From the NCBI GenBank assembly GCA_045561295.1, contig JBJKYD010000015.1, positions 1 to 49,888 of the forward strand: a stretch of 49,888 nt of DNA. Reading direction: 5' to 3'. The notes beneath the pieces were generated by a model. That model did not search any database, had not been told where the DNA came from, and saw only the letters and a program-made list of their open reading frames with translations. A program made the position numbers and the translations under genes. Below are positions 1 through 49,888 of the stretch, one piece after another; position 1 is the first letter of the stretch; every line of letters starts with the position of its first letter. The stretch is from Gammaproteobacteria bacterium. GTDB taxonomy: Bacteria > Pseudomonadota > Gammaproteobacteria > GCA-002705445 > GCA-002716945.

Positions 1-1
1 G

Positions 2-673
2 CATTCAGATCATATACTTGGATTTTCTGATATTCTAATGACCGGTTGGGTCTATCATAGGCAAAATCCATTAAATGTTTTCGGACCTCCGGGTACAATC
101 AACTTCGTCAACAGTACAATCAAATCATTCGAAGAAGACATCAAAGTAAGAAGCCTTCCTCCAGAAAAATTGAATGTAAATAATCTTAATTCAAATATAC
201 AGATTATCTTCGATGGCTATACGTATAAGAAAAATGGATTAATAATCGAAACATTTGCAGTTAAACATGAGCCATTTACATACGCATTTGGATTCAAAAT
301 TTCTAATAGTAAATATTGTATGGTGATATCTGGTGATACAACATACTCTGAACAAGTTATAGAAAAGGCAAAAGAATGTGATCTATTAATTCATGAAATT
401 GCTCATGCATCAGAGCATACACTAGAAAAATATCCTAAAGCTAAAGGAGTCATTTCTTATCATACTAATGCATCTCAAGTTTCAGAGATAATAAATACTG
501 TAAAGCCAAGACTAACAATTCTTAATCATGTTTTATCCTTAGATGGCTCGTCAGATGATGAAATATTAAATAGGATTAAAAAAAAGACTAAACATAAAGT
601 ATTAATTGCTAAAGATTTAATGACAATTGATTTAAAAGATGAAATATATATTTATAAACAAAAAAACTTATGA
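2..673 (+). CDS. MBL-fold metallo-hydrolase, RNase Z/ElaC/AtsA-like (5' partial)
   Basis: The frame is open from base 2 (HSDHILGFSDILM..., the tail of the HxHxDH motif). Downstream motifs are VKHEP, VISGDT, DLLIHE, YHT and ILNH. Confidence 0.8.
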   Translation, partial: HSDHILGFSDILMTGWVYHRQNPLNVFGPPGTINFVNSTIKSFEEDIKVRSLPPEKLNVNNLNSNIQIIFDGYTYKKNGLIIETFAVKHEPFTYAFGFKISNSKYCMVISGDTTYSEQVIEKAKECDLLIHEIAHASEHTLEKYPKAKGVISYHTNASQVSEIINTVKPRLTILNHVLSLDGSSDDEILNRIKKKTKHKVLIAKDLMTIDLKDEIYIYKQKNL

Positions 674-1467
674 CAAATATAATTGGAATTCTTAATCTTA
701 CTCTTGATAGCTTTTCTGATGGCGGAATGTACTACGACCTTGAATCTGCTAAAAAACATATTTCACAAATGATAACACAAGGTGCTGACATCATTGATAT
801 CGGGGCAGAGTCTACAAGATCAGGCTTCTCGGATGTTAATGCAGATACTCAGATTAATACACTTACACCTATTATTAAATTTATTAATAAAAATCATGAT
901 ATCAAAATAAGCATCGATACTAGATCTAGTAAAGTCATTAACGCTTTTTCTAATCAAAATATTATATTTGTAAATGATGTATCATCAGGATTTCATGATA
1001 GGGATATGCTCAAAACTGTATCGCATCTTAAATGTAATTACATTATGACTCATATGCCGGATGAGCATCAAAAAGGTCTAAATAAAAAATATAGTAATAT
1101 ACTAGATGAATTAGATATTTTTTTTAAGGAACGAATTAAATCATGTATGAATCAGGGTATAGACAAGGAAAAGATAATTATTGATCCTGGTATAGGCTTT
1201 GGGAAGTCAGGTGATGATAATGTTAAAATTTTAGAAAATATTGATGTACTTAAAAGTATTCACACCAATATTTGTATAGGCAGTAGTAATAAGAGATTTT
1301 CATCTAAACTATTTAATGGAATTGAAACTAAAGATGATTTAAATATTGCTAATCTTGCAACATTTGCTGTTAGCTCACTAAGTGGTGCGGAATATCTTCG
1401 TGTGCATGATGTAGGACTTACCAAGGATACTGTTTTAATTATTGATAAAGCAAAAGCGCATATGTGA
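670..1467 (+). CDS. folP: Dihydropteroate synthase
   Basis: GILNLTLDSFSDGG, GADIIDIGAESTR, ISIDT, VNDVS, IIIDPGIGFGK, LRVHDV. Confidence 0.9.
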   Translation: MTNIIGILNLTLDSFSDGGMYYDLESAKKHISQMITQGADIIDIGAESTRSGFSDVNADTQINTLTPIIKFINKNHDIKISIDTRSSKVINAFSNQNIIFVNDVSSGFHDRDMLKTVSHLKCNYIMTHMPDEHQKGLNKKYSNILDELDIFFKERIKSCMNQGIDKEKIIIDPGIGFGKSGDDNVKILENIDVLKSIHTNICIGSSNKRFSSKLFNGIETKDDLNIANLATFAVSSLSGAEYLRVHDVGLTKDTVLIIDKAKAHM

Positions 1468-1492
1468 AGGGAAACTGAATCTCGCCTTTCAG

Positions 1493-2083
1493 CTAGTCAT
1501 CAACAAAATTTAACCAGCCTGTTGCTATGTATTTCTCGCATTTTTCACTAATCTGTCCTCGGTGCGTATGCGTCCAATCAGTGGGCCAAAAAAGCGTTAG
1601 GCCTTTTTTAGCTGGGGAGGTAATTTTTTGATACAGGAACTCTGTCCCGCCATCAGGTACATCATTAAGGTAAGTCATCCAAACTAATATCCTTTTATTG
1701 TTAAAACTTCTCTCACAATGCCATTCTTTATAACCTTGACCAGCTTTATAGTGTTGTATATTCCAGTTACCCGTTAATGTGAAACGTTTCATGCGATTCA
1801 ACATTTTGTATTTATTTTGATATTCAGACAATGCAACGCCAAGAGCGGATATATATTTTGATATAGGCTCACTTCTTTCGTCTGGTGTAAGATGTAAATC
1901 GGTAGACTCTTTGATTTTTGTATCTATAACTGGTCCAGCATTAGTTCCACCAATAGCCCCGGGTTTTGCAGCAAGATGATTATCTTTATAATAATCTACT
2001 AGGTTGTCACATACATTTTCTGAGATGTAAAAACCTCCTATGAAACTTTCAATTGGAAAATTATGATCTTTTAGGTTTGTCAT
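1493..2083 (-). CDS. 2OG-Fe(II) oxygenase, prolyl-4-hydroxylase-like
   Basis: WHCE (HxE), WMTYLNDV..GGTEF, PTDWTHTHRG, KYIATGW. Confidence 0.85.
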   Translation of the reverse strand: MTNLKDHNFPIESFIGGFYISENVCDNLVDYYKDNHLAAKPGAIGGTNAGPVIDTKIKESTDLHLTPDERSEPISKYISALGVALSEYQNKYKMLNRMKRFTLTGNWNIQHYKAGQGYKEWHCERSFNNKRILVWMTYLNDVPDGGTEFLYQKITSPAKKGLTLFWPTDWTHTHRGQISEKCEKYIATGWLNFVDD

Positions 2084-2105
2084 TAATGAAATGCTATAAC
2101 AAATA

Positions 2106-3854
2106 TTACAAGATTCCCATCAAAGTTTGTTCAAGATTATTAGCAAATTTTTTATTATCATGAATCGTTTCAAACTTATTTTTACTAGTCAATTTATTCA
2201 CAATTCTTGACTTGACAGTATCTTCGGAACATATCTCTATGATTTTTTTCTTGTAGCTAATAATATCCTGACAACATAATTCACTTAATCCAAGAGAAAG
2301 AAGCAAACTGGTAGAGACACGAGAAGCGAAATGATTGCCTGTTTTAGTAATTACGGGCAAGCCTACTTGAAGGGCATCGGTCGTAGTTGTATGTCCATTG
2401 TATATGCTAGTATCAATTGCAACATCAGCAAGTTTTAATCTCTGTAAATGTTCTTCTCGTGAAACTTTCTCTGCAAATATCAATCTATCATCTTTAATAT
2501 TATTTTTACGTAAATATTTATATATATTCTTTTCAGCTAATTTATTATCACTTAATAACCAAAGAACTGAATTTGGCAGTTCTTTTAATATTTCAATCCA
2601 ACATTTAAATGTAGAGGCGTCTATCTTAAATGACTGATTAAAACATGCTAAAACAATTGCTTTCTCCGGCAAGAAATGTTTTTCCCTTGATGTATTTGAT
2701 TCAGAAAATTTTGATTCACCACTATTTATTTGATAACAACCCGGCATATATAAAAATTTTTCAGTGTAAAAGCTTTGATGCTCAAGAGGAGTCACAATTT
2801 GATCGGTTAAAATATAATCATAAAATTCATGACCTGAAGTCCCTGGAAATCCTAGATAAGAAATAATTTTTTTTGCTGGTCTAGATTTGATTATATCAAT
2901 TCTATTAGACGCAATAATGATTGATAAGTCTATGAGTACATCTAGATCATGTTCTTTAATGATTTGTGCCGCTGATGCATCAGTAATATCTGTTATATCT
3001 AAAAATTTATATATATCCTTTTTTAATTCTTTTTTAATTTCTTCATCATGTCGAAAAGAAAACAAGAATATTTTAAATTTAGTGGCATCGTGTGATTTAA
3101 ATAGATTTTTTATTAAATGATAAGTTGGATGATTCCTTAATTCTCCACATAGATATCCTATTTTAATTTTTTTATCTTGAGATTCAGATGATTCTATTCC
3201 TCCGCCTATCATTTCGGAATTTGATACCTCTTCTATTTTTTTACAATTTTTCTTTACATATGATTTAGCAATATTATAGTTGATCTCCAGATTATCTGTT
3301 CTACTTATTCCCATGAAGGGGTGCTCTTCTCCATTTCCTACCATGGAATCTAATTTTTTTTCTAGGATATCCATTTCAGACCAATTACATGTATTCTGAT
3401 AAAGGCTATACAGAATGATGAGGGCTTTTTCATTACTCTTATCATGCTTTAGGACAATCTTGGCATGAGTTATTGCACTTTCATAGTCACTATTCCTTTG
3501 GAGAGCTAATGCAGCATTACAGTGTGCATCAATGTAGTTTGAATCTATTGCTATGGCTTTTTTTGAACACGAAATGGCTAAGTCGATATTGTTGCTATCA
3601 AGATAAATTACTGAGAGATTATTATAGGCTTCTTTAGATTCTTCAATTTCAATAGCTTTTTTATAGTAGCTTTCAGCTTGGTCAGGACGTCCTCTGTAAT
3701 TATGTATGTTTCCTATGTTAATAATTAAAGATACCTCATTAGGGAAGATTTTTATTGCATCTAATAGTATGTTAAGCGCCGACTCGAATTTCTCTGATTG
3801 CAAGCAAATCTTAATCTCAGAAATAAATTCTGGTAAAGTCTTTTCGATACCCAT
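2106..3854 (-). CDS. TPR protein with O-GlcNAc transferase (SPINDLY/GT41) domain
   Basis: N-terminal TPRs (EAYNNL, DAHCNAALAL); KIKIGYLCGELRNHP, YLGFPGTSG, FNQSFKI, YNGHTTTTDAL, FASRV. Confidence 0.85.
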   Translation of the reverse strand: MGIEKTLPEFISEIKICLQSEKFESALNILLDAIKIFPNEVSLIINIGNIHNYRGRPDQAESYYKKAIEIEESKEAYNNLSVIYLDSNNIDLAISCSKKAIAIDSNYIDAHCNAALALQRNSDYESAITHAKIVLKHDKSNEKALIILYSLYQNTCNWSEMDILEKKLDSMVGNGEEHPFMGISRTDNLEINYNIAKSYVKKNCKKIEEVSNSEMIGGGIESSESQDKKIKIGYLCGELRNHPTYHLIKNLFKSHDATKFKIFLFSFRHDEEIKKELKKDIYKFLDITDITDASAAQIIKEHDLDVLIDLSIIIASNRIDIIKSRPAKKIISYLGFPGTSGHEFYDYILTDQIVTPLEHQSFYTEKFLYMPGCYQINSGESKFSESNTSREKHFLPEKAIVLACFNQSFKIDASTFKCWIEILKELPNSVLWLLSDNKLAEKNIYKYLRKNNIKDDRLIFAEKVSREEHLQRLKLADVAIDTSIYNGHTTTTDALQVGLPVITKTGNHFASRVSTSLLLSLGLSELCCQDIISYKKKIIEICSEDTVKSRIVNKLTSKNKFETIHDNKKFANNLEQTLMGIL

Positions 3855-3860
3855 GATTTA

Positions 3861-6617
3861 TTAGTGTTTTGTATTCTTAGAAACTTTTACAGCACAGAAT
3901 TTGAATTCTGGTATTTTAGCAAAAGGGTCTAGTGCTGCATTTGTAAGTAAGTTCGCAGCAGATTCAACATAACAAAATGGTATAAAGATTTGCCCTGGTT
4001 GCAGCATGTCATCTCTTCTTGCATAGACATCAATCTTGCCACGTCTGGATTCTACGGTTATGAGATTACCATCAACTATACCGAATTTTTCCATATCCTC
4101 CTGGCACAAATTTGCATTTGGATCGGGTTCGATTTCATGCAACATAGTTGCTCTACGAGTCATTGAGCCCGTATGCCAATGTTCCAATTGTCTTCCAGTA
4201 ATTAAAACAAACGGGTAGGAATCATCGGGAAGTTCTGCTGCATTAATAAGAGGTGATTTTACAAATTTAGCTTTGCCTGTTTCGGTAGGAAAATCGTCTA
4301 TAAATATTACAGGTTGTCCAGGGTCTTTTGAATCATCACATGGGTAAGTAATGGAATGATTCTTTTCAAGCCTATCCCATGTAATCCCTTGTATGCTTGG
4401 CATACAATCAGTCATCTCTTTAAAAATCTCTTTAGGATGTTTATAGTTCCATGTAAGACCCAATCCTCTTGCAATTTGTTGTATAATCCATAAGTCTTGT
4501 TTTGCTTCACCCGGTGGATTAACTGCTTGATTACCTAGCTGAACTCTTCGATCAGTATTTGTAAATGTACCTGTTTTTTCTGGAAAAGCAGATGCTGGAA
4601 GAATAATATCAGCATACATTGCAGTCTCTGTTAAGAAAATATCTTGTACTACAAGATGCTCTAGCTTTGAAAGTGCACTTCTTGCATGATTTAAATCAGG
4701 ATCCGACATTGCAGGATTTTCTCCCATAACATATAGGCCTTTAATTCTTCCTTTAGTAATTTCATACATAATTTCAACGACTGTTAGTCCAGGGTTTGGA
4801 TCAAGTTCAGCATCCCAAAATTTTTCAAAAAAACTATTTATCTCAGGATTATCTACTCTTTGATAGTCCGGGTAAACCATAGGTATTAATCCAGAGTCTG
4901 ACGCCCCTTGGACATTATTTTGTCCCCTTAGAGGATGTAAGCCAGTTCCTGGTCTCCCAACCTGTCCTGTCATAAGAGCTAGTGAAATTAATGCTCTCGC
5001 ATTGTCAGTACCATGAATATGTTGAGATACTCCCATTCCCCAAAAGATAATTGATGCTGACGATGATGCATAAATCTTTGCTACTTCATGAATTGTTTTA
5101 GCATCAATGCCACAAATTGATGCCATCTTTTCAGGAGTAAAATCATTTAAATGTTTTTTCAGATCTTCAAAATCAGTTGTTCTTTCTTCTATAAATTTTT
5201 TATCAATTAAATTTTGATCTATTATTGATTTCATTATGGCATTCAGAAGCGCTACGTCTGTATCAGGTTTAAATTGCAAATAATGAGTTGCGTGTCTAGA
5301 TAAATCATTTTTTCTAGGATCTAAAACTATTAAATTTTTTCCTGCTTTAGCTGCATTTTTTATGAATGTTGCTGCAACAGGATGATTTACTGTAGGATTT
5401 GCCCCGATAACGATGATTGTATCTGCTTCTGCAACATCTGCAACTTGGTTTGAAACAGCACCTGAACCAATCATTTCTAGTAGAGCCACAACAGAAGATG
5501 CATGACATAGTCTTGTACAATGATCTACATTATTATTTTTAAAACCTGTCCTTATTAGTTTTTGAAATAAATAGGCTTCTTCATTTGAACCTTTTGCACA
5601 ACCAAAACCTGCAGTTGATTTTACATCTAGATCAGTAAGTGATTTGAATTTTTCAGTAGTTCTTTCGATAGCATCTTCCCAGGAAATTGGTTCAAAATAA
5701 TCCTCTATTCTGTCTAAATTAAAATCCTCAGGTTGAATATTTTTAGTAACACCTTTTTTTCTAGCAAGAGGAACAGTTAATCTTTGCTCACTATTTACGT
5801 AATTAAATCCATATCTACCTTTTACGCATAGTCTGCTCATATTAGCAGGCCCGTCTCTTCCTTCTGCGAAAAGTATTTTGTCATCTTTGATATTATAAGT
5901 AAGCAAACAGCCCACGCCGCAATATGGACATACGCTATCAACTTTTTTATCAGGGACAACTTTCCCGATTTCTTTAGATGGCATTAGTGCACCTGTTGGG
6001 CAAGCTTGAACACACTCTCCGCAGCCGACACACGTACTAGTTCCCATAGGATCATCCAAATCAAATATAATCTCTGATGCAAGTCCTCTTTGAGCGTATC
6101 CAATGACATCATTTACTTGCTCTTCTCTACAAGCCCTTACGCATCTTGTACATTGTATGCATGCATCTAAATTTACAGCAATTGCAGGATGAGATAAGTC
6201 ATGTTTATTTTGTACTTTAGAGGGGAACCGTGTTTCTTGAACTTGAAGTTTATCTGACCAATGTTTTAGCTCAGAGTTTGGATCATACAGTTCTTTTGAT
6301 ACATCTGATTGAAGTAATTCTATTACGACTTTTTGTGAGTGAATAACTCGGTCATTATGTGTGTTAATAACCATACCATCAGATACTTTTCTAACACATG
6401 AAGGTTGAAGAGCTCTTTCTCCCTCTATCTCTACTACACAGACTCTACAGTTTCCATCAGGCCTCATTCCTTCTTTGTAACAAAGATGCGGAATTTCTAC
6501 TCCAATTCTTTTTGAGACTTCAAGAATTGTCTCATCTGTATTTGCAGAGTATTCCTCTCCATTCAATGTGATGGAACAATTAATATCAAGATTAATATCT
6601 TCAGGTTTTGCCGACAT
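3861..6617 (-). CDS. fdhF: NAD-dependent formate dehydrogenase alpha subunit (Mo/W-bis-MGD, Cys-ligated), Fdh1A-like
   Basis: N-terminal 2Fe-2S and 4Fe-4S motifs (CIQCTRC, CVGCGEC, CPYCGVGC), active site HCTRLCHASS, PLRGQNNVQG, C-terminal PEFKFCAV. Confidence 0.93.
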   Translation of the reverse strand: MSAKPEDINLDINCSITLNGEEYSANTDETILEVSKRIGVEIPHLCYKEGMRPDGNCRVCVVEIEGERALQPSCVRKVSDGMVINTHNDRVIHSQKVVIELLQSDVSKELYDPNSELKHWSDKLQVQETRFPSKVQNKHDLSHPAIAVNLDACIQCTRCVRACREEQVNDVIGYAQRGLASEIIFDLDDPMGTSTCVGCGECVQACPTGALMPSKEIGKVVPDKKVDSVCPYCGVGCLLTYNIKDDKILFAEGRDGPANMSRLCVKGRYGFNYVNSEQRLTVPLARKKGVTKNIQPEDFNLDRIEDYFEPISWEDAIERTTEKFKSLTDLDVKSTAGFGCAKGSNEEAYLFQKLIRTGFKNNNVDHCTRLCHASSVVALLEMIGSGAVSNQVADVAEADTIIVIGANPTVNHPVAATFIKNAAKAGKNLIVLDPRKNDLSRHATHYLQFKPDTDVALLNAIMKSIIDQNLIDKKFIEERTTDFEDLKKHLNDFTPEKMASICGIDAKTIHEVAKIYASSSASIIFWGMGVSQHIHGTDNARALISLALMTGQVGRPGTGLHPLRGQNNVQGASDSGLIPMVYPDYQRVDNPEINSFFEKFWDAELDPNPGLTVVEIMYEITKGRIKGLYVMGENPAMSDPDLNHARSALSKLEHLVVQDIFLTETAMYADIILPASAFPEKTGTFTNTDRRVQLGNQAVNPPGEAKQDLWIIQQIARGLGLTWNYKHPKEIFKEMTDCMPSIQGITWDRLEKNHSITYPCDDSKDPGQPVIFIDDFPTETGKAKFVKSPLINAAELPDDSYPFVLITGRQLEHWHTGSMTRRATMLHEIEPDPNANLCQEDMEKFGIVDGNLITVESRRGKIDVYARRDDMLQPGQIFIPFCYVESAANLLTNAALDPFAKIPEFKFCAVKVSKNTKH

Positions 6618-8280
6618 CTTTTACCTCATTCGAGAAGTATTTTAACACAGATTTTACAGGATTAGATGCTGCTTGACCTAGACCACATATAGAAGCATCC
6701 GACATTGTTTGACTTAAGTCTTCAAGCAGACTTATATTCCATTTTTTTTCTTTCATAAGCTCAGAAGCTTTGGATGTACCAGCTCTGCATGGAGTACATT
6801 TACCACAAGATTCATGTTTGAAAAAATCAATAGTTGTTTTTGCAGCATCCCTTGCTTTATCTTTATCAGATAGTATAACGACTGCGGCTGATCCTATGAA
6901 ACACCCATATTCTTCAAGTGTACCGAAATCTAAAGGGATATCATTCATGCTAGCTGGCAGGATACCGCCCGATGCTCCACCAGGAAAATAACCATAGAAC
7001 TCATGCCCATCTAACATGCCACCTGCATAATCATCTATTAATTCTTGAACTGTGATTCCAGCAGGAGCTAAATGTACGCCAGGTTTTTTTATTCTTCCAC
7101 TAACAGAGAAAGATCTTAGACCTTTTCTACCATTGACGCCTTGATTTGCGAACCAATCGGATCCCTTATCTAATATATCTCTTATCCAAAAAAGAGTTTC
7201 CATATTATGTTCCAATGTTGGTCTTCCAAATAAACCAACTTGTGCAACAAAAGGAGGACGGAGTCGAGGCATCCCTCTTTTGCCTTCTATAGACTCAATC
7301 ATTGCTGATTCTTCACCACATATATATGCACCAGCTCCTCGTCTCATCTCAATTTCTGGAATATCTGTGAAGTGGCTTTTGATTTTATCTATCTCCACTT
7401 CCATAATGTTTTTAACAGCCGGATATTCATCTCTTAAGTAAATATATATTTTATCAATACCTACTACTCTTGATGCTATTAACATGCCTTCAAAAAATCT
7501 ATGAGGATCTGATTCAAGATAGTACCTATCTTTAAAAGTACCTGGTTCACCTTCATCTATATTAATAGCAAGAAGTCTAGGAGCTTCTTGTTCTCTTAGT
7601 ATTCTCCATTTTCTACCAGCGGGAAAACCAGCGCCACCCAGACCTTTAAGTTCTGAGGCTTCAAGAACTTCAACAGCACTTTCATGAGAAATCTTCTCAT
7701 TAATAATTGATTCATAAATTTGATACCCACCATCAGAAATATATTTGTCTAGATCTATATAATCAGGAATCTCTGGATGAAATGCTTTGGCATCAACATT
7801 TTTTTTGATTTCTTTAAAAGTTGCATTATCGACGGGATTAAATTTCACGACAGCTGCTGGCGCAGACTGACATCTACCTATACAGGGAACTTTTTGGATT
7901 CTAACAGTGCCTTTGTAATAATCATCGAGAGTTTTTGCAAGCTCATTAGCACCATTCATTTCACACGTGACTGAGTCGCAAATTCGAACAGTAAGTGAAG
8001 GAGGTTTATCTGAATCAGTGTCTACTACATCAAAGTGATGATAAAAAGTTGCAACTTCATAAACTTCAGTTTGAGAAATACCCATGAGATTGGCTAGTGC
8101 TGTCATATAATTTTTTGTTATTGCACCTTGAGAATCCTGTATTTTATGAAGGTATTCAATCAGGTGATCTCTTCTGTATGAGGAGGTATCGAGGATAGTC
8201 TCAAGTTTACCTAAGACATCAAAATCAACTTTACGACCTCTCGGCCTCAGAGTAATTTTATTCTTGAGTGTTTTTTTCAT
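6601..8280 (-). CDS. Formate dehydrogenase beta subunit, NuoE-NuoF fusion (2Fe-2S + FMN/NADH + 4Fe-4S), Fdh1B-like
   Basis: CDSVTC..CIGRC, LKGLGGAGFP, DEGEPGTFKDR, GAGAYICGEE, ESCGKCTPCR, SICGLG; overlaps the alpha subunit start. Confidence 0.9.
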   Translation of the reverse strand: MKKTLKNKITLRPRGRKVDFDVLGKLETILDTSSYRRDHLIEYLHKIQDSQGAITKNYMTALANLMGISQTEVYEVATFYHHFDVVDTDSDKPPSLTVRICDSVTCEMNGANELAKTLDDYYKGTVRIQKVPCIGRCQSAPAAVVKFNPVDNATFKEIKKNVDAKAFHPEIPDYIDLDKYISDGGYQIYESIINEKISHESAVEVLEASELKGLGGAGFPAGRKWRILREQEAPRLLAINIDEGEPGTFKDRYYLESDPHRFFEGMLIASRVVGIDKIYIYLRDEYPAVKNIMEVEIDKIKSHFTDIPEIEMRRGAGAYICGEESAMIESIEGKRGMPRLRPPFVAQVGLFGRPTLEHNMETLFWIRDILDKGSDWFANQGVNGRKGLRSFSVSGRIKKPGVHLAPAGITVQELIDDYAGGMLDGHEFYGYFPGGASGGILPASMNDIPLDFGTLEEYGCFIGSAAVVILSDKDKARDAAKTTIDFFKHESCGKCTPCRAGTSKASELMKEKKWNISLLEDLSQTMSDASICGLGQAASNPVKSVLKYFSNEVKDVGKT

Positions 8281-8376
8281 GGTATTTATTTCCTTCCCTG
8301 GTAACTATACACAATTATATGTTCTTTATATAATGATTCAAGCTGACATAAATTAATATAATAAGGAGAGAGCATT

Positions 8377-8748
8377 ATGAGCCAAGAAAAAGTATATTCA
8401 GAAGATGAGATTAATAGCTACTTATCAAATAAATTACCCCATTGGTTTTATGAAAACGGATGGATAAGAAGAAAGTATAAAACTAGTGGATGGAAAGGAA
8501 CACTCATGGTGGTGAATACTGTCGGACATTTAGCAGAAGCAGCATGGCATCATCCTGACATTGCTGCATCATATGGTTTTGCAATAGTAAAACTTCAAAA
8601 TCATGCCGCTAAAGGTATTACTGATAAAGATTTTTTACTAGCTGAGAAAATAGAATCAGTTATTCAATGGCAGCCGTCCAAAGAGGACAACACTCTTGAG
8701 GGCACTCCAGATGATCCAAGATTCAAATATGTCAAATATGATGAGTAA
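8377..8748 (+). CDS. Pterin-4-alpha-carbinolamine dehydratase family protein
   Basis: AEAAWHHPD, H..KGITDKD; GGAG RBS. Confidence 0.88.
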   Translation: MSQEKVYSEDEINSYLSNKLPHWFYENGWIRRKYKTSGWKGTLMVVNTVGHLAEAAWHHPDIAASYGFAIVKLQNHAAKGITDKDFLLAEKIESVIQWQPSKEDNTLEGTPDDPRFKYVKYDE

Positions 8749-8751
8749 GTT

Positions 8752-9336
8752 TTAGAGAAATTTTTTTACAATTCTTGTTATTTCTGTACTTGGTATTCCA
8801 TTAGGTATAATTTTTTTTACTTGAAGCTTTTTATCAAGTACATAAATATTAGAACTGTGTTCAACTATATATCCTTTATTTTTTTGATCTGCAAATTCAT
8901 ATTTAGTTTTAAAAAATTTTGTTAAGGTATCAATATTTTCTTTATTAGAGGTTAACGCAGCGATCCTATTATCAAAAAAATCTACATATTCACGGACTTT
9001 TTTATAATCATCTCTGTCATAATCTACGCTTATGAACATAGGTAATACTTGGCTAGACTCATCGCCTAAACCTTTCATTACCCTTGCCATATCTAATACT
9101 GTAGTAGGGCAAACATCTGGGCAATGAGTATATCCAAAAAAAACTAAAAGAACTTTATTTTCATAACCATTAAATTTTGTAATTTCATTATTTTTATCGT
9201 AGAAACTTACTTTTTCAAACACACTAGACATGTCAGGAAATGCTTTTGAGATATCTGAATACGATTTAGTTGGACTTATAATCATTAGGAATAAAAGTCC
9301 CAGAAAAGCAATCTTGAATCTATGAAATATTTGCAT
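8752..9336 (-). CDS. SCO1/SenC copper chaperone
   Basis: FFGYTHCPDVCP, conserved His in YIVEHSS, N-terminal signal/anchor. Confidence 0.9.
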   Translation of the reverse strand: MQIFHRFKIAFLGLLFLMIISPTKSYSDISKAFPDMSSVFEKVSFYDKNNEITKFNGYENKVLLVFFGYTHCPDVCPTTVLDMARVMKGLGDESSQVLPMFISVDYDRDDYKKVREYVDFFDNRIAALTSNKENIDTLTKFFKTKYEFADQKNKGYIVEHSSNIYVLDKKLQVKKIIPNGIPSTEITRIVKKFL

Positions 9337-9453
9337 GACCTAATATACAATAACAAATAATAATATGTAATTAATTACCATTTTTTTTAGGGTAATTTTA
9401 AGTCTAAAATATTAGAATAATCTTATATTCTTATCTACTCTTTGTATGCATTA

Positions 9454-9487
9454 TTGCTTTGACAGACAAGCAAAGTGATACTAATAT
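9454..9487 (+). promoter_or_regulatory. Putative sigma70 promoter of the monooxygenase operon, overlapped by an inverted repeat
   Basis: TTGACA (9459-9464), 17-nt spacer, TAATAT (9482-9487); TTGCTT-N8-AAGCAA spans the -35. Confidence 0.5.
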
Positions 9488-9585
9488 TTACCCAATGGGA
9501 AAATTTATTCCTAGGGAACTCAGCTGAAAATGGCAAGATGCCAAGGGAAGTTGAGAAAACAAATTCGATTAATCTGGAGGTAAAG

Positions 9586-10818
9586 ATGATCGGACAAATA
9601 CTTTTAAACACACGTTACCTACTTGCACCAATACTAATTATAGTAGCCGGTGCTGGTGTCTTACTAGGCGGTATTATGGCTTGGTTAGGCGTTGTATTAC
9701 TTTTTGTAGGTCTACTAGTAGACATCGCTACAAAATTTGAAACAACAGGCGTTGGGTATGATGAAAACGGTGAAAGTCTTGGATGGCCTACATTCCAAAA
9801 CTTAACAATGTATTTCATGTTACCTATATTCGTACTATTCCAATTAGTAATGGCATGGAGACTTTATACATTCATGGCACTAGGCGGAGCAGAAGGCGCG
9901 GTAGTAATGGAATTAATTCCAGGCATTCTAGTAATGCACGAAGGAATTACAGCTGTTAACTTAATCGGTGCTACATTATCATCAGGTATCTTTATAGGTA
10001 TCGGTATTATTTACGGACATGAATTATCACATACCAAAGGTTTTGGTTTTGTAATTTCACGTTTGATGATGGCATTATCAGGTTCAGCACATTTCTGCTA
10101 TGCACACGTTTACAACCATCACCTAGAACTTGCTAGTGAAGATGATCCTGCAACTGCACCTCGCGGTCGTACAATTTATGGTCATTACCCACTATCATAT
10201 CTAGGACAATCTAAATTCTTATACAACATGGAAAAAGAAAGACTTTCAAGAATGGGAGTTTCATTCATTTCATGGCAAAACCGTTGGATTCGTGGTTATT
10301 TAATGGCAGTACCTACAGTAGCACTATTCTTTATGGCTGGTGGCTGGATAGGTATGGCTGTATTAGCTACAGTCTGGGGAATTTCAAACTTCGAATTAGA
10401 AGCATTGAACTACTTAGAGCACTACGGTTTAATACGTGTAAAAGATCAACCTATTGATTATCGCCATAACTGGGATAACTCAACATGTTTCACAGCATGG
10501 TTCTTCATCGAAATTGGTCGTCAAGCTGACCACCATGATCGTGGAGAAACACATTTCTGGGAACTTGAAAACGTAGGTTGCCCTAATACAGGTTGGGGAT
10601 ACTTTGTAGTATTCTTCATCGCACTTGTACCGCCAATATGGCACTGGTATATGCGTAAAAGATTAGCTGCATGGGATACTCATTTTGCTACAGACGAAGA
10701 AAAAGCGATTGCTGCAAGAATCAACAAAGAAGTTGGTTACGAAGGCACACCTTTCTCAGGCGATGTATTACAAGATGCTGGTAACGTTGACCTTGGCTTA
10801 AGATCAGCTAAGAAGTAA
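9586..10818 (+). CDS. Membrane-bound non-heme di-iron monooxygenase, XylM/CymAa/AlkB family (substrate unknown)
   Basis: His boxes HELSH, HVYNHH, NYLEHYG and RQADHH; DDPATAPRG; XylM-like C-terminus PPIWH..RLAAWD.HFAT..E; several TM segments. Start moved to ATG 9586, which follows a GGAGG RBS (410 aa). Confidence 0.9.
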   Translation: MIGQILLNTRYLLAPILIIVAGAGVLLGGIMAWLGVVLLFVGLLVDIATKFETTGVGYDENGESLGWPTFQNLTMYFMLPIFVLFQLVMAWRLYTFMALGGAEGAVVMELIPGILVMHEGITAVNLIGATLSSGIFIGIGIIYGHELSHTKGFGFVISRLMMALSGSAHFCYAHVYNHHLELASEDDPATAPRGRTIYGHYPLSYLGQSKFLYNMEKERLSRMGVSFISWQNRWIRGYLMAVPTVALFFMAGGWIGMAVLATVWGISNFELEALNYLEHYGLIRVKDQPIDYRHNWDNSTCFTAWFFIEIGRQADHHDRGETHFWELENVGCPNTGWGYFVVFFIALVPPIWHWYMRKRLAAWDTHFATDEEKAIAARINKEVGYEGTPFSGDVLQDAGNVDLGLRSAKK

Positions 10819-10843
10819 CTTACACCCAAGCAGTAAGTAAATT

Positions 10844-10877
10844 TGAAGGTGCCTGGATTTTAATCTAGACACCTTCA
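10844..10877 (+). terminator. Stem-loop after the monooxygenase (attenuator or mRNA-stabilising hairpin)
   Basis: TGAAGGTG-C-CTGGATT-TT-AATCTAG-A-CACCTTCA; weak U tail. Confidence 0.45.
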
Positions 10878-10948
10878 TCTTATTAAAGGGAAGGGGTTTT
10901 TAAGATATATGTCTTATCAATCAGCTAAATCTTATCTCGGAGAAAAAT

Positions 10949-11128
10949 ATGAAAGTAACTTATAATGCAGACGTTTGCACACACGCTGGGGAATGCGTAA
11001 AAGGTGCACCAAATGTATTCAAAGTGGTAGATGGTCAGTTTGTAATTGACACAGCTGCTGATAGTGAAGAAAATATAAGAGCAACTGTAGGTAACTGCCC
11101 GTCAGGCGCACTTGTAATCGAAGAGTAA
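10949..11128 (+). CDS. Small divergent 4Fe-4S/3Fe-4S mono-cluster ferredoxin (Fer4_19/YjdI-like), 59 aa; absent from the ORF track
   Basis: GGAG RBS; MKVTYNADVCTHAGECVKGAPNVFKVVDGQFVIDTAADSEENIRATVGNCPSGALVIEE*, with CxHxxxC...CPSGAL. Confidence 0.85.
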   Translation: MKVTYNADVCTHAGECVKGAPNVFKVVDGQFVIDTAADSEENIRATVGNCPSGALVIEE

Positions 11129-11165
11129 AAAAAGTAACTAACTAATTCATAATTAGGGGGTAATT

Positions 11166-11817
11166 ATGCCAATTGGAGATCACTTAAGAGACGTTATGGA
11201 CCTCTATGGAAGTCCAAAATGTCCTCACACAAATGCAGTGCTTATAGCTGCAGGTGAAAAAGGAGTTGATATCAACTCTCACGTAGAAGATGACTGGGGT
11301 CCTAGTTCATCAATCAGAAGCATGAGTCCACTAGGCATTGGACCGGTCCTTAAAGATCGTACAGCAGTAAACGTTGGTCTTAGTAGCATGTATGTCTTAT
11401 CTTGACGATAAAGGATTTGGACCATCACTAGTTCATAGAAATGGTGTAACCAGAGCAAGAATGTTCCAAGAGATCACTATAGCTCAACAAACTGATTGTT
11501 CCGATGATGCTGCATTAGCTGCTGCATTAGATCAATTAGAGGCTACACTAAATTCACCACTTGGAAACATGAAAGGTGACTATTGTGTAGGTCAATACAC
11601 ATTAGCTGATTGTGCTTGGGCAGGTGTATGTCAAGTTGCAACAAACATGGGCAAAGGCACTGCTGTAAGCTCACGTTCTGCTGTCAATACTTGGTTCGCT
11701 GCTGTTCAGTCACATCCATCAACAAGTAAAGAAGCTATCAACCCATTTAGCTGTCTATCTACTAAAGCTGATCATGATGCAAATAGTATGCGTGACGTAA
11801 GAATTAATACTGCTTAA
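11166..11817 (+). CDS. Glutathione S-transferase family protein (about 216 aa), split by one extra base near 11379-11381
   Basis: N-terminal part LYGSPKCPH..IAAGEKGV..SPLGIGPVLKD and C-terminal part MSYLDD..RARM..LDQLEATL..YCVGQYTLADCAW join into one GST if a single base is removed. Confidence 0.8.
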
Positions 11818-11842
11818 TTACAAAAGTATTAATCTAAGAATG

Positions 11843-11877
11843 GAAACCCCAGTTATTAATTGGGGTTTCTTTTTTTT
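11843..11877 (+). terminator. Rho-independent terminator
   Basis: GAAACCCCA...TGGGGTTTC followed by T8. Confidence 0.85.
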
Positions 11878-11941
11878 GTCAAAGTGATAATGTATTATCG
11901 AATATAACGAAACGCTTATACAACATTTTTTATATAGTTTT

Positions 11942-13042
11942 ATGAATATTTATAAATACTTATGGTTTTTTGGAACTAAACCACAAGATAGCGAAGCAAG
12001 ACTATTACCATCTGGTAAAAACTTAGAAGTCTCTCGCGATGAAACACTTTTGAATGCAGCTCTAGAGCAGGGTCTAGATTGGCCTCACAATTGTAAATTT
12101 GGATCTTGCGGTGAATGCAAGTGTCGTTTAGTTAAAGGTAAAATTAAACCCATGGTTGACTTTAGTGAAGCGCTCACAAAACAAGAATTAGCAGAGGATT
12201 ATATTCTTGCATGCCAATCACGGCTAACAATGGATTGTGATATTGAAGTAGAGTTGGGCGATCTCATTAGAGTTCCTGCTAGAACTTGTAATGCAAAAGT
12301 AAAAGCTACTGAAATGCTAACATCAGATATCATGTCTTTAACAATTGGCACTGATAGTGATATCCCTGAAGGTAAAGACAGACCAGGATTAGCAGGTATG
12401 TGGGCTGAACTATCTATACCAGGACTTGAACGTCCTAGATCATACTCATTTGCTAGCGCACCTCAAAATGAAAATAAAAATGAATTTACTTTTTTCATTA
12501 GGAAAGTACCAGGCGGCAAGTTTACCGAATGGCTCTTCAGTGATGACAGAGATCCTGATGAATGTGTCACTATAAATGGCCCATTCGGCACATTTTATTT
12601 AAGAGAAAAAGAAACTCCAATCGTGTGCATTGCAGGCGGTAGTGGATTAGCACCAATAAAAGCAATTTTAGAGGGTGGTGTTAACGATCAAATCAAAAGA
12701 GATGTTATTTTTCTATTTGGAGCGCGCACGCAAGCAGACTTATATTCATTAAAAGAGATAGAAGATATTAAAAATAATTGGAATAAGGACTCATCTTTTC
12801 AATTTATACCTGTTCTTAACATGGAACCAGAAGATAGTGATTGGAAAGGCGCAAGAGGAATGGTTACGGATTACTTTGAGCAAGAAGTAATTCCAAAACA
12901 AAATTTAGATATCAACGGGTGGCAAGCATATTTATGTGGACCTCCTCCGATGGTAGATGCTGCTGGTGTATGTCTCACTAAAAATGGTATTTCTGAAGAT
13001 GAAATCTTCTATGATAAGTTTACAGATTCTAGTAATTTGTAA
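11942..13042 (+). CDS. 2Fe-2S ferredoxin-FAD/NAD(P)H reductase, XylA/CymAb-type monooxygenase electron transfer component
   Basis: WPHNCKFGSCGECKC..LACQ, RSYSFAS, GGKFT, GPFG.FYLR, IAGGSGLAP, YLCGPPPM, FYDKF. Confidence 0.92.
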   Translation: MNIYKYLWFFGTKPQDSEARLLPSGKNLEVSRDETLLNAALEQGLDWPHNCKFGSCGECKCRLVKGKIKPMVDFSEALTKQELAEDYILACQSRLTMDCDIEVELGDLIRVPARTCNAKVKATEMLTSDIMSLTIGTDSDIPEGKDRPGLAGMWAELSIPGLERPRSYSFASAPQNENKNEFTFFIRKVPGGKFTEWLFSDDRDPDECVTINGPFGTFYLREKETPIVCIAGGSGLAPIKAILEGGVNDQIKRDVIFLFGARTQADLYSLKEIEDIKNNWNKDSSFQFIPVLNMEPEDSDWKGARGMVTDYFEQEVIPKQNLDINGWQAYLCGPPPMVDAAGVCLTKNGISEDEIFYDKFTDSSNL

Positions 13043-13172
13043 AAATTTGAAACAGCCCTTATTTATCAATAAATTCTTTACAAATCATTATATTTAGATT
13101 ATTTTATTTCTACGGTATGTGCATAATTTATATCACAATATCGTTAAATGCTAATATAAGAGGAGAGTAAAT

Positions 13173-13445
13173 ATGGGATTTCTATTCGGTAAGACAGCTC
13201 AAGGCACTTATGTCGTTGTAGCTTTCTGGATAGCGTGTTACTACTTCTTCAGCAGCATGTTCCCAATGTGGCACTTTGCACCAGGTTCAAACCCTGGACT
13301 TGCTGGGTGGCCTGTAGCATTACTTATTGGTACACTGTTAATTGTAGCTAATATGATAAGTGTTTATCTTTTCATAAAAGTTGCAGGTAACAGACCATGG
13401 GAATGGTTTGAAGATGGAGTCTACGGACCAGGAGACGAAGGGTAG
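13173..13445 (+). CDS. Small hypothetical membrane protein (2 predicted TM helices)
   Basis: Strong AGGAG RBS, two hydrophobic stretches, acidic Trp-rich tail RPWEWFEDG. Confidence 0.7.
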   Translation: MGFLFGKTAQGTYVVVAFWIACYYFFSSMFPMWHFAPGSNPGLAGWPVALLIGTLLIVANMISVYLFIKVAGNRPWEWFEDGVYGPGDEG

Positions 13446-13584
13446 AAGAATTGCAACGGAAGTTGTGATACTTTAGGAGTCTTAATACAAGGATTTTACG
13501 GGGGAAAGCTTAATTGATTTCAATACTGGACGTATGTCCCCAGCCATAAGACGTTATATATATATATAAATGAGGAAAAGTTAT

Positions 13585-15156
13585 ATGAAAACTTTAAAAA
13601 ATGATTGGAAGCTAGGAGCTGCCGTCGGGACAGCGCTGTCTCTTGGCTCTGCTGGCGCAATCGCAGGACCACACGGGTTCGATCTTCATAACGTGTTAAA
13701 TGGAGCATCAGCATCATTCGCTGGTACATCTATTGCACATACAGAAGATCCAGTATCCGCAGTGTTTGGTAACCCTGCAACGCTTGCACAATATTTCGGT
13801 GGTACTAACTTTATGTTTGGTGCTACTTTCTACATGCCACGTGCGCAAATGCGTCATGATGGTTCAGCTGGTTATGCTGTTACTAGAGGTAATAGTCTAA
13901 AGCTTGTAGTCAATGGCTCTGGTGTAACAAATGGTGATAATCCAGCGACTGCCTCAACTGAGACAGACGGCGGAGCTTCGCCAGGTGATACTGTAGATCA
14001 ATACTACGGTTTTGACTCAAGATCTGCACAAGATCTTTACGCTGTACCACAAGTTGCAGTAACACAAGATTTATCAGGTCTTGGTATACCTGTTGTACTT
14101 GGTGTTGGTGTAACAGCTACTAATGGTATTGGTGTTGATTATCAACACACATCAAACGCTATTGGTGCAGCAGCTGAACTTATTAATTTAGGTGTAAACG
14201 CTGGTATCGGTATGAAAATGTCTGACACATTAGACGTTGGTGTAGCTTTAACAATTACTTATGCAATGCTTGAAGCAGGAGTTACAGGCTCTAGCACACA
14301 AAAGCATGACTTAGGTTTTAGAGGTACAATCGGTGCGCGTAAGCATATGGGCCCAATGACTATTGGTATGTATTACCAAGGTGAACTTGAGCATCAATAT
14401 GCAAACTTACACGTAACAAGTAATCATGGAAGTACTCCATTTGATGAGCAGGATGGTGATTCAGATAGAGTAATCGCTGCCTCTGTACAAAACTTGCATG
14501 CAAGTGTGACTTGTAACGGTGATAACGGCACTGTATGTAGACAAGACTTGAAAGTACAACAACCTTGGAACATAGGTTTAGGTATGTCTATGGATATGGG
14601 TAATGGCATGTTAGTAATGGCTGACTTTACACATAAAGCATGGTCTGACGCTCATTTCTTTAATGAGTTCTACGATGATCAAAATGTTGTATCTATAGGT
14701 ATTCAAAAAACTATGGGTAACTTGAAGCTTCGTGCAGGATACGGATATGCAGATGATCCACTACTCAGCCAAGTTCAAGAGGGCGTTGAAGTTAAAACCA
14801 TTGGTGGTATAGATGTTCATGGTAATGCTTATACATCTCCAATGTACGGAATATTTATGTCTTACTTCCAAGCTATGGAAACACCTGTAATCTACAAGCA
14901 TAGATTAGCTGTAGGTCTTGGTGTTGAAAGCTTCTTGGGTGTTCCATTTTTATCATTGGACGCGCATGCAGCTGTTCAGCTTGAAGAAGATAAGTGTTTT
15001 GGTTCTGGTCAAACAGGATACTCAGGTGGCACAGGAGCTGCTGGCGGTACCGCACTTGGTGGTGGTCTAGCTGATGCTGGATGTACTGCATCTGATCACT
15101 CCAAAGCAACAGTTTCATCATTCCATATGGGTGGTGCTTTAACTTGGGCATTCTAA
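13585..15156 (+). CDS. FadL/TodX/XylN-family outer-membrane channel for hydrophobic compounds
   Basis: Signal peptide; GASASFAGTSIA..DPVSAVFGNPATL; LRAGYGY; amphipathic beta strands; C-terminal Phe. Start moved to ATG 13585, which follows GAGGA. Confidence 0.85.
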   Translation: MKTLKNDWKLGAAVGTALSLGSAGAIAGPHGFDLHNVLNGASASFAGTSIAHTEDPVSAVFGNPATLAQYFGGTNFMFGATFYMPRAQMRHDGSAGYAVTRGNSLKLVVNGSGVTNGDNPATASTETDGGASPGDTVDQYYGFDSRSAQDLYAVPQVAVTQDLSGLGIPVVLGVGVTATNGIGVDYQHTSNAIGAAAELINLGVNAGIGMKMSDTLDVGVALTITYAMLEAGVTGSSTQKHDLGFRGTIGARKHMGPMTIGMYYQGELEHQYANLHVTSNHGSTPFDEQDGDSDRVIAASVQNLHASVTCNGDNGTVCRQDLKVQQPWNIGLGMSMDMGNGMLVMADFTHKAWSDAHFFNEFYDDQNVVSIGIQKTMGNLKLRAGYGYADDPLLSQVQEGVEVKTIGGIDVHGNAYTSPMYGIFMSYFQAMETPVIYKHRLAVGLGVESFLGVPFLSLDAHAAVQLEEDKCFGSGQTGYSGGTGAAGGTALGGGLADAGCTASDHSKATVSSFHMGGALTWAF

Positions 15157-15203
15157 GTTAGAGAAAAGTATTTATATTACAATGATGTAATATAAAAGTA
15201 ATT

Positions 15204-15229
15204 AGAGGGAGGATTAGGTTCTTCCCTCT
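15204..15229 (+). terminator. Stem-loop between the channel gene and mtoX
   Basis: AGAGGGAGGA-TTAGGT-TCTTCCCTCT; no long U tail. Confidence 0.45.
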
Positions 15230-15267
15230 GATATTTAATATTAAATATAAAAAGGAGCGCGCAAATA

Positions 15268-16629
15268 ATGAAAAAACTTATATCAACTTTATATGGTATG
15301 TTGATGTCAGCTTTTCTTGCAGTAGCACTTGTACCAACACAAGCATTCTCAGATGAGACATGCATGTCACCATACATGGCTAAAATCGTAGGCCAAGAGG
15401 ACTACGTATATGTATGGACATTAGGTCAAGTGGGCGTAGGAGATGAACAGGATAAATTGGTAACTATAGCAGTTAATCCAAATTCTCCACACTACGGCAA
15501 TGTAATTGGACACGTTTCTGTCGGTGGACGTAATGAAGCTCATCATTCTGGTTTTACAGATGATAGACATTACCTCTGGGCAGCAACACTAGATACCAGT
15601 AAAATTTTCATTTTTGATGTTCATACAAATCCTAACAAACCAAAACTTCATAAAGTTATTACTAACTTTGTAAAAGCTTCTGGTGGAATTGTAGGACCTC
15701 ATACAACATATGCACTACCAGGAAGAATGATGATTTCTGGTCTTTCTAACAACCAAGACTTTGGTGGTAGAACAGCACTTGTTGAATATACAAATGATGG
15801 TACATATGTAGCTACATATCACATGCCACATGATGAAAACCTTTATGGTGCTACTAAAACAGGACAAATAGCTGATGGATACGGATATGATGTTCGTGCA
15901 TTACCACGTCGTAATGTTATGATCACATCTTCATTCACAGGTTGGAATAACTACATGATGAACTTAGGTAAACTCATGGGTGACTCTGATGCTATGAAAC
16001 GTTTTGGTAACACAGTAGTAGTATGGGATTTACATTCACGTAAACCTAAAAAAGTATTTGACGTACCAGGTGCACCGCTTGAAATTAGATGTGCATGGGG
16101 TTCACAAAATAACTACTGCTTCACTACAACAGCATTGACTTCACAAATCTGGTTGATTTATGAAAAAGATGGCGAGTGGCACACTGAATCTGTAGGAACT
16201 ATTGGTGATCCTGCAAAAATTCCACTACCTGTAGACATCTCTATTACAGCTGATGATCAACATTTATGGGTAAATACATGGAATGATGGCATGACAAGAG
16301 TATTTGATATTTCAAATCCTCACATGGCAAAAGAAGTGTACACACACAAAATTGGTGACCAAGTAAACATGCTATCTCAAAGCTGGGATGGAAAACGTGT
16401 ATACTTTACATCATCACTATTAGCTAACTGGGACAAAGCAGACGGACCAGAAAAAATGCCTCAGTTCTTCAAAGCATATCATTACAAAGATGGCAAATTG
16501 GAATTCCAATTCGCTCTTGATTTTGCTAAAGAAAAACTTGGTATGCCTCATCAAATGAGATTTGGTGCATATTCTTTATATGCTAAATCTCCAAAAGATG
16601 GAGCTAAAGTCGCAGAACTTTCTAAGTAA
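15268..16629 (+). CDS. mtoX: Methanethiol oxidase (SBP56/SELENBP1 family), periplasmic
   Basis: Signal peptide ending AFS followed by DETCMSPY; GRNEAHH, GPHT, GYGYD; SSFTGW and LLANWD carry the candidate TTQ tryptophans; followed by SCO-MauG as in known mto clusters. Confidence 0.93.
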   Translation: MKKLISTLYGMLMSAFLAVALVPTQAFSDETCMSPYMAKIVGQEDYVYVWTLGQVGVGDEQDKLVTIAVNPNSPHYGNVIGHVSVGGRNEAHHSGFTDDRHYLWAATLDTSKIFIFDVHTNPNKPKLHKVITNFVKASGGIVGPHTTYALPGRMMISGLSNNQDFGGRTALVEYTNDGTYVATYHMPHDENLYGATKTGQIADGYGYDVRALPRRNVMITSSFTGWNNYMMNLGKLMGDSDAMKRFGNTVVVWDLHSRKPKKVFDVPGAPLEIRCAWGSQNNYCFTTTALTSQIWLIYEKDGEWHTESVGTIGDPAKIPLPVDISITADDQHLWVNTWNDGMTRVFDISNPHMAKEVYTHKIGDQVNMLSQSWDGKRVYFTSSLLANWDKADGPEKMPQFFKAYHYKDGKLEFQFALDFAKEKLGMPHQMRFGAYSLYAKSPKDGAKVAELSK

Positions 16630-16692
16630 AGTTCTGTCTAAGTTATTAGACACCCTCATTGGTGGTTAATAACGTAAAATGGCTGAAACGTT

Positions 16693-16724
16693 GAGGCCGC
16701 TTGATCTAGGTTAAGCGGCCTTTT
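16693..16724 (+). terminator. Rho-independent terminator after mtoX
   Basis: GAGGCCGCTT...AAGCGGCCTT followed by T residues. Confidence 0.7.
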
Positions 16725-16778
16725 ACGTACTAAAATAAAGGTTGTTTGAATACCAAAATAAACTAAAATAAGACAGGG

Positions 16779-18770
16779 ATGTTAAGGAAGATAATATTTA
16801 TATGTATGTTACCTGTCGCTATCATGGCGCAGGAGTTGACGTACGACAATAAGGCACTAGCGCCAGGTTGGACCAATCTAACATTTACACCCCCAAGCGC
16901 ATCGTCCTATACATTGGCCAGCTTCTCACCTGCAAAAGATGGCGATGTAATTAATCAAAGAGAAGAAAATACTTCACTTCACGATATATATGATGACAAA
17001 GTTACATTGCTTAACTTTATGTACACCACTTGTACAGATATAAATGGTTGTCCATTAGCCACAGCAGTTTTTCATAAAATTCAACAAAAATTATCTAAAG
17101 ACCCAGCTATTGGCAAACAAGTCAATCTGGTAAGCCTTAGTTTTGATCCTAAAAATGATACACCAGAAATTATGAAACTTTATGGAGCAGGTACCGAGAG
17201 ACACCTCGTAGATTGGCAGTTTTTAACAACACAAAATGCAGATATCCTTGATCCAATACTTGATGGTTACCAACAAAGAATTATAAAAGAATATGATAGT
17301 GAAGGTAATTATATTGGTTCAATTTCCCATATTCTTAGAGTTTTTTTAATCGATAAAGATAAACAAGTTAGAAATATTTATAGCGTTTCTTTTCTTCATG
17401 CAGATTTAATCATTAATGATATAAAAACACTACTTGATCCAAATACTAATAATGGCACTTTGATTGCTGCAGCTGATACAAATTCAAATTCTAAATTAGA
17501 CGCTGTTAAATCTGAGACATCAAAGCTATCAAAACCAGGTGATAATAAAGATGGTTATTATGACAGTGATTATGAGAGTGCAAGTAAAAGTTTACACAGA
17601 ACTGGAAAACCTGCAGATTTATATACAATTGCCACAACTAAGCAACTTGGACTACCAAAGCTTAAGCTGCCTGAAGGGACAAATCTTACACCTGAAAAAA
17701 TTGATTTAGGTAGAAAATTATTTTTTGATAGAAGGCTGTCTCATACAGATACAATATCTTGTGCTATATGTCATGTACCAGAAATGGGCTTTGCACAAAA
17801 TGAATTAGCAACTGCTGTAGGCACTGAGGGAAGGTCTGTCCCAAGAAATGCTCCTACTGTTGTGAACGCCGCCTATTTATCTAGGTTCTTCCATGATGCG
17901 AGAGAAAATTCTCTTGAAGATCAAGTATGGGGACCTTTGCTAGCTCACAATGAAATGGCGAATCCGTCGCCCGGATATATTCTAAATAAAATTAAAAATA
18001 TACCTGATTACGAAGGCTTGTTTGAAACTGCATATGGTGGATCAGTAAATATGGATTCCTTATCCAGAGCACTTGCTGCCTACCAATACAGTCTGCTCAG
18101 CGGTAATTCACCATTTGATAAGTGGTACTATAATAACGAATCAAGCGCAATTTCTAAATCTGCTAAGCGAGGCTTTGAAATCTTTAAAGGTAAGGGCAAT
18201 TGTATGGCATGTCATTTAGTAAACGATGAATATGCATTATTTACAGATGAGAAACTTCATAATACTGGAATAGGATTTAAATCTTCTATGTATGTTGAAC
18301 CTCCGCGCAAAAAAGTAGTATTAGCACCAGGCATAGAGGTCGATGTTGACACGTCTGTCTATGCGAATGACTCAAGATTTAAAAACGAAATTAAACCTAA
18401 TGACTTAGGTCTTTATTTAATTACTCAAGATCCTGGTGATCGTTGGAAAATAAGGACACCATCATTGAGAAATGTTGAATTATCAGGTCCTTATATGCAC
18501 AACGGTCAATTAGCTACATTAAAAGACGTTGTTGATTTCTACAATGAAGGCGGCGTAAGAGAAGTTGGTAAGATGAAAAATGAAACCATTAGTCCTCTTA
18601 TGATGCCTCTCAACTTGAGTAAACAAGAAGTGGATGATGTAGTAGAGTTTCTTAAAACGCTAACTGGTTCAAACATGGACACACTAGTTATGGATGCTTT
18701 TGCGGCCCCAATAGGGGAAGTATCACTGCAGGACCCAAACTGGTTTCATGATAATAAACTGAAATATTAA
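16779..18770 (+). CDS. SCO/SenC domain fused to a MauG-like di-heme cytochrome c peroxidase (MtoX maturation)
   Basis: FMYTTCTDINGCP plus ISH (SCO); CAICH and CMACH heme motifs, LGRKLFFDRRLS, RNAPT, TPSLRNV..GPYMHNG. Confidence 0.9.
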   Translation: MLRKIIFICMLPVAIMAQELTYDNKALAPGWTNLTFTPPSASSYTLASFSPAKDGDVINQREENTSLHDIYDDKVTLLNFMYTTCTDINGCPLATAVFHKIQQKLSKDPAIGKQVNLVSLSFDPKNDTPEIMKLYGAGTERHLVDWQFLTTQNADILDPILDGYQQRIIKEYDSEGNYIGSISHILRVFLIDKDKQVRNIYSVSFLHADLIINDIKTLLDPNTNNGTLIAAADTNSNSKLDAVKSETSKLSKPGDNKDGYYDSDYESASKSLHRTGKPADLYTIATTKQLGLPKLKLPEGTNLTPEKIDLGRKLFFDRRLSHTDTISCAICHVPEMGFAQNELATAVGTEGRSVPRNAPTVVNAAYLSRFFHDARENSLEDQVWGPLLAHNEMANPSPGYILNKIKNIPDYEGLFETAYGGSVNMDSLSRALAAYQYSLLSGNSPFDKWYYNNESSAISKSAKRGFEIFKGKGNCMACHLVNDEYALFTDEKLHNTGIGFKSSMYVEPPRKKVVLAPGIEVDVDTSVYANDSRFKNEIKPNDLGLYLITQDPGDRWKIRTPSLRNVELSGPYMHNGQLATLKDVVDFYNEGGVREVGKMKNETISPLMMPLNLSKQEVDDVVEFLKTLTGSNMDTLVMDAFAAPIGEVSLQDPNWFHDNKLKY

Positions 18771-19351
18771 TGATGAAGAAATATTTTATTATATTTCTTG
18801 TCATTTTCCTGATAACACCTATACATCAAGCCCAGTCAGAAAAATATCCTCTCCCTACAAAAATGCTTATGGACCCAATGCCAGCTGCAGATATGGCACC
18901 AGAGATAAATGTTATTGACATGAATGGTGAAAAAAGAACTTTACAAGACTTAAAAGGTAAATTTGTTTTAGTTAATTTCTGGGCAACTTGGTGTAACCCA
19001 TGTAAAGTTGAGATGCCATTATTAGAGAACCTTCATCAAACACTTAAAAGTGATAAATTCACAGTTCTTGGTCTTCATGTTGGCCCAGGACCAGAAAACA
19101 TAGAAGAATTTAAAAAACTCATGCCAATATCTTTCCCAATATATGTCGATATGGAATTAGAGGTTAATTGGGGAGTTCCAGGCCTGCCTACAACCTTCCT
19201 TTTAAATCCAGAGGGAAGATTAATATACAGAGCAGTAGGTAAAAGAGAGTTTGCATCGGACGACATGATCAACTTCATAAGAAATCAAATTGAAGGCTAT
19301 AAGTTCGCTCAAAAATATGAAGGCAAGCTTGTGCCTCCTATGATGAGGTAA
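18770..19351 (+). CDS. TlpA/ResA-family thiol-disulfide oxidoreductase
   Basis: VNFWATWCNPCKVEMP, GLPTTFL. Confidence 0.9.
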   Translation: MMKKYFIIFLVIFLITPIHQAQSEKYPLPTKMLMDPMPAADMAPEINVIDMNGEKRTLQDLKGKFVLVNFWATWCNPCKVEMPLLENLHQTLKSDKFTVLGLHVGPGPENIEEFKKLMPISFPIYVDMELEVNWGVPGLPTTFLLNPEGRLIYRAVGKREFASDDMINFIRNQIEGYKFAQKYEGKLVPPMMR

Positions 19352-19356
19352 TTTTA

Positions 19357-20148
19357 CTATATAACAAACAGCTCCATAAGTTCTTTTCCAGACTTAGTCC
19401 CGAAATACCTCACAGGCTTTGACGAATTAATTATACTTTTATTTAGTATTTTATTAATTTTTATTTTATAGAAATTAAAAAAGGTTAAATCTGTTTGATT
19501 TGCTCTAATATATTCCCGACATATAGATTTATCTCTTGTAAAAATTGTTCCTCTACGAGCATTATGACAAAAGTTATTACCAATTTTTCCTAGAACAACT
19601 ACAGAACCTGATATTAGCTCGAGACATGAACCTGACCCAATGTTTCCACCTATTATAATATTCCCTCTTCTCATTCTTACAATAGAGTTATCTCCAACAT
19701 TTTTTTGCACGTATATAAACCCATCAACAAATCCTTCATTCATGCTTGTAGGCAAACTACAAAACCCATCATCTGCATTACCTAGAATATGTACAGACCC
19801 TCCTTTCATTCCTGAGCATGCATTTTTACCAGCATTACCATTTAGTATAATCTCCCCACTACACATGCCCTTTGCAAGTCCAAATCCAACATTTCCAAAA
19901 ATAGTAATTTTTTTGTCTTCGAGATTATTACCAATATTATCTAGATGTTTGTTTGAATTACTAATTATAATATCTTTGAAGTTATTACCCGATACATTGA
20001 ACAAAGTAGACAACTTATATCCTTTAGTTCCATAATTTACCCGGAGGTTTTTAATTTTTGACAAACTAGACGTTTTGATTTTCGAAAGCCAGCTCATATC
20101 CAGTCTTTGTTTATTTTTGATTTTGCATTTAAAGACTAAAGGTTTCAT
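19357..20148 (-). CDS. fhcC: Formyltransferase/hydrolase complex subunit C
   Basis: GXGXG beta-helix repeats (GNVG, GNAG, MKGG, RMRRG, ARRGTI); operon context. Confidence 0.9.
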   Translation of the reverse strand: MKPLVFKCKIKNKQRLDMSWLSKIKTSSLSKIKNLRVNYGTKGYKLSTLFNVSGNNFKDIIISNSNKHLDNIGNNLEDKKITIFGNVGFGLAKGMCSGEIILNGNAGKNACSGMKGGSVHILGNADDGFCSLPTSMNEGFVDGFIYVQKNVGDNSIVRMRRGNIIIGGNIGSGSCLELISGSVVVLGKIGNNFCHNARRGTIFTRDKSICREYIRANQTDLTFFNFYKIKINKILNKSIINSSKPVRYFGTKSGKELMELFVI

Positions 20149-21041
20149 TTTAATATCTTTCTTAAATGAAAGTGATGCGGTCCTAGCTTTCCACCATAAT
20201 TACCAGCTGAGACAGACACAATATCTTTTTTATATTTAGATTTAGATATTGCAACCAATGATTCACGTATACCTTTATCAATATCCTCTTTGGTTAAGCC
20301 GTTTATAACTATCTCCATTACACAATTAACACTTTTATGCAATTTGCTACCGGTAATGCCGCTTAGAGATGGACAAAATGCGTCGTTTGTTGATGCTATC
20401 AATGCTTTGTACTTAGAGCCAACTTTAGATCCAGACCTGACAACTCCACCTGGGAATGGGGTGATAATGTTACCAATTTCACTCATTACATTCACTGCTA
20501 TTTCACATGCTGAAAGACATGAAGCTCTATTTTTTGACAACAATATAAAATTACCACCACCAATTGCTGGGACACGTGCAGTCATCTCCTCGCACATAAA
20601 TTCTCCATCCATCACTGGTATTCTCCAAAATCTTTTTTTATCAATACGTTTTGATATTTGATAACCATCGCCAAAATATTTTAAATTTTTTCCAAGGGGA
20701 ATCATATCTTCTCCATCAAGACCTGAAAACAGTGCAGTAGTTGGACATGTCAAGATGCACTGCCCAGCCCTTGTCTCAAGCTGTTTCTCTAGTTGACTCC
20801 GTGACATTGAGAAGAGAAGTATGGCGTACCCTGGTCTTCCATCTGGCGTTTCTTTGGCTTTCAACTGTCTTTCTATACCAGCTTCTATTCCGCATGCAAT
20901 AACAGATGTTGCAAATCCGGTAAATGATGCAGCTGCATTCTTAGCCCACTTTATATTATCAGCTGTTACAATTATTCTACTTGCTTTCATATTAAAAGCT
21001 TCAGCAAAAGTATTCTCAATAGCTAACCCATTAATTTTCAT
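20145..21041 (-). CDS. fhcD: Formylmethanofuran-H4MPT N-formyltransferase (Ftr)
   Basis: NTFAEAF, GFATSVIACG.EAGIE, TPDGRPG, GGVVRSGSKVGSKY, AGNYGGKLGPHHF. Confidence 0.95.
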   Translation of the reverse strand: MKINGLAIENTFAEAFNMKASRIIVTADNIKWAKNAAASFTGFATSVIACGIEAGIERQLKAKETPDGRPGYAILLFSMSRSQLEKQLETRAGQCILTCPTTALFSGLDGEDMIPLGKNLKYFGDGYQISKRIDKKRFWRIPVMDGEFMCEEMTARVPAIGGGNFILLSKNRASCLSACEIAVNVMSEIGNIITPFPGGVVRSGSKVGSKYKALIASTNDAFCPSLSGITGSKLHKSVNCVMEIVINGLTKEDIDKGIRESLVAISKSKYKKDIVSVSAGNYGGKLGPHHFHLRKILK

Positions 21042-22693
21042 GATATTCTTTTCCTGCTACATTTAACTTCATTTATATCAGATCCAATTACCTCTGACAT
21101 TTCATCATTACTGATAGAGTAGTTAGGCAATGCAATAGTATGGTATTTATCAAAATATTTTTTAAGCTTTTTCTCAATAGTAGCATCATATTCGGGCTTA
21201 ACGACTTGTGTTTTACCCCATGTGTAGTTTTTTATTTCACCATCTTTAACTACTACAACTCCATCTTTAATAACATGCGTTGGGCTTGCAAACATCTCTT
21301 CTACATCTCTAATATTGCTATCATAGATCGTTATGTCAGCATCAGCCTCTTTTGAGAGGGAGCCTTTATTTGTCAGACCTAAGATCCTAGCAGGTGCAGA
21401 CCGAGTCATTGTTGCAATTTCCGATAATGTATATTCTCTCTTTATGTCTTTTAAAATAGTATGTTTTGAAATATCTACTGAAAGTTGATCTAGCAAATTA
21501 TCTCTGAATGACTTATTCATAAGTAGTTTTATTAAATGAGGGTATGATGTAAATGGGGCTCCATTAGGATGGTCTGTAGTAAGAAATATTTTATCTGGGT
21601 CTTCTGTCAAAAGAAATGTTTCAAGCCCAATTGCCCACTGTAGAGCATTTACAAAGCTCTGATCTGTATATTTAAACGGAACGACACCACAGCCAGCCTC
21701 ACATTCAATATCCATACAAAGCCATTTGTCTGGATGAGCATGACTATGATTTGCATGTTGTTTCATGCTATCACCAGACATTGTAGCTGTTTGTCCAAAC
21801 AAAACTTGGCCAACATCACATGTCAGATTTGGTATTTTATTTATGTAGTCAGTTATTTCCGCAGAGGCTGATGAAAAGTTTCGATCTCCATTATTACCAT
21901 AGCTATGAAATTGAATATGAGTAATATGCACAGGTAATCCCTCAGCAGCTTTTATGGTTTCAATCGTTGATTTAAAATTTCCAGGGACGCCTAGGTTACT
22001 GCAGTGAACATGTAAAGGATGTGGCACGCCTAATTCATAAACAGCTCTTGCGAGTAAACGGACTATTTTACGCGGGGTTATCTTATACCTGACTGAATTT
22101 TCATCAACATTCAGTGCTCGTTGATTAAACTTAAAAGCATTTATTCCGCCCGGATTAACAACTTTTATGCCTATACATTGAGTTGCTTTTAATATGAATG
22201 CTACGTAATCATTAATCTCTGATTGATGAGCTCCTCTTGAAATTAGATCTAATAGGAAATCATCATTACCAAGAAGCGCATAACCGCCTTTATCTATGAA
22301 TGGCGTATCAGCCATTTCTGAATGCGACTGTCTAGCATTTATCGGAAGCACAGCTGGTTCAAAACAGGATGTATAACCCATTTTAATATATTGAAGCCCA
22401 GTTTTAAGTGTACTTGGAATAAAATCTGCAGTTAAATCATAGTCTCTATCACTGTTGTTATGAAATTCCTGTAGCATTAATCTTGCTATGTTTACCTTTC
22501 CGCCACCTATATGTGTGTGTAAATCAATTGCACCTGGCATAATAATTTTATTCTTGCATTCGATAGTTTCAGATATTTTTTCATTTAATTTTTCGACAAT
22601 TTTTCCATCTTTAACATAGATATCTTTCTTCTTGTTGAAAATTTTATTTATAGGATCAAAAATCTGACCATTTTTTAAACATAGGGTAGTCAT
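21038..22693 (-). CDS. fhcA: Formyltransferase/hydrolase complex subunit A (amidohydrolase)
   Basis: PGAIDLHTHIGGGKVN, HPLHVHCSNLG, TTDHPNG, NALQWAIGLE. Confidence 0.95.
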   Translation of the reverse strand: MTTLCLKNGQIFDPINKIFNKKKDIYVKDGKIVEKLNEKISETIECKNKIIMPGAIDLHTHIGGGKVNIARLMLQEFHNNSDRDYDLTADFIPSTLKTGLQYIKMGYTSCFEPAVLPINARQSHSEMADTPFIDKGGYALLGNDDFLLDLISRGAHQSEINDYVAFILKATQCIGIKVVNPGGINAFKFNQRALNVDENSVRYKITPRKIVRLLARAVYELGVPHPLHVHCSNLGVPGNFKSTIETIKAAEGLPVHITHIQFHSYGNNGDRNFSSASAEITDYINKIPNLTCDVGQVLFGQTATMSGDSMKQHANHSHAHPDKWLCMDIECEAGCGVVPFKYTDQSFVNALQWAIGLETFLLTEDPDKIFLTTDHPNGAPFTSYPHLIKLLMNKSFRDNLLDQLSVDISKHTILKDIKREYTLSEIATMTRSAPARILGLTNKGSLSKEADADITIYDSNIRDVEEMFASPTHVIKDGVVVVKDGEIKNYTWGKTQVVKPEYDATIEKKLKKYFDKYHTIALPNYSISNDEMSEVIGSDINEVKCSRKRIS

Positions 22694-23949
22694 TATTCAA
22701 GAATCTCTCTTAGTATTTCTTGGGTACTTCTGCTGTGGGACATCCTCAATGATGTCAATGGCAAACTCACAACATTATCTGTTCTAAATATATGTCCTTT
22801 AAAGTCAATACCAGGTATGCCACATGATATAAATACATCTGGTTCAATATTAAACTTGGTGCATGGTCGTCCAATGACAATATTCTTATTTTTTTTATTC
22901 AAGACTAACTTTTTCTCTGAAAGGGAATTAAGGTGTATCACTAAATCTGAATTTCCTGAATTGATTAGTTGTATTGCGTTATTTGCATCTTTATCATACT
23001 CAAAGAAATTCCCTGTAAATTTAATTCTAGATGGGAATCCTGTCATCCATCCTAAAGTTTGTGTGAAACTTACATCCCCATCATTTCCTGATAATGATAA
23101 ACAAGCAGCTCTCGATGTCTTATTGAGCGAGACAACATATGCAGATATATTATATATAATTTCATCACACTCTCTATAACTATCAAACTCAGATGTGGCC
23201 CAAAGAACAGATAAATATTTGGAAGTTTCAATACTAGTAAGTAACTTATTGAAGACCTTATTGCTAATTGAAGTCTCATTTTTCTTACTAATAAAGCTAT
23301 TTAGCAGTTTGGTTATATTTCTATTGTTATAGTCTATATAAGTTATCCTTTTATCCCTGATATTGCAGTTTTTTATATTATTTTTTTTATTTCCAATTAC
23401 ATATATTTCTTTTTTCTTCGAATTGACACTAAAGCTGTTTTTAGTTGCAAGAAACTTGTCCATCAAACGGGGATAAGTTTCAAAAAGATTATTAGAAAAG
23501 ACAATTATGATGTCTGATTTATTCTTAATCTCTGTCAGAGATGTCGCCATGTAGCCTCGCCTCTGATAAATACTAATATTTTTTAAAAAAATACTACTAT
23601 TAACATGATCAACAATAGCATTAACCTTTGATGCAGCTGATAATACCTCGCGAGTAACATTCACATCGCTGCTTGAGTTGAGAAGAACCGTCTCTTTTGA
23701 CTTCTTTATGAGTTGTTTAGAATACTGGTAAGCTTTTTTCGGTTCACATGGTTTACCTTTGACGGTTGTAACCATATCTTTAAATTTTGCAAGATTAAGC
23801 TTCTCATATTTGTACGCACATGACTTTGGAACATTACTTTTAACATATAGCTTGTTGTCATGAACGTCTATCTCTAAATCATCGCAGTGGAGAGAGCAAA
23901 AAGGACAGACAATATTCTTATGGTTAAGAGAATCTGATATCTTTGACAT
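22693..23949 (-). CDS. fhcB: Formyltransferase/hydrolase complex subunit B
   Basis: CPFCSLHCDDL, W.TGFP.R, PGID..GH.FRTD.VV.LPL. Confidence 0.9.
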   Translation of the reverse strand: MSKISDSLNHKNIVCPFCSLHCDDLEIDVHDNKLYVKSNVPKSCAYKYEKLNLAKFKDMVTTVKGKPCEPKKAYQYSKQLIKKSKETVLLNSSSDVNVTREVLSAASKVNAIVDHVNSSIFLKNISIYQRRGYMATSLTEIKNKSDIIIVFSNNLFETYPRLMDKFLATKNSFSVNSKKKEIYVIGNKKNNIKNCNIRDKRITYIDYNNRNITKLLNSFISKKNETSISNKVFNKLLTSIETSKYLSVLWATSEFDSYRECDEIIYNISAYVVSLNKTSRAACLSLSGNDGDVSFTQTLGWMTGFPSRIKFTGNFFEYDKDANNAIQLINSGNSDLVIHLNSLSEKKLVLNKKNKNIVIGRPCTKFNIEPDVFISCGIPGIDFKGHIFRTDNVVSLPLTSLRMSHSRSTQEILREILE

Positions 23950-24011
23950 AAATTATTTTACATCAATAATAAATAACTTTACATGCAAAAACATTAATAT
24001 ATTCTATTTTA

Positions 24012-24953
24012 ATGGCTACCAAAAAGACATTCAAGGAAGTAAAAATTGAAGCAAATTCACGTCTACATTTGGGTTTTATTAGTCTAAATTCATCTACACC
24101 ATTTACATATGGTGGAGTAGGTATCTCGATTTCTGGTCAGCCAACTATTGTCAGTATAAAAAAATCAAAAAAATTTGAATCAAATCTTCCGAAAAATATA
24201 ACAAATGGAATATTAAACTTTCTTAGATCCAAGAAACTTCATACTATGATTAAAATTGATTGTGTACATTCTCCTGAAAATCATATTGGACTAGGGTCAG
24301 GAACGCAACTCATACTATCGGTTGAGGAATTAATTACAAAATTCTATAAATTAGATATAAATTCAAATATATTCAATAGGAAATTTAGGTCTGGTATTGG
24401 AATGAACTCCTATACAAAAGGAGGCTTTATTATTGACGCACCAAAAAATAATCTCACTCAGAGTGAAATAATATTTCAGACCAAATTCCCAGTAGAATGG
24501 AAAGCTATTCTTTTATTTGATAATAAGAAAAAGGGTCTTCATGGAAAATCTGAAAAAAACTTTTTTGCATCTACAACTTCTCATAATTTACGTAAGAACT
24601 TATCTGATATTACTCTGAATGAACTAATACCATCTGTGATTTATAAAGACTTTAGAGTTTTTGCAAAGAGTTTAACTAGATTCCAAAAGTTGAATGCTAT
24701 GTTTTATTCGAAAGTACAGAAATCTATTTATTTGAGTAATGATATCAATAAAATTATAAATCAGATTTCCAAGCGATTTATTGTAGGTTGTGGACAAAGT
24801 TCTTGGGGACCTACAAGTTATATGTTTGTGGATTCTAAAAATGATCTAAATGAAATTTTGCCTATTTTAGATAAGGCAATAAGTATGTATAATAACCTCT
24901 CATACGAAGTCGTGTCAGCTAAAAATAAAGCACGTAAGCTAATTTATACATAG
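24012..24953 (+). CDS. mptG: Beta-ribofuranosylaminobenzene 5'-phosphate synthase (GHMP family; orf4)
   Basis: SRLHLGF, HIGLGSGTQL, RSGIG, GGFIID, GQSSWGPT. Confidence 0.9.
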   Translation: MATKKTFKEVKIEANSRLHLGFISLNSSTPFTYGGVGISISGQPTIVSIKKSKKFESNLPKNITNGILNFLRSKKLHTMIKIDCVHSPENHIGLGSGTQLILSVEELITKFYKLDINSNIFNRKFRSGIGMNSYTKGGFIIDAPKNNLTQSEIIFQTKFPVEWKAILLFDNKKKGLHGKSEKNFFASTTSHNLRKNLSDITLNELIPSVIYKDFRVFAKSLTRFQKLNAMFYSKVQKSIYLSNDINKIINQISKRFIVGCGQSSWGPTSYMFVDSKNDLNEILPILDKAISMYNNLSYEVVSAKNKARKLIYT

Positions 24954-24962
24954 GAGATTTTC

Positions 24963-25853
24963 ATGGACAAACCGTATATCTTACATTTAATTACATCTGA
25001 AAAAAATGCTAGCCCTTTTGATGTGAATATGGCTATTGATGCTGGGTGGACGAATATTATTCCTTATACAAATGCTGAACAGACTGAAATACAAACTCTT
25101 GTACAAGATGCTATATTCTCGAGATCTCCTTCAGGATTACAAAGGACTGGGATATTTTTTGGTGGTAGAGATACACATGAAGCTATGGATATGATTCAAG
25201 AAGCAAAAAAACATATGGTGCCTCCATTTGAAGTATCTGTCTTTGCTGATCCAAGCGGGGCATTTACTACTGCAGCAGGTATGGTTGCCCTTACAGAAAA
25301 ATATCTTAAAGATGGTTTTGACCAGGGATTAGATAAATCAAGCGTTGTTATTCTAGGTGGTACTGGTCCAGTCGGTGTAGCATCAGCTGTGATCTGCGCT
25401 AAAGCAGGAGCAAATGTCAGATTAGTTGGACGTAGTATAGAAAAAGCCGAAAAAACTGCGGCAATTTGTAATGACCGATATCAATCTAAAAATGTTGTTG
25501 CGGGTGCAGATGCAGATAAGCAAGATTATCTTAATAAAGCTGACATTGTTTTAAATACTGGAGCTGCCGGGATTCAATTAATGAGTGATGAAAATATACA
25601 AATGAGTTCTAATTTAAAAATATGTGCAGACACTAATGCCGTTCCGCCATCTGGTATTGCTGGTGTTGACGTTATGGATAGTGGAAAAATTATGGAGAAA
25701 TCTCCAAATAAGTGTCGAGGCATCGGCGCATTAGCAATTGGAAATGTAAAATATAAATCTCAACATGAATGTTTGAAACTAATGTATACATCTGATGATC
25801 CAGTATACTTAGATTTTGAAGATGCATTTAAATTTGCACAAAAAAGCGTATAA
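24963..25853 (+). CDS. mtdB: NAD(P)-dependent methylene-H4MPT dehydrogenase
   Basis: SPFDVNMAIDAG, QDAIFSRSP, ADPSGAFTTAA, GGTGPVG, NAVPPSGI, GALAIGNVKY. Confidence 0.93.
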   Translation: MDKPYILHLITSEKNASPFDVNMAIDAGWTNIIPYTNAEQTEIQTLVQDAIFSRSPSGLQRTGIFFGGRDTHEAMDMIQEAKKHMVPPFEVSVFADPSGAFTTAAGMVALTEKYLKDGFDQGLDKSSVVILGGTGPVGVASAVICAKAGANVRLVGRSIEKAEKTAAICNDRYQSKNVVAGADADKQDYLNKADIVLNTGAAGIQLMSDENIQMSSNLKICADTNAVPPSGIAGVDVMDSGKIMEKSPNKCRGIGALAIGNVKYKSQHECLKLMYTSDDPVYLDFEDAFKFAQKSV

Positions 25854-26901
25854 AAAAGTTCTACTAATTGCTAACGGTTATGAACCATATCATGATGATA
25901 TTTCTCATCTTGCTGAAAGTGTTCACTATATTGATCCGTATTCACAAGATAAGAATTATATCCAATCTTTGGAAACTTTTAAAAAGTACTTAGAAGATAA
26001 TAATCTAGATAGTGAATCAACAAAAATTATATATGGCTCTGGATTAGAAGATAAAATAGGTATACAAGAATATCTAGATAATGAATTCTCTATAGCAGGA
26101 AATTCATTTTCAAAATATAGATACCTGAGTAATATATATAACTTGGATGAGGCTATTTTTAATAAAAAAATATCATTACCCGAAACTTCTAAATCATATC
26201 ATTATAAATTTTTAAGCAAAAAATATAATAGCTCTGGTGGGATGCATGTAGGAAATAATATATTTTCAAAAAATATATACTATCAAAAATATCTTCCAGG
26301 GAAAACTTACTCAATTTCTTTTATCGCAAATGGTGAATATTCTAAGATATTAGGCCTTAATCAATTATTTTTAGTCAAAGATAATATAAAGTTTCCATTT
26401 CTTCATGCTGGGGCGATGAACTTAGGTCTTAGTGAAGCTAATATAGATTTTCCAAAAAACTTTATCTCTAGCATATGTAATTTATATCAAATTAAAGGCT
26501 ATTGCAGTATTGATTTTAAAATACTTGATAACAATATATATATATTAGATTTTAATCCACGCTTATCATCATCATACAGACTGTATACAAGAAAGTATGA
26601 AAACTTAATGCATCATCATTTGGGTCTAATCAATAACGAAGTAAACATGATTAATAATCAATACCATGCATACATTATCCTTTATGCAAAAAAAGATTTA
26701 GTTATTAGTGATTCAATCAATGAACTTGAAAATATAAGTGATAGACCAACTATTGGAGATTCTATTAAAAAAGATATGCCGTTGTTTACTATTAATCTTC
26801 ATTCTAATGATAAAGATGATATTTTGTTTAAAATAAAAAATCGAATTATAAGTGCTATGAAAATAATTGACTGTTATAATACTCAGCTAGAATATGAATA
26901 A
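25816..26901 (+). CDS. ATP-grasp protein OrfY-like (methylofuran polyglutamate biosynthesis); start uncertain
   Basis: YGSGLE, SSGGMH, YYQKYLPG, IDF..LDFNPRLS; position between mtdB and mch. Confidence 0.75.
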   Translation: MKMHLNLHKKAYKKVLLIANGYEPYHDDISHLAESVHYIDPYSQDKNYIQSLETFKKYLEDNNLDSESTKIIYGSGLEDKIGIQEYLDNEFSIAGNSFSKYRYLSNIYNLDEAIFNKKISLPETSKSYHYKFLSKKYNSSGGMHVGNNIFSKNIYYQKYLPGKTYSISFIANGEYSKILGLNQLFLVKDNIKFPFLHAGAMNLGLSEANIDFPKNFISSICNLYQIKGYCSIDFKILDNNIYILDFNPRLSSSYRLYTRKYENLMHHHLGLINNEVNMINNQYHAYIILYAKKDLVISDSINELENISDRPTIGDSIKKDMPLFTINLHSNDKDDILFKIKNRIISAMKIIDCYNTQLEYE

Positions 26902-27862
26902 AAATATCAGTCTAAATAAACAAGTTAAACCTTTAGTTGAGCAACTTATTGAGTCACATGAAAAGCTTAATTTAAGCATCAGTGAATCTGAGGGTGGAGC
27001 AAAAATTATAGATGCTGGAATCAAGACTACAGGCTGTCTTGAAGCAGGTAGAATCATAACGGAAATATGTATGGGTGGACTAGGAACAGTGAGCCTTTCT
27101 ATGACTAATAACACACCAAATTGGCCGTTATCTATACATGTACACAGTACAGACCCAGTTTTATCATGTTTAGGAAGTCAATATGCTGGCTGGTCACTAT
27201 CTTTTGTACAAAATGATGATAATTTTTCTGCATTAGGTTCTGGACCATGTCGTGCTCTTGCTGGTAAAGAAGAAATATTTAAAGATATAGACTATGAGGA
27301 TAAATTCTTTTCTACAGTGGTAGTGTTAGAAGTTGATCAAAATCCACCTCAAGAAATTATAGATAAAATTGTAAATGACTGCAGCATATCTGAAAAGAAT
27401 CTAACAGTTATTCTGACACCAACTCGCTCATTATGTGGAACAACTCAAGTTGTAGGAAGAGTGTTAGAGGTAGGCTTGCATAAAGTCCATGAATTAGGTT
27501 TCCCAATAGATAAAGTAAGAGATGGTTTTGGTTCAGCACCTCTACCACCTCCCGCACCTGATTTCCTAATTGGTATGGGAAGGACGAACGATGCCATTCT
27601 ATATGGTGGCCTAGTTCATTTATATGTAGATACACCTAATGATGATGCAGAAGAATTAGCCAAAAGACTTCCTAGCAGTACATCAAGCGATTATGGTAAA
27701 CCCTTCTCAGATGTCTTCAAAGAATACAAATATGATTTTTATAAAATTGATAAGATGCTTTTTAGTCCAGCTAAAGTAATTGTTTCTAGTTTGAAAACTG
27801 GAAAATCATTTACTGGTGGTAAAATTGATTTATCTTTAATGGATGATTCATTTAATAAATGA
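26894..27862 (+). CDS. mch: Methenyl-H4MPT cyclohydrolase
   Basis: EICMGGLG, CLGSQYAGW, LGSGPCRALA, QVVGRVLE..LHK, MGRTNDAILYGG, DFYKID..LFSPA. Confidence 0.95.
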   Translation: MNKNISLNKQVKPLVEQLIESHEKLNLSISESEGGAKIIDAGIKTTGCLEAGRIITEICMGGLGTVSLSMTNNTPNWPLSIHVHSTDPVLSCLGSQYAGWSLSFVQNDDNFSALGSGPCRALAGKEEIFKDIDYEDKFFSTVVVLEVDQNPPQEIIDKIVNDCSISEKNLTVILTPTRSLCGTTQVVGRVLEVGLHKVHELGFPIDKVRDGFGSAPLPPPAPDFLIGMGRTNDAILYGGLVHLYVDTPNDDAEELAKRLPSSTSSDYGKPFSDVFKEYKYDFYKIDKMLFSPAKVIVSSLKTGKSFTGGKIDLSLMDDSFNK

Positions 27863-28731
27863 TTAGAACTTTAATTCTTACTGAAAAGGAAGGATGGCAT
27901 TTTCAACAACTCAAAACATCACTAGAAAAAAGAAAACATAAAGTTTTTTCGGGATGTCTATCAAATATTAGTCTATCGTTATCCAATAATAAAGCAGAGC
28001 TATTTATTAATGATGTACCTATTCCTGAAATAGATAATGTAATAGTAAGATTTGTTCCTGGTGGTACGTTAGAAGAAATAACATATTATCTAAATATATT
28101 AAAAATATTTGAAGGTATGGGAGTTAGGGTAATTAATACTGCACAAAAAATTGAGAGCACAGTCGACAAACTTTATACTTCATATATTCTGGGTAAAAAT
28201 AATTTAAAAACACCTAGCACATTTATTTTCCGTGACTTCGAGAAAGCTAAAAATTTCTTAGAAACTCAATTACCCAAGGAGGGTATCGTTTATAAACCTT
28301 TATTTGGTTCACAAGGAGATAATGTCAAATTAATAAAAAGCTCTTACGAACTGAAAGAAATAGAAAACCTCTCAAACATTTTCTATTTTCAGCAATATTT
28401 AGATAATTCAATTAATCATGATTATAGAATATTAGTAATACGTAAAGATGAAACCTATAAATATTTTTATATGACAAGATATGGTGACAGCTTTATTAAT
28501 AATGTGTCTAAAGGTGGATCATGCAAGAAAGAATCAATTGACAAGTCCATCATTGATCTAGCCTTGAAAGCGAGTAAATTATTAAATATCTCTTTTTGTG
28601 GCGTTGATATAATGAGTTTTAATAATAATAACTATATCATCGAGATTAATAGTATTCCAGCATGGAGAGGGTTACAGAACGTCGAATCAGAGGTAATATC
28701 AGATCACTTTGTAAATCTTTTGATGACATAA
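27859..28731 (+). CDS. RimK-family alpha-L-glutamate ligase (Orf5-like)
   Basis: VRFVPGGTLEEI, VDKLYTS, KPLFGSQG, DYRILV, GVDI, EINSIPAWRGLQ. Confidence 0.88.
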   Translation: MIRTLILTEKEGWHFQQLKTSLEKRKHKVFSGCLSNISLSLSNNKAELFINDVPIPEIDNVIVRFVPGGTLEEITYYLNILKIFEGMGVRVINTAQKIESTVDKLYTSYILGKNNLKTPSTFIFRDFEKAKNFLETQLPKEGIVYKPLFGSQGDNVKLIKSSYELKEIENLSNIFYFQQYLDNSINHDYRILVIRKDETYKYFYMTRYGDSFINNVSKGGSCKKESIDKSIIDLALKASKLLNISFCGVDIMSFNNNNYIIEINSIPAWRGLQNVESEVISDHFVNLLMT

Positions 28732-28746
28732 ATATTGAAATGTAAT

Positions 28747-29622
28747 ATGGATTTATCAAAATATAAAATTAAATTTGTACAAGATCTAATTAAAAAATCA
28801 TATATAAACTCATGCCAATTAGATATTGAGTGCATAAAACCTGGTAATGTAAATCAAACGTCTGGGCATCCTGATACTTCTTCTGATGATTTTATAAAAA
28901 GCTTTATGACAACTGCTGAAATAATTTCTTCTAATGATTCTACCTTAGGTGAAAAAATTGAAAACTCTGTGCTTATGACAAAAAGAGCTGTTAATAAAAA
29001 TACTAATCTTGGTATTATTCTTTTGTGTTCATTATTTGTACAATCGCTCTCTATAAAAAAAAATCTAACTCTTTGCGAGGCTATTGAATTTGTAGTTATA
29101 GAGGCAACCTGTGAAGACGTATCCAAATTATGTAATGCTATAAATCTTGCTCAGCCCGGAGGATTAGGTAGTCATAGTGACTATGATGTAACTTCAAATC
29201 CTGATATAGCCCTTCTTGATATTATGAAAATATCATCCGAATACGATATGATTGCTAAACAATACGCTTTATTTTTTGAAGATATATTTAGATTTGTAAT
29301 ACCAGCACTAGATAATGCGTTTCGTAAGATCAATGATAAAAAATTAGCTATTTCTTATACTTTTCTTAAAATTTTAGAAAAGTACCCAGATTCACACATA
29401 TGTAGAAAATATGGCAATAAAATAGCAAAAAAGACTAGCAATGAGGCCTCTGATTTGATAAAAATACTAGACGGGGATACTCGACACGAGTCATGGGGTA
29501 AAAAACTAATGTCTCTTGATAATCATTTCAAAATGACTCGAGTTAATCCAGGAACATCAGCAGATTTATTGGTTGTTTCAATGATGATTTATGATTATTT
29601 CATTGGGTTGCCAGATAGGTAA
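28747..29622 (+). CDS. CitG-like protein (Orf7 of H4MPT clusters)
   Basis: KPGNV, NTNLGIILL, PDSHICRKYG, NPGTSADL. Confidence 0.88.
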   Translation: MDLSKYKIKFVQDLIKKSYINSCQLDIECIKPGNVNQTSGHPDTSSDDFIKSFMTTAEIISSNDSTLGEKIENSVLMTKRAVNKNTNLGIILLCSLFVQSLSIKKNLTLCEAIEFVVIEATCEDVSKLCNAINLAQPGGLGSHSDYDVTSNPDIALLDIMKISSEYDMIAKQYALFFEDIFRFVIPALDNAFRKINDKKLAISYTFLKILEKYPDSHICRKYGNKIAKKTSNEASDLIKILDGDTRHESWGKKLMSLDNHFKMTRVNPGTSADLLVVSMMIYDYFIGLPDR

Positions 29623-29664
29623 GCTACGTTCGTTTATTAATAAACATAAATATAGGAGATAATA

Positions 29665-30177
29665 ATGGCAGTAGTCGACAAAGTATTAGTTGGTGAAGCG
29701 CTAGTTGTAACCGAAGGTGGGGATAACGAGATTTCACATATCGACTTGTTAATGGGACCACGTGGTTCTGCAGTAGAAGATGCATTTTGTAACACTCTTT
29801 GTAATAACAAAGATGGCTTTACATCTTTATTAGCTGTAGTTTCACCTAACTTACTATGCAAACCAGCGACAGCTATGTTTAACAAAGTAACAATTAAAGG
29901 TGCTAAACAAGCAGTTCAAATGTTTGGACCAGCTCAAGCAGCTGTTGCAAGAGCGGTAACTGAATGCGTTGAAGATGGAACAATCCCAGCTGATGAAGCT
30001 GACGATATTTTCATTTGTGTAGGTGTATTTATTCATTGGGACGCTGATGACAATAAACGTATCTACGATTACAATTTTGAAGCTGTCAAAATGGCAATCA
30101 AAAACGCTATAAGTGGTGAGCCTAAGGCACAAGATGTTGTTGCTAAGAAAGCTACAGAACACCCATTTGAAAAGTAA
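29665..30177 (+). CDS. fae: Formaldehyde-activating enzyme
   Basis: [43 protein letters not shown]-terminal HPF. Confidence 0.96.
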
Positions 30178-30194
30178 TCATATCTGATTATGTT

Positions 30195-30228
30195 AGAAAG
30201 AGCTGGCTACTTGCCAGCTCTTTTTTTT
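30195..30228. terminator. Terminator between the convergent fae and orf17 genes, probably bidirectional
   Basis: AGAAAGAGCTGGC-TACTT-GCCAGCTC followed by T8; overlaps the orf17 stop codon. Confidence 0.8.
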
Positions 30229-30884
30229 ATTAGAAATGAATTTTTATAATTTTTAAATAGTAGTGAAGATACTAACACTCCAGAGAACCCCATAGCCTCT
30301 AGCTTATTAATATCAAATGTAGATTTTATTCCACCACCCACGTAATATTGAATTGAACTTTTTTTACTCATTGAGCGAATATATTTATAATCTGGACCTT
30401 TATCATTACCCACGTCAGCTATATTCATAAAAATAATTTTATTTTTATATGAAGAATCAAAATTTTTAAAACTATCTAAACCTAGTAATTTATTCTTGTA
30501 GTCATATGAATGAATATAATTTTTATATATATAATTAATATTTTTAATAGATAAACAATTTTCACTACATAATATTGGTTCAATATTCCTCTTAGCTAAA
30601 CGTTGATCGATTTTTCCTCCAATATCTACCCAAAAATGAATATTTTTATTCACACTTGCAATGTCCTTTATTAAATCAATATTATGATTTTCACTTATCA
30701 GTGAATTAATATCTGCAATATAAAATATGGAAGGACGATAAATTTTAGTCATTTCTTTTATAAACTTAAATGGATCCGATGAAAAGCCAGAATCCTTACT
30801 GATAGGGTGGTATCTGTCTCTATCACCTTGTTTAGCTTTAACAACTTTACCGTCTTTTATATCAATTGCAGGTATAATGTTCAT
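30207..30884 (-). CDS. HisA/HisF-related TIM-barrel protein (Orf17-like)
   Basis: IIPAIDIKDGKVVKA..GDRD.Y.P, YIAD, WVD.G, VGGGI. Confidence 0.85.
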   Translation of the reverse strand: MNIIPAIDIKDGKVVKAKQGDRDRYHPISKDSGFSSDPFKFIKEMTKIYRPSIFYIADINSLISENHNIDLIKDIASVNKNIHFWVDIGGKIDQRLAKRNIEPILCSENCLSIKNINYIYKNYIHSYDYKNKLLGLDSFKNFDSSYKNKIIFMNIADVGNDKGPDYKYIRSMSKKSSIQYYVGGGIKSTFDINKLEAMGFSGVLVSSLLFKNYKNSFLIKKRAGK

Positions 30885-31806
30885 GATGAAAAAAATTCTT
30901 ATATATGAGTATATTACAGGCGGAGGTTTGATAGGAAAAAAATTTGATCATAGTCTACTTTCGGAAGCTAATCTAATAATAGATTCACTCATTAGCAAGA
31001 CAGACAGCATTGTAAACTTTTTTTGTGACTATCGTTATAAGTATAAAAATAATAAGAACGCTATCCTTATTACTGCTAATAATCATAGCATCATCTATGA
31101 TACTGACATGATAAACTCTTATGATTATTTCTTACCAATTTGTCCAGAATCAGATTTAATACTATATAACTATATTAAGGAAATAAATCCATATGTTGAT
31201 AATATGAAAATTTCATCTCCCAAAACTATTTTAGTAACAAGTGATAAATTATTATTAAAAGATATTTGTAATAGATATAATATTTCACATGCAGACTCTT
31301 ATATTTCAAAATCAAAACAATCATTATATATAATCAAAGATAGATTCGGATGTGGTTGTAATAATGTTAGAGTCACTAGTAATAAGAATTTAGAAATTCC
31401 AGCAAATCGAATAATTGAAAAATATATTCCTGGTGATTCATATAGCGTTAATCTTTATATATCTGATACAGGGTATGAAATACTTACAATTAATCAACAA
31501 ATAATTAACAGATACAATAATGTTCTTAAGTTGGATGCTATCAATGTGAATATCTATCCATATTTTAGAAATTCACTTTTTAAATTTATTGAAGGGATTT
31601 TAGTAGCTCTTCCTGGCTTAAAGGGGTTTATAGGTTTCGATTTGATTTATAATAAAGAAGGTTTATTTTTGATAGATATCAATCCTAGATATACAACTTC
31701 TATGTCTGCAATTAGTAAATGTAAAGATAGACATATACTTGACTACATTAATATATCAAAGAATGAACAAACTGGATCATCATGCAAAATAAAGCTGCAA
31801 GTATAA
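30883..31806 (+). CDS. ATP-grasp protein, Orf1/MfnD-like (tyramine-glutamate ligase family)
   Basis: ILIYEYITGGG, ICPESD, SDK, K.RFGCGC, LPGLKGFIGFD, DINPRYTTS. Confidence 0.8.
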   Translation: MMKKILIYEYITGGGLIGKKFDHSLLSEANLIIDSLISKTDSIVNFFCDYRYKYKNNKNAILITANNHSIIYDTDMINSYDYFLPICPESDLILYNYIKEINPYVDNMKISSPKTILVTSDKLLLKDICNRYNISHADSYISKSKQSLYIIKDRFGCGCNNVRVTSNKNLEIPANRIIEKYIPGDSYSVNLYISDTGYEILTINQQIINRYNNVLKLDAINVNIYPYFRNSLFKFIEGILVALPGLKGFIGFDLIYNKEGLFLIDINPRYTTSMSAISKCKDRHILDYINISKNEQTGSSCKIKLQV

Positions 31807-32825
31807 CTAAAATAGGTTGGGATATAGGTGGTGCCCACCTAAAATATTGCGTCATATCTAGTGACTCAGACATTATATGGTATGACATTATTGATTTTGA
31901 ATTTTGGAAGGAATATAAAAAATTCAAAAATATAGTAATAAAGATAAACTCAATTTATAGTAAAAAAAACCATCATACTGAAAACTATTTTACAATGTCA
32001 GCAGAAATGTGTGATTGTTTTGATAATAGGGCTGATGGCGTTGATTATATTGTTAAACAAATTATAGAAAGTAAGTATCCATCATATATCTTTACTAAAA
32101 ATGGCTTTCAAAATTCATTAAAGATAAATAAAGCCTCATTTAAATATATAGGCTCATTTAATTGGTACGCAACTGCATTGTATATATCCTCTTTATTTTC
32201 TGACATTATAGCTATTGATTTTGGTTCGACCACATGCGATTTTCTAATTATAAAAAATGGAAAAATTAAAAATAAAAGAACATCAGATATAACTGGCTTA
32301 CAATCCCATGAACTTCTATATACTGGTTGTGCACGCACACCTATATATGCACACACTAATGAAATAACATACAAAAATAAGATTTATAAGATAATACCGG
32401 AACAATTTTCTTCTATGTCTGATATTTACGTTATTTTGGATAAGTTACCTGTCGATGATATATATTCTAAAGCACTAAATATGAATGACCATTCTAAAAT
32501 AAATGCATGTAAGAGAATATCTAGATCATTTGGCTTTGATTTTGCATATAATAAATTAGATTTGATTAAGAATTTATCGAAACAAATATATGATTCTCAG
32601 ATTAAGTTAATTGAAAATAATATTTTATTTCACAAGAGAAAACATTTTAATGAGGATAAAAAATTAGATATTATGGGATTAGGATTAGGATATAGAGCAA
32701 TATCACATATCGGTCAAAAAAATAATCTTAATCATATAGATATTAACAATATCTTGGAGATGGAAATTGACAGAGGTTCTGAGTTAACAAAATTATTTTC
32801 ATCGTATGTAATGTGTAGGTTATAA
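31782..32825 (+). CDS. Hydantoinase/oxoprolinase-fold protein, Orf9/MfnF-like
   Basis: IGWDIGGAHLK, TMSAEMCDCF..R..GV, NW.A, DFGSTTCD, ELLYTG..RTP. Confidence 0.85.
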   Translation: MQNKAASITKIGWDIGGAHLKYCVISSDSDIIWYDIIDFEFWKEYKKFKNIVIKINSIYSKKNHHTENYFTMSAEMCDCFDNRADGVDYIVKQIIESKYPSYIFTKNGFQNSLKINKASFKYIGSFNWYATALYISSLFSDIIAIDFGSTTCDFLIIKNGKIKNKRTSDITGLQSHELLYTGCARTPIYAHTNEITYKNKIYKIIPEQFSSMSDIYVILDKLPVDDIYSKALNMNDHSKINACKRISRSFGFDFAYNKLDLIKNLSKQIYDSQIKLIENNILFHKRKHFNEDKKLDIMGLGLGYRAISHIGQKNNLNHIDINNILEMEIDRGSELTKLFSSYVMCRL

Positions 32826-34163
32826 ATGACATATAAAATTGAACAACTAGATTTTTCAATACCCTCCCATAAATATTTTGAATTTATAAAAAATAATGAT
32901 TGGTCTATATATCTTAACAGCAATAATGATAAATATCCTGATCAAAGATTTGATATCTTAACTTCTGACCCACTTGAAAAAATTATCTTGGATGATGATA
33001 TATCTAATAATCAATCTTTTAATAGTGATATCTTTTCTTCTTTGAAGAATGCGATGGAAAAATATAAATGTGAATCTAAGGATGATATTCCTTTTTGTGG
33101 GGGAGCTATGGGTTTTATTTCATATGATTATGGTAATAAACTTCACAATATTGAAAATAAAAATAATAAAGATTTCCAATATCCTTTGATAGCTTTTGGT
33201 ATCTATGATTGGTGCATAATTTATGATTATTTAAAAAGAAAATCATTTATCTTGTATCATCAAAAAAATAAACTAATTGATAGCATATTAAAATTATCAA
33301 TTAGCCAGCTATCTTTAAATGAATCAGAATCATTTAACTGTACATCTAGATGTGAATCTAATATGAATTATGATTTATATCATGCAAAATTATCTAAAAT
33401 TATGAACTACATTAAAAGAGGCGATTGTTATCAAGTCAATCTTGCTCAAAGATTTTCTCTTGGATTTGAAGGTGATGAATATTCAATATATAAGACATTA
33501 ACCAAATCATTCGCGTCACCATATTCAGCGTTTATGAATTATCCATTTGGTAAGATTTTATCATTTTCACCGGAGAGATTTTTATCTATAAATAATGGAG
33601 TTGTTGAAACAAAACCTATTAAAGGGACGAGACCAATATCTATTGATCCAGTAATTGATAAAAAAAATATCAAAGAATTAAAAACATCAGAAAAAGATAA
33701 AGCTGAAAATCTTATGATTGTTGATTTACTGAGAAATGATTTAGGTATGAATTGTAAAAATGGAAGTATAAAAGTCGATAAGCTTTTTGAGATTGAGACA
33801 TTTGCAAATGTTCATCACCTTGTCAGCACTATAAGTGGTGAAGTAGATAATGATTCAAATATATATAATCTGATCAAAGATGCTTTTCCTGGTGGCTCCA
33901 TCACTGGAGCTCCCAAGCTTAGATCTATGGAGATAATCGAAGAGTTAGAGCCGAATAACAGGTCAATTTATTGTGGAAGCATTGGTTATATTGGCTTCGA
34001 TGAAAAAACTGATTTAAATATTTCAATTAGAACTATGCTTGCAGTTAACAAGAATTTATATTTTTGGGGCGGAGGAGGTATCGTAAACGATTCTGATATA
34101 AGGAGCGAATATAATGAATCAATTGATAAAGTTAAACCGCTTCTTGATACATTTTCTGATTAA
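32826..34163 (+). CDS. pabB: Aminodeoxychorismate synthase component I
   Basis: PFCGGAMGFISYD, GDCYQVNL, SPERF, KPIKGTRP, AENLMIVDLLRND, FPGGSITGAPK. Confidence 0.92.
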   Translation: MTYKIEQLDFSIPSHKYFEFIKNNDWSIYLNSNNDKYPDQRFDILTSDPLEKIILDDDISNNQSFNSDIFSSLKNAMEKYKCESKDDIPFCGGAMGFISYDYGNKLHNIENKNNKDFQYPLIAFGIYDWCIIYDYLKRKSFILYHQKNKLIDSILKLSISQLSLNESESFNCTSRCESNMNYDLYHAKLSKIMNYIKRGDCYQVNLAQRFSLGFEGDEYSIYKTLTKSFASPYSAFMNYPFGKILSFSPERFLSINNGVVETKPIKGTRPISIDPVIDKKNIKELKTSEKDKAENLMIVDLLRNDLGMNCKNGSIKVDKLFEIETFANVHHLVSTISGEVDNDSNIYNLIKDAFPGGSITGAPKLRSMEIIEELEPNNRSIYCGSIGYIGFDEKTDLNISIRTMLAVNKNLYFWGGGGIVNDSDIRSEYNESIDKVKPLLDTFSD

Positions 34164-34845
34164 TATTTTTTATTATTTTTATAATATTTTGACATTGAAT
34201 TGACTCAATATTATCTCTTGAATTAGGTGAACATAACGCACCCCTGAATCCAATAAAATCAGACTTAAATTTCATTGCATATTCAATAGTATTTTGTTGC
34301 ATAGAGCCAGAGAGTCCACAAAACTTTTTTATCTTATGACATTCTGAAACAAAAGAGTTTATTAAATTATCATCCATAATATCGAGAGTTGATTTACTAG
34401 ATTTCTTAACTGTATCTATCATTAGACCATCATAGTCAAGTTTACATATTTTTTTTATTATGTTGATGTCAATATTGTTATCCGCAAATAAAACACCTAC
34501 AGTTTTAATATTTAAATTAAATGCTTTTTTCAAAAATATCGAATGCATATCAAGATAATTTATATCAAATATCCCAATTTTAATATAATCAATTTTTGAA
34601 GAGTTTAGAAACTCTAGTCTTTCATAAATGATATCTTTATTTGGATGATCACTATTTCCAGCAGTAACACTTAATATTCTATTATTGAGTTCATTAGAAA
34701 TAAGCTCGACTTCTTTATTTCCTACATATCCTAAGGGACCATCATCAATATTTTTTATATCAATTATATCAAAATCATAATCAGCCATAAGCGAAGCCTC
34801 TTTGATATTTTTGATACTAGCTAGAGATTTAATCATTATTTTCAA
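34132..34845 (-). CDS. (5-formylfuran-3-yl)methyl phosphate synthase-like (MfnB/DUF556)
   Basis: LAS....EA, DIIDIKN...GPLG, YIKIG, VLFAD, MIDT..K, GLSGS, GFRGALC. Confidence 0.8.
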   Translation of the reverse strand: MKIMIKSLASIKNIKEASLMADYDFDIIDIKNIDDGPLGYVGNKEVELISNELNNRILSVTAGNSDHPNKDIIYERLEFLNSSKIDYIKIGIFDINYLDMHSIFLKKAFNLNIKTVGVLFADNNIDINIIKKICKLDYDGLMIDTVKKSSKSTLDIMDDNLINSFVSECHKIKKFCGLSGSMQQNTIEYAMKFKSDFIGFRGALCSPNSRDNIESIQCQNIIKIIKNINQKMYQEAV

Positions 34846-35404
34846 AGTAGATATTTATCTTTTTCTCTATCCATTCCCAAGCTTCTTTTTCATTTTTACC
34901 AGCAGTTTTATCAATTCCAATTTTTAGGTATTTCATCTCATCCCTAATTTTATTATCATCAATTCTCCCAAGACGTGTTGAGAGTACTGCTAATTCTATA
35001 ACAGAAAACTGAGCTCTATTGAAACCCAAAAACGGTCTATGGATTTGTTCGTTGATAACTTCACATATAATTCTTGGCCTTACAGGATCGTCATGATCTT
35101 CAATCGCTTTAACATTCATGTGTGTATTTGTATTTTGAAGGTGAGGAGCACATTTATCATCAAATACTTCTAGCTCCCAATCTTTTTTTTCTCCAGTAAC
35201 TATTCCGGAAAAAACTTTAACATTATCTATAAAATTTACTGTAGCGATTTTTGTTTCTAAAATATTATTTAAAGTTTGAGACGGCTTGAAAGGTGAAATC
35301 TGTACTAATTTTTTTGAATCAGACTGAAGAAATTTCACACCCATCGGAGCAATATGTACTTTTTTATCTTTATTGATTGTAGTGACGATTACTTCGTGAA
35401 TCAT
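34829..35404 (-). CDS. DUF447 family protein (H4MPT-cluster associated)
   Basis: IHEVIVTT..HIAPMG, PFKPS.TL.N, GFNRAQ..VIE.AVL.TRL, IDKTAG..E.EAW.W. Confidence 0.85.
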   Translation of the reverse strand: MIHEVIVTTINKDKKVHIAPMGVKFLQSDSKKLVQISPFKPSQTLNNILETKIATVNFIDNVKVFSGIVTGEKKDWELEVFDDKCAPHLQNTNTHMNVKAIEDHDDPVRPRIICEVINEQIHRPFLGFNRAQFSVIELAVLSTRLGRIDDNKIRDEMKYLKIGIDKTAGKNEKEAWEWIEKKINIYFENND

Positions 35405-36783
35405 TTTCTTTTCTTAAATGTTGGTCCCAATTCTTTAGACTGTAATTTATTATCTGCCTTTTTGTCTATCAAACAACCCCAATCTAACTCTTCATCCTGT
35501 GAGTACTCTTTTCTTAATTGATATGCAATTTGTGCTCTAGCAAGCTCAACACCTAAATAAAATGAGTGCCCTGAATCTTCATCTACTTCTAGGAATTCAT
35601 AAAAATCATAAGGATCTGAAAATACTTTATAAATCGTTTTATTGAATAGATGCACTCCATCATCATTTACATATATACGATAATTCTTATCCTTTATATT
35701 GCTTTTCATATCACTTAATTCATCAGACGTGTAAGCATAATCTTTATGGCCATGATTTATTAATAAGCCATTATTGATATGCTTTGGAGTAATATTATTC
35801 TCTGATGCTGCATGGATTATTCTCCTTGCCAAATCAGTTTCTCTAATTACTGTTGAACAATGTCTACTTACTTGTGTAGTAAGAATATGATTCAATTTTA
35901 ATTCTTCAACTATACCAAGCATTATCATATTCATACCGGAGGTATCAGCATGTGTGAGCTCAGTTATATTTCCTATCCCAATCATAATATGTATGTCAGG
36001 ATACTTTTCTCTTAAGTAGATATACCTCTCTATGCTCTTAGTGAAGCCATAAGAAATAGGGTCCAGTATTGGATCAGCTATGAAAGTAAGTTTATCTTGT
36101 ACTGCTCTATCAATGAGCTTGTAGAAATTCGGCATATTGTTATCTGTTGGAATGAGAACAGGGTATGAATCTAAATTTTCCAATATGTGATAAGTCTCAT
36201 CTTTTATACTTAGCAAATAATCTGCCCCTGCTTTTGAGCCTCTAATTAGTTCTTCAGTATTGTGGGAGTCTATGCTTACATAAAAGTTTCTATTTTTTAG
36301 CTCTTGCACTATTTCTTCCAAGTGAGGAAATTTTTTATTTGGCAAGCAGCCAATATCAATTACATCAGCACCCTCCAATCTAAAATATTCAGCTCTTTTG
36401 ATTACTTCCTCGACTGTCATATTTAAAGCATCAGTAATTTCTCCAAATATAGATGTTTCAAATTTCGATAAATCATATTTTACAGGACTAGCACCAAAAA
36501 GTGTGGGCAAGTCCTTTAGTTCATCAGGACCGCGTATTATTTTTTTGTTAATATTTTCTTTCAAAGATTCTAAGTCACCACGAACTCTTCCTGGGATAAT
36601 AATTTCATCAAAAGAATCTATATTTCCTATTCTTCTCTCAATCATGTCTGTTGTAAGTAAAGCAGCAACATTTACATTTAGATTTCTTATCTCATATGTA
36701 AAATCTTTATTTTCGATAGATTCAATAACTGTTCTTAATCCTTTCTCTGCTAACTTACCCGTAATAAATAATATATTTTTCAT
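35401..36783 (-). CDS. Dihydropteroate synthase-like pterin-binding protein (Orf20-like; methanopterin biosynthesis)
   Basis: LFITGKLA, VAALLT, GP.ELKDLP, GADVIDIGCLP, DPILDPI..GF, GN.TELT.AD, HSFYLGVELARAQIA..L..Y.QDE.L.WG. Confidence 0.87.
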   Translation of the reverse strand: MKNILFITGKLAEKGLRTVIESIENKDFTYEIRNLNVNVAALLTTDMIERRIGNIDSFDEIIIPGRVRGDLESLKENINKKIIRGPDELKDLPTLFGASPVKYDLSKFETSIFGEITDALNMTVEEVIKRAEYFRLEGADVIDIGCLPNKKFPHLEEIVQELKNRNFYVSIDSHNTEELIRGSKAGADYLLSIKDETYHILENLDSYPVLIPTDNNMPNFYKLIDRAVQDKLTFIADPILDPISYGFTKSIERYIYLREKYPDIHIMIGIGNITELTHADTSGMNMIMLGIVEELKLNHILTTQVSRHCSTVIRETDLARRIIHAASENNITPKHINNGLLINHGHKDYAYTSDELSDMKSNIKDKNYRIYVNDDGVHLFNKTIYKVFSDPYDFYEFLEVDEDSGHSFYLGVELARAQIAYQLRKEYSQDEELDWGCLIDKKADNKLQSKELGPTFKKRK

Positions 36784-37310
36784 TTATTTAGTTTCTTAAG
36801 GCTCGTTTTTAATGCTTTCACATTATCAACAACGGTTACATTTTTAAACTTTTTTAATGTTTTATAGTTTTTTAAATCTATATCTCTTGGATATAGAGTC
36901 ACAAGCTTTTTAGGTGCTTGAGTTATAACAACAGGCTCGGTATCACATGCAAAAACTAAAGAATGGACTTCACATTTTCCTGCCTGTGCAAACATATTAG
37001 TCACCAAATTAGTTGAAATACCCTGTGCCATTAATGCAATAGTGTTAGAAGTAGCTGGTGAGATAACAATCAATTTATAAACTGACTCATATAAAAGGCT
37101 AACTGGGGCAGAACTAGATGTTATATCTTTGAATATTTTTATCTTCTTCTTTTTAAAGGTTGATAAATCATAGTTGTACCATTTTAATACTTCCTCACCA
37201 GCTTTACTTAAATATAAATCAACATTCTCAAGTGTAAGCAACAATTCTATTGATTCTTTTAGATAGTGACCAGAACCGGTTATACACCATGCAATCTTTT
37301 TTTTATCCAT
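36780..37310 (-). CDS. AfpA/DmrB-like flavoprotein (probable dihydromethanopterin reductase)
   Basis: AWCITGSGH, PATSNT.A, LVTNMFAQAGK, FACDT, PR.IDL.N. Confidence 0.82.
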   Translation of the reverse strand: MDKKKIAWCITGSGHYLKESIELLLTLENVDLYLSKAGEEVLKWYNYDLSTFKKKKIKIFKDITSSSAPVSLLYESVYKLIVISPATSNTIALMAQGISTNLVTNMFAQAGKCEVHSLVFACDTEPVVITQAPKKLVTLYPRDIDLKNYKTLKKFKNVTVVDNVKALKTSLKKLNK

Positions 37311-37911
37311 ATATTTTACTTATTAACTCTTTATTTATTTCTATATCTTCTTTTGAATTTATATTTAAGAACATTTCATTATCATGATTAAATAATACTT
37401 CATCAAATCCACATGAAGTATACCATTTATCGATCTTTCTCTCCCCTGATTGTAGGAATTCTTGGAGATTATTAGCTAAAGATGAATCTATGTAAGCATA
37501 TACTGGCTGTAATCTATCACCAGTTCTAATTACTTTTATTGAGCTATTTCCAGTATGATTAAGCAGGGTTTCAAAATATGCTTTATTTACAAAAGGCCCG
37601 TCACATGGCAATACTACTAACTTATGGTTTTTACATTTTTTAAGAGCTGTGTATATACCTGAGAGAGGTCCCTGGAAATCATCTAAGATATCTGTATATA
37701 CCTGCTTATGTATTTTTTCATATTCTTTGAGGTTGTTATTTGCTATCACAAATACATCTGATGAGAATTCACTTGCTATACTGATAATCCTTGAAAGCAC
37801 TAATTTGCCATTGAACCTTATTAATCCTTTGTCTTCACCTTCCATTCGTGATGATTTGCCACCAGCTAAGATTGCAACTGATACATCATCCTTTTGTAAT
37901 TTGTGTGACAT
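37303..37911 (-). CDS. mobA: Molybdenum cofactor guanylyltransferase
   Basis: ILAGGKSSRM.GEDKG, FQGPLSGI, PCDGP, FLNIN. Confidence 0.9.
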   Translation of the reverse strand: MSHKLQKDDVSVAILAGGKSSRMEGEDKGLIRFNGKLVLSRIISIASEFSSDVFVIANNNLKEYEKIHKQVYTDILDDFQGPLSGIYTALKKCKNHKLVVLPCDGPFVNKAYFETLLNHTGNSSIKVIRTGDRLQPVYAYIDSSLANNLQEFLQSGERKIDKWYTSCGFDEVLFNHDNEMFLNINSKEDIEINKELISKIYG

Positions 37912-37961
37912 TACAATATTATAGTCAGATAATTAGAAATAAATAACTTATATAAATAGAT

Positions 37962-38927
37962 ATGAAAGTTTTCTTGGCACCTATGGTAGGTAGAACAGAT
38001 AAATATTTTAGGAAATTGGTACGTATAATTTCGCCAAATATTGTCTTATTTACTGAAATGATAACAGTCGATTCTCTTATCAGAGGCAGTTTTAAAAAAT
38101 ATTTAGTTAATGAAACAGAACACCCTTTAGTAATTCAACTTGCAGGCAATGATAGAAATAAATTTGTAGAATGTACTAAGATTGTATCAGAGCAAGGTTT
38201 TGATGAAATTAATTTAAATATTGGATGCCCAAGTTCTAAAGTTGTAAAGGGCGGCTTTGGTGCATGCCAAATTGAAGATCCAATTAAAGTTGCTCAGTAT
38301 GTAGAAGCTATAAAAGCTCTAACAAATATTCCAGTATCAATAAAAACTCGATTAGGTCTAGGTTATGATCATGATTTAAAAAACATTAAAGAATTTATTC
38401 GAATAACAAGTGAATCTGGGTGTGACACATACTATATTCATGCTCGAAATGCTATCTTGAATGGTATATCAACTCGTAAAAATAGAAGCATTCCTCCACT
38501 TAGGTATAATGATGTTTTGAAGCTTAAAGAATTATTTCCTCACATTAATATTTATATCAATGGAGGTATTGAAGACATTAATGAAATTAAAAAGATGTTG
38601 GATACATATAATGGCGTCATGATAGGAAGAAAAATTTATAATAATCCTATGTTTTTGTCAGAAGTAGAGCATATTATTTTTTCAAATAATGTTAGCTTTT
38701 CAATCCAAGATGTTGTTCGCGAATACATAAGTAGATTAGATGCTGAGGAGGCACTTAATAAGCAATATGCGCTTAAACACCTTACTAATTTATATAAAGG
38801 GACAGCACTATCTAAAAAATGGAGAATATATCTTCATAATTTAATTAATTCTGACCAACGTATTGAGAATTTAGGGAACTTTTTTATTGAGAATCATTAT
38901 GAAGAGAAGAAAGTTAACTGCTCGTAA
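37962..38927 (+). CDS. dusA: tRNA dihydrouridine synthase A
   Basis: LAPM, QLAG, DEINLNIGCPS, HARNAIL.G.S..KNR.IPPLRY, NGGI, GVMIGR. Confidence 0.9.
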   Translation: MKVFLAPMVGRTDKYFRKLVRIISPNIVLFTEMITVDSLIRGSFKKYLVNETEHPLVIQLAGNDRNKFVECTKIVSEQGFDEINLNIGCPSSKVVKGGFGACQIEDPIKVAQYVEAIKALTNIPVSIKTRLGLGYDHDLKNIKEFIRITSESGCDTYYIHARNAILNGISTRKNRSIPPLRYNDVLKLKELFPHINIYINGGIEDINEIKKMLDTYNGVMIGRKIYNNPMFLSEVEHIIFSNNVSFSIQDVVREYISRLDAEEALNKQYALKHLTNLYKGTALSKKWRIYLHNLINSDQRIENLGNFFIENHYEEKKVNCS

Positions 38928-39705
38928 TGCAGATATTAACAGACTCTATGAGGAGTCTGTACAATGTACAGAATTTGAAGTAAGTTTCATTAATAAGCTA
39001 TTCAAGAGATATAACAAAACAAAATGTAAGAGCCTTAGAGAGGATTTCTGTGCTTCTGCTTTAATATCCTCTGAGTGGGTTCGCGATAATAAAGATAATA
39101 TTGCCATTGCTGTTGATTTAGATAGAAACATGATTAAGGAGGCAAAGAAAACAGCTTTATCAAGACTTAGTTCAGAACAGCAAAAAAGAATCAAGATTTG
39201 TTACGGAGATTCATCAAAGTTCAATACTGATAAAGTTGACTGTATTTTAGCCACAAATTTCAGCTATTTTGTTTTTAAACAGAGAAAAAAATTAATAGAT
39301 TATTTCAAACATGCATATAAACAACTGAAAAACAGAGGAATATTTATGCTGGATGCATTTGGCGGTTATGAAGCTCATCAGCTTTTGGAGGAAAGAACGA
39401 AACACAAAAATTTTACATACGTATGGGATCAGTCTTCTTTTAATCCTATTACTCATGAGATCAAATGTCATATTCATTTTGAGTTTCCTGATAAGACAGC
39501 ACGTAAAAGAGCATTTACCTATGAGTGGAGATTATGGATGCTACCGGAAATACAAGAATGCCTTAAAGAAGCTGGATTCACCAAAGTAGATGTATATATG
39601 CAAGGTTGGAATGAGAAGAAGAATGAAGAAACAGAAAGGTTTTATAAGGTCACTAAATGTGATGCAGATCCAGCATGGGTAGCGTATCTAGCAGCAAGAA
39701 AATAG
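38899..39705 (+). CDS. Class I SAM-dependent methyltransferase (uncharacterised family)
   Basis: LYEESVQ, LREDFC.SA, AVDLD, NFSY, YVWDQ..F.PI, AF.Y.WRLW.LPE. Confidence 0.75.
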   Translation: MKRRKLTARNADINRLYEESVQCTEFEVSFINKLFKRYNKTKCKSLREDFCASALISSEWVRDNKDNIAIAVDLDRNMIKEAKKTALSRLSSEQQKRIKICYGDSSKFNTDKVDCILATNFSYFVFKQRKKLIDYFKHAYKQLKNRGIFMLDAFGGYEAHQLLEERTKHKNFTYVWDQSSFNPITHEIKCHIHFEFPDKTARKRAFTYEWRLWMLPEIQECLKEAGFTKVDVYMQGWNEKKNEETERFYKVTKCDADPAWVAYLAARK

Positions 39706-39706
39706 A

Positions 39707-39734
39707 TTGATTACTGCTAGTAGAAATTTATAAT
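39707..39734 (+). promoter_or_regulatory. sigma70 promoter of rnpB
   Basis: TTGATT-N16-TATAAT, ending about 6 nt before the RNA 5' end. Confidence 0.7.
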
Positions 39735-39739
39735 ACATC

Positions 39740-40068
39740 TGAGAGTTAGTTATACAGCTACTATGTTTTACATAGAGGAAAGTCCGGGCTCCAGGGATAA
39801 AAGCGCCAGGTAATACCTGGAAAATGTGAGTTTTGGAAAGTGCTGCAGAAAATAACCGCCTTCATTGAAGGTAAGGGTGAAAAGGTGAGGTAAGAGCTCA
39901 CCGCTGATTAGGTAACTAATTAGGCAAAAGTAAACCCCGCTTGGAGCAAGGCAAATTTGTGATTAATCCCAAAATAATCACGTGGTTGCTGCTTATGAGG
40001 TTATTGGTGACAATAACCCTAGATAAATGGCTGTACAAGACAGAACCCGGCTTATCAACTAACTCTCA
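39740..40068 (+). ncRNA. rnpB: RNase P RNA, bacterial type A
   Basis: GAGGAAAGTCCGGGCTCC, GGTAAGGGTGAAA, GGAGCAAGGC, ACAGAACCCGGCTTAT; P1 helix TGAGAGTTAGTT/AACTAACTCTCA. Confidence 0.97.
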
Positions 40069-40185
40069 CATCCTCATATATACAATATAAACTATTGATT
40101 TATATCAGATTAATATATTTCATATTTTTTGAAAAATCATTGATTTAACGCTTCTTGTGCTTGCAAATAATAAAAATAAGGCATA

Positions 40186-40231
40186 TAGTGTTGATAAATG
40201 GAATATTTTGTCAATTAGTGGAGAATAATGG
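40186..40231 (+). promoter_or_regulatory. Putative MraZ operator (repeats phased at 10 bp)
   Basis: TG/TGG recurs every 10 bp (TAGTG, AAATGG, TTTTG, TAGTGG, TAATGG) up to the mraZ start. Confidence 0.5.
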
Positions 40232-40689
40232 ATAATTTATTTAAAGGTATACATAACATCAACCTTGATTCAAAAGGTAGATTAGGTATACCTGTAACCT
40301 ACAGAGACCATATCACAGGACTTTTAAAAGGCTCTATGGTTATTACCATCGATACTGAAGAAAAATGTCTACTACTTTACCCCTCTGGTATATGGGCAAA
40401 AATACAAAGCAAAATCAATGAATTACCATCATTTAATAAGAACGCTCGAAGAATACAAAGATTATTAGTGGGTCATGCTGAAGATATTGATGTTGATTCC
40501 TCCGGCAGAATACTTATTTCTAAACCATTGAGAGAATATGCATCATTAGTTAAAAAAATCATTCTTATAGGTCAGGGTGATAAGTTCGAAATATGGGATC
40601 AAAATTTATGGAATCAAAATGTAGATAAGTGGAGAGACGAGGTGACTTCTAATGATGATGCTGAAGCACTAAGTGATATTAGCATATGA
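40228..40689 (+). CDS. mraZ: Transcriptional regulator MraZ
   Basis: F.G....LDSKGRL.IP..YR, CLLLYP, D.SGRIL...LR.YA, GQG.KFEIW. Confidence 0.95.
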   Translation: MDNLFKGIHNINLDSKGRLGIPVTYRDHITGLLKGSMVITIDTEEKCLLLYPSGIWAKIQSKINELPSFNKNARRIQRLLVGHAEDIDVDSSGRILISKPLREYASLVKKIILIGQGDKFEIWDQNLWNQNVDKWRDEVTSNDDAEALSDISI

Positions 40690-40880
40690 TCAATAATAAC
40701 TATTTCAAAACTCTTGGCGTATCTCCAAATGAAGATTTGGATATTATTAAAAAAGCATTCAAACGCCTAGCATCTAAATATCATCCTGATAAAAACAATG
40801 ACAACATTGATGCTCAAAGAATCTTTATAAAAATTACAACTGCATATGAAAAAATAATGGAGTTTAGAAAAAATGGATAA
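40686..40880 (+). CDS. Stand-alone DnaJ J-domain protein (64 aa)
   Basis: YFKTLGV..IKKAFKRLASKYHPDKN..F..I..AYE; overlaps both neighbouring genes. Confidence 0.8.
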   Translation: MINNNYFKTLGVSPNEDLDIIKKAFKRLASKYHPDKNNDNIDAQRIFIKITTAYEKIMEFRKNG

Positions 40881-41805
40881 TACATCTTTTCATATCCCAG
40901 TACTGAAAGCAGACTCTATTCATCAGCTAATTACAGATGAAAATGGCATTTACATAGATGCAACTCTAGGCTATGGAGGGCATACAAGAGAGATTCTCGA
41001 TTCAACAAGCAAGAAAGCTAGGATATATGGAATAGACAAAGATATTGATGCTATCGAATTTAATTCGAATGAATTATCAGATGAGAAGAGATTTACCCTA
41101 AGACATGGATGTTTTTCTTCTCTTCATGAATACGCGAAGACATGGAACATTTATGGAGCTGTAAATGGGATACTATTTGATTTAGGAGTTTCATCAGTTC
41201 ACTTAGATGATGGCGATAGGGGCTTTAGCTTTACTAAAGACGCTCCATTAGATATGAGATTTAATAGATTGGAAGGTAAAACTGTTTCTGATTACTTGAA
41301 TAAATTACCAGAAAAAGAAATTGAAAGAATACTCCGAGTGTATGGTCAAGAAAAGTTCTCAAAAAGGATTGCTCGAAATATCATTAAGTATAGAGAAAAA
41401 AACAGAATAACAAATACTTTTGAACTTGTTGATATTATTAATAAATCTGTTTTAGTAAATGATAAGCATAAACATAATGCTACAAGATCATTTCAAGCTC
41501 TAAGAATATTCATCAATAAAGAATTGGATGTACTAAAGGATGTTTTAGAGAAATCTTTCGATGTTCTTGCACCAAAAGGAAGGCTTGTATTAATCACTTA
41601 TCATTCTCTAGAAGAGAGAGTGATTAAAGATTTTCTAATATATACAGATCACTACTTATCAGCGCCAAGAAAAATTCCAATAAAACAAGATTTTATGGAC
41701 AAAATGTTTAATTTAATAAAAAAAATTAAGCCATCCGATGAAGAGATTGAAATAAATCCTCGTTCAAGATCGGCCAAAATTAATGTACTTGAGAAACAAT
41801 CATGA
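40873..41805 (+). CDS. rsmH: 16S rRNA m4C1402 methyltransferase
   Basis: HIPVL, IDATLGYGGH, DLGVSS..LD..RGFSF..APLDMR, FQALRI..N.EL, HSLE, NPRSRSA. Confidence 0.95.
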   Translation: MDNTSFHIPVLKADSIHQLITDENGIYIDATLGYGGHTREILDSTSKKARIYGIDKDIDAIEFNSNELSDEKRFTLRHGCFSSLHEYAKTWNIYGAVNGILFDLGVSSVHLDDGDRGFSFTKDAPLDMRFNRLEGKTVSDYLNKLPEKEIERILRVYGQEKFSKRIARNIIKYREKNRITNTFELVDIINKSVLVNDKHKHNATRSFQALRIFINKELDVLKDVLEKSFDVLAPKGRLVLITYHSLEERVIKDFLIYTDHYLSAPRKIPIKQDFMDKMFNLIKKIKPSDEEIEINPRSRSAKINVLEKQS

Positions 41806-42071
41806 ACCTTGGGACAACATTAATATTAATAGTTTTGATTACTGTATCTGCATTTGGCGCTATTTTTGTTAAATATCAAAACAGAACACTTAATATAGAA
41901 GTTTCAAAGAATGAGCGAATATTATTTGAAACATCAGAGAGATATAGAGAGCTTTTAGAGCAAAAGGTAAATCTCACTGATAGTAAACTTCAAAAGAGCG
42001 GTTTAGGTGAAACGCTTGGAATGAGCCTTCCATCTAAAGAAAGAATTTTAATCATGAACTTAAACAATTAG
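41802..42071 (+). CDS. ftsL: Cell division protein FtsL (divergent)
   Basis: TM helix, coiled coil and LGM..P tail; canonical position after rsmH. Confidence 0.7.
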   Translation: MNLGTTLILIVLITVSAFGAIFVKYQNRTLNIEVSKNERILFETSERYRELLEQKVNLTDSKLQKSGLGETLGMSLPSKERILIMNLNN

Positions 42072-42081
42072 GAGGAACACC

Positions 42082-43227
42082 ATGTTTGAAATAGTAAATA
42101 ATTATAATCAGAACGCGGTTATCAAAGTCATTGGTGTTGGAGGTGGTGGCGGTAATGCAATCATATCAATGCTTAAGTCCCAAATTCATGGAGCTGACTT
42201 CATAATTGCAAACACAGATGTTCAGGCATTAAGAGATGTGAGTGGTGCAACTACCGTACAGATTGGTTCTGAAATCACAAAAGGTTTAGGCGCTGGGGCA
42301 GATCCTGAAAAAGGTAAACAAGCAGCATTAGAAGCAAGTGAAATATTAAAAGAGTCTATTGAAGGCGCTGATATGCTTTTTATTGCAGCTGGCATGGGCG
42401 GTGGAACAGGAACTGGTGCAGCACCTGTGATTGCCCAGATTGCTAGAGATCTTGGTATTTTAACGGTTGCTGTAGTAACCAAACCATTTGAATTTGAAGG
42501 TCCAGAGAGAATGTCTAACGCTCAAGAGGGCATTGATAACCTTGAGCAATGGGTGGACTCACTTATAGTGATACCTAATTCGAAATTGAAAGAAGTATAT
42601 GGTGGTGGAGAGTCTATATTCTCGTCATTTGAAAACGCTAATGACGTTCTAAGAGGAGCTGTTAAAGGTATTACAGAGATAATAACTATCAGGGGATTCA
42701 TGAACGTTGATTTTGCTGATGTTAAAACAGTAATGTCTGGGATGGGTAAGGCCATGATGGGATCAGGTGTTTCATCAGGCGAGAATCGTGCCATCGATGC
42801 TGTAACTGCAGCTCTTAGTAGTCCGCTACTAGATAATATTGATCTTCAAGGCGCGAGCGGTGTATTAGTTAATATCACTTCTGGTTCTGATCTAACTACT
42901 GATGAATTCGAGGTTATTGGTAGTAAAATTCGAGAAATAGCAAATGAAGATGCTAAAATTATAACTGGCTGTATTAAAGAAGATGATAACATCGGAGATT
43001 TACGTGTGACTATTATTGCTACTGGTTTTTCACAAGATAATAAAATAGATGTAAATTCTTCTGAAGTTAACCAAAGCACACAAGAAAGCACAACTAATAA
43101 TCCTAGTATTTCATATCCTAGTAATAGTGAAGCAAAAAATGATGCAATAACACAAGTAAATGTTAGTCAGCAGGAAGATCAGACATCTCTCGATATTCCA
43201 GCATTTTTAAGACAACAAGCTGATTAA
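42082..43227 (+). CDS. ftsZ: Cell division protein FtsZ
   Basis: IKVIGVGGGGGNA, GMGGGTGTG, NVDFADV, C-terminal LDIPAFLRQQAD. Confidence 0.97.
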   Translation: MFEIVNNYNQNAVIKVIGVGGGGGNAIISMLKSQIHGADFIIANTDVQALRDVSGATTVQIGSEITKGLGAGADPEKGKQAALEASEILKESIEGADMLFIAAGMGGGTGTGAAPVIAQIARDLGILTVAVVTKPFEFEGPERMSNAQEGIDNLEQWVDSLIVIPNSKLKEVYGGGESIFSSFENANDVLRGAVKGITEIITIRGFMNVDFADVKTVMSGMGKAMMGSGVSSGENRAIDAVTAALSSPLLDNIDLQGASGVLVNITSGSDLTTDEFEVIGSKIREIANEDAKIITGCIKEDDNIGDLRVTIIATGFSQDNKIDVNSSEVNQSTQESTTNNPSISYPSNSEAKNDAITQVNVSQQEDQTSLDIPAFLRQQAD

Positions 43228-43270
43228 TAATCTAAAAAAAAATCAGAACCTGAGGCTGTCATTATTTATA

Positions 43271-44935
43271 GTGGCAGCCTTTCTTGTTTTGATAATAATA
43301 ATTTTTAGACTATATCAGATTCAAGTTAATGCAACGGATTGTTTTTATTTTAATAAAGGATCATGCAAAGAGAATATTCTTGAAGTGGCTGAAAAAAGGC
43401 AAATTCATAGTGTTAAACTGACCGCACAAAGAGGAAGTATCTATGATAGAAACAATAATATTTTAGCTATGTCTTTACCAATAAAAACTCTTTGCATTAA
43501 TCCGAGTAGATTATATAAGAGTAACAATAAATCTATTATGGAATTATCTAAAGATCTTGGTTTATCTGAAAAAAAATTAAAACAAATTATTTATAAAAAT
43601 AAAAATAAAAAAGAATTTTATTTGAAAAGACATGTCTCGAAAGATTTTTATTTAAAAATTAAGAGTTTAAATAATCCTAATCTTTATTTTATTAATGAAA
43701 ATAAAAGAAGTTATCTAGGCGGTAAACCTTTTTCAAATATTTTAGGATTTACAAATATAGATGATAAAGGACAAGAAGGTATTGAATTCATAAGTAATAA
43801 AATTCTATCACCAGAGCATGGATTAAAAAAAGTGAAAAAAGATAATATCGGTCGTCCCATTGAAACAATAGGCATTATAAGAAAACCAGTCCCAGGCCAA
43901 GATGTTTTTCTCACATTGGATAAAAGAATACAAATAATTGCATATGAAACCCTAAGAAAATATATTACAAAATTTAAAGCTGAGAGTGGCTCTATAATTT
44001 TAATTGAATCAAATACAGGCGACATAATGTCAATGACTAACTATCCATCATTTAATCCAGATAGAAGGAGTGAGTTTAGAGGGAAGAAAATTAAAAACCG
44101 GGCTGTCTATGATTTAATTGAACCTGGATCTACTATTAAACCATTGATAATATACTACGGTTTACACAATGAAGTAATTAGTGAATCAACAATAATAAAT
44201 ACCGCACCAGGCGTTATTCTACTTGAAGATAAAGAAATTAAAGATTGGAAATATTTAGGAAAAGTAAGTCCAAGAGATATTATTAAATTATCTAGTAACA
44301 TCGGAGCAGCAAAAGTCTCAAGTAAACTCTCAAAGAAACAGCTTATAGACGGATTAAATGAACTAGGTTTCGGTCAATCACTATTTCTAAATTTACCTGG
44401 ATCAAAAACTGGTTCTTTGCCGCTTTCATCTGAGTTATCAAATTCAGGCCATATGAGTCTCGGTTATGGATATGGTCTCTCAACATCACTAATGCATCTT
44501 GCAAGTGCTTTTACTACACTTGCTAATTATGGCAACAGGGTACAAATAAATTATTTGAAAAATAATAAAGACTTTAAAAAAGATAATATTTTAAATAGGG
44601 ATAACTCAATAAAAGTATTAGATATGATGAGAGATGTAGTACATTCAAACGATGGAACAGGAAGGCAGGCTAAAGTAGAAGGATACACGGTTTATGGCAA
44701 GACAGGTACAGTTAGACAGATTGTAGATGGCAAATATGCAAAAGATAAACATAACGCCTTATTTGTTGGAATACTAGGAGACCCTGAACCTAAATATGTT
44801 GCTGCTGTCATAGTAAGGAACCCAAAAAATAAGGAAGGCTCTGGAGGTCTTCATGCAGCACCTATTTTTGGCGAATTTATGCAACATTCAATGAGAATTT
44901 TAAATGATATAAGTTATGCTAATAACAGACAATAA
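43271..44935 (+). CDS. ftsI: Peptidoglycan D,D-transpeptidase FtsI (PBP3); start may lie slightly upstream
   Basis: RGSIYDRN, EPGSTIKP (SxxK), SSN, GKTGT. Confidence 0.9.
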   Translation: MAAFLVLIIIIFRLYQIQVNATDCFYFNKGSCKENILEVAEKRQIHSVKLTAQRGSIYDRNNNILAMSLPIKTLCINPSRLYKSNNKSIMELSKDLGLSEKKLKQIIYKNKNKKEFYLKRHVSKDFYLKIKSLNNPNLYFINENKRSYLGGKPFSNILGFTNIDDKGQEGIEFISNKILSPEHGLKKVKKDNIGRPIETIGIIRKPVPGQDVFLTLDKRIQIIAYETLRKYITKFKAESGSIILIESNTGDIMSMTNYPSFNPDRRSEFRGKKIKNRAVYDLIEPGSTIKPLIIYYGLHNEVISESTIINTAPGVILLEDKEIKDWKYLGKVSPRDIIKLSSNIGAAKVSSKLSKKQLIDGLNELGFGQSLFLNLPGSKTGSLPLSSELSNSGHMSLGYGYGLSTSLMHLASAFTTLANYGNRVQINYLKNNKDFKKDNILNRDNSIKVLDMMRDVVHSNDGTGRQAKVEGYTVYGKTGTVRQIVDGKYAKDKHNALFVGILGDPEPKYVAAVIVRNPKNKEGSGGLHAAPIFGEFMQHSMRILNDISYANNRQ

Positions 44936-46370
44936 TTTAGTACATTTAGAAAAATTCATTATTAGTAACTCAAAAAGGGCTATTAAATTTAGTGATAGGT
45001 TTTGTATAGATTCTAGAAAAGTTAAATCAGGGCAGATTTTCATATCCATTGATTCTGATGAATCAAAAAATTTTAAAAATATAAAAAATGCAATATCTAA
45101 TGGAGCATCAGGATTTGTTACGCAATTTTTATACAAACGAAGTGACCTAAAGACTTCTATACCTTTTTTAATTCAAAAAAACTTAGATAATCTTTTTCAT
45201 ATGTTGTTTAATGTTGATCTCATAGGATATAAACATAAAGTTAAAACTATAGGTATCACGGGTACAAATGGTAAAACATCTTCTGTTTTATTATTAGCAC
45301 AATCATTAACCTATTTAAAAAAGAAAGTGGGGGTAATAACAAGCGAGGGATGCGGAATCTATCCCGCATTAGTGGATAGTGATTATACAACCCCACCTAT
45401 TGACGTAATCTATAAATATTATAGAAATTTTGTCTCTAAGAAATGTGATTATATTATTATTGAATGTTCATCACAAGGTTTACATCAAGGAAGAGTAAAG
45501 GGCTTAGCATTTGACTATGCGTGCATAACAAATATCCATAGTGATCATCTTGATTATCATAAAACAATCAAAAACTATTCTAATTCGAAACTATCTATAT
45601 TGAAACAAAGTAAAAAAGCTATTTTAAATTATGATTCATCCATACTTATGAAAAACAATTTCAGTAAATATAGAAATCTAGAGTGTTTTTATTTTTCAAA
45701 ATCAAGGTATAAAAATAAGAAAATTATATCAAAACATATGAAAGATAATAAAATATTAATAAATAACCATGTTGTTACTTTTGACGAAGCTAATAAAAAT
45801 CATTTTAATATTTATTCTTTATTGATGATTTGCTCAATATTAAAACTTGAAAATTATGGTATAAAACTAATTAACTCATCCATTACCGCTCTTCGTGAAT
45901 TGTCGGGCAGAAGGCAAGTTATAAGAACCAGAAGTAAAGGTACTTTTATAATTGATTATGCGCATACAGTACAGTCTTTCAGAGACATCTATAAAGAATT
46001 TAAATCATATAATCACATAACTACACTTTTTGGTTGTGGAGGAGATCGCGATCCATCAAAAAGAGCTATTATTGGAAAAATTGTTGATAGTAATTCCTCG
46101 TTTTCAATAATAACTGAAGATAATTCACGTAACGAAAAACTCTCTTCAATAGTTAACAATATAACCTCTGGTTTTAATGATAGAAAAAGGTATATTATTA
46201 TCAAGTCGCGCAAAACAGCAATAAAACATCTATTTACCTATTCATCAAAAAAACATATTAATTTTATACTAGGCAAAGGAAATGAGAGTTATCTCATTAA
46301 GAATAGTTCAAAAGTAAAACATAATGATATCATTTATTTAAATAATCTTATCAATAACTATGAATCTTAG
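44916..46370 (+). CDS. murE: UDP-MurNAc-L-Ala-D-Glu:meso-DAP ligase
   Basis: GITGTNGKTS, TTP, E.SSQGLHQGRV, DHLDYH, DYAHT, FGCGGDRD..KR, DNSR, GKG. Confidence 0.92.
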   Translation: MLITDNNLVHLEKFIISNSKRAIKFSDRFCIDSRKVKSGQIFISIDSDESKNFKNIKNAISNGASGFVTQFLYKRSDLKTSIPFLIQKNLDNLFHMLFNVDLIGYKHKVKTIGITGTNGKTSSVLLLAQSLTYLKKKVGVITSEGCGIYPALVDSDYTTPPIDVIYKYYRNFVSKKCDYIIIECSSQGLHQGRVKGLAFDYACITNIHSDHLDYHKTIKNYSNSKLSILKQSKKAILNYDSSILMKNNFSKYRNLECFYFSKSRYKNKKIISKHMKDNKILINNHVVTFDEANKNHFNIYSLLMICSILKLENYGIKLINSSITALRELSGRRQVIRTRSKGTFIIDYAHTVQSFRDIYKEFKSYNHITTLFGCGGDRDPSKRAIIGKIVDSNSSFSIITEDNSRNEKLSSIVNNITSGFNDRKRYIIIKSRKTAIKHLFTYSSKKHINFILGKGNESYLIKNSSKVKHNDIIYLNNLINNYES

Positions 46371-47689
46371 AGTATCAGATGTAGCCGAGTATTTATCTTC
46401 TTCTTTTGAAGGAACCGACAGAGTAATCAGCAAAATAGTTATCGATAGTAGAGAAGTCAAAAGAGGAGATCTTTTCTTGGCTATCTCTGGAATCAATAAT
46501 GATGGACATAAATATATAACAGATGCGATTGATAAGGGAGCAGCTTGTATAATATGTGAAAAGCCTCATAATTTTATATCTTCGTCTACTCCAATTATAA
46601 TCGTTAAAAATTCCATTCAAGCGCTGGGTAATATAGCTAAAAAATATAAAAATAAAATAGGTCAACCACATACCATTGGAATTACAGGCACTAATGGCAA
46701 AACTACAGTAACAAAATTATGTACATCTATACTAAGTACTTCATTTAGAACAAGTGCAACAATAGGAAACTATAATAATGAAATAGGACTACCATTATCA
46801 GTTCTGAATGCTTCCAATGAAACAGAGAAATGTATTTACGAGCATGGGGCAAGTAAAAAAAATGATATAAACTATTTAACTAAAATCTCGCAACCAGATT
46901 TGACCACCTTATTGAACGTCTCAGAGGCTCATATGGAGTCATTTAAAAGTATGGAAAATCTTATCCAAACAAAAGAAGAGATATTTTCTCATCCTAGAAC
47001 TAAGCATATAATTCTTAATATAGACGATGCAAATTTCTCACGATGGCAAAAACTTAATGAGGGTAAGAAAATAACAACTCTATCTTTAATAGGCAATGCA
47101 GATTATGTTATGAAATCTGATGAGGCGGACTATTGTGTGTTGACACCGCATGGTGAGTTTAATGTTGATAAAGATTACACTACTAACATATTACCAATAA
47201 ATATACTATTTAGCGTAGCAATAACAATGGAATCTGGTTCTACTATTGATGATGTAATTAATGGTTTAAAATCATTTTCTGGAATTGAGGGTCGGTTTTA
47301 TACACTCTACTCAAAGAATAAATCTATGATTATTGATGACTCATACAATGCTAACCCCGAATCTATGAAGTCTGCTTTGCGTCAATTAGCTAGTTATAGT
47401 AAGAACAGGATCTTTGTTATGGGAGATATGGGGGAGTTAGGTATAAATTCTCAAAAACACCATCAATCAATATTTCAACTCTCAAAGCAATTAGGTATAG
47501 AATATTTATTTTATATGGGAGAATATAGGAGAAGATGCCGAACAAATATTTGGTGAGAATTGCTATACTTCAGATAACATGGATGAGATAGTACAAAAGC
47601 TTAAAAAAACCTCAGGCGAAGATTCAACTATCTTGGTAAAAGCATCGCGTTTTATGAATTTTGATTACATCGTAAAGGAGTTAAAATAG
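46360..47689 (+). CDS. murF: UDP-MurNAc-tripeptide:D-Ala-D-Ala ligase, with an apparent +1 frameshift near 47530
   Basis: IDSR, GITGTNGKTT, NYNNEIGLP, DDSYNANP.SM, GDMGELG; the C-terminal ILVKASRFM continues in another frame to TAG 47687-47689. Confidence 0.9.
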
Positions 47690-47692
47690 AAA

Positions 47693-48778
47693 ATGCTTCT
47701 GAGTTTCTTTGAATATCTTTCTCAATACAATTCAGGTTTTAATGTCTTTCAATATTTGACATTGAGAACAGTAATGGGCGCAGGGACTTCTCTTATAATT
47801 TCTCTTATTCTTGGTCCTTACATTATTTCTTACCTTAAGAATAAACAATTCTATCAATCTATACGTGCAGATGGTCCTAAAAGTCATCTAGATGATAAAA
47901 ATACAACTCCAACAATGGGCGGGATTATAATTATATCTTCTGTAGTTATATCAACTACTTTATGGGCCGATTTATCTAATAACTATATACTAATACTATT
48001 ATTTGGAATACTTGGATTTGGTGCTATTGGTTTTTATGATGACTATAAGAAACTTATAAAAAGAAATAGTGATGGCATAAAGGGAAGATTAAAACTTCTC
48101 CTGCAAATAACATTTGCTTTAGTTATAACGCTATTTTTGTATTTCTTTATGGATACTGGAAGTATTGAATCAGTTTTCCCTTTTTTAAAAGCAAATAGTT
48201 TTTATTTAGGAATACTTTTTATACCATGGTCAATTTTTATATTGGTTGGATCATCAAATGCAGTCAACTTAACTGATGGGTTAGATGGACTTGCTATATT
48301 GCCTTGTATTTTAATTGCATCAGCTTTTGTTATTTTTTCATATGTTCATGGGAATATAAATATTTCATCATATTTATTGATACCATATATTGAAGGTAGC
48401 GGAGAAGTTGCTATTTTTGCTGCGTCACTTGTTGGAGCAGGATTAGGATTCCTTTGGTTTAACTCATACCCCGCAGAAATATTTATGGGCGATTGTGGTT
48501 CCTTATCATTAGGAAGTTCCTTAGGGCTATTAGCAATCATACTTAAGCAAGAACTAGCGTTTGCAATCATGAGCGGTATCTTTGTGGCTGAAGCACTCTC
48601 TGTAATTATACAAGTTGCATCGTTTAAATTAAGAAAAGGAAAGAGAATTTTTAAGATGGCACCACTTCATCATCATTATGAATTATCAGGGTTATCCGAA
48701 CCAAAAATAATTATGAGGTTTTGGATTATTACGTTCATATTAGTACTAATCGCCTTGGCTACACTTAAAATTAGATGA
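47693..48778 (+). CDS. mraY: Phospho-N-acetylmuramoyl-pentapeptide transferase
   Basis: TPTMGG, GFYDDY.K, NAVNLTDGLDGL, FMGD.GSL, MAPLHHHYE. Confidence 0.97.
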   Translation: MLLSFFEYLSQYNSGFNVFQYLTLRTVMGAGTSLIISLILGPYIISYLKNKQFYQSIRADGPKSHLDDKNTTPTMGGIIIISSVVISTTLWADLSNNYILILLFGILGFGAIGFYDDYKKLIKRNSDGIKGRLKLLLQITFALVITLFLYFFMDTGSIESVFPFLKANSFYLGILFIPWSIFILVGSSNAVNLTDGLDGLAILPCILIASAFVIFSYVHGNINISSYLLIPYIEGSGEVAIFAASLVGAGLGFLWFNSYPAEIFMGDCGSLSLGSSLGLLAIILKQELAFAIMSGIFVAEALSVIIQVASFKLRKGKRIFKMAPLHHHYELSGLSEPKIIMRFWIITFILVLIALATLKIR

Positions 48779-49888
48779 ATATATATCAAGACTCCTTTCT
48801 CATACTGGGGAAAGGCATGACTTATCAAAACTGCAGAGAGTTTTTTGATAAAGAATCTGTTTCCTATGAAGCGCTAGAGACAAGTGAAATACTTGATATA
48901 AAAGATCGTCATTTAATTCTTAAAAATAAAAAAATAAATTTAGATAATATTGATTATTTTATTATTAGCCCTGGAATTTCAAAGAAAAATTCTATCTTGA
49001 AAAAACTTATACTACTTAAATGCAATATAACTACAGATATAGAAATTCTTCAAACTATCACAAAATTAAAATGCGTATGTATTACCGGTACAAATGGTAA
49101 GACATCAACTATAAACTTAATATCAGACATATTAAATAGTAATAATATCAAAACTTTAGCATGCGGCAATAATGGTGTATCCATATTTAAATCCCTTGAG
49201 GATAATTATGATTTTATAGTCCTAGAGCTATCAAGCTACCAATTAGAATATATTAAAAACCTAGATTCTCATATATCTGCTATTTTGAATCTATCGCCTG
49301 ATCACCTAGAAAGACATGGAACGTTGAAAAATTACTTCAAAACAAAATTAAAAATATTTGACAACGCAAAGTATAAAATAATAAATAATAATCTAGAATA
49401 TTCTAAAAAAGACATTACATTTGATGTAAAGAATAATTCGATATATATTAATAACAGGTCTATAGAAAATTTAGTATTCAAAAACTATAATTTCATCTCA
49501 TACAAAGATGAAGAGCATGAGATTAATGGCAGGCACGAGGCTTACAACTTATCTGCATGTATTGCAGTTTTAAGTGTATTGGGATTGTCAATAGATGAGA
49601 TAATACTCGGATTTTCTAAACGAGCTCATTTATCACATCGACTGGAAAGATTCTGTACTTATGATGGCATTACATACATCAATGATTCAAAATCAACTAA
49701 TTCAGATTCAACGTTAAATGCATTAGAGTCTGTAGATGAAAATATTGTATTGATTATGGGAGGAGACAAGAAAAAGATTTCTTATGATTCATTAAAAAAT
49801 ATAATTAATAATAAAGTCAAATTATTAATACTAATTGGAGACAATAGACAATATATCAATAATCAATTATCTGTGAAGGTAGATACTA
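48775..49888 (+). CDS. murD: UDP-MurNAc-L-Ala:D-Glu ligase (3' partial; absent from the ORF track)
   Basis: ATG overlaps the mraY stop; ISPGI, ITGTNGKTST, GNNG, LELSSYQLE, LNLSPDHLERH, HRLE, INDSKSTN, LIMGG. Confidence 0.93.
   Translation, partial: MNIYQDSFLILGKGMTYQNCREFFDKESVSYEALETSEILDIKDRHLILKNKKINLDNIDYFIISPGISKKNSILKKLILLKCNITTDIEILQTITKLKCVCITGTNGKTSTINLISDILNSNNIKTLACGNNGVSIFKSLEDNYDFIVLELSSYQLEYIKNLDSHISAILNLSPDHLERHGTLKNYFKTKLKIFDNAKYKIINNNLEYSKKDITFDVKNNSIYINNRSIENLVFKNYNFISYKDEEHEINGRHEAYNLSACIAVLSVLGLSIDEIILGFSKRAHLSHRLERFCTYDGITYINDSKSTNSDSTLNALESVDENIVLIMGGDKKKISYDSLKNIINNKVKLLILIGDNRQYINNQLSVKVDT

Follow-up and report, generated by a model that had tools for sequence, protein, structure and literature searches.

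In the TOL-type upper pathway, the xylene monooxygenase XylM/XylA works together with the XylN channel. DmoA, by comparison, is a soluble, FMNH2-dependent enzyme, and the H4MPT-linked oxidation of formaldehyde in methylotrophs is encoded by a gene island of the Methylobacterium extorquens type. The sections of a 2026 review that deal with the subject list DmoA as the sole enzyme converting DMS to methanethiol (PMC13360808). Passages of PMC6548844 describe Methylophaga lacking dmoA and call the primary DMS enzyme still missing, a statement that part of a 2022 paper repeats for Methylophaga (PMC9563715). According to the same passages of PMC6548844, M. thiooxydans uses DMS as carbon source via methanethiol, its H4F-pathway proteins are up on DMS, and Boden et al. 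2010, as quoted there, found no DMS monooxygenase activity in this organism and favoured a methyltransferase. For Hyphomicrobium sp. VS and M. thiooxydans, figure legends (Fig. 2 of PMC5739008; Fig. S2 of PMC6548844) place genes for a SCO1-MauG fusion and a TlpA-like protein behind mtoX.

The locus reported here belongs to an uncultured marine gammaproteobacterium of low GC content (~32%) and presumably small genome and was analysed as a single stretch of 49,888 nucleotides, hereafter the window. Its hydroxylase module resembles XylM/XylA/XylN in composition, as a membrane hydroxylase of the FA_desaturase/AlkB family is combined with one Fer2-FAD-NAD reductase and with an outer-membrane channel of the FadL/TodX family. 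XylM hydroxylates a methyl group, as proposed for the window enzyme, and the automatic Atlas name of the latter points to xylene monooxygenase. Three further products, a Fer4_19 protein, a GST-like protein of the Cys type and a membrane protein of 90 aa, distinguish the module from XylM/XylA, and the module's flanks hold C1 and sulfur genes, not the benzyl alcohol and benzaldehyde dehydrogenases of TOL. The proposed reaction, DMS + O2 + NAD(P)H to methanethiol + formaldehyde, would equal that of DmoA/DmoB from Hyphomicrobium sulfonivorans. However, we rejected DmoA as the identity of the oxygenase, which is an AlkB/XylM-like membrane protein, the DmoA-type domain being absent from the 47 scanned window proteins; if the proposal is true, the hydroxylase would be a non-homologous replacement of DmoA. 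The window shares the mtoX, SCO1-MauG, TlpA-like order with Hyphomicrobium sp. VS and M. thiooxydans; in contrast to both, the window links mtoX with H4MPT genes and with a monooxygenase module, and pdo, sqr and sulP, found in the M. thiooxydans mto clusters as described in PMC6548844, are absent beside it. The formaldehyde genes (fae, mtdB, mch and fhcCDAB with mptG, ATP-grasp ligases, DHPS-like, DUF447 and flavoprotein genes) match the M. extorquens-type island, whereas this locus stands apart in packing them with methyl-sulfur genes and with FDH, mobA, pabB and folP, in a genome of low GC content and with no methanol or methylamine dehydrogenase within the window's 50 kb.

A conserved C1 and methyl-sulfur gene island

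The initial annotation had described positions 670-37911 as a self-contained super-cluster. A Pfam and NCBIfam domain scan of 47 window proteins (ORFs of at least 80 aa) recovered every gene class named there, each in its proposed place. For comparison, we used 79 related loci, covering ~10 kb on either side of the alkB-like gene: 19 close (group A), 16 with a paralog (group B) and 44 distant ones (group C).

Upstream, folP for dihydropteroate synthase (670..1467, plus strand; TIGR01496, 237 bits vs cut-off 163) has its start overlapped by the stop of an MBL-fold hydrolase gene (2..673, plus strand, 5' end cut by the window; Pfam Lactamase_B_2, E 1.3e-08), an adjacency kept in relatives. A strain-variable cassette at 1493..3854, which interrupts the island and is unrelated to the pathway, encodes a 2OG-Fe(II) oxygenase (1493-2083) and a TPR/GT41 glycosyltransferase (2106-3854), both on the minus strand and assigned by Pfam; it has weak or no nucleotide match to loci L032, L001 and L002, and the oxygenase gene is present in 0/79 related loci. 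Also on the minus strand lie the genes for an NAD-type FDH alpha subunit (3861-6617; TIGR01591, 757 bits vs cut-off 666) and a NuoE/NuoF-fused beta subunit with Complex1_51K, 2Fe-2S_thioredx and NADH_4Fe-4S domains (6601-8280). A pterin-4a-carbinolamine dehydratase-like protein (8377..8748, plus strand; Pfam Pterin_4a, E 7.6e-23) is 76-98% identical across group-A loci, and a SCO1/SenC copper chaperone gene (8752..9336, minus strand; Pfam SCO1-SenC, E 2.3e-35) diverges from the hydroxylase gene.

Downstream of the hydroxylase module, mtoX encodes the periplasmic, Cu-dependent methanethiol oxidase (15268..16629, plus strand; equivalog NF052453, 709 bits vs 650; SBP56), whose translation has a hydrophobic leader at its N-terminus. 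Next on this strand are the two MtoX maturation genes, encoding the SCO1-MauG fusion (16779-18770; Pfam CCP_MauG and SCO1-SenC) and the TlpA-like thiol-disulfide oxidoreductase (18770-19351; Pfam AhpC-TSA). The formyltransferase/hydrolase complex is encoded by fhcC, fhcD, fhcA and fhcB on the minus strand (19357..23949); fhcD and fhcA exceed their cut-offs (TIGR03119, 425 vs 293; TIGR03121, 708 vs 393), and fhcC (120 vs 131) and fhcB (184 vs 328) fall under theirs (TIGR03122, TIGR03129). On the plus strand (24012..30177) follow mptG-like (start 24012), mtdB (24963; a Pfam Mpt_N match only), an ATP-grasp gene, mch (26894), an MptN-like ligase gene (27859), CitG-like (28735) and fae (29665), with matches to TIGR03120 (406 vs 229), TIGR03126 (234 vs 118) and Pfam RimK and CitG. 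Cofactor genes at 30207..37911 comprise, by Pfam and NCBIfam, HisA/F-like (30207), MfnD-like (30877), MfnF-like (31782), pabB (32826; TIGR00553, 352 vs 328), MfnB-like (34132), DUF447 (34829), DHPS-like (35401), an AfpA/DmrX-like flavoprotein (36780) and mobA (37303; TIGR02665, 163 vs 152); pabB and mobA score above their cut-offs and most others under. The MtoX/H4MPT/FDH route is very probably present. PQQ dehydrogenase, methylamine dehydrogenase, hexulose-phosphate synthase and serine-cycle families had 0 matches among the 47 proteins, in agreement with the earlier statement that the window has no methanol or methylamine dehydrogenase, serine-cycle or RuMP genes.

Eleven of the 19 group-A loci reach at least 7 kb downstream; the remaining 8 stop before mtoX. 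All 11 keep the GST-like, reductase, 90-aa, mtoX and SCO1/mauG genes in the same order, and the block from the alkB-like gene through mtoX-SCO1/mauG-tlpA-fhcC(D) is kept in every one of them, with the channel gene in 10/11 under a stricter coverage filter and in all 11 in the first listing. Because this order is kept in 11/11 long-enough loci, the arrangement exceeds chance. FDH lies upstream of the module in 16/19 group-A loci, the other 3 being cut short. L032, from a different strain, is collinear with the window at 83-95% nucleotide identity, one variable cassette excepted. The GC content of 0.36-0.40 at 9-16 kb, against 0.26-0.32 at 23-38 kb, could point to an assembly chimera or to a monooxygenase block newly inserted into a conventional methylotroph. 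However, FDH, outside this block, has GC raised to a similar degree, L032 is collinear, and the gene order recurs in the 11 long-enough relatives, which stem from different projects and were assembled from single cells or metagenomes. Since linkage persists even where folP and MBL are just 44-51% identical (folP itself 45-51%), the island is neither a chimera nor a recent insertion, readings which we regard as refuted for the window's lineage with almost nothing left in their favour. We are close to certain that the island is real and vertically inherited, and the proposed super-cluster joining monooxygenase, MtoX, H4MPT route, FDH and cofactor supply thus withstood the comparison on both the 11/11 synteny and the L032 collinearity.

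An AlkB/XylM-like hydroxylase and its partner genes

The candidate DMS monooxygenase is an AlkB/XylM-like membrane di-iron hydroxylase of 410 aa (9586..10818, plus strand; Pfam FA_desaturase). The longest ORF begins at 9475; the true start is the ATG at 9586, which has a GGAGG ribosome-binding site ahead, and homologues begin with MIGN. The closest structures are those of AlkB (8sbb, E 6e-29; 8f6t, E 5.5e-26), whose His boxes line up with those of the window protein: the core aligns over ~240 residues and carries the motifs HELxH, HxxxHH, NYxEHYG and DHH. The E-values against AlkB, at 1e-26 to 1e-29, are modest, however; the first 118 residues of the window protein have no counterpart, and the first His of the last box ('RHSDHH') is Gln in 19/19 aligned family members, so the metal site may differ. 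Whereas AlkB employs the rubredoxin AlkG and the reductase AlkT, the window encodes neither rubredoxin nor rubredoxin reductase, and the partner set differs. Source records annotate the family as 'alkane 1-monooxygenase', and its Atlas name is 'xylene monooxygenase hydroxylase component'. The hydroxylase is 63% identical to WP_218153271.1 of Methylophaga sulfidovorans and also to EEF81234.1/WP_008290017.1 of M. thiooxydans ('Fatty acid desaturase domain protein'); in the tree, the Methylophaga proteins are not its nearest relatives. Both species are cultured DMS degraders.

The next gene on the plus strand encodes a 59-aa single-cluster ferredoxin-like protein (10949..11128; Pfam Fer4_19, E 6.8e-17), present in 18/19 group-A and 12/44 group-C loci. 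It precedes a GST-fold protein with an invariant Cys (11166..11817, plus strand), which is one 216-aa ORF in relatives; DNA alignment to L032 placed a 1-nt insertion near 11382 that splits the window gene into ORFs 11166-11405 and 11374-11817. Its profile matched the phi-class GST 5f06 (E 2e-16), and GST folds ranked top for its AF2 model (pLDDT 85). This Cys-type protein is the most faithful partner of the hydroxylase, and we would guess at a role in thiol chemistry, acting either on the hemithioacetal itself or on adducts of methanethiol. Because the gene is frameshifted and the 50-kb window, which lacks sqr, sox, pdo, catalase and peroxiredoxin genes, cannot itself deal with the sulfide and peroxide from MtoX, the description as self-contained had to be given up.

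Further along the plus strand, a Fer2-FAD-NAD(P)H reductase of XylA/BenC/MmoC architecture (11942..13042; Pfam Fer2, FAD_binding_6, NAD_binding_1) matches the BenC, AntC and MmoC models, each under its cut-off. A 90-aa two-helix membrane protein (13173..13445) has no Pfam or NCBIfam family and is 87-100% identical in 15 group-A loci. The FadL/TodX-family outer-membrane channel (13570..15156) was assigned by its profile against PDB (CymD 7.8e-12, TbuX 2.7e-09, TodX 4.9e-09), and its best 24 Foldseek matches were all FadL/TodX/TbuX/CymD (model pLDDT 59.5). Two strong terminator-like hairpins on the plus strand, one 3' of the GST-like gene (11842..11870, 13-bp stem then a T run) and one between the channel gene and mtoX (15201..15232, 13-bp stem), part the hydroxylase, reductase/channel and mtoX units. 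The Fer4_19, GST-like and 90-aa genes were missing from the initial gene list.

Substrate of the hydroxylase

DMS-induced genes of M. thiooxydans bear on the substrate question. Compared to methanol, Table S6 of PMC6548844 reports ~136-fold higher transcription on DMS for a 'Fatty acid desaturase domain protein' (entry 226; 1359 vs 10), where MDMS009_226 was equated with EEF81234.1 by identical product name, not by locus tag. Also induced were a TodX-type 'aromatic hydrocarbon degradation' membrane protein (entry 906; 1469 vs 18), an 'Oxidoreductase, NAD-binding domain' protein (61; 618 vs 12), the globin glbN (199; 601 vs 21), Sco1/SenC (140; 454 vs 12), one unannotated hypothetical (2348 vs 15) and both mtoX copies. 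In 10/44 group-C loci, the gene order alkB-like/globin/Fer4_19/GST-like/reductase is reminiscent of this set.

The authors, in the discussion of PMC6548844, took the induced desaturase as membrane repair, and a lipid desaturase or hydroxylase acting against MtoX-derived H2O2 or thiol stress would also suit the group-B paralog, which lies in a housekeeping neighbourhood close to a FA_hydroxylase gene. We find such a role highly improbable: the motifs and nearest structures are those of AlkB, not of acyl-lipid desaturases, and a lipid desaturase has no need of the dedicated reductase, ferredoxin-like protein and hydrocarbon channel kept in conserved order. Only a little less improbable is oxygenation of the DMS sulfur to DMSO, as detoxification or co-oxidation, with MtoX taking methanethiol from DMSP demethylation or methionine. 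Katopodis et al. 1988 (title in the reference list of PMC9830989) name aliphatic sulfoxidation by AlkB-type omega-hydroxylases, but ether demethylation as well, a chemical precedent for attack on a methyl group of DMS; moreover, M. thiooxydans obtains DMS carbon via methanethiol, as passages of PMC6548844 state, and DMSO would not feed the flanking MtoX/formaldehyde route.

Isoprene and alkene routes employ GSTs, and the presence of one to three GST genes beside the hydroxylase in L050 and L037 is reminiscent of such routes. The module may oxidise another small hydrophobic compound, be it a thioether other than DMS, a methyl ether or methyl halide, a short alkane or an alkene (such as isoprene, with epoxide opening by GST), its adjacency to MtoX/H4MPT/FDH reflecting a C1 product or lineage-specific chance. 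The names given to the family and the TodX/CymD/TbuX hydrocarbon-channel relationship agree with this, as does the finding that 0/44 group-C loci have mtoX less than 10 kb from the hydroxylase gene. Since the same holds for the group-B loci (0/16), the neighbourhood of the two genes belongs to a single lineage and amounts in effect to a single evolutionary event. In contrast, the block was free of Pfam matches to alcohol dehydrogenases, aldehyde dehydrogenases, CoA ligases and CoA transferases, the M. thiooxydans member, or a same-named protein, is strongly induced on DMS alongside porin, reductase, globin and SCO1, and the FDH adjacency appears again in the Cocleimonas locus L050, where the module adjoins FDH alpha/beta 61% identical to the window's. 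We consider a different substrate possible but rather unlikely.

We favour, at a probability of roughly 0.58, the window hydroxylase as candidate for a new DMS monooxygenase that would supply MtoX; that it converts DMS to methanethiol has, judged from sequence, a slightly better than even chance. The gene families, the conserved linkage, the FDH adjacency in Cocleimonas, the family members and DMS-induced genes of Methylophaga and the ether demethylation ascribed to AlkB speak for it. Against it count the result of Boden et al. 2010, the mtoX-free neighbourhoods in groups B and C, the two hairpins, the frameshifted GST-like gene, the Gln in the last His box and the position of the Methylophaga proteins in the tree. 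If true, it may be the long-missing first enzyme of DMS breakdown in some marine bacteria.

Proposed route from DMS to CO2

In the proposed route, DMS would cross the outer membrane via the FadL/TodX-type channel, a substrate suggested for an assigned family. The inner-membrane hydroxylase would then hydroxylate one methyl group, with electrons probably passing from NAD(P)H through the XylA-like reductase, possibly together with the 59-aa Fer4_19 protein, and the hemithioacetal product should break into methanethiol and formaldehyde. Periplasmic MtoX, assigned at equivalog level and presumably matured by SCO1, SCO1-MauG and TlpA, would convert methanethiol to formaldehyde, sulfide and H2O2. 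Formaldehyde would be oxidised to formate by Fae, MtdB, Mch and Fhc and on to CO2 by NAD-linked FDH, all assigned by family, while adjoining genes would provide H4MPT, methanofuran and Mo-bisPGD. The earlier reading of the locus as a path from methyl-sulfur to CO2 stands as far as the conserved, linked island goes, whereas DMS as its substrate is something we only infer. A streamlined organism that draws mainly energy from methylated sulfur, as also suggested earlier, is a possibility at most, judged from the window and ~10 kb on either side of the alkB-like gene in relatives. The accompanying arithmetic follows from the proposed route: each DMS would yield two HCHO, with four NAD(P)H gained vs one spent.

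Genes for methanethiol and C1 oxidation share an island with a membrane hydroxylase

Scanning the window proteins against Pfam (47 ORFs) and NCBIfam (38 ORFs) confirmed the gene inventory of the initial annotation. Its sulfur and formate part consists of folP, an NAD-type formate dehydrogenase (FDH), SCO1, an FA_desaturase-family protein, a Fer2-FAD-NAD reductase, an outer-membrane barrel, the methanethiol oxidase MtoX, a SCO1-MauG fusion and a TlpA-like protein, and its C1 and cofactor part of fhcCDAB, an mptG-like gene, mtdB, mch, fae, several ATP-grasp ligases, MfnB/D/F-like proteins, a DHPS-like protein, DUF447, a flavoprotein, pabB and mobA. MtoX scored above the NCBIfam equivalog cut-off (NF052453, 709 bits vs 650; Pfam SBP56, E 3e-46), and its gene is adjoined by the SCO1-MauG fusion (16779-18770). 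SCO1/SenC and MauG neighbours are a known context of mtoX, as described in excerpts of PMC5739008. By both sequence and context, the window protein is predicted to be a methanethiol oxidase. Fae, Mch, FhcD and FhcA also exceeded their equivalog cut-offs, whereas FhcB and FhcC matched below theirs, and the sole match of MtdB was to Pfam Mpt_N. With these assignments, the predicted H4MPT formaldehyde oxidation set, comprising fae, mtdB, mch and fhcABCD, is completely present. The FDH alpha subunit (3861-6617) matched TIGR01591 with 757 bits against a cut-off of 666, and the beta subunit (6601-8280) fuses NuoE and NuoF domains, the putative enzyme being of the NAD-dependent FdsA/FdsB type with a Mo-bisPGD alpha subunit and a NuoE/F-like diaphorase.

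There is nothing unusual in MtoX, the H4MPT island or FDH, all of them already known; the novelty lies in their joining with an AlkB/XylM-like module whose composition is unusual. Families of methanol or methylamine dehydrogenases, the RuMP pathway and the serine cycle were all lacking among the scanned window proteins, in agreement with the initial annotation. Its description of the cluster as self-contained did not stand, as the window holds no sulfide or H2O2 handling and the GST-like gene of the module is broken in the assembly. As for the organism being streamlined and using methylated sulfur mainly for energy, the contigs of relatives (780-937 kb) fit a small genome and are silent on assimilation. 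The window is AT-rich, with a GC content of 0.26-0.40 (mean ~0.32).

The module combines an AlkB-like hydroxylase with a XylA-like reductase

The hydroxylase gene (9586-10818) starts at ATG 9586 with GGAGG upstream. Its nearest solved structures are AlkB (8sbb, E 6e-29; 8f6t, E 5.5e-26), with aligned His boxes, and its motifs read HELSH, HVYNHH, NYLEHYG and DHH. At the last box, which is RHSDHH in AlkB, the first His is replaced by Gln in all 19 aligned sequences of the hydroxylase family. The AlkB system draws on rubredoxin and rubredoxin reductase as donors, whereas no rubredoxin domain was found in the window, which instead encodes a Fer2-FAD-NAD reductase (11942-13042; Pfam Fer2, FAD_binding_6 and NAD_binding_1) and a Fer4_19 protein. 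A hydroxylase served by one Fer2-FAD-NAD reductase is the arrangement of XylM/XylA, which the window module shares; a possibly closer likeness to XylM than to AlkB in sequence is suggested by an automatic Atlas cluster name. DmoA could be ruled out as the identity of the system, because a flavin-dependent, luciferase-like monooxygenase domain is absent from the 47 scanned window proteins. Among the 90%-identity clusters of the hydroxylase is one with 2784 members. Of note, the ESM Atlas cluster containing the exact window hydroxylase carries the label 'Viruses 83%, Uroviricota', which derives from the 6 members of known phylum and may reflect mis-binned or phage-carried copies.

Between the hydroxylase gene and a 147-aa ORF of the initial annotation lie two genes that had not been listed. 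The first encodes a 59-aa single-cluster protein of the Fer4_19 family (10949-11128; Pfam E 6.8e-17). The second is the GST-like gene, which is split into two pieces (11166-11405 and 11374-11817) by a 1-nt insertion near 11382 relative to L032, the locus of the closest other strain. In every relative examined it is a single 216-aa ORF, and it is intact in the 16/16 loci of the closest relatives (group A) that reach it; the frameshift may be an error of the assembly, or else the gene is a true pseudogene in this strain. A profile of 11 homologues retrieved phi-class GSTs and SspA from the PDB (best match 5f06, E 2e-16), and the AlphaFold2 model (pLDDT 85) gave only GST, SspA and FzlA as top folds (TM 0.61-0.67). 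Profile and model place the protein, as a predicted member, in the GST superfamily, with a thioredoxin-like N-domain and a helical C-domain. Its invariant Cys19, a site predicted from the alignment, corresponds to the P-x-S serine of 5f06, the catalytic residue of that phi-class enzyme. The subfamily is tiny, with 14 representatives at E <= 1e-30 among 1.84 billion. Complex prediction of the GST-like protein with the hydroxylase (residues 38-447 of the longest ORF) scored 0.01 against a mark of 0.32 and is uninformative either way.

Downstream of the reductase, a 90-aa two-helix membrane protein (13173-13445) belongs to no known family and is 87-100% conserved in close relatives. The outer-membrane barrel is, as judged from profile and model, a FadL/TodX-type channel: its profile matched CymD (E 7.8e-12), TbuX (2.7e-09) and TodX (4.9e-09) in the PDB, and the top 24 Foldseek matches of a model of moderate quality (pLDDT 59.5) all belonged to the FadL/TodX family. 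Taken alone, the window protein misses Pfam Toluene_X, which a 39% identical homologue (L051) matches at 2.3e-12.

The island is conserved within one lineage

A one-genome-per-species scan yielded 204 stretches encoding hydroxylase relatives, of which the best 80 were kept, giving 79 loci, all from uncultured Gammaproteobacteria. These were grouped by tblastn with the window proteins, covering ~10 kb on either side of the hydroxylase gene. Group A comprises 19 loci with hydroxylases 87-100% identical to that of the window. In the 11 that extend at least 7 kb downstream, Fer4_19, the GST-like gene, the reductase, the 90-aa protein, mtoX, SCO1/mauG, tlpA and fhcC were present in window order without exception (11/11); the channel gene was found in 11/11 by the first tblastn listing and in 10/11 under a stricter coverage filter. 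The remaining 8 loci end upstream of mtoX. FDH lies upstream in 16/19, the other 3 being cut short, and the order persists down to 44-51% identity of the flanking MBL-fold hydrolase and FolP. The window and L032, a different strain, are moreover collinear (94.7% nucleotide identity over 3886-13880 and 82.7% over 14010-17467). Together, conserved order and collinearity exclude chimerism or a recent unlinked insertion in this lineage, the two events on which the initial annotation would have failed. The second of these stretches, from channel to mtoX, is far more diverged between the two strains than the flanking 10 kb; at the protein level, the channel is 74% identical, compared to 100% for hydroxylase and reductase.

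Group B (16 loci, 69-79% identical) represents a second hydroxylase paralog of the genomes that group A comes from. Its neighbours are housekeeping genes, including those for ribosomal proteins and an ammonium transporter, and it has 0 module partners. In loci L018-L031, L034 and L035 of this group (e.g. L024:10007-11200), an FA_hydroxylase gene is nearby, and reductase, GST-like gene and channel are absent. Group C (44 loci, 61-67% identical) derives from sponge symbionts (Ca. Porisulfidus, Oxydemutatoraceae), Thiotrichales and Cocleimonas. Here, the GST-like gene directly follows the hydroxylase in 28/44 loci, and channel and Fer4_19 occur in 18/44 and 12/44, respectively; pairing of hydroxylase and reductase is kept in 20/44, as it is in 16/19 loci of group A. 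In 10/44 group-C loci, a truncated (group I) globin is inserted between hydroxylase and Fer4_19 (e.g. L050:11276-11638), and in the Cocleimonas locus L050 the module adjoins an FDH 61% identical to that of the window. A quick maximum-likelihood tree of 74 rows, which left out 8/79 loci for short HSPs, X or stop (L028, L034, L035, L037, L038, L057, L062 and L069), resolved groups A and B as sisters (SH-aLRT 99), with sponge-symbiont sequences as the next branch. One sponge-associated chromosome, OZ245760.1, carries three hydroxylase copies (L062, L064 and L066). In L062, L067 and L069, a distant FDH-alpha-like match (24% identity) lies ~4 kb downstream of the hydroxylase, followed by a reductase; in L062, the one of the three scanned with Pfam, the two were identified as a molybdopterin oxidoreductase and an FNR-Fer4 reductase, with none of the usual partners.

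Dimethylsulfide as candidate substrate of the hydroxylase

On the proposed route, the hydroxylase would oxidise a methyl group of dimethylsulfide (DMS), and the resulting hemithioacetal would yield methanethiol and formaldehyde. Methanethiol would be taken by MtoX, and formaldehyde by Fae, MtdB, Mch, Fhc and FDH. That the neighbours of the hydroxylase consume the predicted products points to DMS, to which we assign a probability of about 0.55. The path from methyl-sulfur to CO2 claimed in the initial annotation hence remains the best reading, its later steps resting on recognised genes and its first on inference. Adjacency to mtoX weighs less than the number of loci might suggest: mtoX was found within 10 kb of the hydroxylase in 0/44 group-C and 0/16 group-B loci, so that the linkage is confined to one lineage and amounts to one evolutionary event.

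Further indications come from Methylophaga. The hydroxylase family includes WP_218153271.1 of Methylophaga sulfidovorans and EEF81234.1/WP_008290017.1 of M. thiooxydans, the latter named "Fatty acid desaturase domain protein", each 63% identical to the window hydroxylase over 384-394 residues. Both species reportedly degrade DMS by the same unidentified route, and the presence of the family in each also points to DMS. According to the excerpted text of PMC6548844, Methylophaga, a model DMS degrader, is without dmoA, and the study did not find the primary DMS enzyme of M. thiooxydans, presumed to be a methyltransferase; the authors also allow for "a hydrolase or monooxygenase"; excerpts of PMC9563715 likewise describe the DMS enzyme of Methylophaga as still unidentified, with no dmoA. 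Table S6 of PMC6548844 lists M. thiooxydans transcripts on DMS vs methanol. The Fatty acid desaturase domain protein (226), which we matched to EEF81234.1 via product name rather than locus tag, reached 1359 vs 10. Transcripts were also higher on DMS for an "Aromatic hydrocarbon degradation" membrane protein of the TodX family (906; 1469 vs 18), an "Oxidoreductase, NAD-binding domain" (61; 618 vs 12), glbN (199; 601 vs 21), Sco1/SenC (140; 454 vs 12), an unannotated hypothetical protein (2348 vs 15) and mtoX (768, 17350 vs 37; 211, 4064 vs 20). This is the set that the globin-containing architecture of group C would produce, and induction of the desaturase-domain protein together with its partners argues for DMS. 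In the excerpts of PMC6548844, its authors took the induced desaturase to serve membrane repair. The globin insertion in group C matches glbN of this set.

Other observations speak against DMS. In work by Boden et al. (2010) that PMC6548844 quotes, extracts of M. thiooxydans showed no DMS monooxygenase activity. Sulfoxidation by AlkB-type enzymes, reported in the title of Katopodis et al. (1988; reference list of PMC9830989), makes DMSO a possible product of the hydroxylase from DMS, although the same title reports ether demethylation as well. A hydrocarbon or alkene would also fit as substrate, being compatible with the TodX-type channel and the GSTs. For DMS itself, synteny and the published transcriptome together form a new case, slightly favouring the module as a second DMS monooxygenase that is non-homologous to the first. 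DmoA is the sole enzyme listed for DMS to methanethiol in the excerpted parts of a 2026 review (PMC13360808). In the literature searched, mostly outside subscription journals, we found no proposal of an AlkB-like DMS monooxygenase and none joining methanethiol oxidase with xylene monooxygenase, and only PMC6548844 combined DMS monooxygenase, fatty acid desaturase and Methylophaga.

DMS is the main biogenic sulfur gas from the sea, and bacterial consumption controls the amount that escapes. We give even odds to the wider proposal that the module is an unrecognised non-flavin DMS monooxygenase, the 'missing' enzyme of Methylophaga, carried in one MtoX/H4MPT/FDH island by a streamlined and abundant lineage of marine Gammaproteobacteria that has sponge symbionts among its relatives. 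If so, this lineage would be an unrecognised oceanic DMS sink, invisible to marker surveys of dmoA, ddhA and tmm, and a second, unrelated DMS enzyme family, if present in very abundant plankton, would change which organisms count as DMS consumers. The proposal offers a directly testable answer to a question open since 2010, with WP_008290017.1 and WP_218153271.1 as candidates from strains that can be cultured.

Flanking genes and transcription units

At the left end of the window, folP starts within the last 4 bases of an MBL-fold hydrolase gene (2-1467 for the pair); the pair is kept in relatives, and the two genes may thus act together in pterin metabolism. A strain-variable cassette of a 2OG-Fe(II) oxygenase and a TPR/GT41 glycosyltransferase (1468-3885) separates folP from FDH; its 2OG gene was found in 0/79 loci, and L032 carries a different GT41-like gene (38% identity). 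Between FDH and SCO1 lies a pterin-4a-carbinolamine dehydratase-like gene (8377-8748), 76-98% identical in all covering group-A loci, which may be linked to Mo-cofactor or pterin metabolism. Past 37911, the window continues with dusA, a methyltransferase gene, rnpB (39742-40070) and the dcw cell-division cluster; tRNA genes were not found in the window. The dcw genes ftsL and ftsI flank an FtsZ-family gene (42082-43227; Tubulin and FtsZ_C, 381 aa), whereas ftsZ is usually found at the end of the cluster. A repeat search for a shared motif upstream of hydroxylase, reductase, channel and mtoX returned only weak, chance-quality matches, and promoter-like sites were rarer than in shuffled sequences (33 vs 43.7). 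Counting against the DMS reading, strong hairpins resembling terminators (11842-11870 and 15201-15232) suggest that these genes are divided into three transcription units.

What the first reader, a model, noticed from the sequence alone, without database searches (positions are those of the whole stretch)
9586..19351. Candidate new dimethylsulfide / methyl-thioether oxidation system: XylM/AlkB-type membrane monooxygenase coupled to methanethiol oxidase
Seen: one co-oriented block of di-iron membrane monooxygenase, small ferredoxin, GST, XylA-type reductase, 90-aa membrane protein, FadL-type channel, mtoX, SCO-MauG and TlpA, flanked by FDH and the H4MPT pathway. The window has no alcohol/aldehyde dehydrogenase, beta-oxidation or ring-cleavage genes of the kind that accompany alk, xyl or cym operons. 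Established: XylM-type enzymes hydroxylate methyl groups; MtoX turns methanethiol into formaldehyde, sulfide and H2O2; the characterised DMS monooxygenase DmoAB is a soluble flavin enzyme. Inference: hydroxylating an S-methyl group gives CH3-S-CH2OH, which falls apart to methanethiol plus formaldehyde, the substrates of the neighbouring MtoX and Fae. This would be a non-flavin, membrane-bound DMS monooxygenase, an activity I do not know to be described for this family.
Basis: partly seen in the sequence, partly recalled or inferred. Interest (0 to 1): 0.95.

Follow-up and report, generated by a model that had tools for sequence, protein, structure and literature searches.

The report
Candidate membrane dimethylsulfide monooxygenase gene cluster
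A small marine bacterium carries, next to its methanethiol oxidase and formaldehyde-oxidation genes, an unusual membrane iron monooxygenase that is the best current candidate for the missing enzyme that turns the climate-relevant gas dimethylsulfide into methanethiol.

Summary
Window 9586-19351 is one co-oriented block: an AlkB/XylM-family membrane di-iron monooxygenase (MO), a 59-aa ferredoxin, a GST-fold protein (frameshifted only in this assembly), a XylA-type reductase, a small 2-TM protein, a FadL/TodX-like channel, MtoX, SCO1-MauG and TlpA. Formate dehydrogenase and the H4MPT pathway flank it.

The MO belongs to a discrete clade (87 of 87 rows monophyletic, at most 38% identical to anything else). 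In this clade one of AlkB's nine iron-binding histidines is always glutamine.

- In 400 sampled genomes of the class, 13 of 15 clade-bearing genomes hold MtoX, against 17 of 385 others. The link survives splitting by Fae.
- In one methylotroph genus, MO and MtoX occur in the same 3 of 37 genomes.
- MO lies directly beside mtoX in two further families.

A 2019 study of Methylophaga thiooxydans found a 'fatty acid desaturase', a flavin reductase and a FadL-like porin induced by DMS. Marine RNA libraries hold MO and MtoX contigs at high depth.

No assay exists, synteny is rare in distant relatives, and sulfoxidation or another substrate remains possible. I found no paper proposing this. Confidence in the DMS-to-methanethiol reading is about 0.55.

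The parts
8752..9336 (-). SCO1/SenC copper chaperone, divergent from the block. It may deliver copper to MtoX.
   Evidence: PF02630, 2.3e-35. The position is kept in close relatives. A SCO1 homologue also lies near the module in L089.
9459..9487 (+). Promoter-like site upstream of the monooxygenase gene.
   Evidence: TTGACA-17-TAATAT, 10 of 12 matches. It is a consensus match only. Listed RNA contig pieces begin at about 9537 (table 8).
9586..10818 (+). Integral-membrane di-iron monooxygenase (MO) of the AlkB/XylM superfamily, in a clade of its own with 8 His plus Gln313. It is the proposed DMS methyl hydroxylase.
   Evidence: PF00487, 5.6e-27. AlkB structures 8sbb 6.3e-29 and 8f6t 5.5e-26. 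27% identical to pWW0 XylM. Clade of 87 rows with SH-aLRT 100. Position 313 is Q in 87 of 87 clade rows and H in 24 of 24 outgroup rows.
10949..11128 (+). 59-aa single-cluster [4Fe-4S]-type ferredoxin, a likely electron shuttle.
   Evidence: PF06902 Fer4_19, 6.8e-17. It follows the MO in many clade loci.
11166..11817 (+). GST-fold protein with a conserved N-terminal cysteine. A one-base insertion near 11379-11386 frameshifts it in this assembly. Its role is unknown.
   Evidence: Weak GST_N and GST_C hits. Intact 216-aa form in L039. Insertion shown. All RNA contigs at the site lack the extra base (table 4). The Cys is kept in 17 of 18 aligned homologues. Nearest solved relatives are SspA-like, E 4e-4.
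11842..11870 (+). Terminator-like hairpin with a T-run after the GST gene.
   Evidence: 13-pair stem, then TTTTTTTT. It is a consensus match only.
11942..13042 (+). XylA-type NADH:acceptor reductase (plant-type 2Fe-2S + FAD + NAD domains).
   Evidence: Fer2 4.1e-15, FAD_binding_6 6.9e-08, NAD_binding_1 1.1e-18. 38% identity over 351 residues to the pWW0 XylA-position protein, 7e-82. It is the only copy found in G000.
13173..13445 (+). Small two-helix membrane protein with a conserved FKVAG[NE][RK]P[WFY]xW motif. It may be an accessory subunit.
   Evidence: Homologues of 67-71 aa sit in the same place after the reductase in L032/L093, L045, L046, L058, L061 and L069 and in L089, L097 and L099.
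13570..15156 (+). Outer-membrane beta-barrel with a signal peptide, probably a FadL/TodX-type channel for a hydrophobic substrate.
   Evidence: Own Pfam hits are weak (OMP_b-brl 6e-4) and no PDB sequence matches. It is 27-40% identical to the module's OMP in other loci. The L058 homologue scores 53.4 bits on PF03349, cut-off 29.7.
15201..15232 (+). Terminator-like hairpin between the channel gene and mtoX.
   Evidence: 13-pair stem. It is a consensus match only.
15268..16629 (+). Periplasmic copper methanethiol oxidase MtoX.
   Evidence: NF052453, 1.3e-213, 708.9 bits, cut-off 650. PF05694 SBP56, 3.2e-46. The N-terminal signal-like stretch ends before DETC, as in the mature Hyphomicrobium enzyme N-terminus DETX quoted in PMC5739008.
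16779..18770 (+). SCO1-MauG fusion (copper chaperone plus di-haem peroxidase), the usual MtoX maturation partner.
   Evidence: CCP_MauG 5.3e-49, SCO1-SenC 2.9e-15. The same fusion sits next to mtoX in Methylophaga thiooxydans (PMC6548844 section 20).
18770..19351 (+). TlpA/ResA-type periplasmic thiol:disulfide oxidoreductase.
   Evidence: AhpC-TSA 2.1e-20. ResA and TlpA NCBIfam hits.
3861..8280 (-). NAD-linked formate dehydrogenase (molybdopterin subunit plus a NuoE/NuoF-like subunit): the last step, formate to CO2.
   Evidence: Molybdopterin 3.1e-74; Complex1_51K 1.3e-37. NuoF and NuoE families.
19357..30177 (.). H4MPT-linked formaldehyde oxidation: FhcC, D, A and B on the - strand (19357-23949), MtdB (24963-25853), Mch (26894-27862), Fae (29665-30177), with cofactor-synthesis genes between them.
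   Evidence: GXGXG, FTR and FTR_C. Amidohydro_3, Mpt_N, MCH 1.1e-123, Fae 2.2e-64.

Best explanation
The block is a two-stage route for oxidising dimethylsulfide (or a very similar small methyl thioether), joined to formaldehyde oxidation.

Stage 1 (inferred). DMS enters through the FadL/TodX-like channel. NADH electrons pass through the XylA-type reductase, perhaps via the small ferredoxin, to the membrane di-iron MO. The MO hydroxylates one S-methyl group. The product CH3-S-CH2OH is a hemithioacetal and falls apart into methanethiol and formaldehyde. The Cys-type GST-fold protein and the small 2-TM protein are conserved parts of this module, and their roles are unknown. Possible roles are thiol exchange on the hemithioacetal or on methyl-thiol mixed disulfides, and an accessory subunit.

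Stage 2 (family assignment shown, chemistry taken from the literature). Periplasmic MtoX, matured by SCO1-MauG, TlpA and perhaps the divergent SCO1, oxidises methanethiol to formaldehyde, sulfide and H2O2.

Stage 3 (genes shown). Fae and the H4MPT enzymes oxidise formaldehyde to formate, and formate dehydrogenase makes CO2.

No PQQ methanol dehydrogenase or hexulose-phosphate synthase was found. The route therefore probably yields energy rather than carbon in this roughly 1-Mb genome.
For: (1) Family. The MO matches AlkB structures at 6.3e-29 and XylM at 27% over nearly its whole length. Eight of the nine AlkB iron-ligand histidines are kept. The reductase is 38% identical to XylA. Methyl C-H hydroxylation is therefore the family's known chemistry.

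(2) Discrete clade. One 50%-identity cluster at 613 bits is followed by a drop to 38% identity or less. The 87 clade rows are monophyletic with SH-aLRT 100 on a stem of 1.23. Gln313 replaces an iron-ligand His in 87 of 87 clade rows, against His in 24 of 24 outgroup rows.

(3) Co-occurrence with MtoX.
- In 400 sampled genomes of the class, 13 of 15 clade-bearing genomes hold MtoX, against 17 of 385 others. MO occurs in 11 families of that sample, and its carriers hold MtoX in 9 of them.
- Split by Fae: among Fae-positive genomes, MO is in 11 of 23 with MtoX against 1 of 33 without. Among Fae-negative genomes, the figures are 2 of 7 against 1 of 336.
- In the genus of G001, 37 genomes were searched. 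MO is in 3, MtoX is in the same 3, and 34 have neither.
- Among 15 further genomes chosen across the tree, 14 hold MtoX over the cut-off.

(4) Synteny.
- All 11 family loci long enough keep the whole block.
- G017 reads MO-reductase-MtoX-SCO1/MauG on one strand, and G356 reads MO then MtoX. These two sit at the base of the clade.
- L058 has the mto genes 4-8 kb from the MO.
- mtoX lies 9-23 kb away in G441, G448, G449, G150, G317, G001 and G439.

(5) Published expression (PMC6548844, passages and sections 20, 21, 22, 26 and 29 read). [quoted passage not shown] These labels fit three genes of the module. The module is contiguous in genomes of G001's genus. The module's reductase does hit the NAD(P)H-flavin-reductase model at 83 bits.

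(6) Open need. The same paper finds no dmoA or ddh in Methylophaga. PMC9327192 says the first step 'might be catalysed by a novel enzyme'.

(7) In situ. 13 RNA-labelled marine runs from 4 studies hold 42-55% of the block's sampled words. In 4 runs of 4 studies, contigs at least 90% alike cover MO, ferredoxin, GST, the small protein, the channel and MtoX. Per-contig word depths are in the hundreds to thousands. The tool warns that depth cannot rank genes.

(8) Context. FDH and the H4MPT route flank the block. No PQQ methanol dehydrogenase was found in 0 of 3 genomes and no Hps in 0 of 3 genomes (G000, G192, G352).
Against: - No enzyme assay exists.
- PMC6548844 reports that Boden et al. 2010 detected no DMS monooxygenase activity in DMS-grown M. 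thiooxydans and proposed a methyltransferase. It also reports that the H4F-pathway enzyme MtdA rose 5.3-fold on DMS.
- The match between the paper's three genes and the module rests on annotation labels only. Each relevant genome has 2-3 PF00487 genes.
- Outside the window's family, only 1 of 45 loci has mtoX within the fetched 10 kb.
- 2 of 15 clade genomes showed no MtoX: G104 (80% complete) and G353 (97% complete). One picked genome, G446, had only a 394-bit match below the cut-off.
- 17 of 30 MtoX genomes lack the MO.
- Related genomes are not independent, so the Fisher values overstate the case.
- AlkB-type enzymes can also oxidise thioether sulfur (recalled, not from a call), which would give DMSO.
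- FadL-type channels and GSTs are typical of hydrocarbon and epoxide pathways, and DMS should cross membranes unaided.
- A 71%-identical paralogue sits alone in a housekeeping context.
Confidence: 0.55

Rival explanations
1. The MO oxidises another small hydrophobic or volatile compound, such as a short alkane, an alkene like isoprene (with the GST opening the epoxide), a methyl halide or a methylarene. It shares genomes with MtoX only because both serve marine bacteria that live on phytoplankton volatiles.
For: The family's known substrates are hydrocarbons (AlkB and XylM). The module has a FadL/TodX-type channel, as hydrocarbon operons do. A GST sits next to the MO in 23 of 45 distant loci, as in epoxide pathways (recalled). 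Only 1 of 45 distant loci has mtoX within 10 kb. Public annotation calls these proteins 'alkane 1-monooxygenase'.
Against: - Pfam scans found no alcohol or aldehyde dehydrogenase, CoA ligase or beta-oxidation gene in the window.
- In one genus of methylotrophs, MO tracks MtoX exactly (3 of 3 against 0 of 34), not methylotrophy.
- The MtoX link survives splitting by Fae.
- G017 and G356 place MO directly beside MtoX.
- The GST-fold protein is SspA-like and Cys-type, not a typical conjugating GST.
Confidence: 0.2
2. The MO acts on organosulfur compounds but does not make methanethiol. It oxygenates sulfur (DMS to DMSO, or detoxifies methanethiol, DMDS or mixed disulfides), and the Cys-type GST handles the thiol or disulfide products.
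For: The MtoX link fits any role in methyl-sulfur metabolism. Thioether sulfoxidation by AlkB systems is known (recalled). The conserved GST cysteine (17 of 18) suggests thiol or disulfide chemistry. Some genomes place an identical MO copy beside a molybdopterin oxidoreductase.
Against: - DMSO formation would not feed MtoX or Fae, so it leaves the MO-reductase-MtoX order in G017 and the FDH and H4MPT flanks unexplained.
- No DMSO reductase or further DMSO pathway was seen in the window.
- The organisms concerned lack any other known route from DMS to methanethiol, as PMC6548844 states for Methylophaga.
Confidence: 0.12
3. The MO is a lipid desaturase or hydroxylase that repairs or adapts membranes under the H2O2 and thiol stress caused by MtoX. 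This is how the authors of PMC6548844 read the DMS-induced 'fatty acid desaturase'.
For: The Pfam family is FA_desaturase. Co-occurrence and co-induction with MtoX would follow from a stress role. The authors' reading is quoted.
Against: - The MO matches AlkB structures and carries the AlkB-type NYxEHYG motif.
- It has its own XylA-type reductase and an outer-membrane uptake channel in the module, which a lipid enzyme would not need.
- 17 of 30 MtoX genomes do without it.
Confidence: 0.06

Closest known systems
Xylene monooxygenase XylM/XylA of plasmid pWW0 (with the XylN channel; XylN is recalled)
   Same: It is a membrane di-iron hydroxylase of PF00487 with a 2Fe-2S/FAD/NAD reductase partner. 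MO is 27% identical to XylM over nearly its full length, and the reductase is 38% identical to XylA. It hydroxylates a methyl group. A FadL-family channel lies in the operon.
   Different: It falls in a separate clade on the tree. XylM keeps all nine histidines, whereas the MO has Gln313. The xyl operon carries benzyl alcohol and benzaldehyde dehydrogenases, and this block has none. This block adds a ferredoxin, a GST-fold protein and a small 2-TM protein, and it neighbours MtoX.
Alkane 1-monooxygenase AlkB with rubredoxin AlkG (structures 8sbb, 8f6t)
   Same: The fold family and histidine motifs HELxH, HxxxHH, NYxEHYG and DHH are shared. Both are membrane-bound and depend on O2 and NADH.
   Different: Identity is 30-35%, over the C-terminal 55-65% only. 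No rubredoxin was found in the window. One of the nine 'invariant and indispensable' histidines (PMC10110569, passages read) is glutamine. No alkane-pathway genes are present.
DMS monooxygenase DmoA/DmoB of Hyphomicrobium sulfonivorans
   Same: It catalyses the reaction proposed here, DMS + NADH + O2 to methanethiol + formaldehyde. A June 2026 review lists it as the only known DMS-to-methanethiol enzyme (PMC13360808, passages read).
   Different: It is an unrelated protein: a soluble flavin-dependent two-component enzyme (recalled). It is reported absent from Methylophaga genomes (PMC6548844).
mto cluster (mtoX, SCO1/MauG, TlpA-like) of Hyphomicrobium sp. VS and Methylophaga thiooxydans
   Same: MtoX scores over the NCBIfam cut-off. 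The SCO1-MauG fusion and the TlpA-like gene follow in the same order.
   Different: Here the cluster is fused to an upstream monooxygenase module. The persulfide dioxygenase, SQR and SulP genes described for M. thiooxydans do not follow it.
DMS S-oxygenating enzymes (DsoB multicomponent monooxygenase, Tmm, DdhA)
   Same: They consume DMS with O2 or an electron acceptor (PMC13360808).
   Different: They make DMSO, not methanethiol, and belong to other protein families.

Membership tests
AlkB/XylM-type integral-membrane di-iron monooxygenases | FA_desaturase (PF00487) domain and significant similarity to solved AlkB | tested here: met
   PF00487, 95.5 bits, cut-off 29.7. 8sbb 6.3e-29 and 8f6t 5.5e-26.
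AlkB/XylM-type integral-membrane di-iron monooxygenases | Nine invariant iron-ligand histidines in four motifs (PMC10110569) | tested here: not met
   Eight are kept: H145, H149, H174, H178, H179, H279, H316, H317. The ninth position is Gln313 in 87 of 87 clade rows and His in 24 of 24 outgroup rows, XylM and AlkB included.
XylM (xylene/methylarene monooxygenase) subfamily | Groups with XylM on a tree; Fer2-FAD-NAD (XylA) reductase partner | tested here: inconclusive
   The reductase partner feature is met (38% identical to XylA). The MO clade is separate from XylM plus P0034, and the forks between the groups are unresolved in a quick LG+G4 tree.
AlkB sensu stricto (alkane hydroxylase system) | Rubredoxin partner and alkane-pathway neighbours (alcohol and aldehyde dehydrogenase, acyl-CoA synthetase) | tested here: not met
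   No such Pfam families were found among the window's ORFs. The electron carrier present is a Fer4_19 ferredoxin.
AlkB/XylM-type integral-membrane di-iron monooxygenases | Substrate and product of the reaction | not testable with these tools
   This needs an enzyme or whole-cell assay.
Methanethiol oxidase MtoX (SBP56) | Score over the curated equivalog cut-off; signal peptide; SCO1 and MauG neighbours | tested here: met
   NF052453, 708.9 bits, cut-off 650. The N-terminal signal-like sequence is seen. SCO1-MauG and TlpA lie downstream.
DmoA-type DMS monooxygenase | Soluble flavin-dependent (luciferase-like) oxygenase subunit (recalled) | tested here: not met
   The MO is a PF00487 membrane protein. 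It would be an analogue, not a member.
FadL/TodX outer-membrane channels (PF03349) | Match to the Toluene_X profile | tested here: inconclusive
   The window protein has no PF03349 hit at E 0.01 or better and no PDB hit. Its 28%-identical homologue in L058 scores 53.4 bits, cut-off 29.7.
Glutathione S-transferase fold | GST_N and GST_C domains over the cut-off | tested here: inconclusive
   The window halves score below the cut-offs. The L058 homologue scores just over them: GST_N_3 26.0 against 22, GST_C 22.1 against 20.7. Nearest named relatives are the non-catalytic SspA and FzlA at 25-35 bits.

The most novel reading that the evidence does not exclude
This clade is the long-sought enzyme that converts DMS to methanethiol in Methylophaga and in abundant, genome-streamlined marine Gammaproteobacteria. 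It would be a membrane-bound DMS monooxygenase with an 8-His-plus-Gln di-iron site and its own ferredoxin, GST-fold and small-subunit partners. It would be expressed in surface seawater, and so would be an unrecognised biological sink for oceanic DMS that ocean surveys now count as the alkane gene alkB.
Probability: 0.5. Interest if true: 0.92.

Novelty: new variant of a known kind. Interest (0 to 1): 0.85.

Why it matters
DMS is the main natural sulfur gas that leaves the sea, and bacterial consumption sets how much escapes. The only known enzyme that makes methanethiol from DMS is DmoA. It is rare in seawater (under 0.7% of bacteria in one coastal study, PMC9327192) and missing from Methylophaga, the best-known marine DMS consumers (PMC6548844).

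This work gives a concrete candidate gene set with a diagnostic sequence mark (Gln313). That makes the open question directly testable. It also gives a marker for DMS-consuming bacteria.

The orthologue cluster alone has 2,784 member sequences in public data. If the reading is right, these genes should no longer be counted as alkane degradation genes.

The His-to-Gln change at an iron ligand is also of interest for the chemistry of AlkB-type enzymes.

Tried and rejected
Complex prediction. MO (alignment A2) with the 90-aa membrane protein (alignment A3) scored 0.03 and 0.01 against a mark of 0.32. That is no verdict, neither for nor against binding.

Family and structure searches that gave nothing.
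- NCBIfam has no model that hits the MO.
- The window's outer-membrane protein has no PDB sequence match at E up to 1.
- The protein atlas returned only the GST-fold protein's own cluster (1,389 members, 'hypothetical') and generic GST or SspA clusters.

Mapping the published DMS-induced genes. I could not map locus tags MDMS009_226, _61 and _906 onto the module.
- Supplementary tables are closed.
- The tags are not in genome order.
- Each relevant genome has 2-3 PF00487 genes.
- The 2007 polypeptide paper (PMC1855583) is not held.

Variants not resolved.
- In L048, L049, L050, L055, L059 and L065 the MO sits with a CDGSH protein, a molybdopterin oxidoreductase and a FAD/NAD/4Fe-4S reductase. 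I did not work out what this is.
- The paralogue's neighbours are L31, an ammonium transporter and a fatty-acid hydroxylase. They gave no lead.

RNA contigs, parts with little or no cover.
- The flanks 8300-9490 and 19416-20200 had word depth 0-4.5.
- The reductase gene had 1.4-54.
- SCO1-MauG and TlpA had 0-151.
- The tool states that such depths cannot rank genes and that a part without cover proves nothing. I therefore do not use these figures as evidence of operon structure. I only note that even DNA carry-over would not easily give such unevenness.

Literature. Searches found no paper that links an AlkB-like enzyme to DMS or to mtoX. This covers the held library only.

I considered a lipid-desaturase reading and a hydrocarbon reading. 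They are kept as rivals above.

Full report
OBSERVATION

- The membrane monooxygenase (MO, 9586-10818) is PF00487, 5.6e-27.
- The 59-aa ferredoxin is PF06902.
- The reductase has Fer2, FAD and NAD domains.
- MtoX scores 708.9 bits against a curated cut-off of 650.
- SCO1-MauG and TlpA follow.
- The GST is split into two ORFs by one extra base. Relatives L039, L004 and L008 lack that base, and so does every RNA contig crossing the site in four runs (table 4). The break is therefore private to this assembly or an error in it.
- The outer-membrane protein gives only weak barrel hits itself. Its homologue in L058 is a FadL/TodX protein: PF03349, 53.4 bits, cut-off 29.7.
- NAD-linked formate dehydrogenase lies upstream on the other strand. 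FhcCDAB, MtdB, Mch, Fae and cofactor-synthesis genes lie downstream.
- The rest of the window is the dcw cluster.
- Pfam scans of the window's ORFs of 100 aa or more found no alcohol or aldehyde dehydrogenase, beta-oxidation or ring-cleavage gene.

WHAT THE MONOOXYGENASE IS

It matches the two solved AlkB structures (8sbb 6.3e-29, 8f6t 5.5e-26). It aligns with pWW0 XylM at 27% identity over nearly its whole length. AlkBs on plasmids align only over the C-terminal 55-65%. The reductase is 38% identical to the XylA-position protein of pWW0.

Among 1.84 billion representatives there is one 50%-identity cluster at 613 bits. The next full-length relatives reach 38% identity or less.

I built a quick maximum-likelihood tree of 111 rows: 87 clade members from fetched loci, XylM, two AlkB-type plasmid proteins and 21 representatives. 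The clade has SH-aLRT 100 on a stem of 1.23 changes per site, and it lies apart from XylM and AlkB. This is a short-search tree, and the deep forks between the groups are unresolved.

AlkB binds its two irons with nine histidines, described as invariant and indispensable (PMC10110569, passages read). Eight are kept in all 111 rows. At the ninth, the first His of the last HxxHH box, all 87 clade rows have glutamine (Gln313) and all 24 outgroup rows have histidine. Two pairwise alignments agree. The enzyme is thus a relative of AlkB and XylM with an altered metal site, not a member of either named subfamily.

A CONSERVED MODULE

A scan of species-representative genomes found 229 relatives, and the best 80 loci were kept. 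They fall into three groups.
- Nineteen loci are close orthologues (86-100% identity). The 11 that are long enough keep the whole block. The other 8 end before mtoX would be reached.
- Sixteen loci are a 70-79% identical paralogue with none of the partner genes. G000 has this copy too, at C13:51706-52884, among housekeeping genes. It is the sister group of the window's orthologues.
- Forty-five loci are more distant (59-67%). A GST-fold gene follows the MO in 23 of them, usually with the ferredoxin and reductase. The channel gene follows in several.

The 90-aa membrane protein has 67-71-aa homologues at the same place, after the reductase, in three other subclades. They share the motif FKVAG[NE][RK]P[WFY]xW.

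The GST-fold protein is well conserved and has an N-terminal cysteine in 17 of 18 aligned homologues. Its nearest named relatives are SspA and FzlA, at weak scores.

In genomes of G001's genus the module reads MO, globin, ferredoxin, GST, reductase, small protein, channel, globin. A CbbQ/NorQ-type ATPase and a VWA protein are read divergently from it.

THE LINK TO METHANETHIOL OXIDASE

Class sample (400 genomes besides G000).
- The clade occurs in 15 genomes and MtoX (E at most 1e-100) in 30.
- 13 genomes have both, 2 have the MO only (G104, 80% complete; G353, 97% complete), 17 have MtoX only and 368 have neither.
- Fisher p is 1.3e-14, but kin are not independent. The 15 genomes come from 11 families, and in 9 of these the MO genomes hold MtoX.
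- Fae occurs in 56 of 399 scored genomes and in 12 of the 15 MO genomes.
- Within Fae-positive genomes the MO is in 11 of 23 with MtoX and 1 of 33 without. Within Fae-negative genomes it is in 2 of 7 and 1 of 336.
- The MO therefore follows MtoX rather than formaldehyde oxidation as such.

Genus of G001. Its record title calls it a Methylophaga MAG. Of 37 genomes, 3 have the MO, the same 3 have MtoX, and 34 have neither.

Picked genomes. Of 15 further genomes chosen across the tree, 14 have MtoX over the cut-off and one has a 394-bit match below it.

Synteny.
- G017 reads MO, reductase, MtoX, SCO1-MauG on one strand. G356 reads MO then MtoX. These two are the deepest branches of the clade.
- L058 has the mto genes 4-8 kb away.
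- In G441, G448, G449, G150, G317, G001 and G439 the distance is 9-23 kb.
- Against this, only 1 of the 45 distant loci has mtoX inside the fetched 10 kb. In several genomes the two genes are hundreds of kilobases apart.

EXPRESSION

Kroeber and Schaefer 2019 (PMC6548844; I read passages and sections 20, 21, 22, 26 and 29) compared Methylophaga thiooxydans grown on DMS and on methanol.
- The authors read the desaturase as lipid repair. They note that no dmoA or ddh is present and that 'a hydrolase or monooxygenase' might exist.
- These three labels are what automatic annotation would give the MO, the reductase (it hits the flavin-reductase model at 83 bits) and the channel.
- I could not prove the identity, because the supplements are closed and each such genome has 2-3 PF00487 genes.

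In the sea, 13 RNA-labelled runs of 4 studies hold 42-55% of the block's sampled words. In four runs of four studies, contigs at least 90% alike cover MO, ferredoxin, GST, the small protein, the channel and MtoX at per-contig word depths of hundreds to thousands. The tool warns that these depths cannot rank genes and that RNA libraries may hold DNA.

The consensus scan found a promoter-like site at 9459-9487 and terminator-like hairpins after the GST gene and after the channel gene.

GENOME CONTEXT

G000 is 1.03 Mb at 92% completeness. Two relatives are 1.1 Mb at 99%. No PQQ methanol dehydrogenase (0 of 3 genomes) and no hexulose-phosphate synthase (0 of 3) was found in them. The MO and MtoX block is therefore the obvious feeder of the neighbouring formaldehyde-oxidation genes. 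The route probably yields energy rather than cell carbon.

MECHANISM

Shown:
- the gene families;
- the altered ligand;
- the conserved module;
- the co-occurrence and partial synteny with MtoX;
- the presence of the genes in marine RNA libraries.

Taken from the literature:
- the MtoX reaction;
- the chemistry of the AlkB family.

Inferred:
- that the MO hydroxylates an S-methyl group of DMS;
- that the hemithioacetal breaks down to methanethiol and formaldehyde;
- that the ferredoxin carries electrons;
- that the GST-fold and small proteins assist.

I put this reading at 0.55.

Rivals:
- another volatile hydrophobic substrate (0.20);
- sulfur oxygenation or detoxification without methanethiol release (0.12);
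- lipid modification (0.06).

The main facts against the best reading are these. DMS monooxygenase activity was not detected in M. thiooxydans extracts, and a methyltransferase was proposed instead (as cited in PMC6548844). Synteny is loose in most distant relatives. AlkB systems are known to be able to oxidise thioether sulfur (recalled).

NOVELTY

A June 2026 review lists DmoA as the only enzyme from DMS to methanethiol (PMC13360808, passages read). A 2022 study says the Methylophaga step 'might be catalysed by a novel enzyme' (PMC9327192, passages read). Another says the gene 'remains unidentified' (PMC9563715, passages read). Eight full-text searches found no paper linking an AlkB-like enzyme with DMS or mtoX. 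This holds for the held library only.

I rate the finding a new variant of a known kind: a known enzyme superfamily, in a new clade with a changed iron site, new partners and a proposed new substrate.

Noticed in passing
window 11379-11386: There is a one-base insertion in the GST-fold gene of this assembly only. Relatives and all marine RNA contigs at the site have the intact frame. It is either a single-cell assembly error or a private mutation.
   Followed up: yes
G000:C13:51706-52884 (L086 8710-9903): A second MO copy, 71% identical, keeps Gln313. It stands alone among housekeeping genes (L31, ammonium transporter, fatty-acid hydroxylase). It forms a sister clade found in the same genomes as the orthologue, and its public cluster has 1,042 members. 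G000 has only one reductase.
   Followed up: partly
L058 6773-9690 and 11247-11609, 15236-15730; also L045, L097, L099, L089: In Methylophaga-type modules two truncated-globin genes flank the electron-transfer genes. A CbbQ/NorQ-type AAA ATPase plus a VWA protein are read divergently from the MO. They might deliver oxygen and insert the metal (the NorQ/NorD role is recalled). The window lacks both.
   Followed up: no
L048/L053, L049/L056, L051/L059: Some genomes carry two identical MO copies. One lies in the ferredoxin-GST-reductase module. The other lies beside a CDGSH protein, a 784-aa molybdopterin oxidoreductase and a FAD/NAD/4Fe-4S reductase.
   Followed up: partly
whole genome G000, and G192, G352: These are very small genomes (1.03 Mb at 92% completeness; 1.1 Mb at 99%) with about 32% G+C in the window. 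They hold Fae, H4MPT and FDH, but no PQQ methanol dehydrogenase or hexulose-phosphate synthase was found.
   Followed up: partly
window 42082-43227: An FtsZ-family gene lies between mraW and ftsI at the head of the dcw cluster. That is not its usual place at the end of the cluster.
   Followed up: no
window 8377-8748: A pterin-4a-carbinolamine dehydratase gene lies between the formate dehydrogenase and SCO1. Its position is kept in all close relatives, and its link to the block is unknown.
   Followed up: no

Follow-up and report, generated by a model that had tools for sequence, protein, structure and literature searches.

Enzymes of the AlkB type hold their two irons with nine histidines, which have been described as invariant and indispensable (PMC10110569), and the locus considered here raises the question of what an enzyme of this type does when one of the nine has been exchanged for glutamine. 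The window (the whole stretch of DNA that was analysed, 49,888 nucleotides of gammaproteobacterial contig JBJKYD010000015.1) carries on its forward strand, at 9586 to 10818, a gene for an alkB/xylM-like membrane di-iron monooxygenase of 410 residues, P0001, identified by Pfam, by alignment with AlkB of Fontimonas thermophila (FtAlkB) and with XylM, and by an AF2 model; GGAGG stands 8 bases 5' of its ATG. In frame with this ORF, the codons CAA GCT GAC CAC CAT at 10522 to 10536 spell the third His box as QADHH (Q313, H316, H317), Gln313 being encoded by the CAA at 10522 to 10524, inside EIGRQADHH. The remaining motifs are intact, as the sequence-only reading that drew attention to this box had stated: His box 1, HELSH (10018 to 10032; H145, H149), falls on invariant columns of the alignment, and the same alignment places His box 2, HVYNHH (10105 to 10122; H174, H178, H179, with a clade-specific N177), and the NYLEHYG motif (10408 to 10428; residues 275 to 281, with E278 and H279), all on the forward strand. 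P0001 therefore keeps eight of the nine AlkB-type His ligands, the ninth, which opens the last box, being replaced by Gln313, and it also keeps NYxEHYG, with its Glu beside an Fe2 ligand.

FA_desaturase (PF00487; 4.4e-27, 95.9 bits against a cut-off of 29.7) is its sole Pfam match, and no NCBIfam model matches it at E<=0.01. HMMER relates it to both solved FtAlkB chains (8sbb, 6e-29; 8f6t, 5.5e-26) and sets its RQADHH upon their RHSDHH, while BLASTP sets the same box upon NHINHH of XylM from plasmid pWW0, and the histidine that the sequence-only reading gave for this position is borne out in both enzymes. The metal-free AF2 model (pLDDT 93) matches 8f6t (E 9.6e-16) and 8sbb (E 5.9e-13) with a TM of 0.74, and these are the only Foldseek matches with E<=0.001. 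By FtAlkB numbering, Gln313 takes the place of His311, which is among the four histidines that ligate Fe2, the iron near which the Glu of NYxEHYG also lies; that His311 binds Fe2 is described for FtAlkB in PMC10113152, in agreement with the earlier claim that this histidine ligates iron.

Among relatives the glutamine is the rule. QxDHH is found in 118 of the 121 close metagenomic homologues (query included) and His in none; the three exceptions, all singleton cluster representatives, are P0108, which reads QADNN and so keeps the Q, P0003, in which the box is deleted, and P0104, a chimera that ends before the box. All 81 genomic homologues, drawn from 80 genome loci and 54-100% identical, carry IGRQxDHH (one of them read as QAXHH), with the Gln written as CAA in 53 and as CAG in 28, and even the most distant members, G012 and G351 (54-55% identity), have it, as does a paralogue on another contig of the window's own genome. 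When clade members and outsiders were read in one alignment, Gln stood in 12/12 of the former and His in 121/121 of the full-length representatives of the latter; the out-of-clade reading covers the 150 best among 2248 representative hits, and more remote members of the family may carry Gln. His likewise stands at the Gln313 position in XylM of pWW0 and in the two FtAlkB chains of known structure. Other clade-specific changes near the boxes are T150, N177 and E309, the last of which is not unique to the clade, Glu being present also in four of the 121 representatives and in XylM.

A rival explanation of the glutamine is a wrong base call, a mutation private to this assembly, or decay of the gene. 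The assembly is not flawless, as the GST-like neighbour carries a frameshift private to the window, but this explanation is refuted by the conservation of Gln wherever a homologue retains the region, to which can be added its presence in the paralogue, the open, full-length frame and the lack of His in the odd singletons; what probability it retains is negligible. The nearest homologues, which the sequence-only reading had proposed to search for His at this position, have none. No change at 10522 to 10536 is among the 40 differences listed for four marine runs, three of RNA and one of DNA; 162 more differences lie beyond these.

In a tree of 133 sequences, from which XylM was left out, the Gln-bearing sequences form a clade with an SH-aLRT of 100, set off by a stem of 0.90 that is longer than any other inner branch (median 0.09), and Gln needs a single change. 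The suspicion of a distinct subfamily was thus well founded, and the opposite possibility, a Q scattered among ordinary hydroxylases, is excluded by its confinement to one clade. Because Q is present in all clade members and in 0/121 outside, with one change on the tree, it can be used as a diagnostic motif, as had been suggested, within the material examined. At the level of sequence, these comparisons show that selection has kept the Gln fixed throughout one monophyletic gammaproteobacterial subfamily on a long branch, and that Gln occurs in no other relative examined; the best reading of the subfamily is that of a new XylM-type one.

The subfamily is marine and abundant. Single 90%-identity clusters of it hold 2784 and 1042 sequences, and the locus is present in 20 marine runs from 12 studies. 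A phylum-level sample has the clade in 2/401 genomes at E<=1e-90, namely the window's own genome and one other of the same class, and the clade was not found outside class Gammaproteobacteria among the genomes searched. Three marine RNA libraries, each of a different study, have contigs over the gene; such contigs are no proof of transcription, and their depth cannot rank genes. Over the hydroxylase the contigs reach depths in the hundreds or thousands, and over the reductase tens at most, values that are not comparable between genes.

What the exchange does to the iron site can be proposed by analogy. A third box of the form QXXHH is a hallmark of the front-end desaturases (PMC4550275), as the sequence-only reading had correctly stated. 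By this analogy, Fe2 would be held by three His and Glu278, and the coordination role of Gln313, as inferred here, would be either that of an amide-oxygen ligand or that of a holder of a water or hydroxo ligand. The resulting Fe2 site may be more oxygen-rich and more labile, as has been proposed for the QxxHH front-end desaturases. In those desaturases, exchange of the Gln for His is reported to cost the enzyme its activity. An abundant subfamily in which one ligand has been traded for Gln is in effect a natural experiment on the unbridged iron pair of AlkB-type enzymes.

The hydroxylase usually has four kinds of gene near it, for a XylA-like reductase, a Fer4_19 protein, a GST-like protein and a FadL/TodX-like channel of the outer membrane. 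Directly 3' of it on the forward strand, at 10949 to 11128, is a gene of 59 aa for a Fer4_19 protein (divergent 4Fe-4S mono-cluster; PF06902, 6.8e-17), present at 32 of the 80 related loci and with C10, H12, C16 and C50 invariant across 24 sequences. It is followed at 11166 to 11817 (+) by a GST-like gene with weak GST_N and GST_C Pfam matches, split by a frameshift into 11166-11405 in one frame and 11374-11817 in another; the gene is unbroken (~216 aa) in six relatives, and contigs of other runs are one base shorter at 11379 or 11382. At 11942 to 13042 (+) lies a XylA-like reductase, in which an N-terminal plant-type 2Fe-2S ferredoxin is fused to FAD- and NAD-binding domains (Pfam Fer2, FAD_binding_6, NAD_binding_1); it is 38% identical over 351 residues (7e-82) to the product of the pWW0 gene behind xylM, falls under the cut-off of the BenC, AntC and MmoC models alike, and has a counterpart within 10 kb in 9/9 full-flank loci of the orthologue group (group A) and 20/35 of group C. 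Fer2 and Fer4_19 are the electron-carrier domains that Pfam scans detect in these neighbours. A predicted membrane protein of 90 aa (13173 to 13445, +; 87-100% identity among orthologous loci) precedes an outer-membrane beta-barrel at 13570 to 15156 (+), weakly like XylN/FadL/TodX (OMP_b-brl, 6e-4), which shares 22% identity (E 3e-4) with the outer-membrane transport protein of pWW0 and has in G312 a 32%-identical homologue with a Toluene_X match of 2e-13.

Beyond this module lie genes for sulfur and C1 oxidation. The next gene, at 15268 to 16629 (+), encodes the methanethiol oxidase MtoX (NCBIfam equivalog NF052453, 708.9 bits against a cut-off of 650; Pfam SBP56), and it is followed on the same strand by an SCO1/SenC-MauG fusion assigned to MtoX maturation (16779 to 18770; Pfam SCO1-SenC and CCP_MauG), of which Methylophaga thiooxydans has the same form (PMC5739008), and by a TlpA/ResA-like thiol-disulfide oxidoreductase recognized in family scans (18770 to 19351). 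Divergent from the hydroxylase gene, at 8752 to 9336 on the reverse strand, is an SCO1/SenC copper chaperone (Pfam, 2.3e-35) that accompanies 19/19 orthologue loci. Module and mtoX together are flanked by a C1 island for formaldehyde and formate oxidation, comprising an NAD-linked formate dehydrogenase (alpha and NuoE/F-like subunits; 3861 to 8280, -; TIGR01591 at 757 bits, with nuoF and nuoE family matches), the fhcC-fhcD-fhcA-fhcB genes for the formyltransferase/hydrolase complex of the H4MPT pathway (19357 to 23949, -; TIGR03122, TIGR03119, TIGR03121, TIGR03129) and, at 26894 to 30177 (+), mch, an MptN-like ligase, an ORF that matched no family and fae for the formaldehyde-activating enzyme, at 29665-30177 (TIGR03120, NF040720 and TIGR03126 for the three genes with matches). 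No xylB/xylC-like alcohol or aldehyde dehydrogenase came up when the neighbouring ORFs of the window were scanned by family model and by translation.

The link to MtoX extends to other genomes. In an even sample of 401 Gammaproteobacteria, MtoX was detected in 14/16 genomes bearing the clade (membership set by an identity of at least 56% in 10 of the 16 and by reading the motif in the rest) and in 17/385 without it, counts that include related genomes and are not independent; by family, 9 of the 11 with the clade have MtoX. The two clade genomes in which MtoX was not detected are G099 (80% complete) and G348 (97%), and 17 genomes of the sample have MtoX without the clade. Clade gene and mtoX lie at most 20 kb apart in four families with differing gene orders, at a distance of 1.3-4.6 kb in f1, G012 and G351 and of 17.6 kb in G145 and G312. 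Within 10 kb, mtoX is present at 9/9 full-flank orthologue loci; the corresponding counts are 0/11 for the second paralogue and 0/35 for a more distant group. Close linkage as a general trait of the clade is rejected by these counts (0/46 full-flank loci outside the orthologue group). The expectation that Q would track mtoX linkage is consequently upheld in part, in the strong co-occurrence at genome level, and fails in part, as Q is fixed with or without an adjacent mtoX.

Taken with its neighbours, P0001 is read here, with a slightly better than even chance, as a membrane His-rich di-iron monooxygenase of AlkB/XylM type with a fixed Q313, whose most likely reaction, by inference as for its iron chemistry, is hydroxylation of a methyl group of dimethylsulfide (DMS). 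Electrons would pass from NAD(P)H to the XylA-like reductase and, possibly via the Fer4_19 protein, to the hydroxylase, which is predicted to hydroxylate a DMS methyl; the hemithioacetal would split into methanethiol and formaldehyde, the former to be oxidised by MtoX and the latter by the island's Fae/H4MPT/Fhc genes and formate dehydrogenase. A wider proposal, advanced tentatively and at somewhat less than even probability, is that the Gln-box subfamily provides the O2-dependent DMS monooxygenase so far missing from Methylophaga and from abundant marine Gammaproteobacteria with tiny genomes. It would be a XylM-type di-iron enzyme of the membrane that works together with its reductase, a TodX-like channel and Fer4_19 as carrier to turn DMS into methanethiol and formaldehyde, with an Fe2 site (three His, Glu, Gln) rebuilt for thioether chemistry.

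Published work on M. thiooxydans bears on this proposal. As reported in PMC6548844, genes with the same annotations rise 50- to 136-fold on DMS as growth substrate in this organism, whose genome is described there as lacking any known DMS-degrading gene; the same paper recounts earlier work in which DMS-grown cells gave no DMS monooxygenase activity and a methyltransferase was proposed instead, and its authors read the induction of the desaturase as a membrane-lipid response to H2O2. The DMS-induced gene MDMS009_226 is a candidate member of the Gln clade by annotation and by a gene set and strand pattern matching those of G312. An exact-sequence cluster look-up of the homologues from G312, from G012 and from an uncultured Methylophaga returned generic names only. 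A 2026 review names DmoA as the only enzyme for conversion of DMS to methanethiol (PMC13360808), and in the window's own genome (92% complete) no luciferase-type gene of the DmoA family (PF00296) was found. In the literature searched, no paper assigns the start of DMS degradation to an AlkB/XylM-like enzyme.

The same surroundings would suit other substrates, and an unlikely though not negligible reading is that of a monooxygenase for some other small sulfur- or C1-linked compound, with Gln tuning the iron site for S-oxygenation of DMS to DMSO, for oxidation of dimethyl disulfide or of methylthio groups, or for formaldehyde-yielding demethylation of another methylated volatile. AlkB-type enzymes are able to sulfoxidise thioethers, and the co-occurrence with MtoX, the C1 island and the FadL/TodX-like channel fit this reading equally, none of them identifying the substrate; the conserved GST-like gene, which has no obvious role in plain hydroxylation of DMS, may point to a thiol-conjugated reactive intermediate. 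DMSO formation, however, leaves the linkage to MtoX and to formaldehyde oxidation unexplained, and the induction in M. thiooxydans occurred on DMS itself. More improbable is an ordinary hydrocarbon hydroxylase for short alkanes or methyl-aromatics, in which Gln is tolerated and historically fixed and the vicinity of mtoX is coincidental or part of a general 'volatiles' island. Such an enzyme would agree with the label 'alkane 1-monooxygenase' that source databases give to members, with the AlkB/XylM fold and motifs, and with a XylA-like reductase and XylN/TodX-like channel that are parts of the xylene system, but the xylB/xylC-like dehydrogenases that both stand beside xylM on pWW0 are wanting among the scanned neighbour ORFs. 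Against it weigh also the MtoX counts (14/16 versus 17/385) and the tight linkage in four families of differing gene order, as does the replacement, in every member and with both Gln codons in use, of a ligand called indispensable in AlkB (PMC10110569). Two copies are kept, moreover, in a host genome of only ~1.03 Mb, which suggests a core function.

Least probable of these readings, and by a good measure a doubtful one, is a membrane-lipid desaturase or hydroxylase serving repair or adaptation under H2O2 stress from methanethiol oxidation, its QxxHH box conferring front-end-desaturase-like chemistry. This is the role proposed for the M. thiooxydans gene by the authors of PMC6548844, and it draws on the FA_desaturase family assignment and on the identity of the box with the third box of front-end desaturases (PMC4550275). 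The cytochrome b5 domain is absent, however, box 2 is HxxxHH and a NYxEHYG motif occurs, both in the manner of AlkB and XylM, only AlkB structures are matched by Foldseek at E<=0.001, with no desaturase among the top 50 matches listed, and a dedicated XylA-like reductase with an outer-membrane channel for hydrophobic substrates makes an uptake-and-oxidation module rather than one for lipid remodelling. The preferred reading, DMS hydroxylation, supplies a concrete candidate for an open question of the marine sulfur cycle, namely which enzyme starts DMS breakdown in Methylophaga and its relatives. If it is true, EIGRQxDHH would offer a marker gene, ready for use, for a large marine sink of DMS that has so far gone uncounted; were the reading confirmed, the motif would mark DMS consumption in metagenomes and metatranscriptomes.

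Among known systems, XylMA of Pseudomonas putida pWW0 (NC_003350.1) is one of the closest. XylM aligns with P0001 over nearly its entire length (residues 10-385, 27% identity, 6e-38) and shares with it the Ala before box 2 and the Glu four residues before the box-3 position, but it has NHINHH and NYFQHYG where P0001 has QADHH and NYLEHYG. Its partner, in which ferredoxin and FNR are fused, shares 38% identity with the window's reductase, which is thus an adjacent reductase of the XylA type, and an outer-membrane transport protein belongs to the same cluster. The XylMA cluster also contains alcohol and aldehyde dehydrogenase genes, whereas none were found alongside P0001, and the window's module has in addition Fer4_19 and GST-like genes and, as neighbours, MtoX and C1 oxidation. 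Neither a curated model nor close similarity makes P0001 an orthologue of XylM, as it has no NCBIfam match and only 27% identity, and in the tree of 133 sequences other than XylM no inner branch is longer than the one that sets the clade apart.

AlkB of F. thermophila (PDB 8F6T, 8SBB) has the same fold (TM 0.74), the four motifs in the same order and the Glu of NYxEHYG in common with P0001, although the sequence match is limited to about residues 119 to 360. It differs in holding its irons with nine His, including His311 on Fe2 (PMC10113152), where P0001 has eight His and Gln313, and in taking rubredoxin as its partner, where the module has a XylA-like reductase and a Fer4_19 protein. The front-end (delta-4/5/6/8) desaturases, members of the same superfamily PF00487, likewise have Gln for His as the opening residue of box 3, but they are described as combining it with an N-terminal cytochrome b5 domain bearing HPGG and with HXXHH as box 2 (PMC4550275). 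P0001 has neither, the Pfam scan detecting no cytochrome b5 domain, the translation containing no HPGG and box 2 reading HVYNHH, and unlike those desaturases it has the AlkB fold and NYxEHYG; the His-to-Gln change therefore looks convergent in the two groups. DmoA, the FMNH2-dependent DMS monooxygenase of Hyphomicrobium sulfonivorans, resembles P0001 only in the proposed reaction, DMS to methanethiol and formaldehyde. DmoA belongs to a luciferase-like family, unrelated to the FA_desaturase-type P0001.

The five codons at 10522-10536 of the window, CAA GCT GAC CAC CAT, are in frame with a hydroxylase gene (P0001, 9586-10818, forward strand) that likely starts at the ATG at 9586, with a GGAGG 8 bases upstream, and they place a Gln at residue 313 of the 410-residue product, inside EIGRQADHH. 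The sequence-only reading had described a Gln in the third His box and intact motifs elsewhere, correctly so: HELSH (residues 145-149), HVYNHH (174-179) and NYLEHYG (275-281) are all intact. P0001 matches Pfam FA_desaturase and no NCBIfam model, and a HMMER search of all PDB sequences returned only the chains 8sbb (6e-29) and 8f6t (5.5e-26) of FtAlkB, the AlkB of Fontimonas thermophila, whose RHSDHH, as had been presumed for AlkB, pairs with RQADHH in both alignments. The same two entries were the sole Foldseek matches in the PDB at E<=0.001 (TM 0.74) to an AF2 model of P0001 built from a 70-sequence alignment (pLDDT 93), and the fold is therefore AlkB-like.

When the best 120 matches (66-97% identity) from a collection of 5.8 billion proteins were used, QxDHH was found in 118 of 121 close homologues, the query counted, and His at this position in none of the 121; among metagenomic homologues, P0108 retains the Q in a QADNN box, P0003 has the third box deleted, and P0104 is a chimera that stops ahead of it. 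One genome was also scanned for each species, 80 of the 229 confirmed loci being kept; all 81 homologues in these (61-100% identity) have Gln, encoded by CAA in 53 and by CAG, which is confined to more distant members, in 28. Since both codons are in use, the amino acid has been kept while the codon drifts. The second copy in the window's own genome, on a different contig and 72% identical, likewise has RQADHH, and the most distant members inspected, from sampled genomes G012 and G351 (54-55% identity), have the same FIEIGRQADHHD. Base-call error, private mutation and gene decay are excluded by the Gln across homologues, the two codons and the paralogue.

A HMMER search of 1.84 billion cluster representatives gave 2248 matches, and among the best 150 of these identity drops sharply from at least 55%, a side that holds one full-length representative plus clade fragments, to 38% or less. 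An alignment of 133 rows was made from the query, the full-length representatives (at least 300 residues) and nine locus homologues; column 313 holds Gln in 12/12 clade members and His in 121/121 proteins outside the clade, the representatives being drawn from the best 150 of 2248. A quick maximum-likelihood tree places the 12 Gln proteins on one side of a single branch (SH-aLRT 100), so that one change explains the trait, and the stem of the clade, at 0.90 changes per site, is the longest inner branch (median 0.09). The clade has further invariant positions that few outside proteins share: T150, Y172, N177 (within box 2), L182, R195, E309 (four residues ahead of Q313) and G336. E309 is not unique to the clade, occurring in 4 of the 121 representatives and in XylM. 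Across a phylum-wide sample, members of the clade turned up in just two genomes of one class, the window's own and one other. These results support the proposal that the Gln proteins form a distinct subfamily, recognisable by a diagnostic motif.

In FtAlkB-AlkG, according to the available portion of PMC10113152, Fe1 is bound by His137, 141, 167, 172 and 314, and Fe2 by His171, 272, 311 and 315, with Glu271. Gln313 is by motif order the counterpart of His311, so the premise that a His here is an iron ligand holds, and the predicted Fe2 set in P0001 is H178, H279, H317 and E278 with Gln313. PMC10110569 describes the nine His as the same in every species and as essential to GPo1 AlkB. Altered iron coordination in the Gln clade is likely; by analogy with the QXXHH front-end desaturases (PMC4550275), Gln313 might bind iron through its amide oxygen or hold a water.

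The hydroxylase lies in a block flanked on one side by an NAD-linked formate dehydrogenase (FDH, 3861-8280), beside which two ORFs of 196 and 582 residues (1493-3854, reverse strand) have no NCBIfam match at E<=1e-10. A divergent SCO1 gene lies upstream; between it and FDH is a pterin-4a-carbinolamine dehydratase gene (8377-8748) that keeps its place in orthologous loci (76-98% identity). Directly 3' of the hydroxylase, on the same strand, is a previously unlisted 59-codon gene (10949-11128) for a Fer4_19 protein, present in 32 of 80 related loci, Methylophaga records included, with C10, H12, C16 and C50 invariant; the product could be an electron carrier of the AlkG kind. The forward-strand genes continue with a GST-like gene (11166-11817), a ferredoxin-FNR reductase (11942-13042; 38% identity to the pWW0 gene in the XylA position), a predicted 90-residue membrane protein (13173-13445), an outer-membrane barrel weakly resembling XylN, whose homologue in another genome matches Toluene_X, a methanethiol oxidase (MtoX) exceeding its equivalog cut-off, a SCO1-MauG fusion and a TlpA-like protein. 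The membrane protein is 87-100% identical across orthologous loci, comparable to the hydroxylase and far above the reductase (65-100%), and may be an unrecognised subunit. The GST-like gene is frameshifted near 11379-11382. It is a single frame of about 216 residues in six relatives, one of which has a 100% identical hydroxylase, and contigs of other marine runs have one base fewer at 11379 or 11382, so the probable cause of the break is an assembly error or a lesion private to the strain. Further on, at 19357-34163, are fhcCDAB, beta-RFAP synthase, mch, an MptN-like ligase, fae, pabB and further H4MPT/methanofuran-cofactor-like genes. Thus XylM-, XylA- and XylN-like genes form a module, without xylB/xylC-like dehydrogenases, in an island for methanethiol, formaldehyde and formate oxidation.

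The expectation that Gln tracks linkage to mtoX stands for co-occurrence in genomes and fails for adjacency. The 80 loci were sorted by hydroxylase identity into orthologues (group A, at least 85%), the second paralogue (group B, 68-85%) and group C (below 68%; record titles Methylophaga, Porisulfidus, Oxydemutatoraceae, Thiothrix and others). All nine group A loci with 7 kb of sequence on both sides (full-flank loci) have reductase, GST-like, barrel, MtoX, SCO1-MauG, SCO1 and FDH genes, and none of 11 full-flank group B loci has any of these neighbours; among 35 full-flank group C loci, 20 have the reductase, 17 the GST-like gene and 10 the barrel, with MtoX within 10 kb in none. Groups A, B and C all have Gln without exception, so the residue characterises the clade and not the linkage. 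At the level of whole genomes, however, in 401 genomes sampled evenly from the class and with membership set at 56% identity or more, MtoX (31/401) occurs in 14 of 16 clade genomes versus 17 of 385 others, related genomes not being independent; the motif itself was checked in 6 of the 16, and one of the 17 (G141) is flagged unpublished. The two genes occur together in 9 of 11 families, and MtoX was not found in clade genomes G099 (80% complete) and G348 (97%). The gap between hydroxylase and mtoX measures 17.6 kb in G145 and G312 and 1.3-4.6 kb in family f1, G012 and G351. Gene orders vary, that of G012 running hydroxylase, truncated globin, reductase, mtoX, SCO1-MauG. That truncated bacterial globin (locus L084, 9142-9504), from a distant family, lies between hydroxylase and reductase, with mtoX next. 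The second Gln-box paralogue of the window's own 1.03-Mb genome (G000:C13:51715-52881; L003 9710-10903; 72% identity) stands alone among unrelated genes, neither a reductase nor mtoX being close by, and both sampled genomes of the same bacterial family also have two copies.

The best functional reading, held at close to an even balance, is a XylM-type dimethylsulfide (DMS) methyl hydroxylase that would hydroxylate the DMS methyl group, its products passing to MtoX and the C1 pathway. No gene of the luciferase family, to which the known DMS monooxygenase DmoA belongs, was found in the window's own genome (92% complete). A 2026 review (PMC13360808) has DmoA as sole entry for DMS to methanethiol, and a full-text literature search found no paper assigning a DMS role to an AlkB/XylM-like enzyme. 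Kroeber and Schaefer (PMC6548844) compared DMS-grown with methanol-grown M. thiooxydans and reported both mtoX genes and SCO1/MauG fusions induced on DMS. Their Table S6, given here as locus-tag number followed by the values on DMS and on methanol, lists a protein with a fatty acid desaturase domain (226; 1359; 10), an NAD-binding-domain oxidoreductase (61; 618; 12), a membrane protein of aromatic hydrocarbon degradation (906; 1469; 18), Sco1/SenC (140; 454; 12) and glbN (199; 601; 21), which by annotation only match parts of the window module, the G012 globin included.

The same authors saw none of the known DMS-degrading genes and interpreted the desaturase induction as a membrane response to H2O2; that the clade enzyme acts on lipids is highly improbable. 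Earlier work cited there had detected no activity of a DMS monooxygenase and put forward a methyltransferase, which counts against DMS hydroxylation; a soluble-enzyme assay could miss a membrane enzyme dependent on its own reductase. A different sulfur or C1 substrate is an unlikely choice, and an ordinary hydrocarbon hydroxylase somewhat more so; these, like the lipid enzyme, rank below DMS hydroxylation. The locus, taken as a 3.7-kb stretch, occurs in 20 marine runs from 12 studies, and six of the runs are RNA libraries. One RNA library from each of three studies has contigs across the hydroxylase gene, which records presence in RNA libraries and neither proves transcription nor gives relative levels.

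XylM of plasmid pWW0 (annotated record) is 27% identical to P0001 over residues 10-385 and has NHINHH in place of the Gln box, bearing out the premise of an HxxHH box there; the XylMA system has no carrier of the Fer4_19 kind, unlike the loci that bear one. The QXXHH third box is common to P0001 and front-end desaturases, but the latter, in the part of PMC4550275 available, have a cytochrome b5 domain and an HXXHH second box, unlike P0001, and the shared His-to-Gln change therefore looks convergent.
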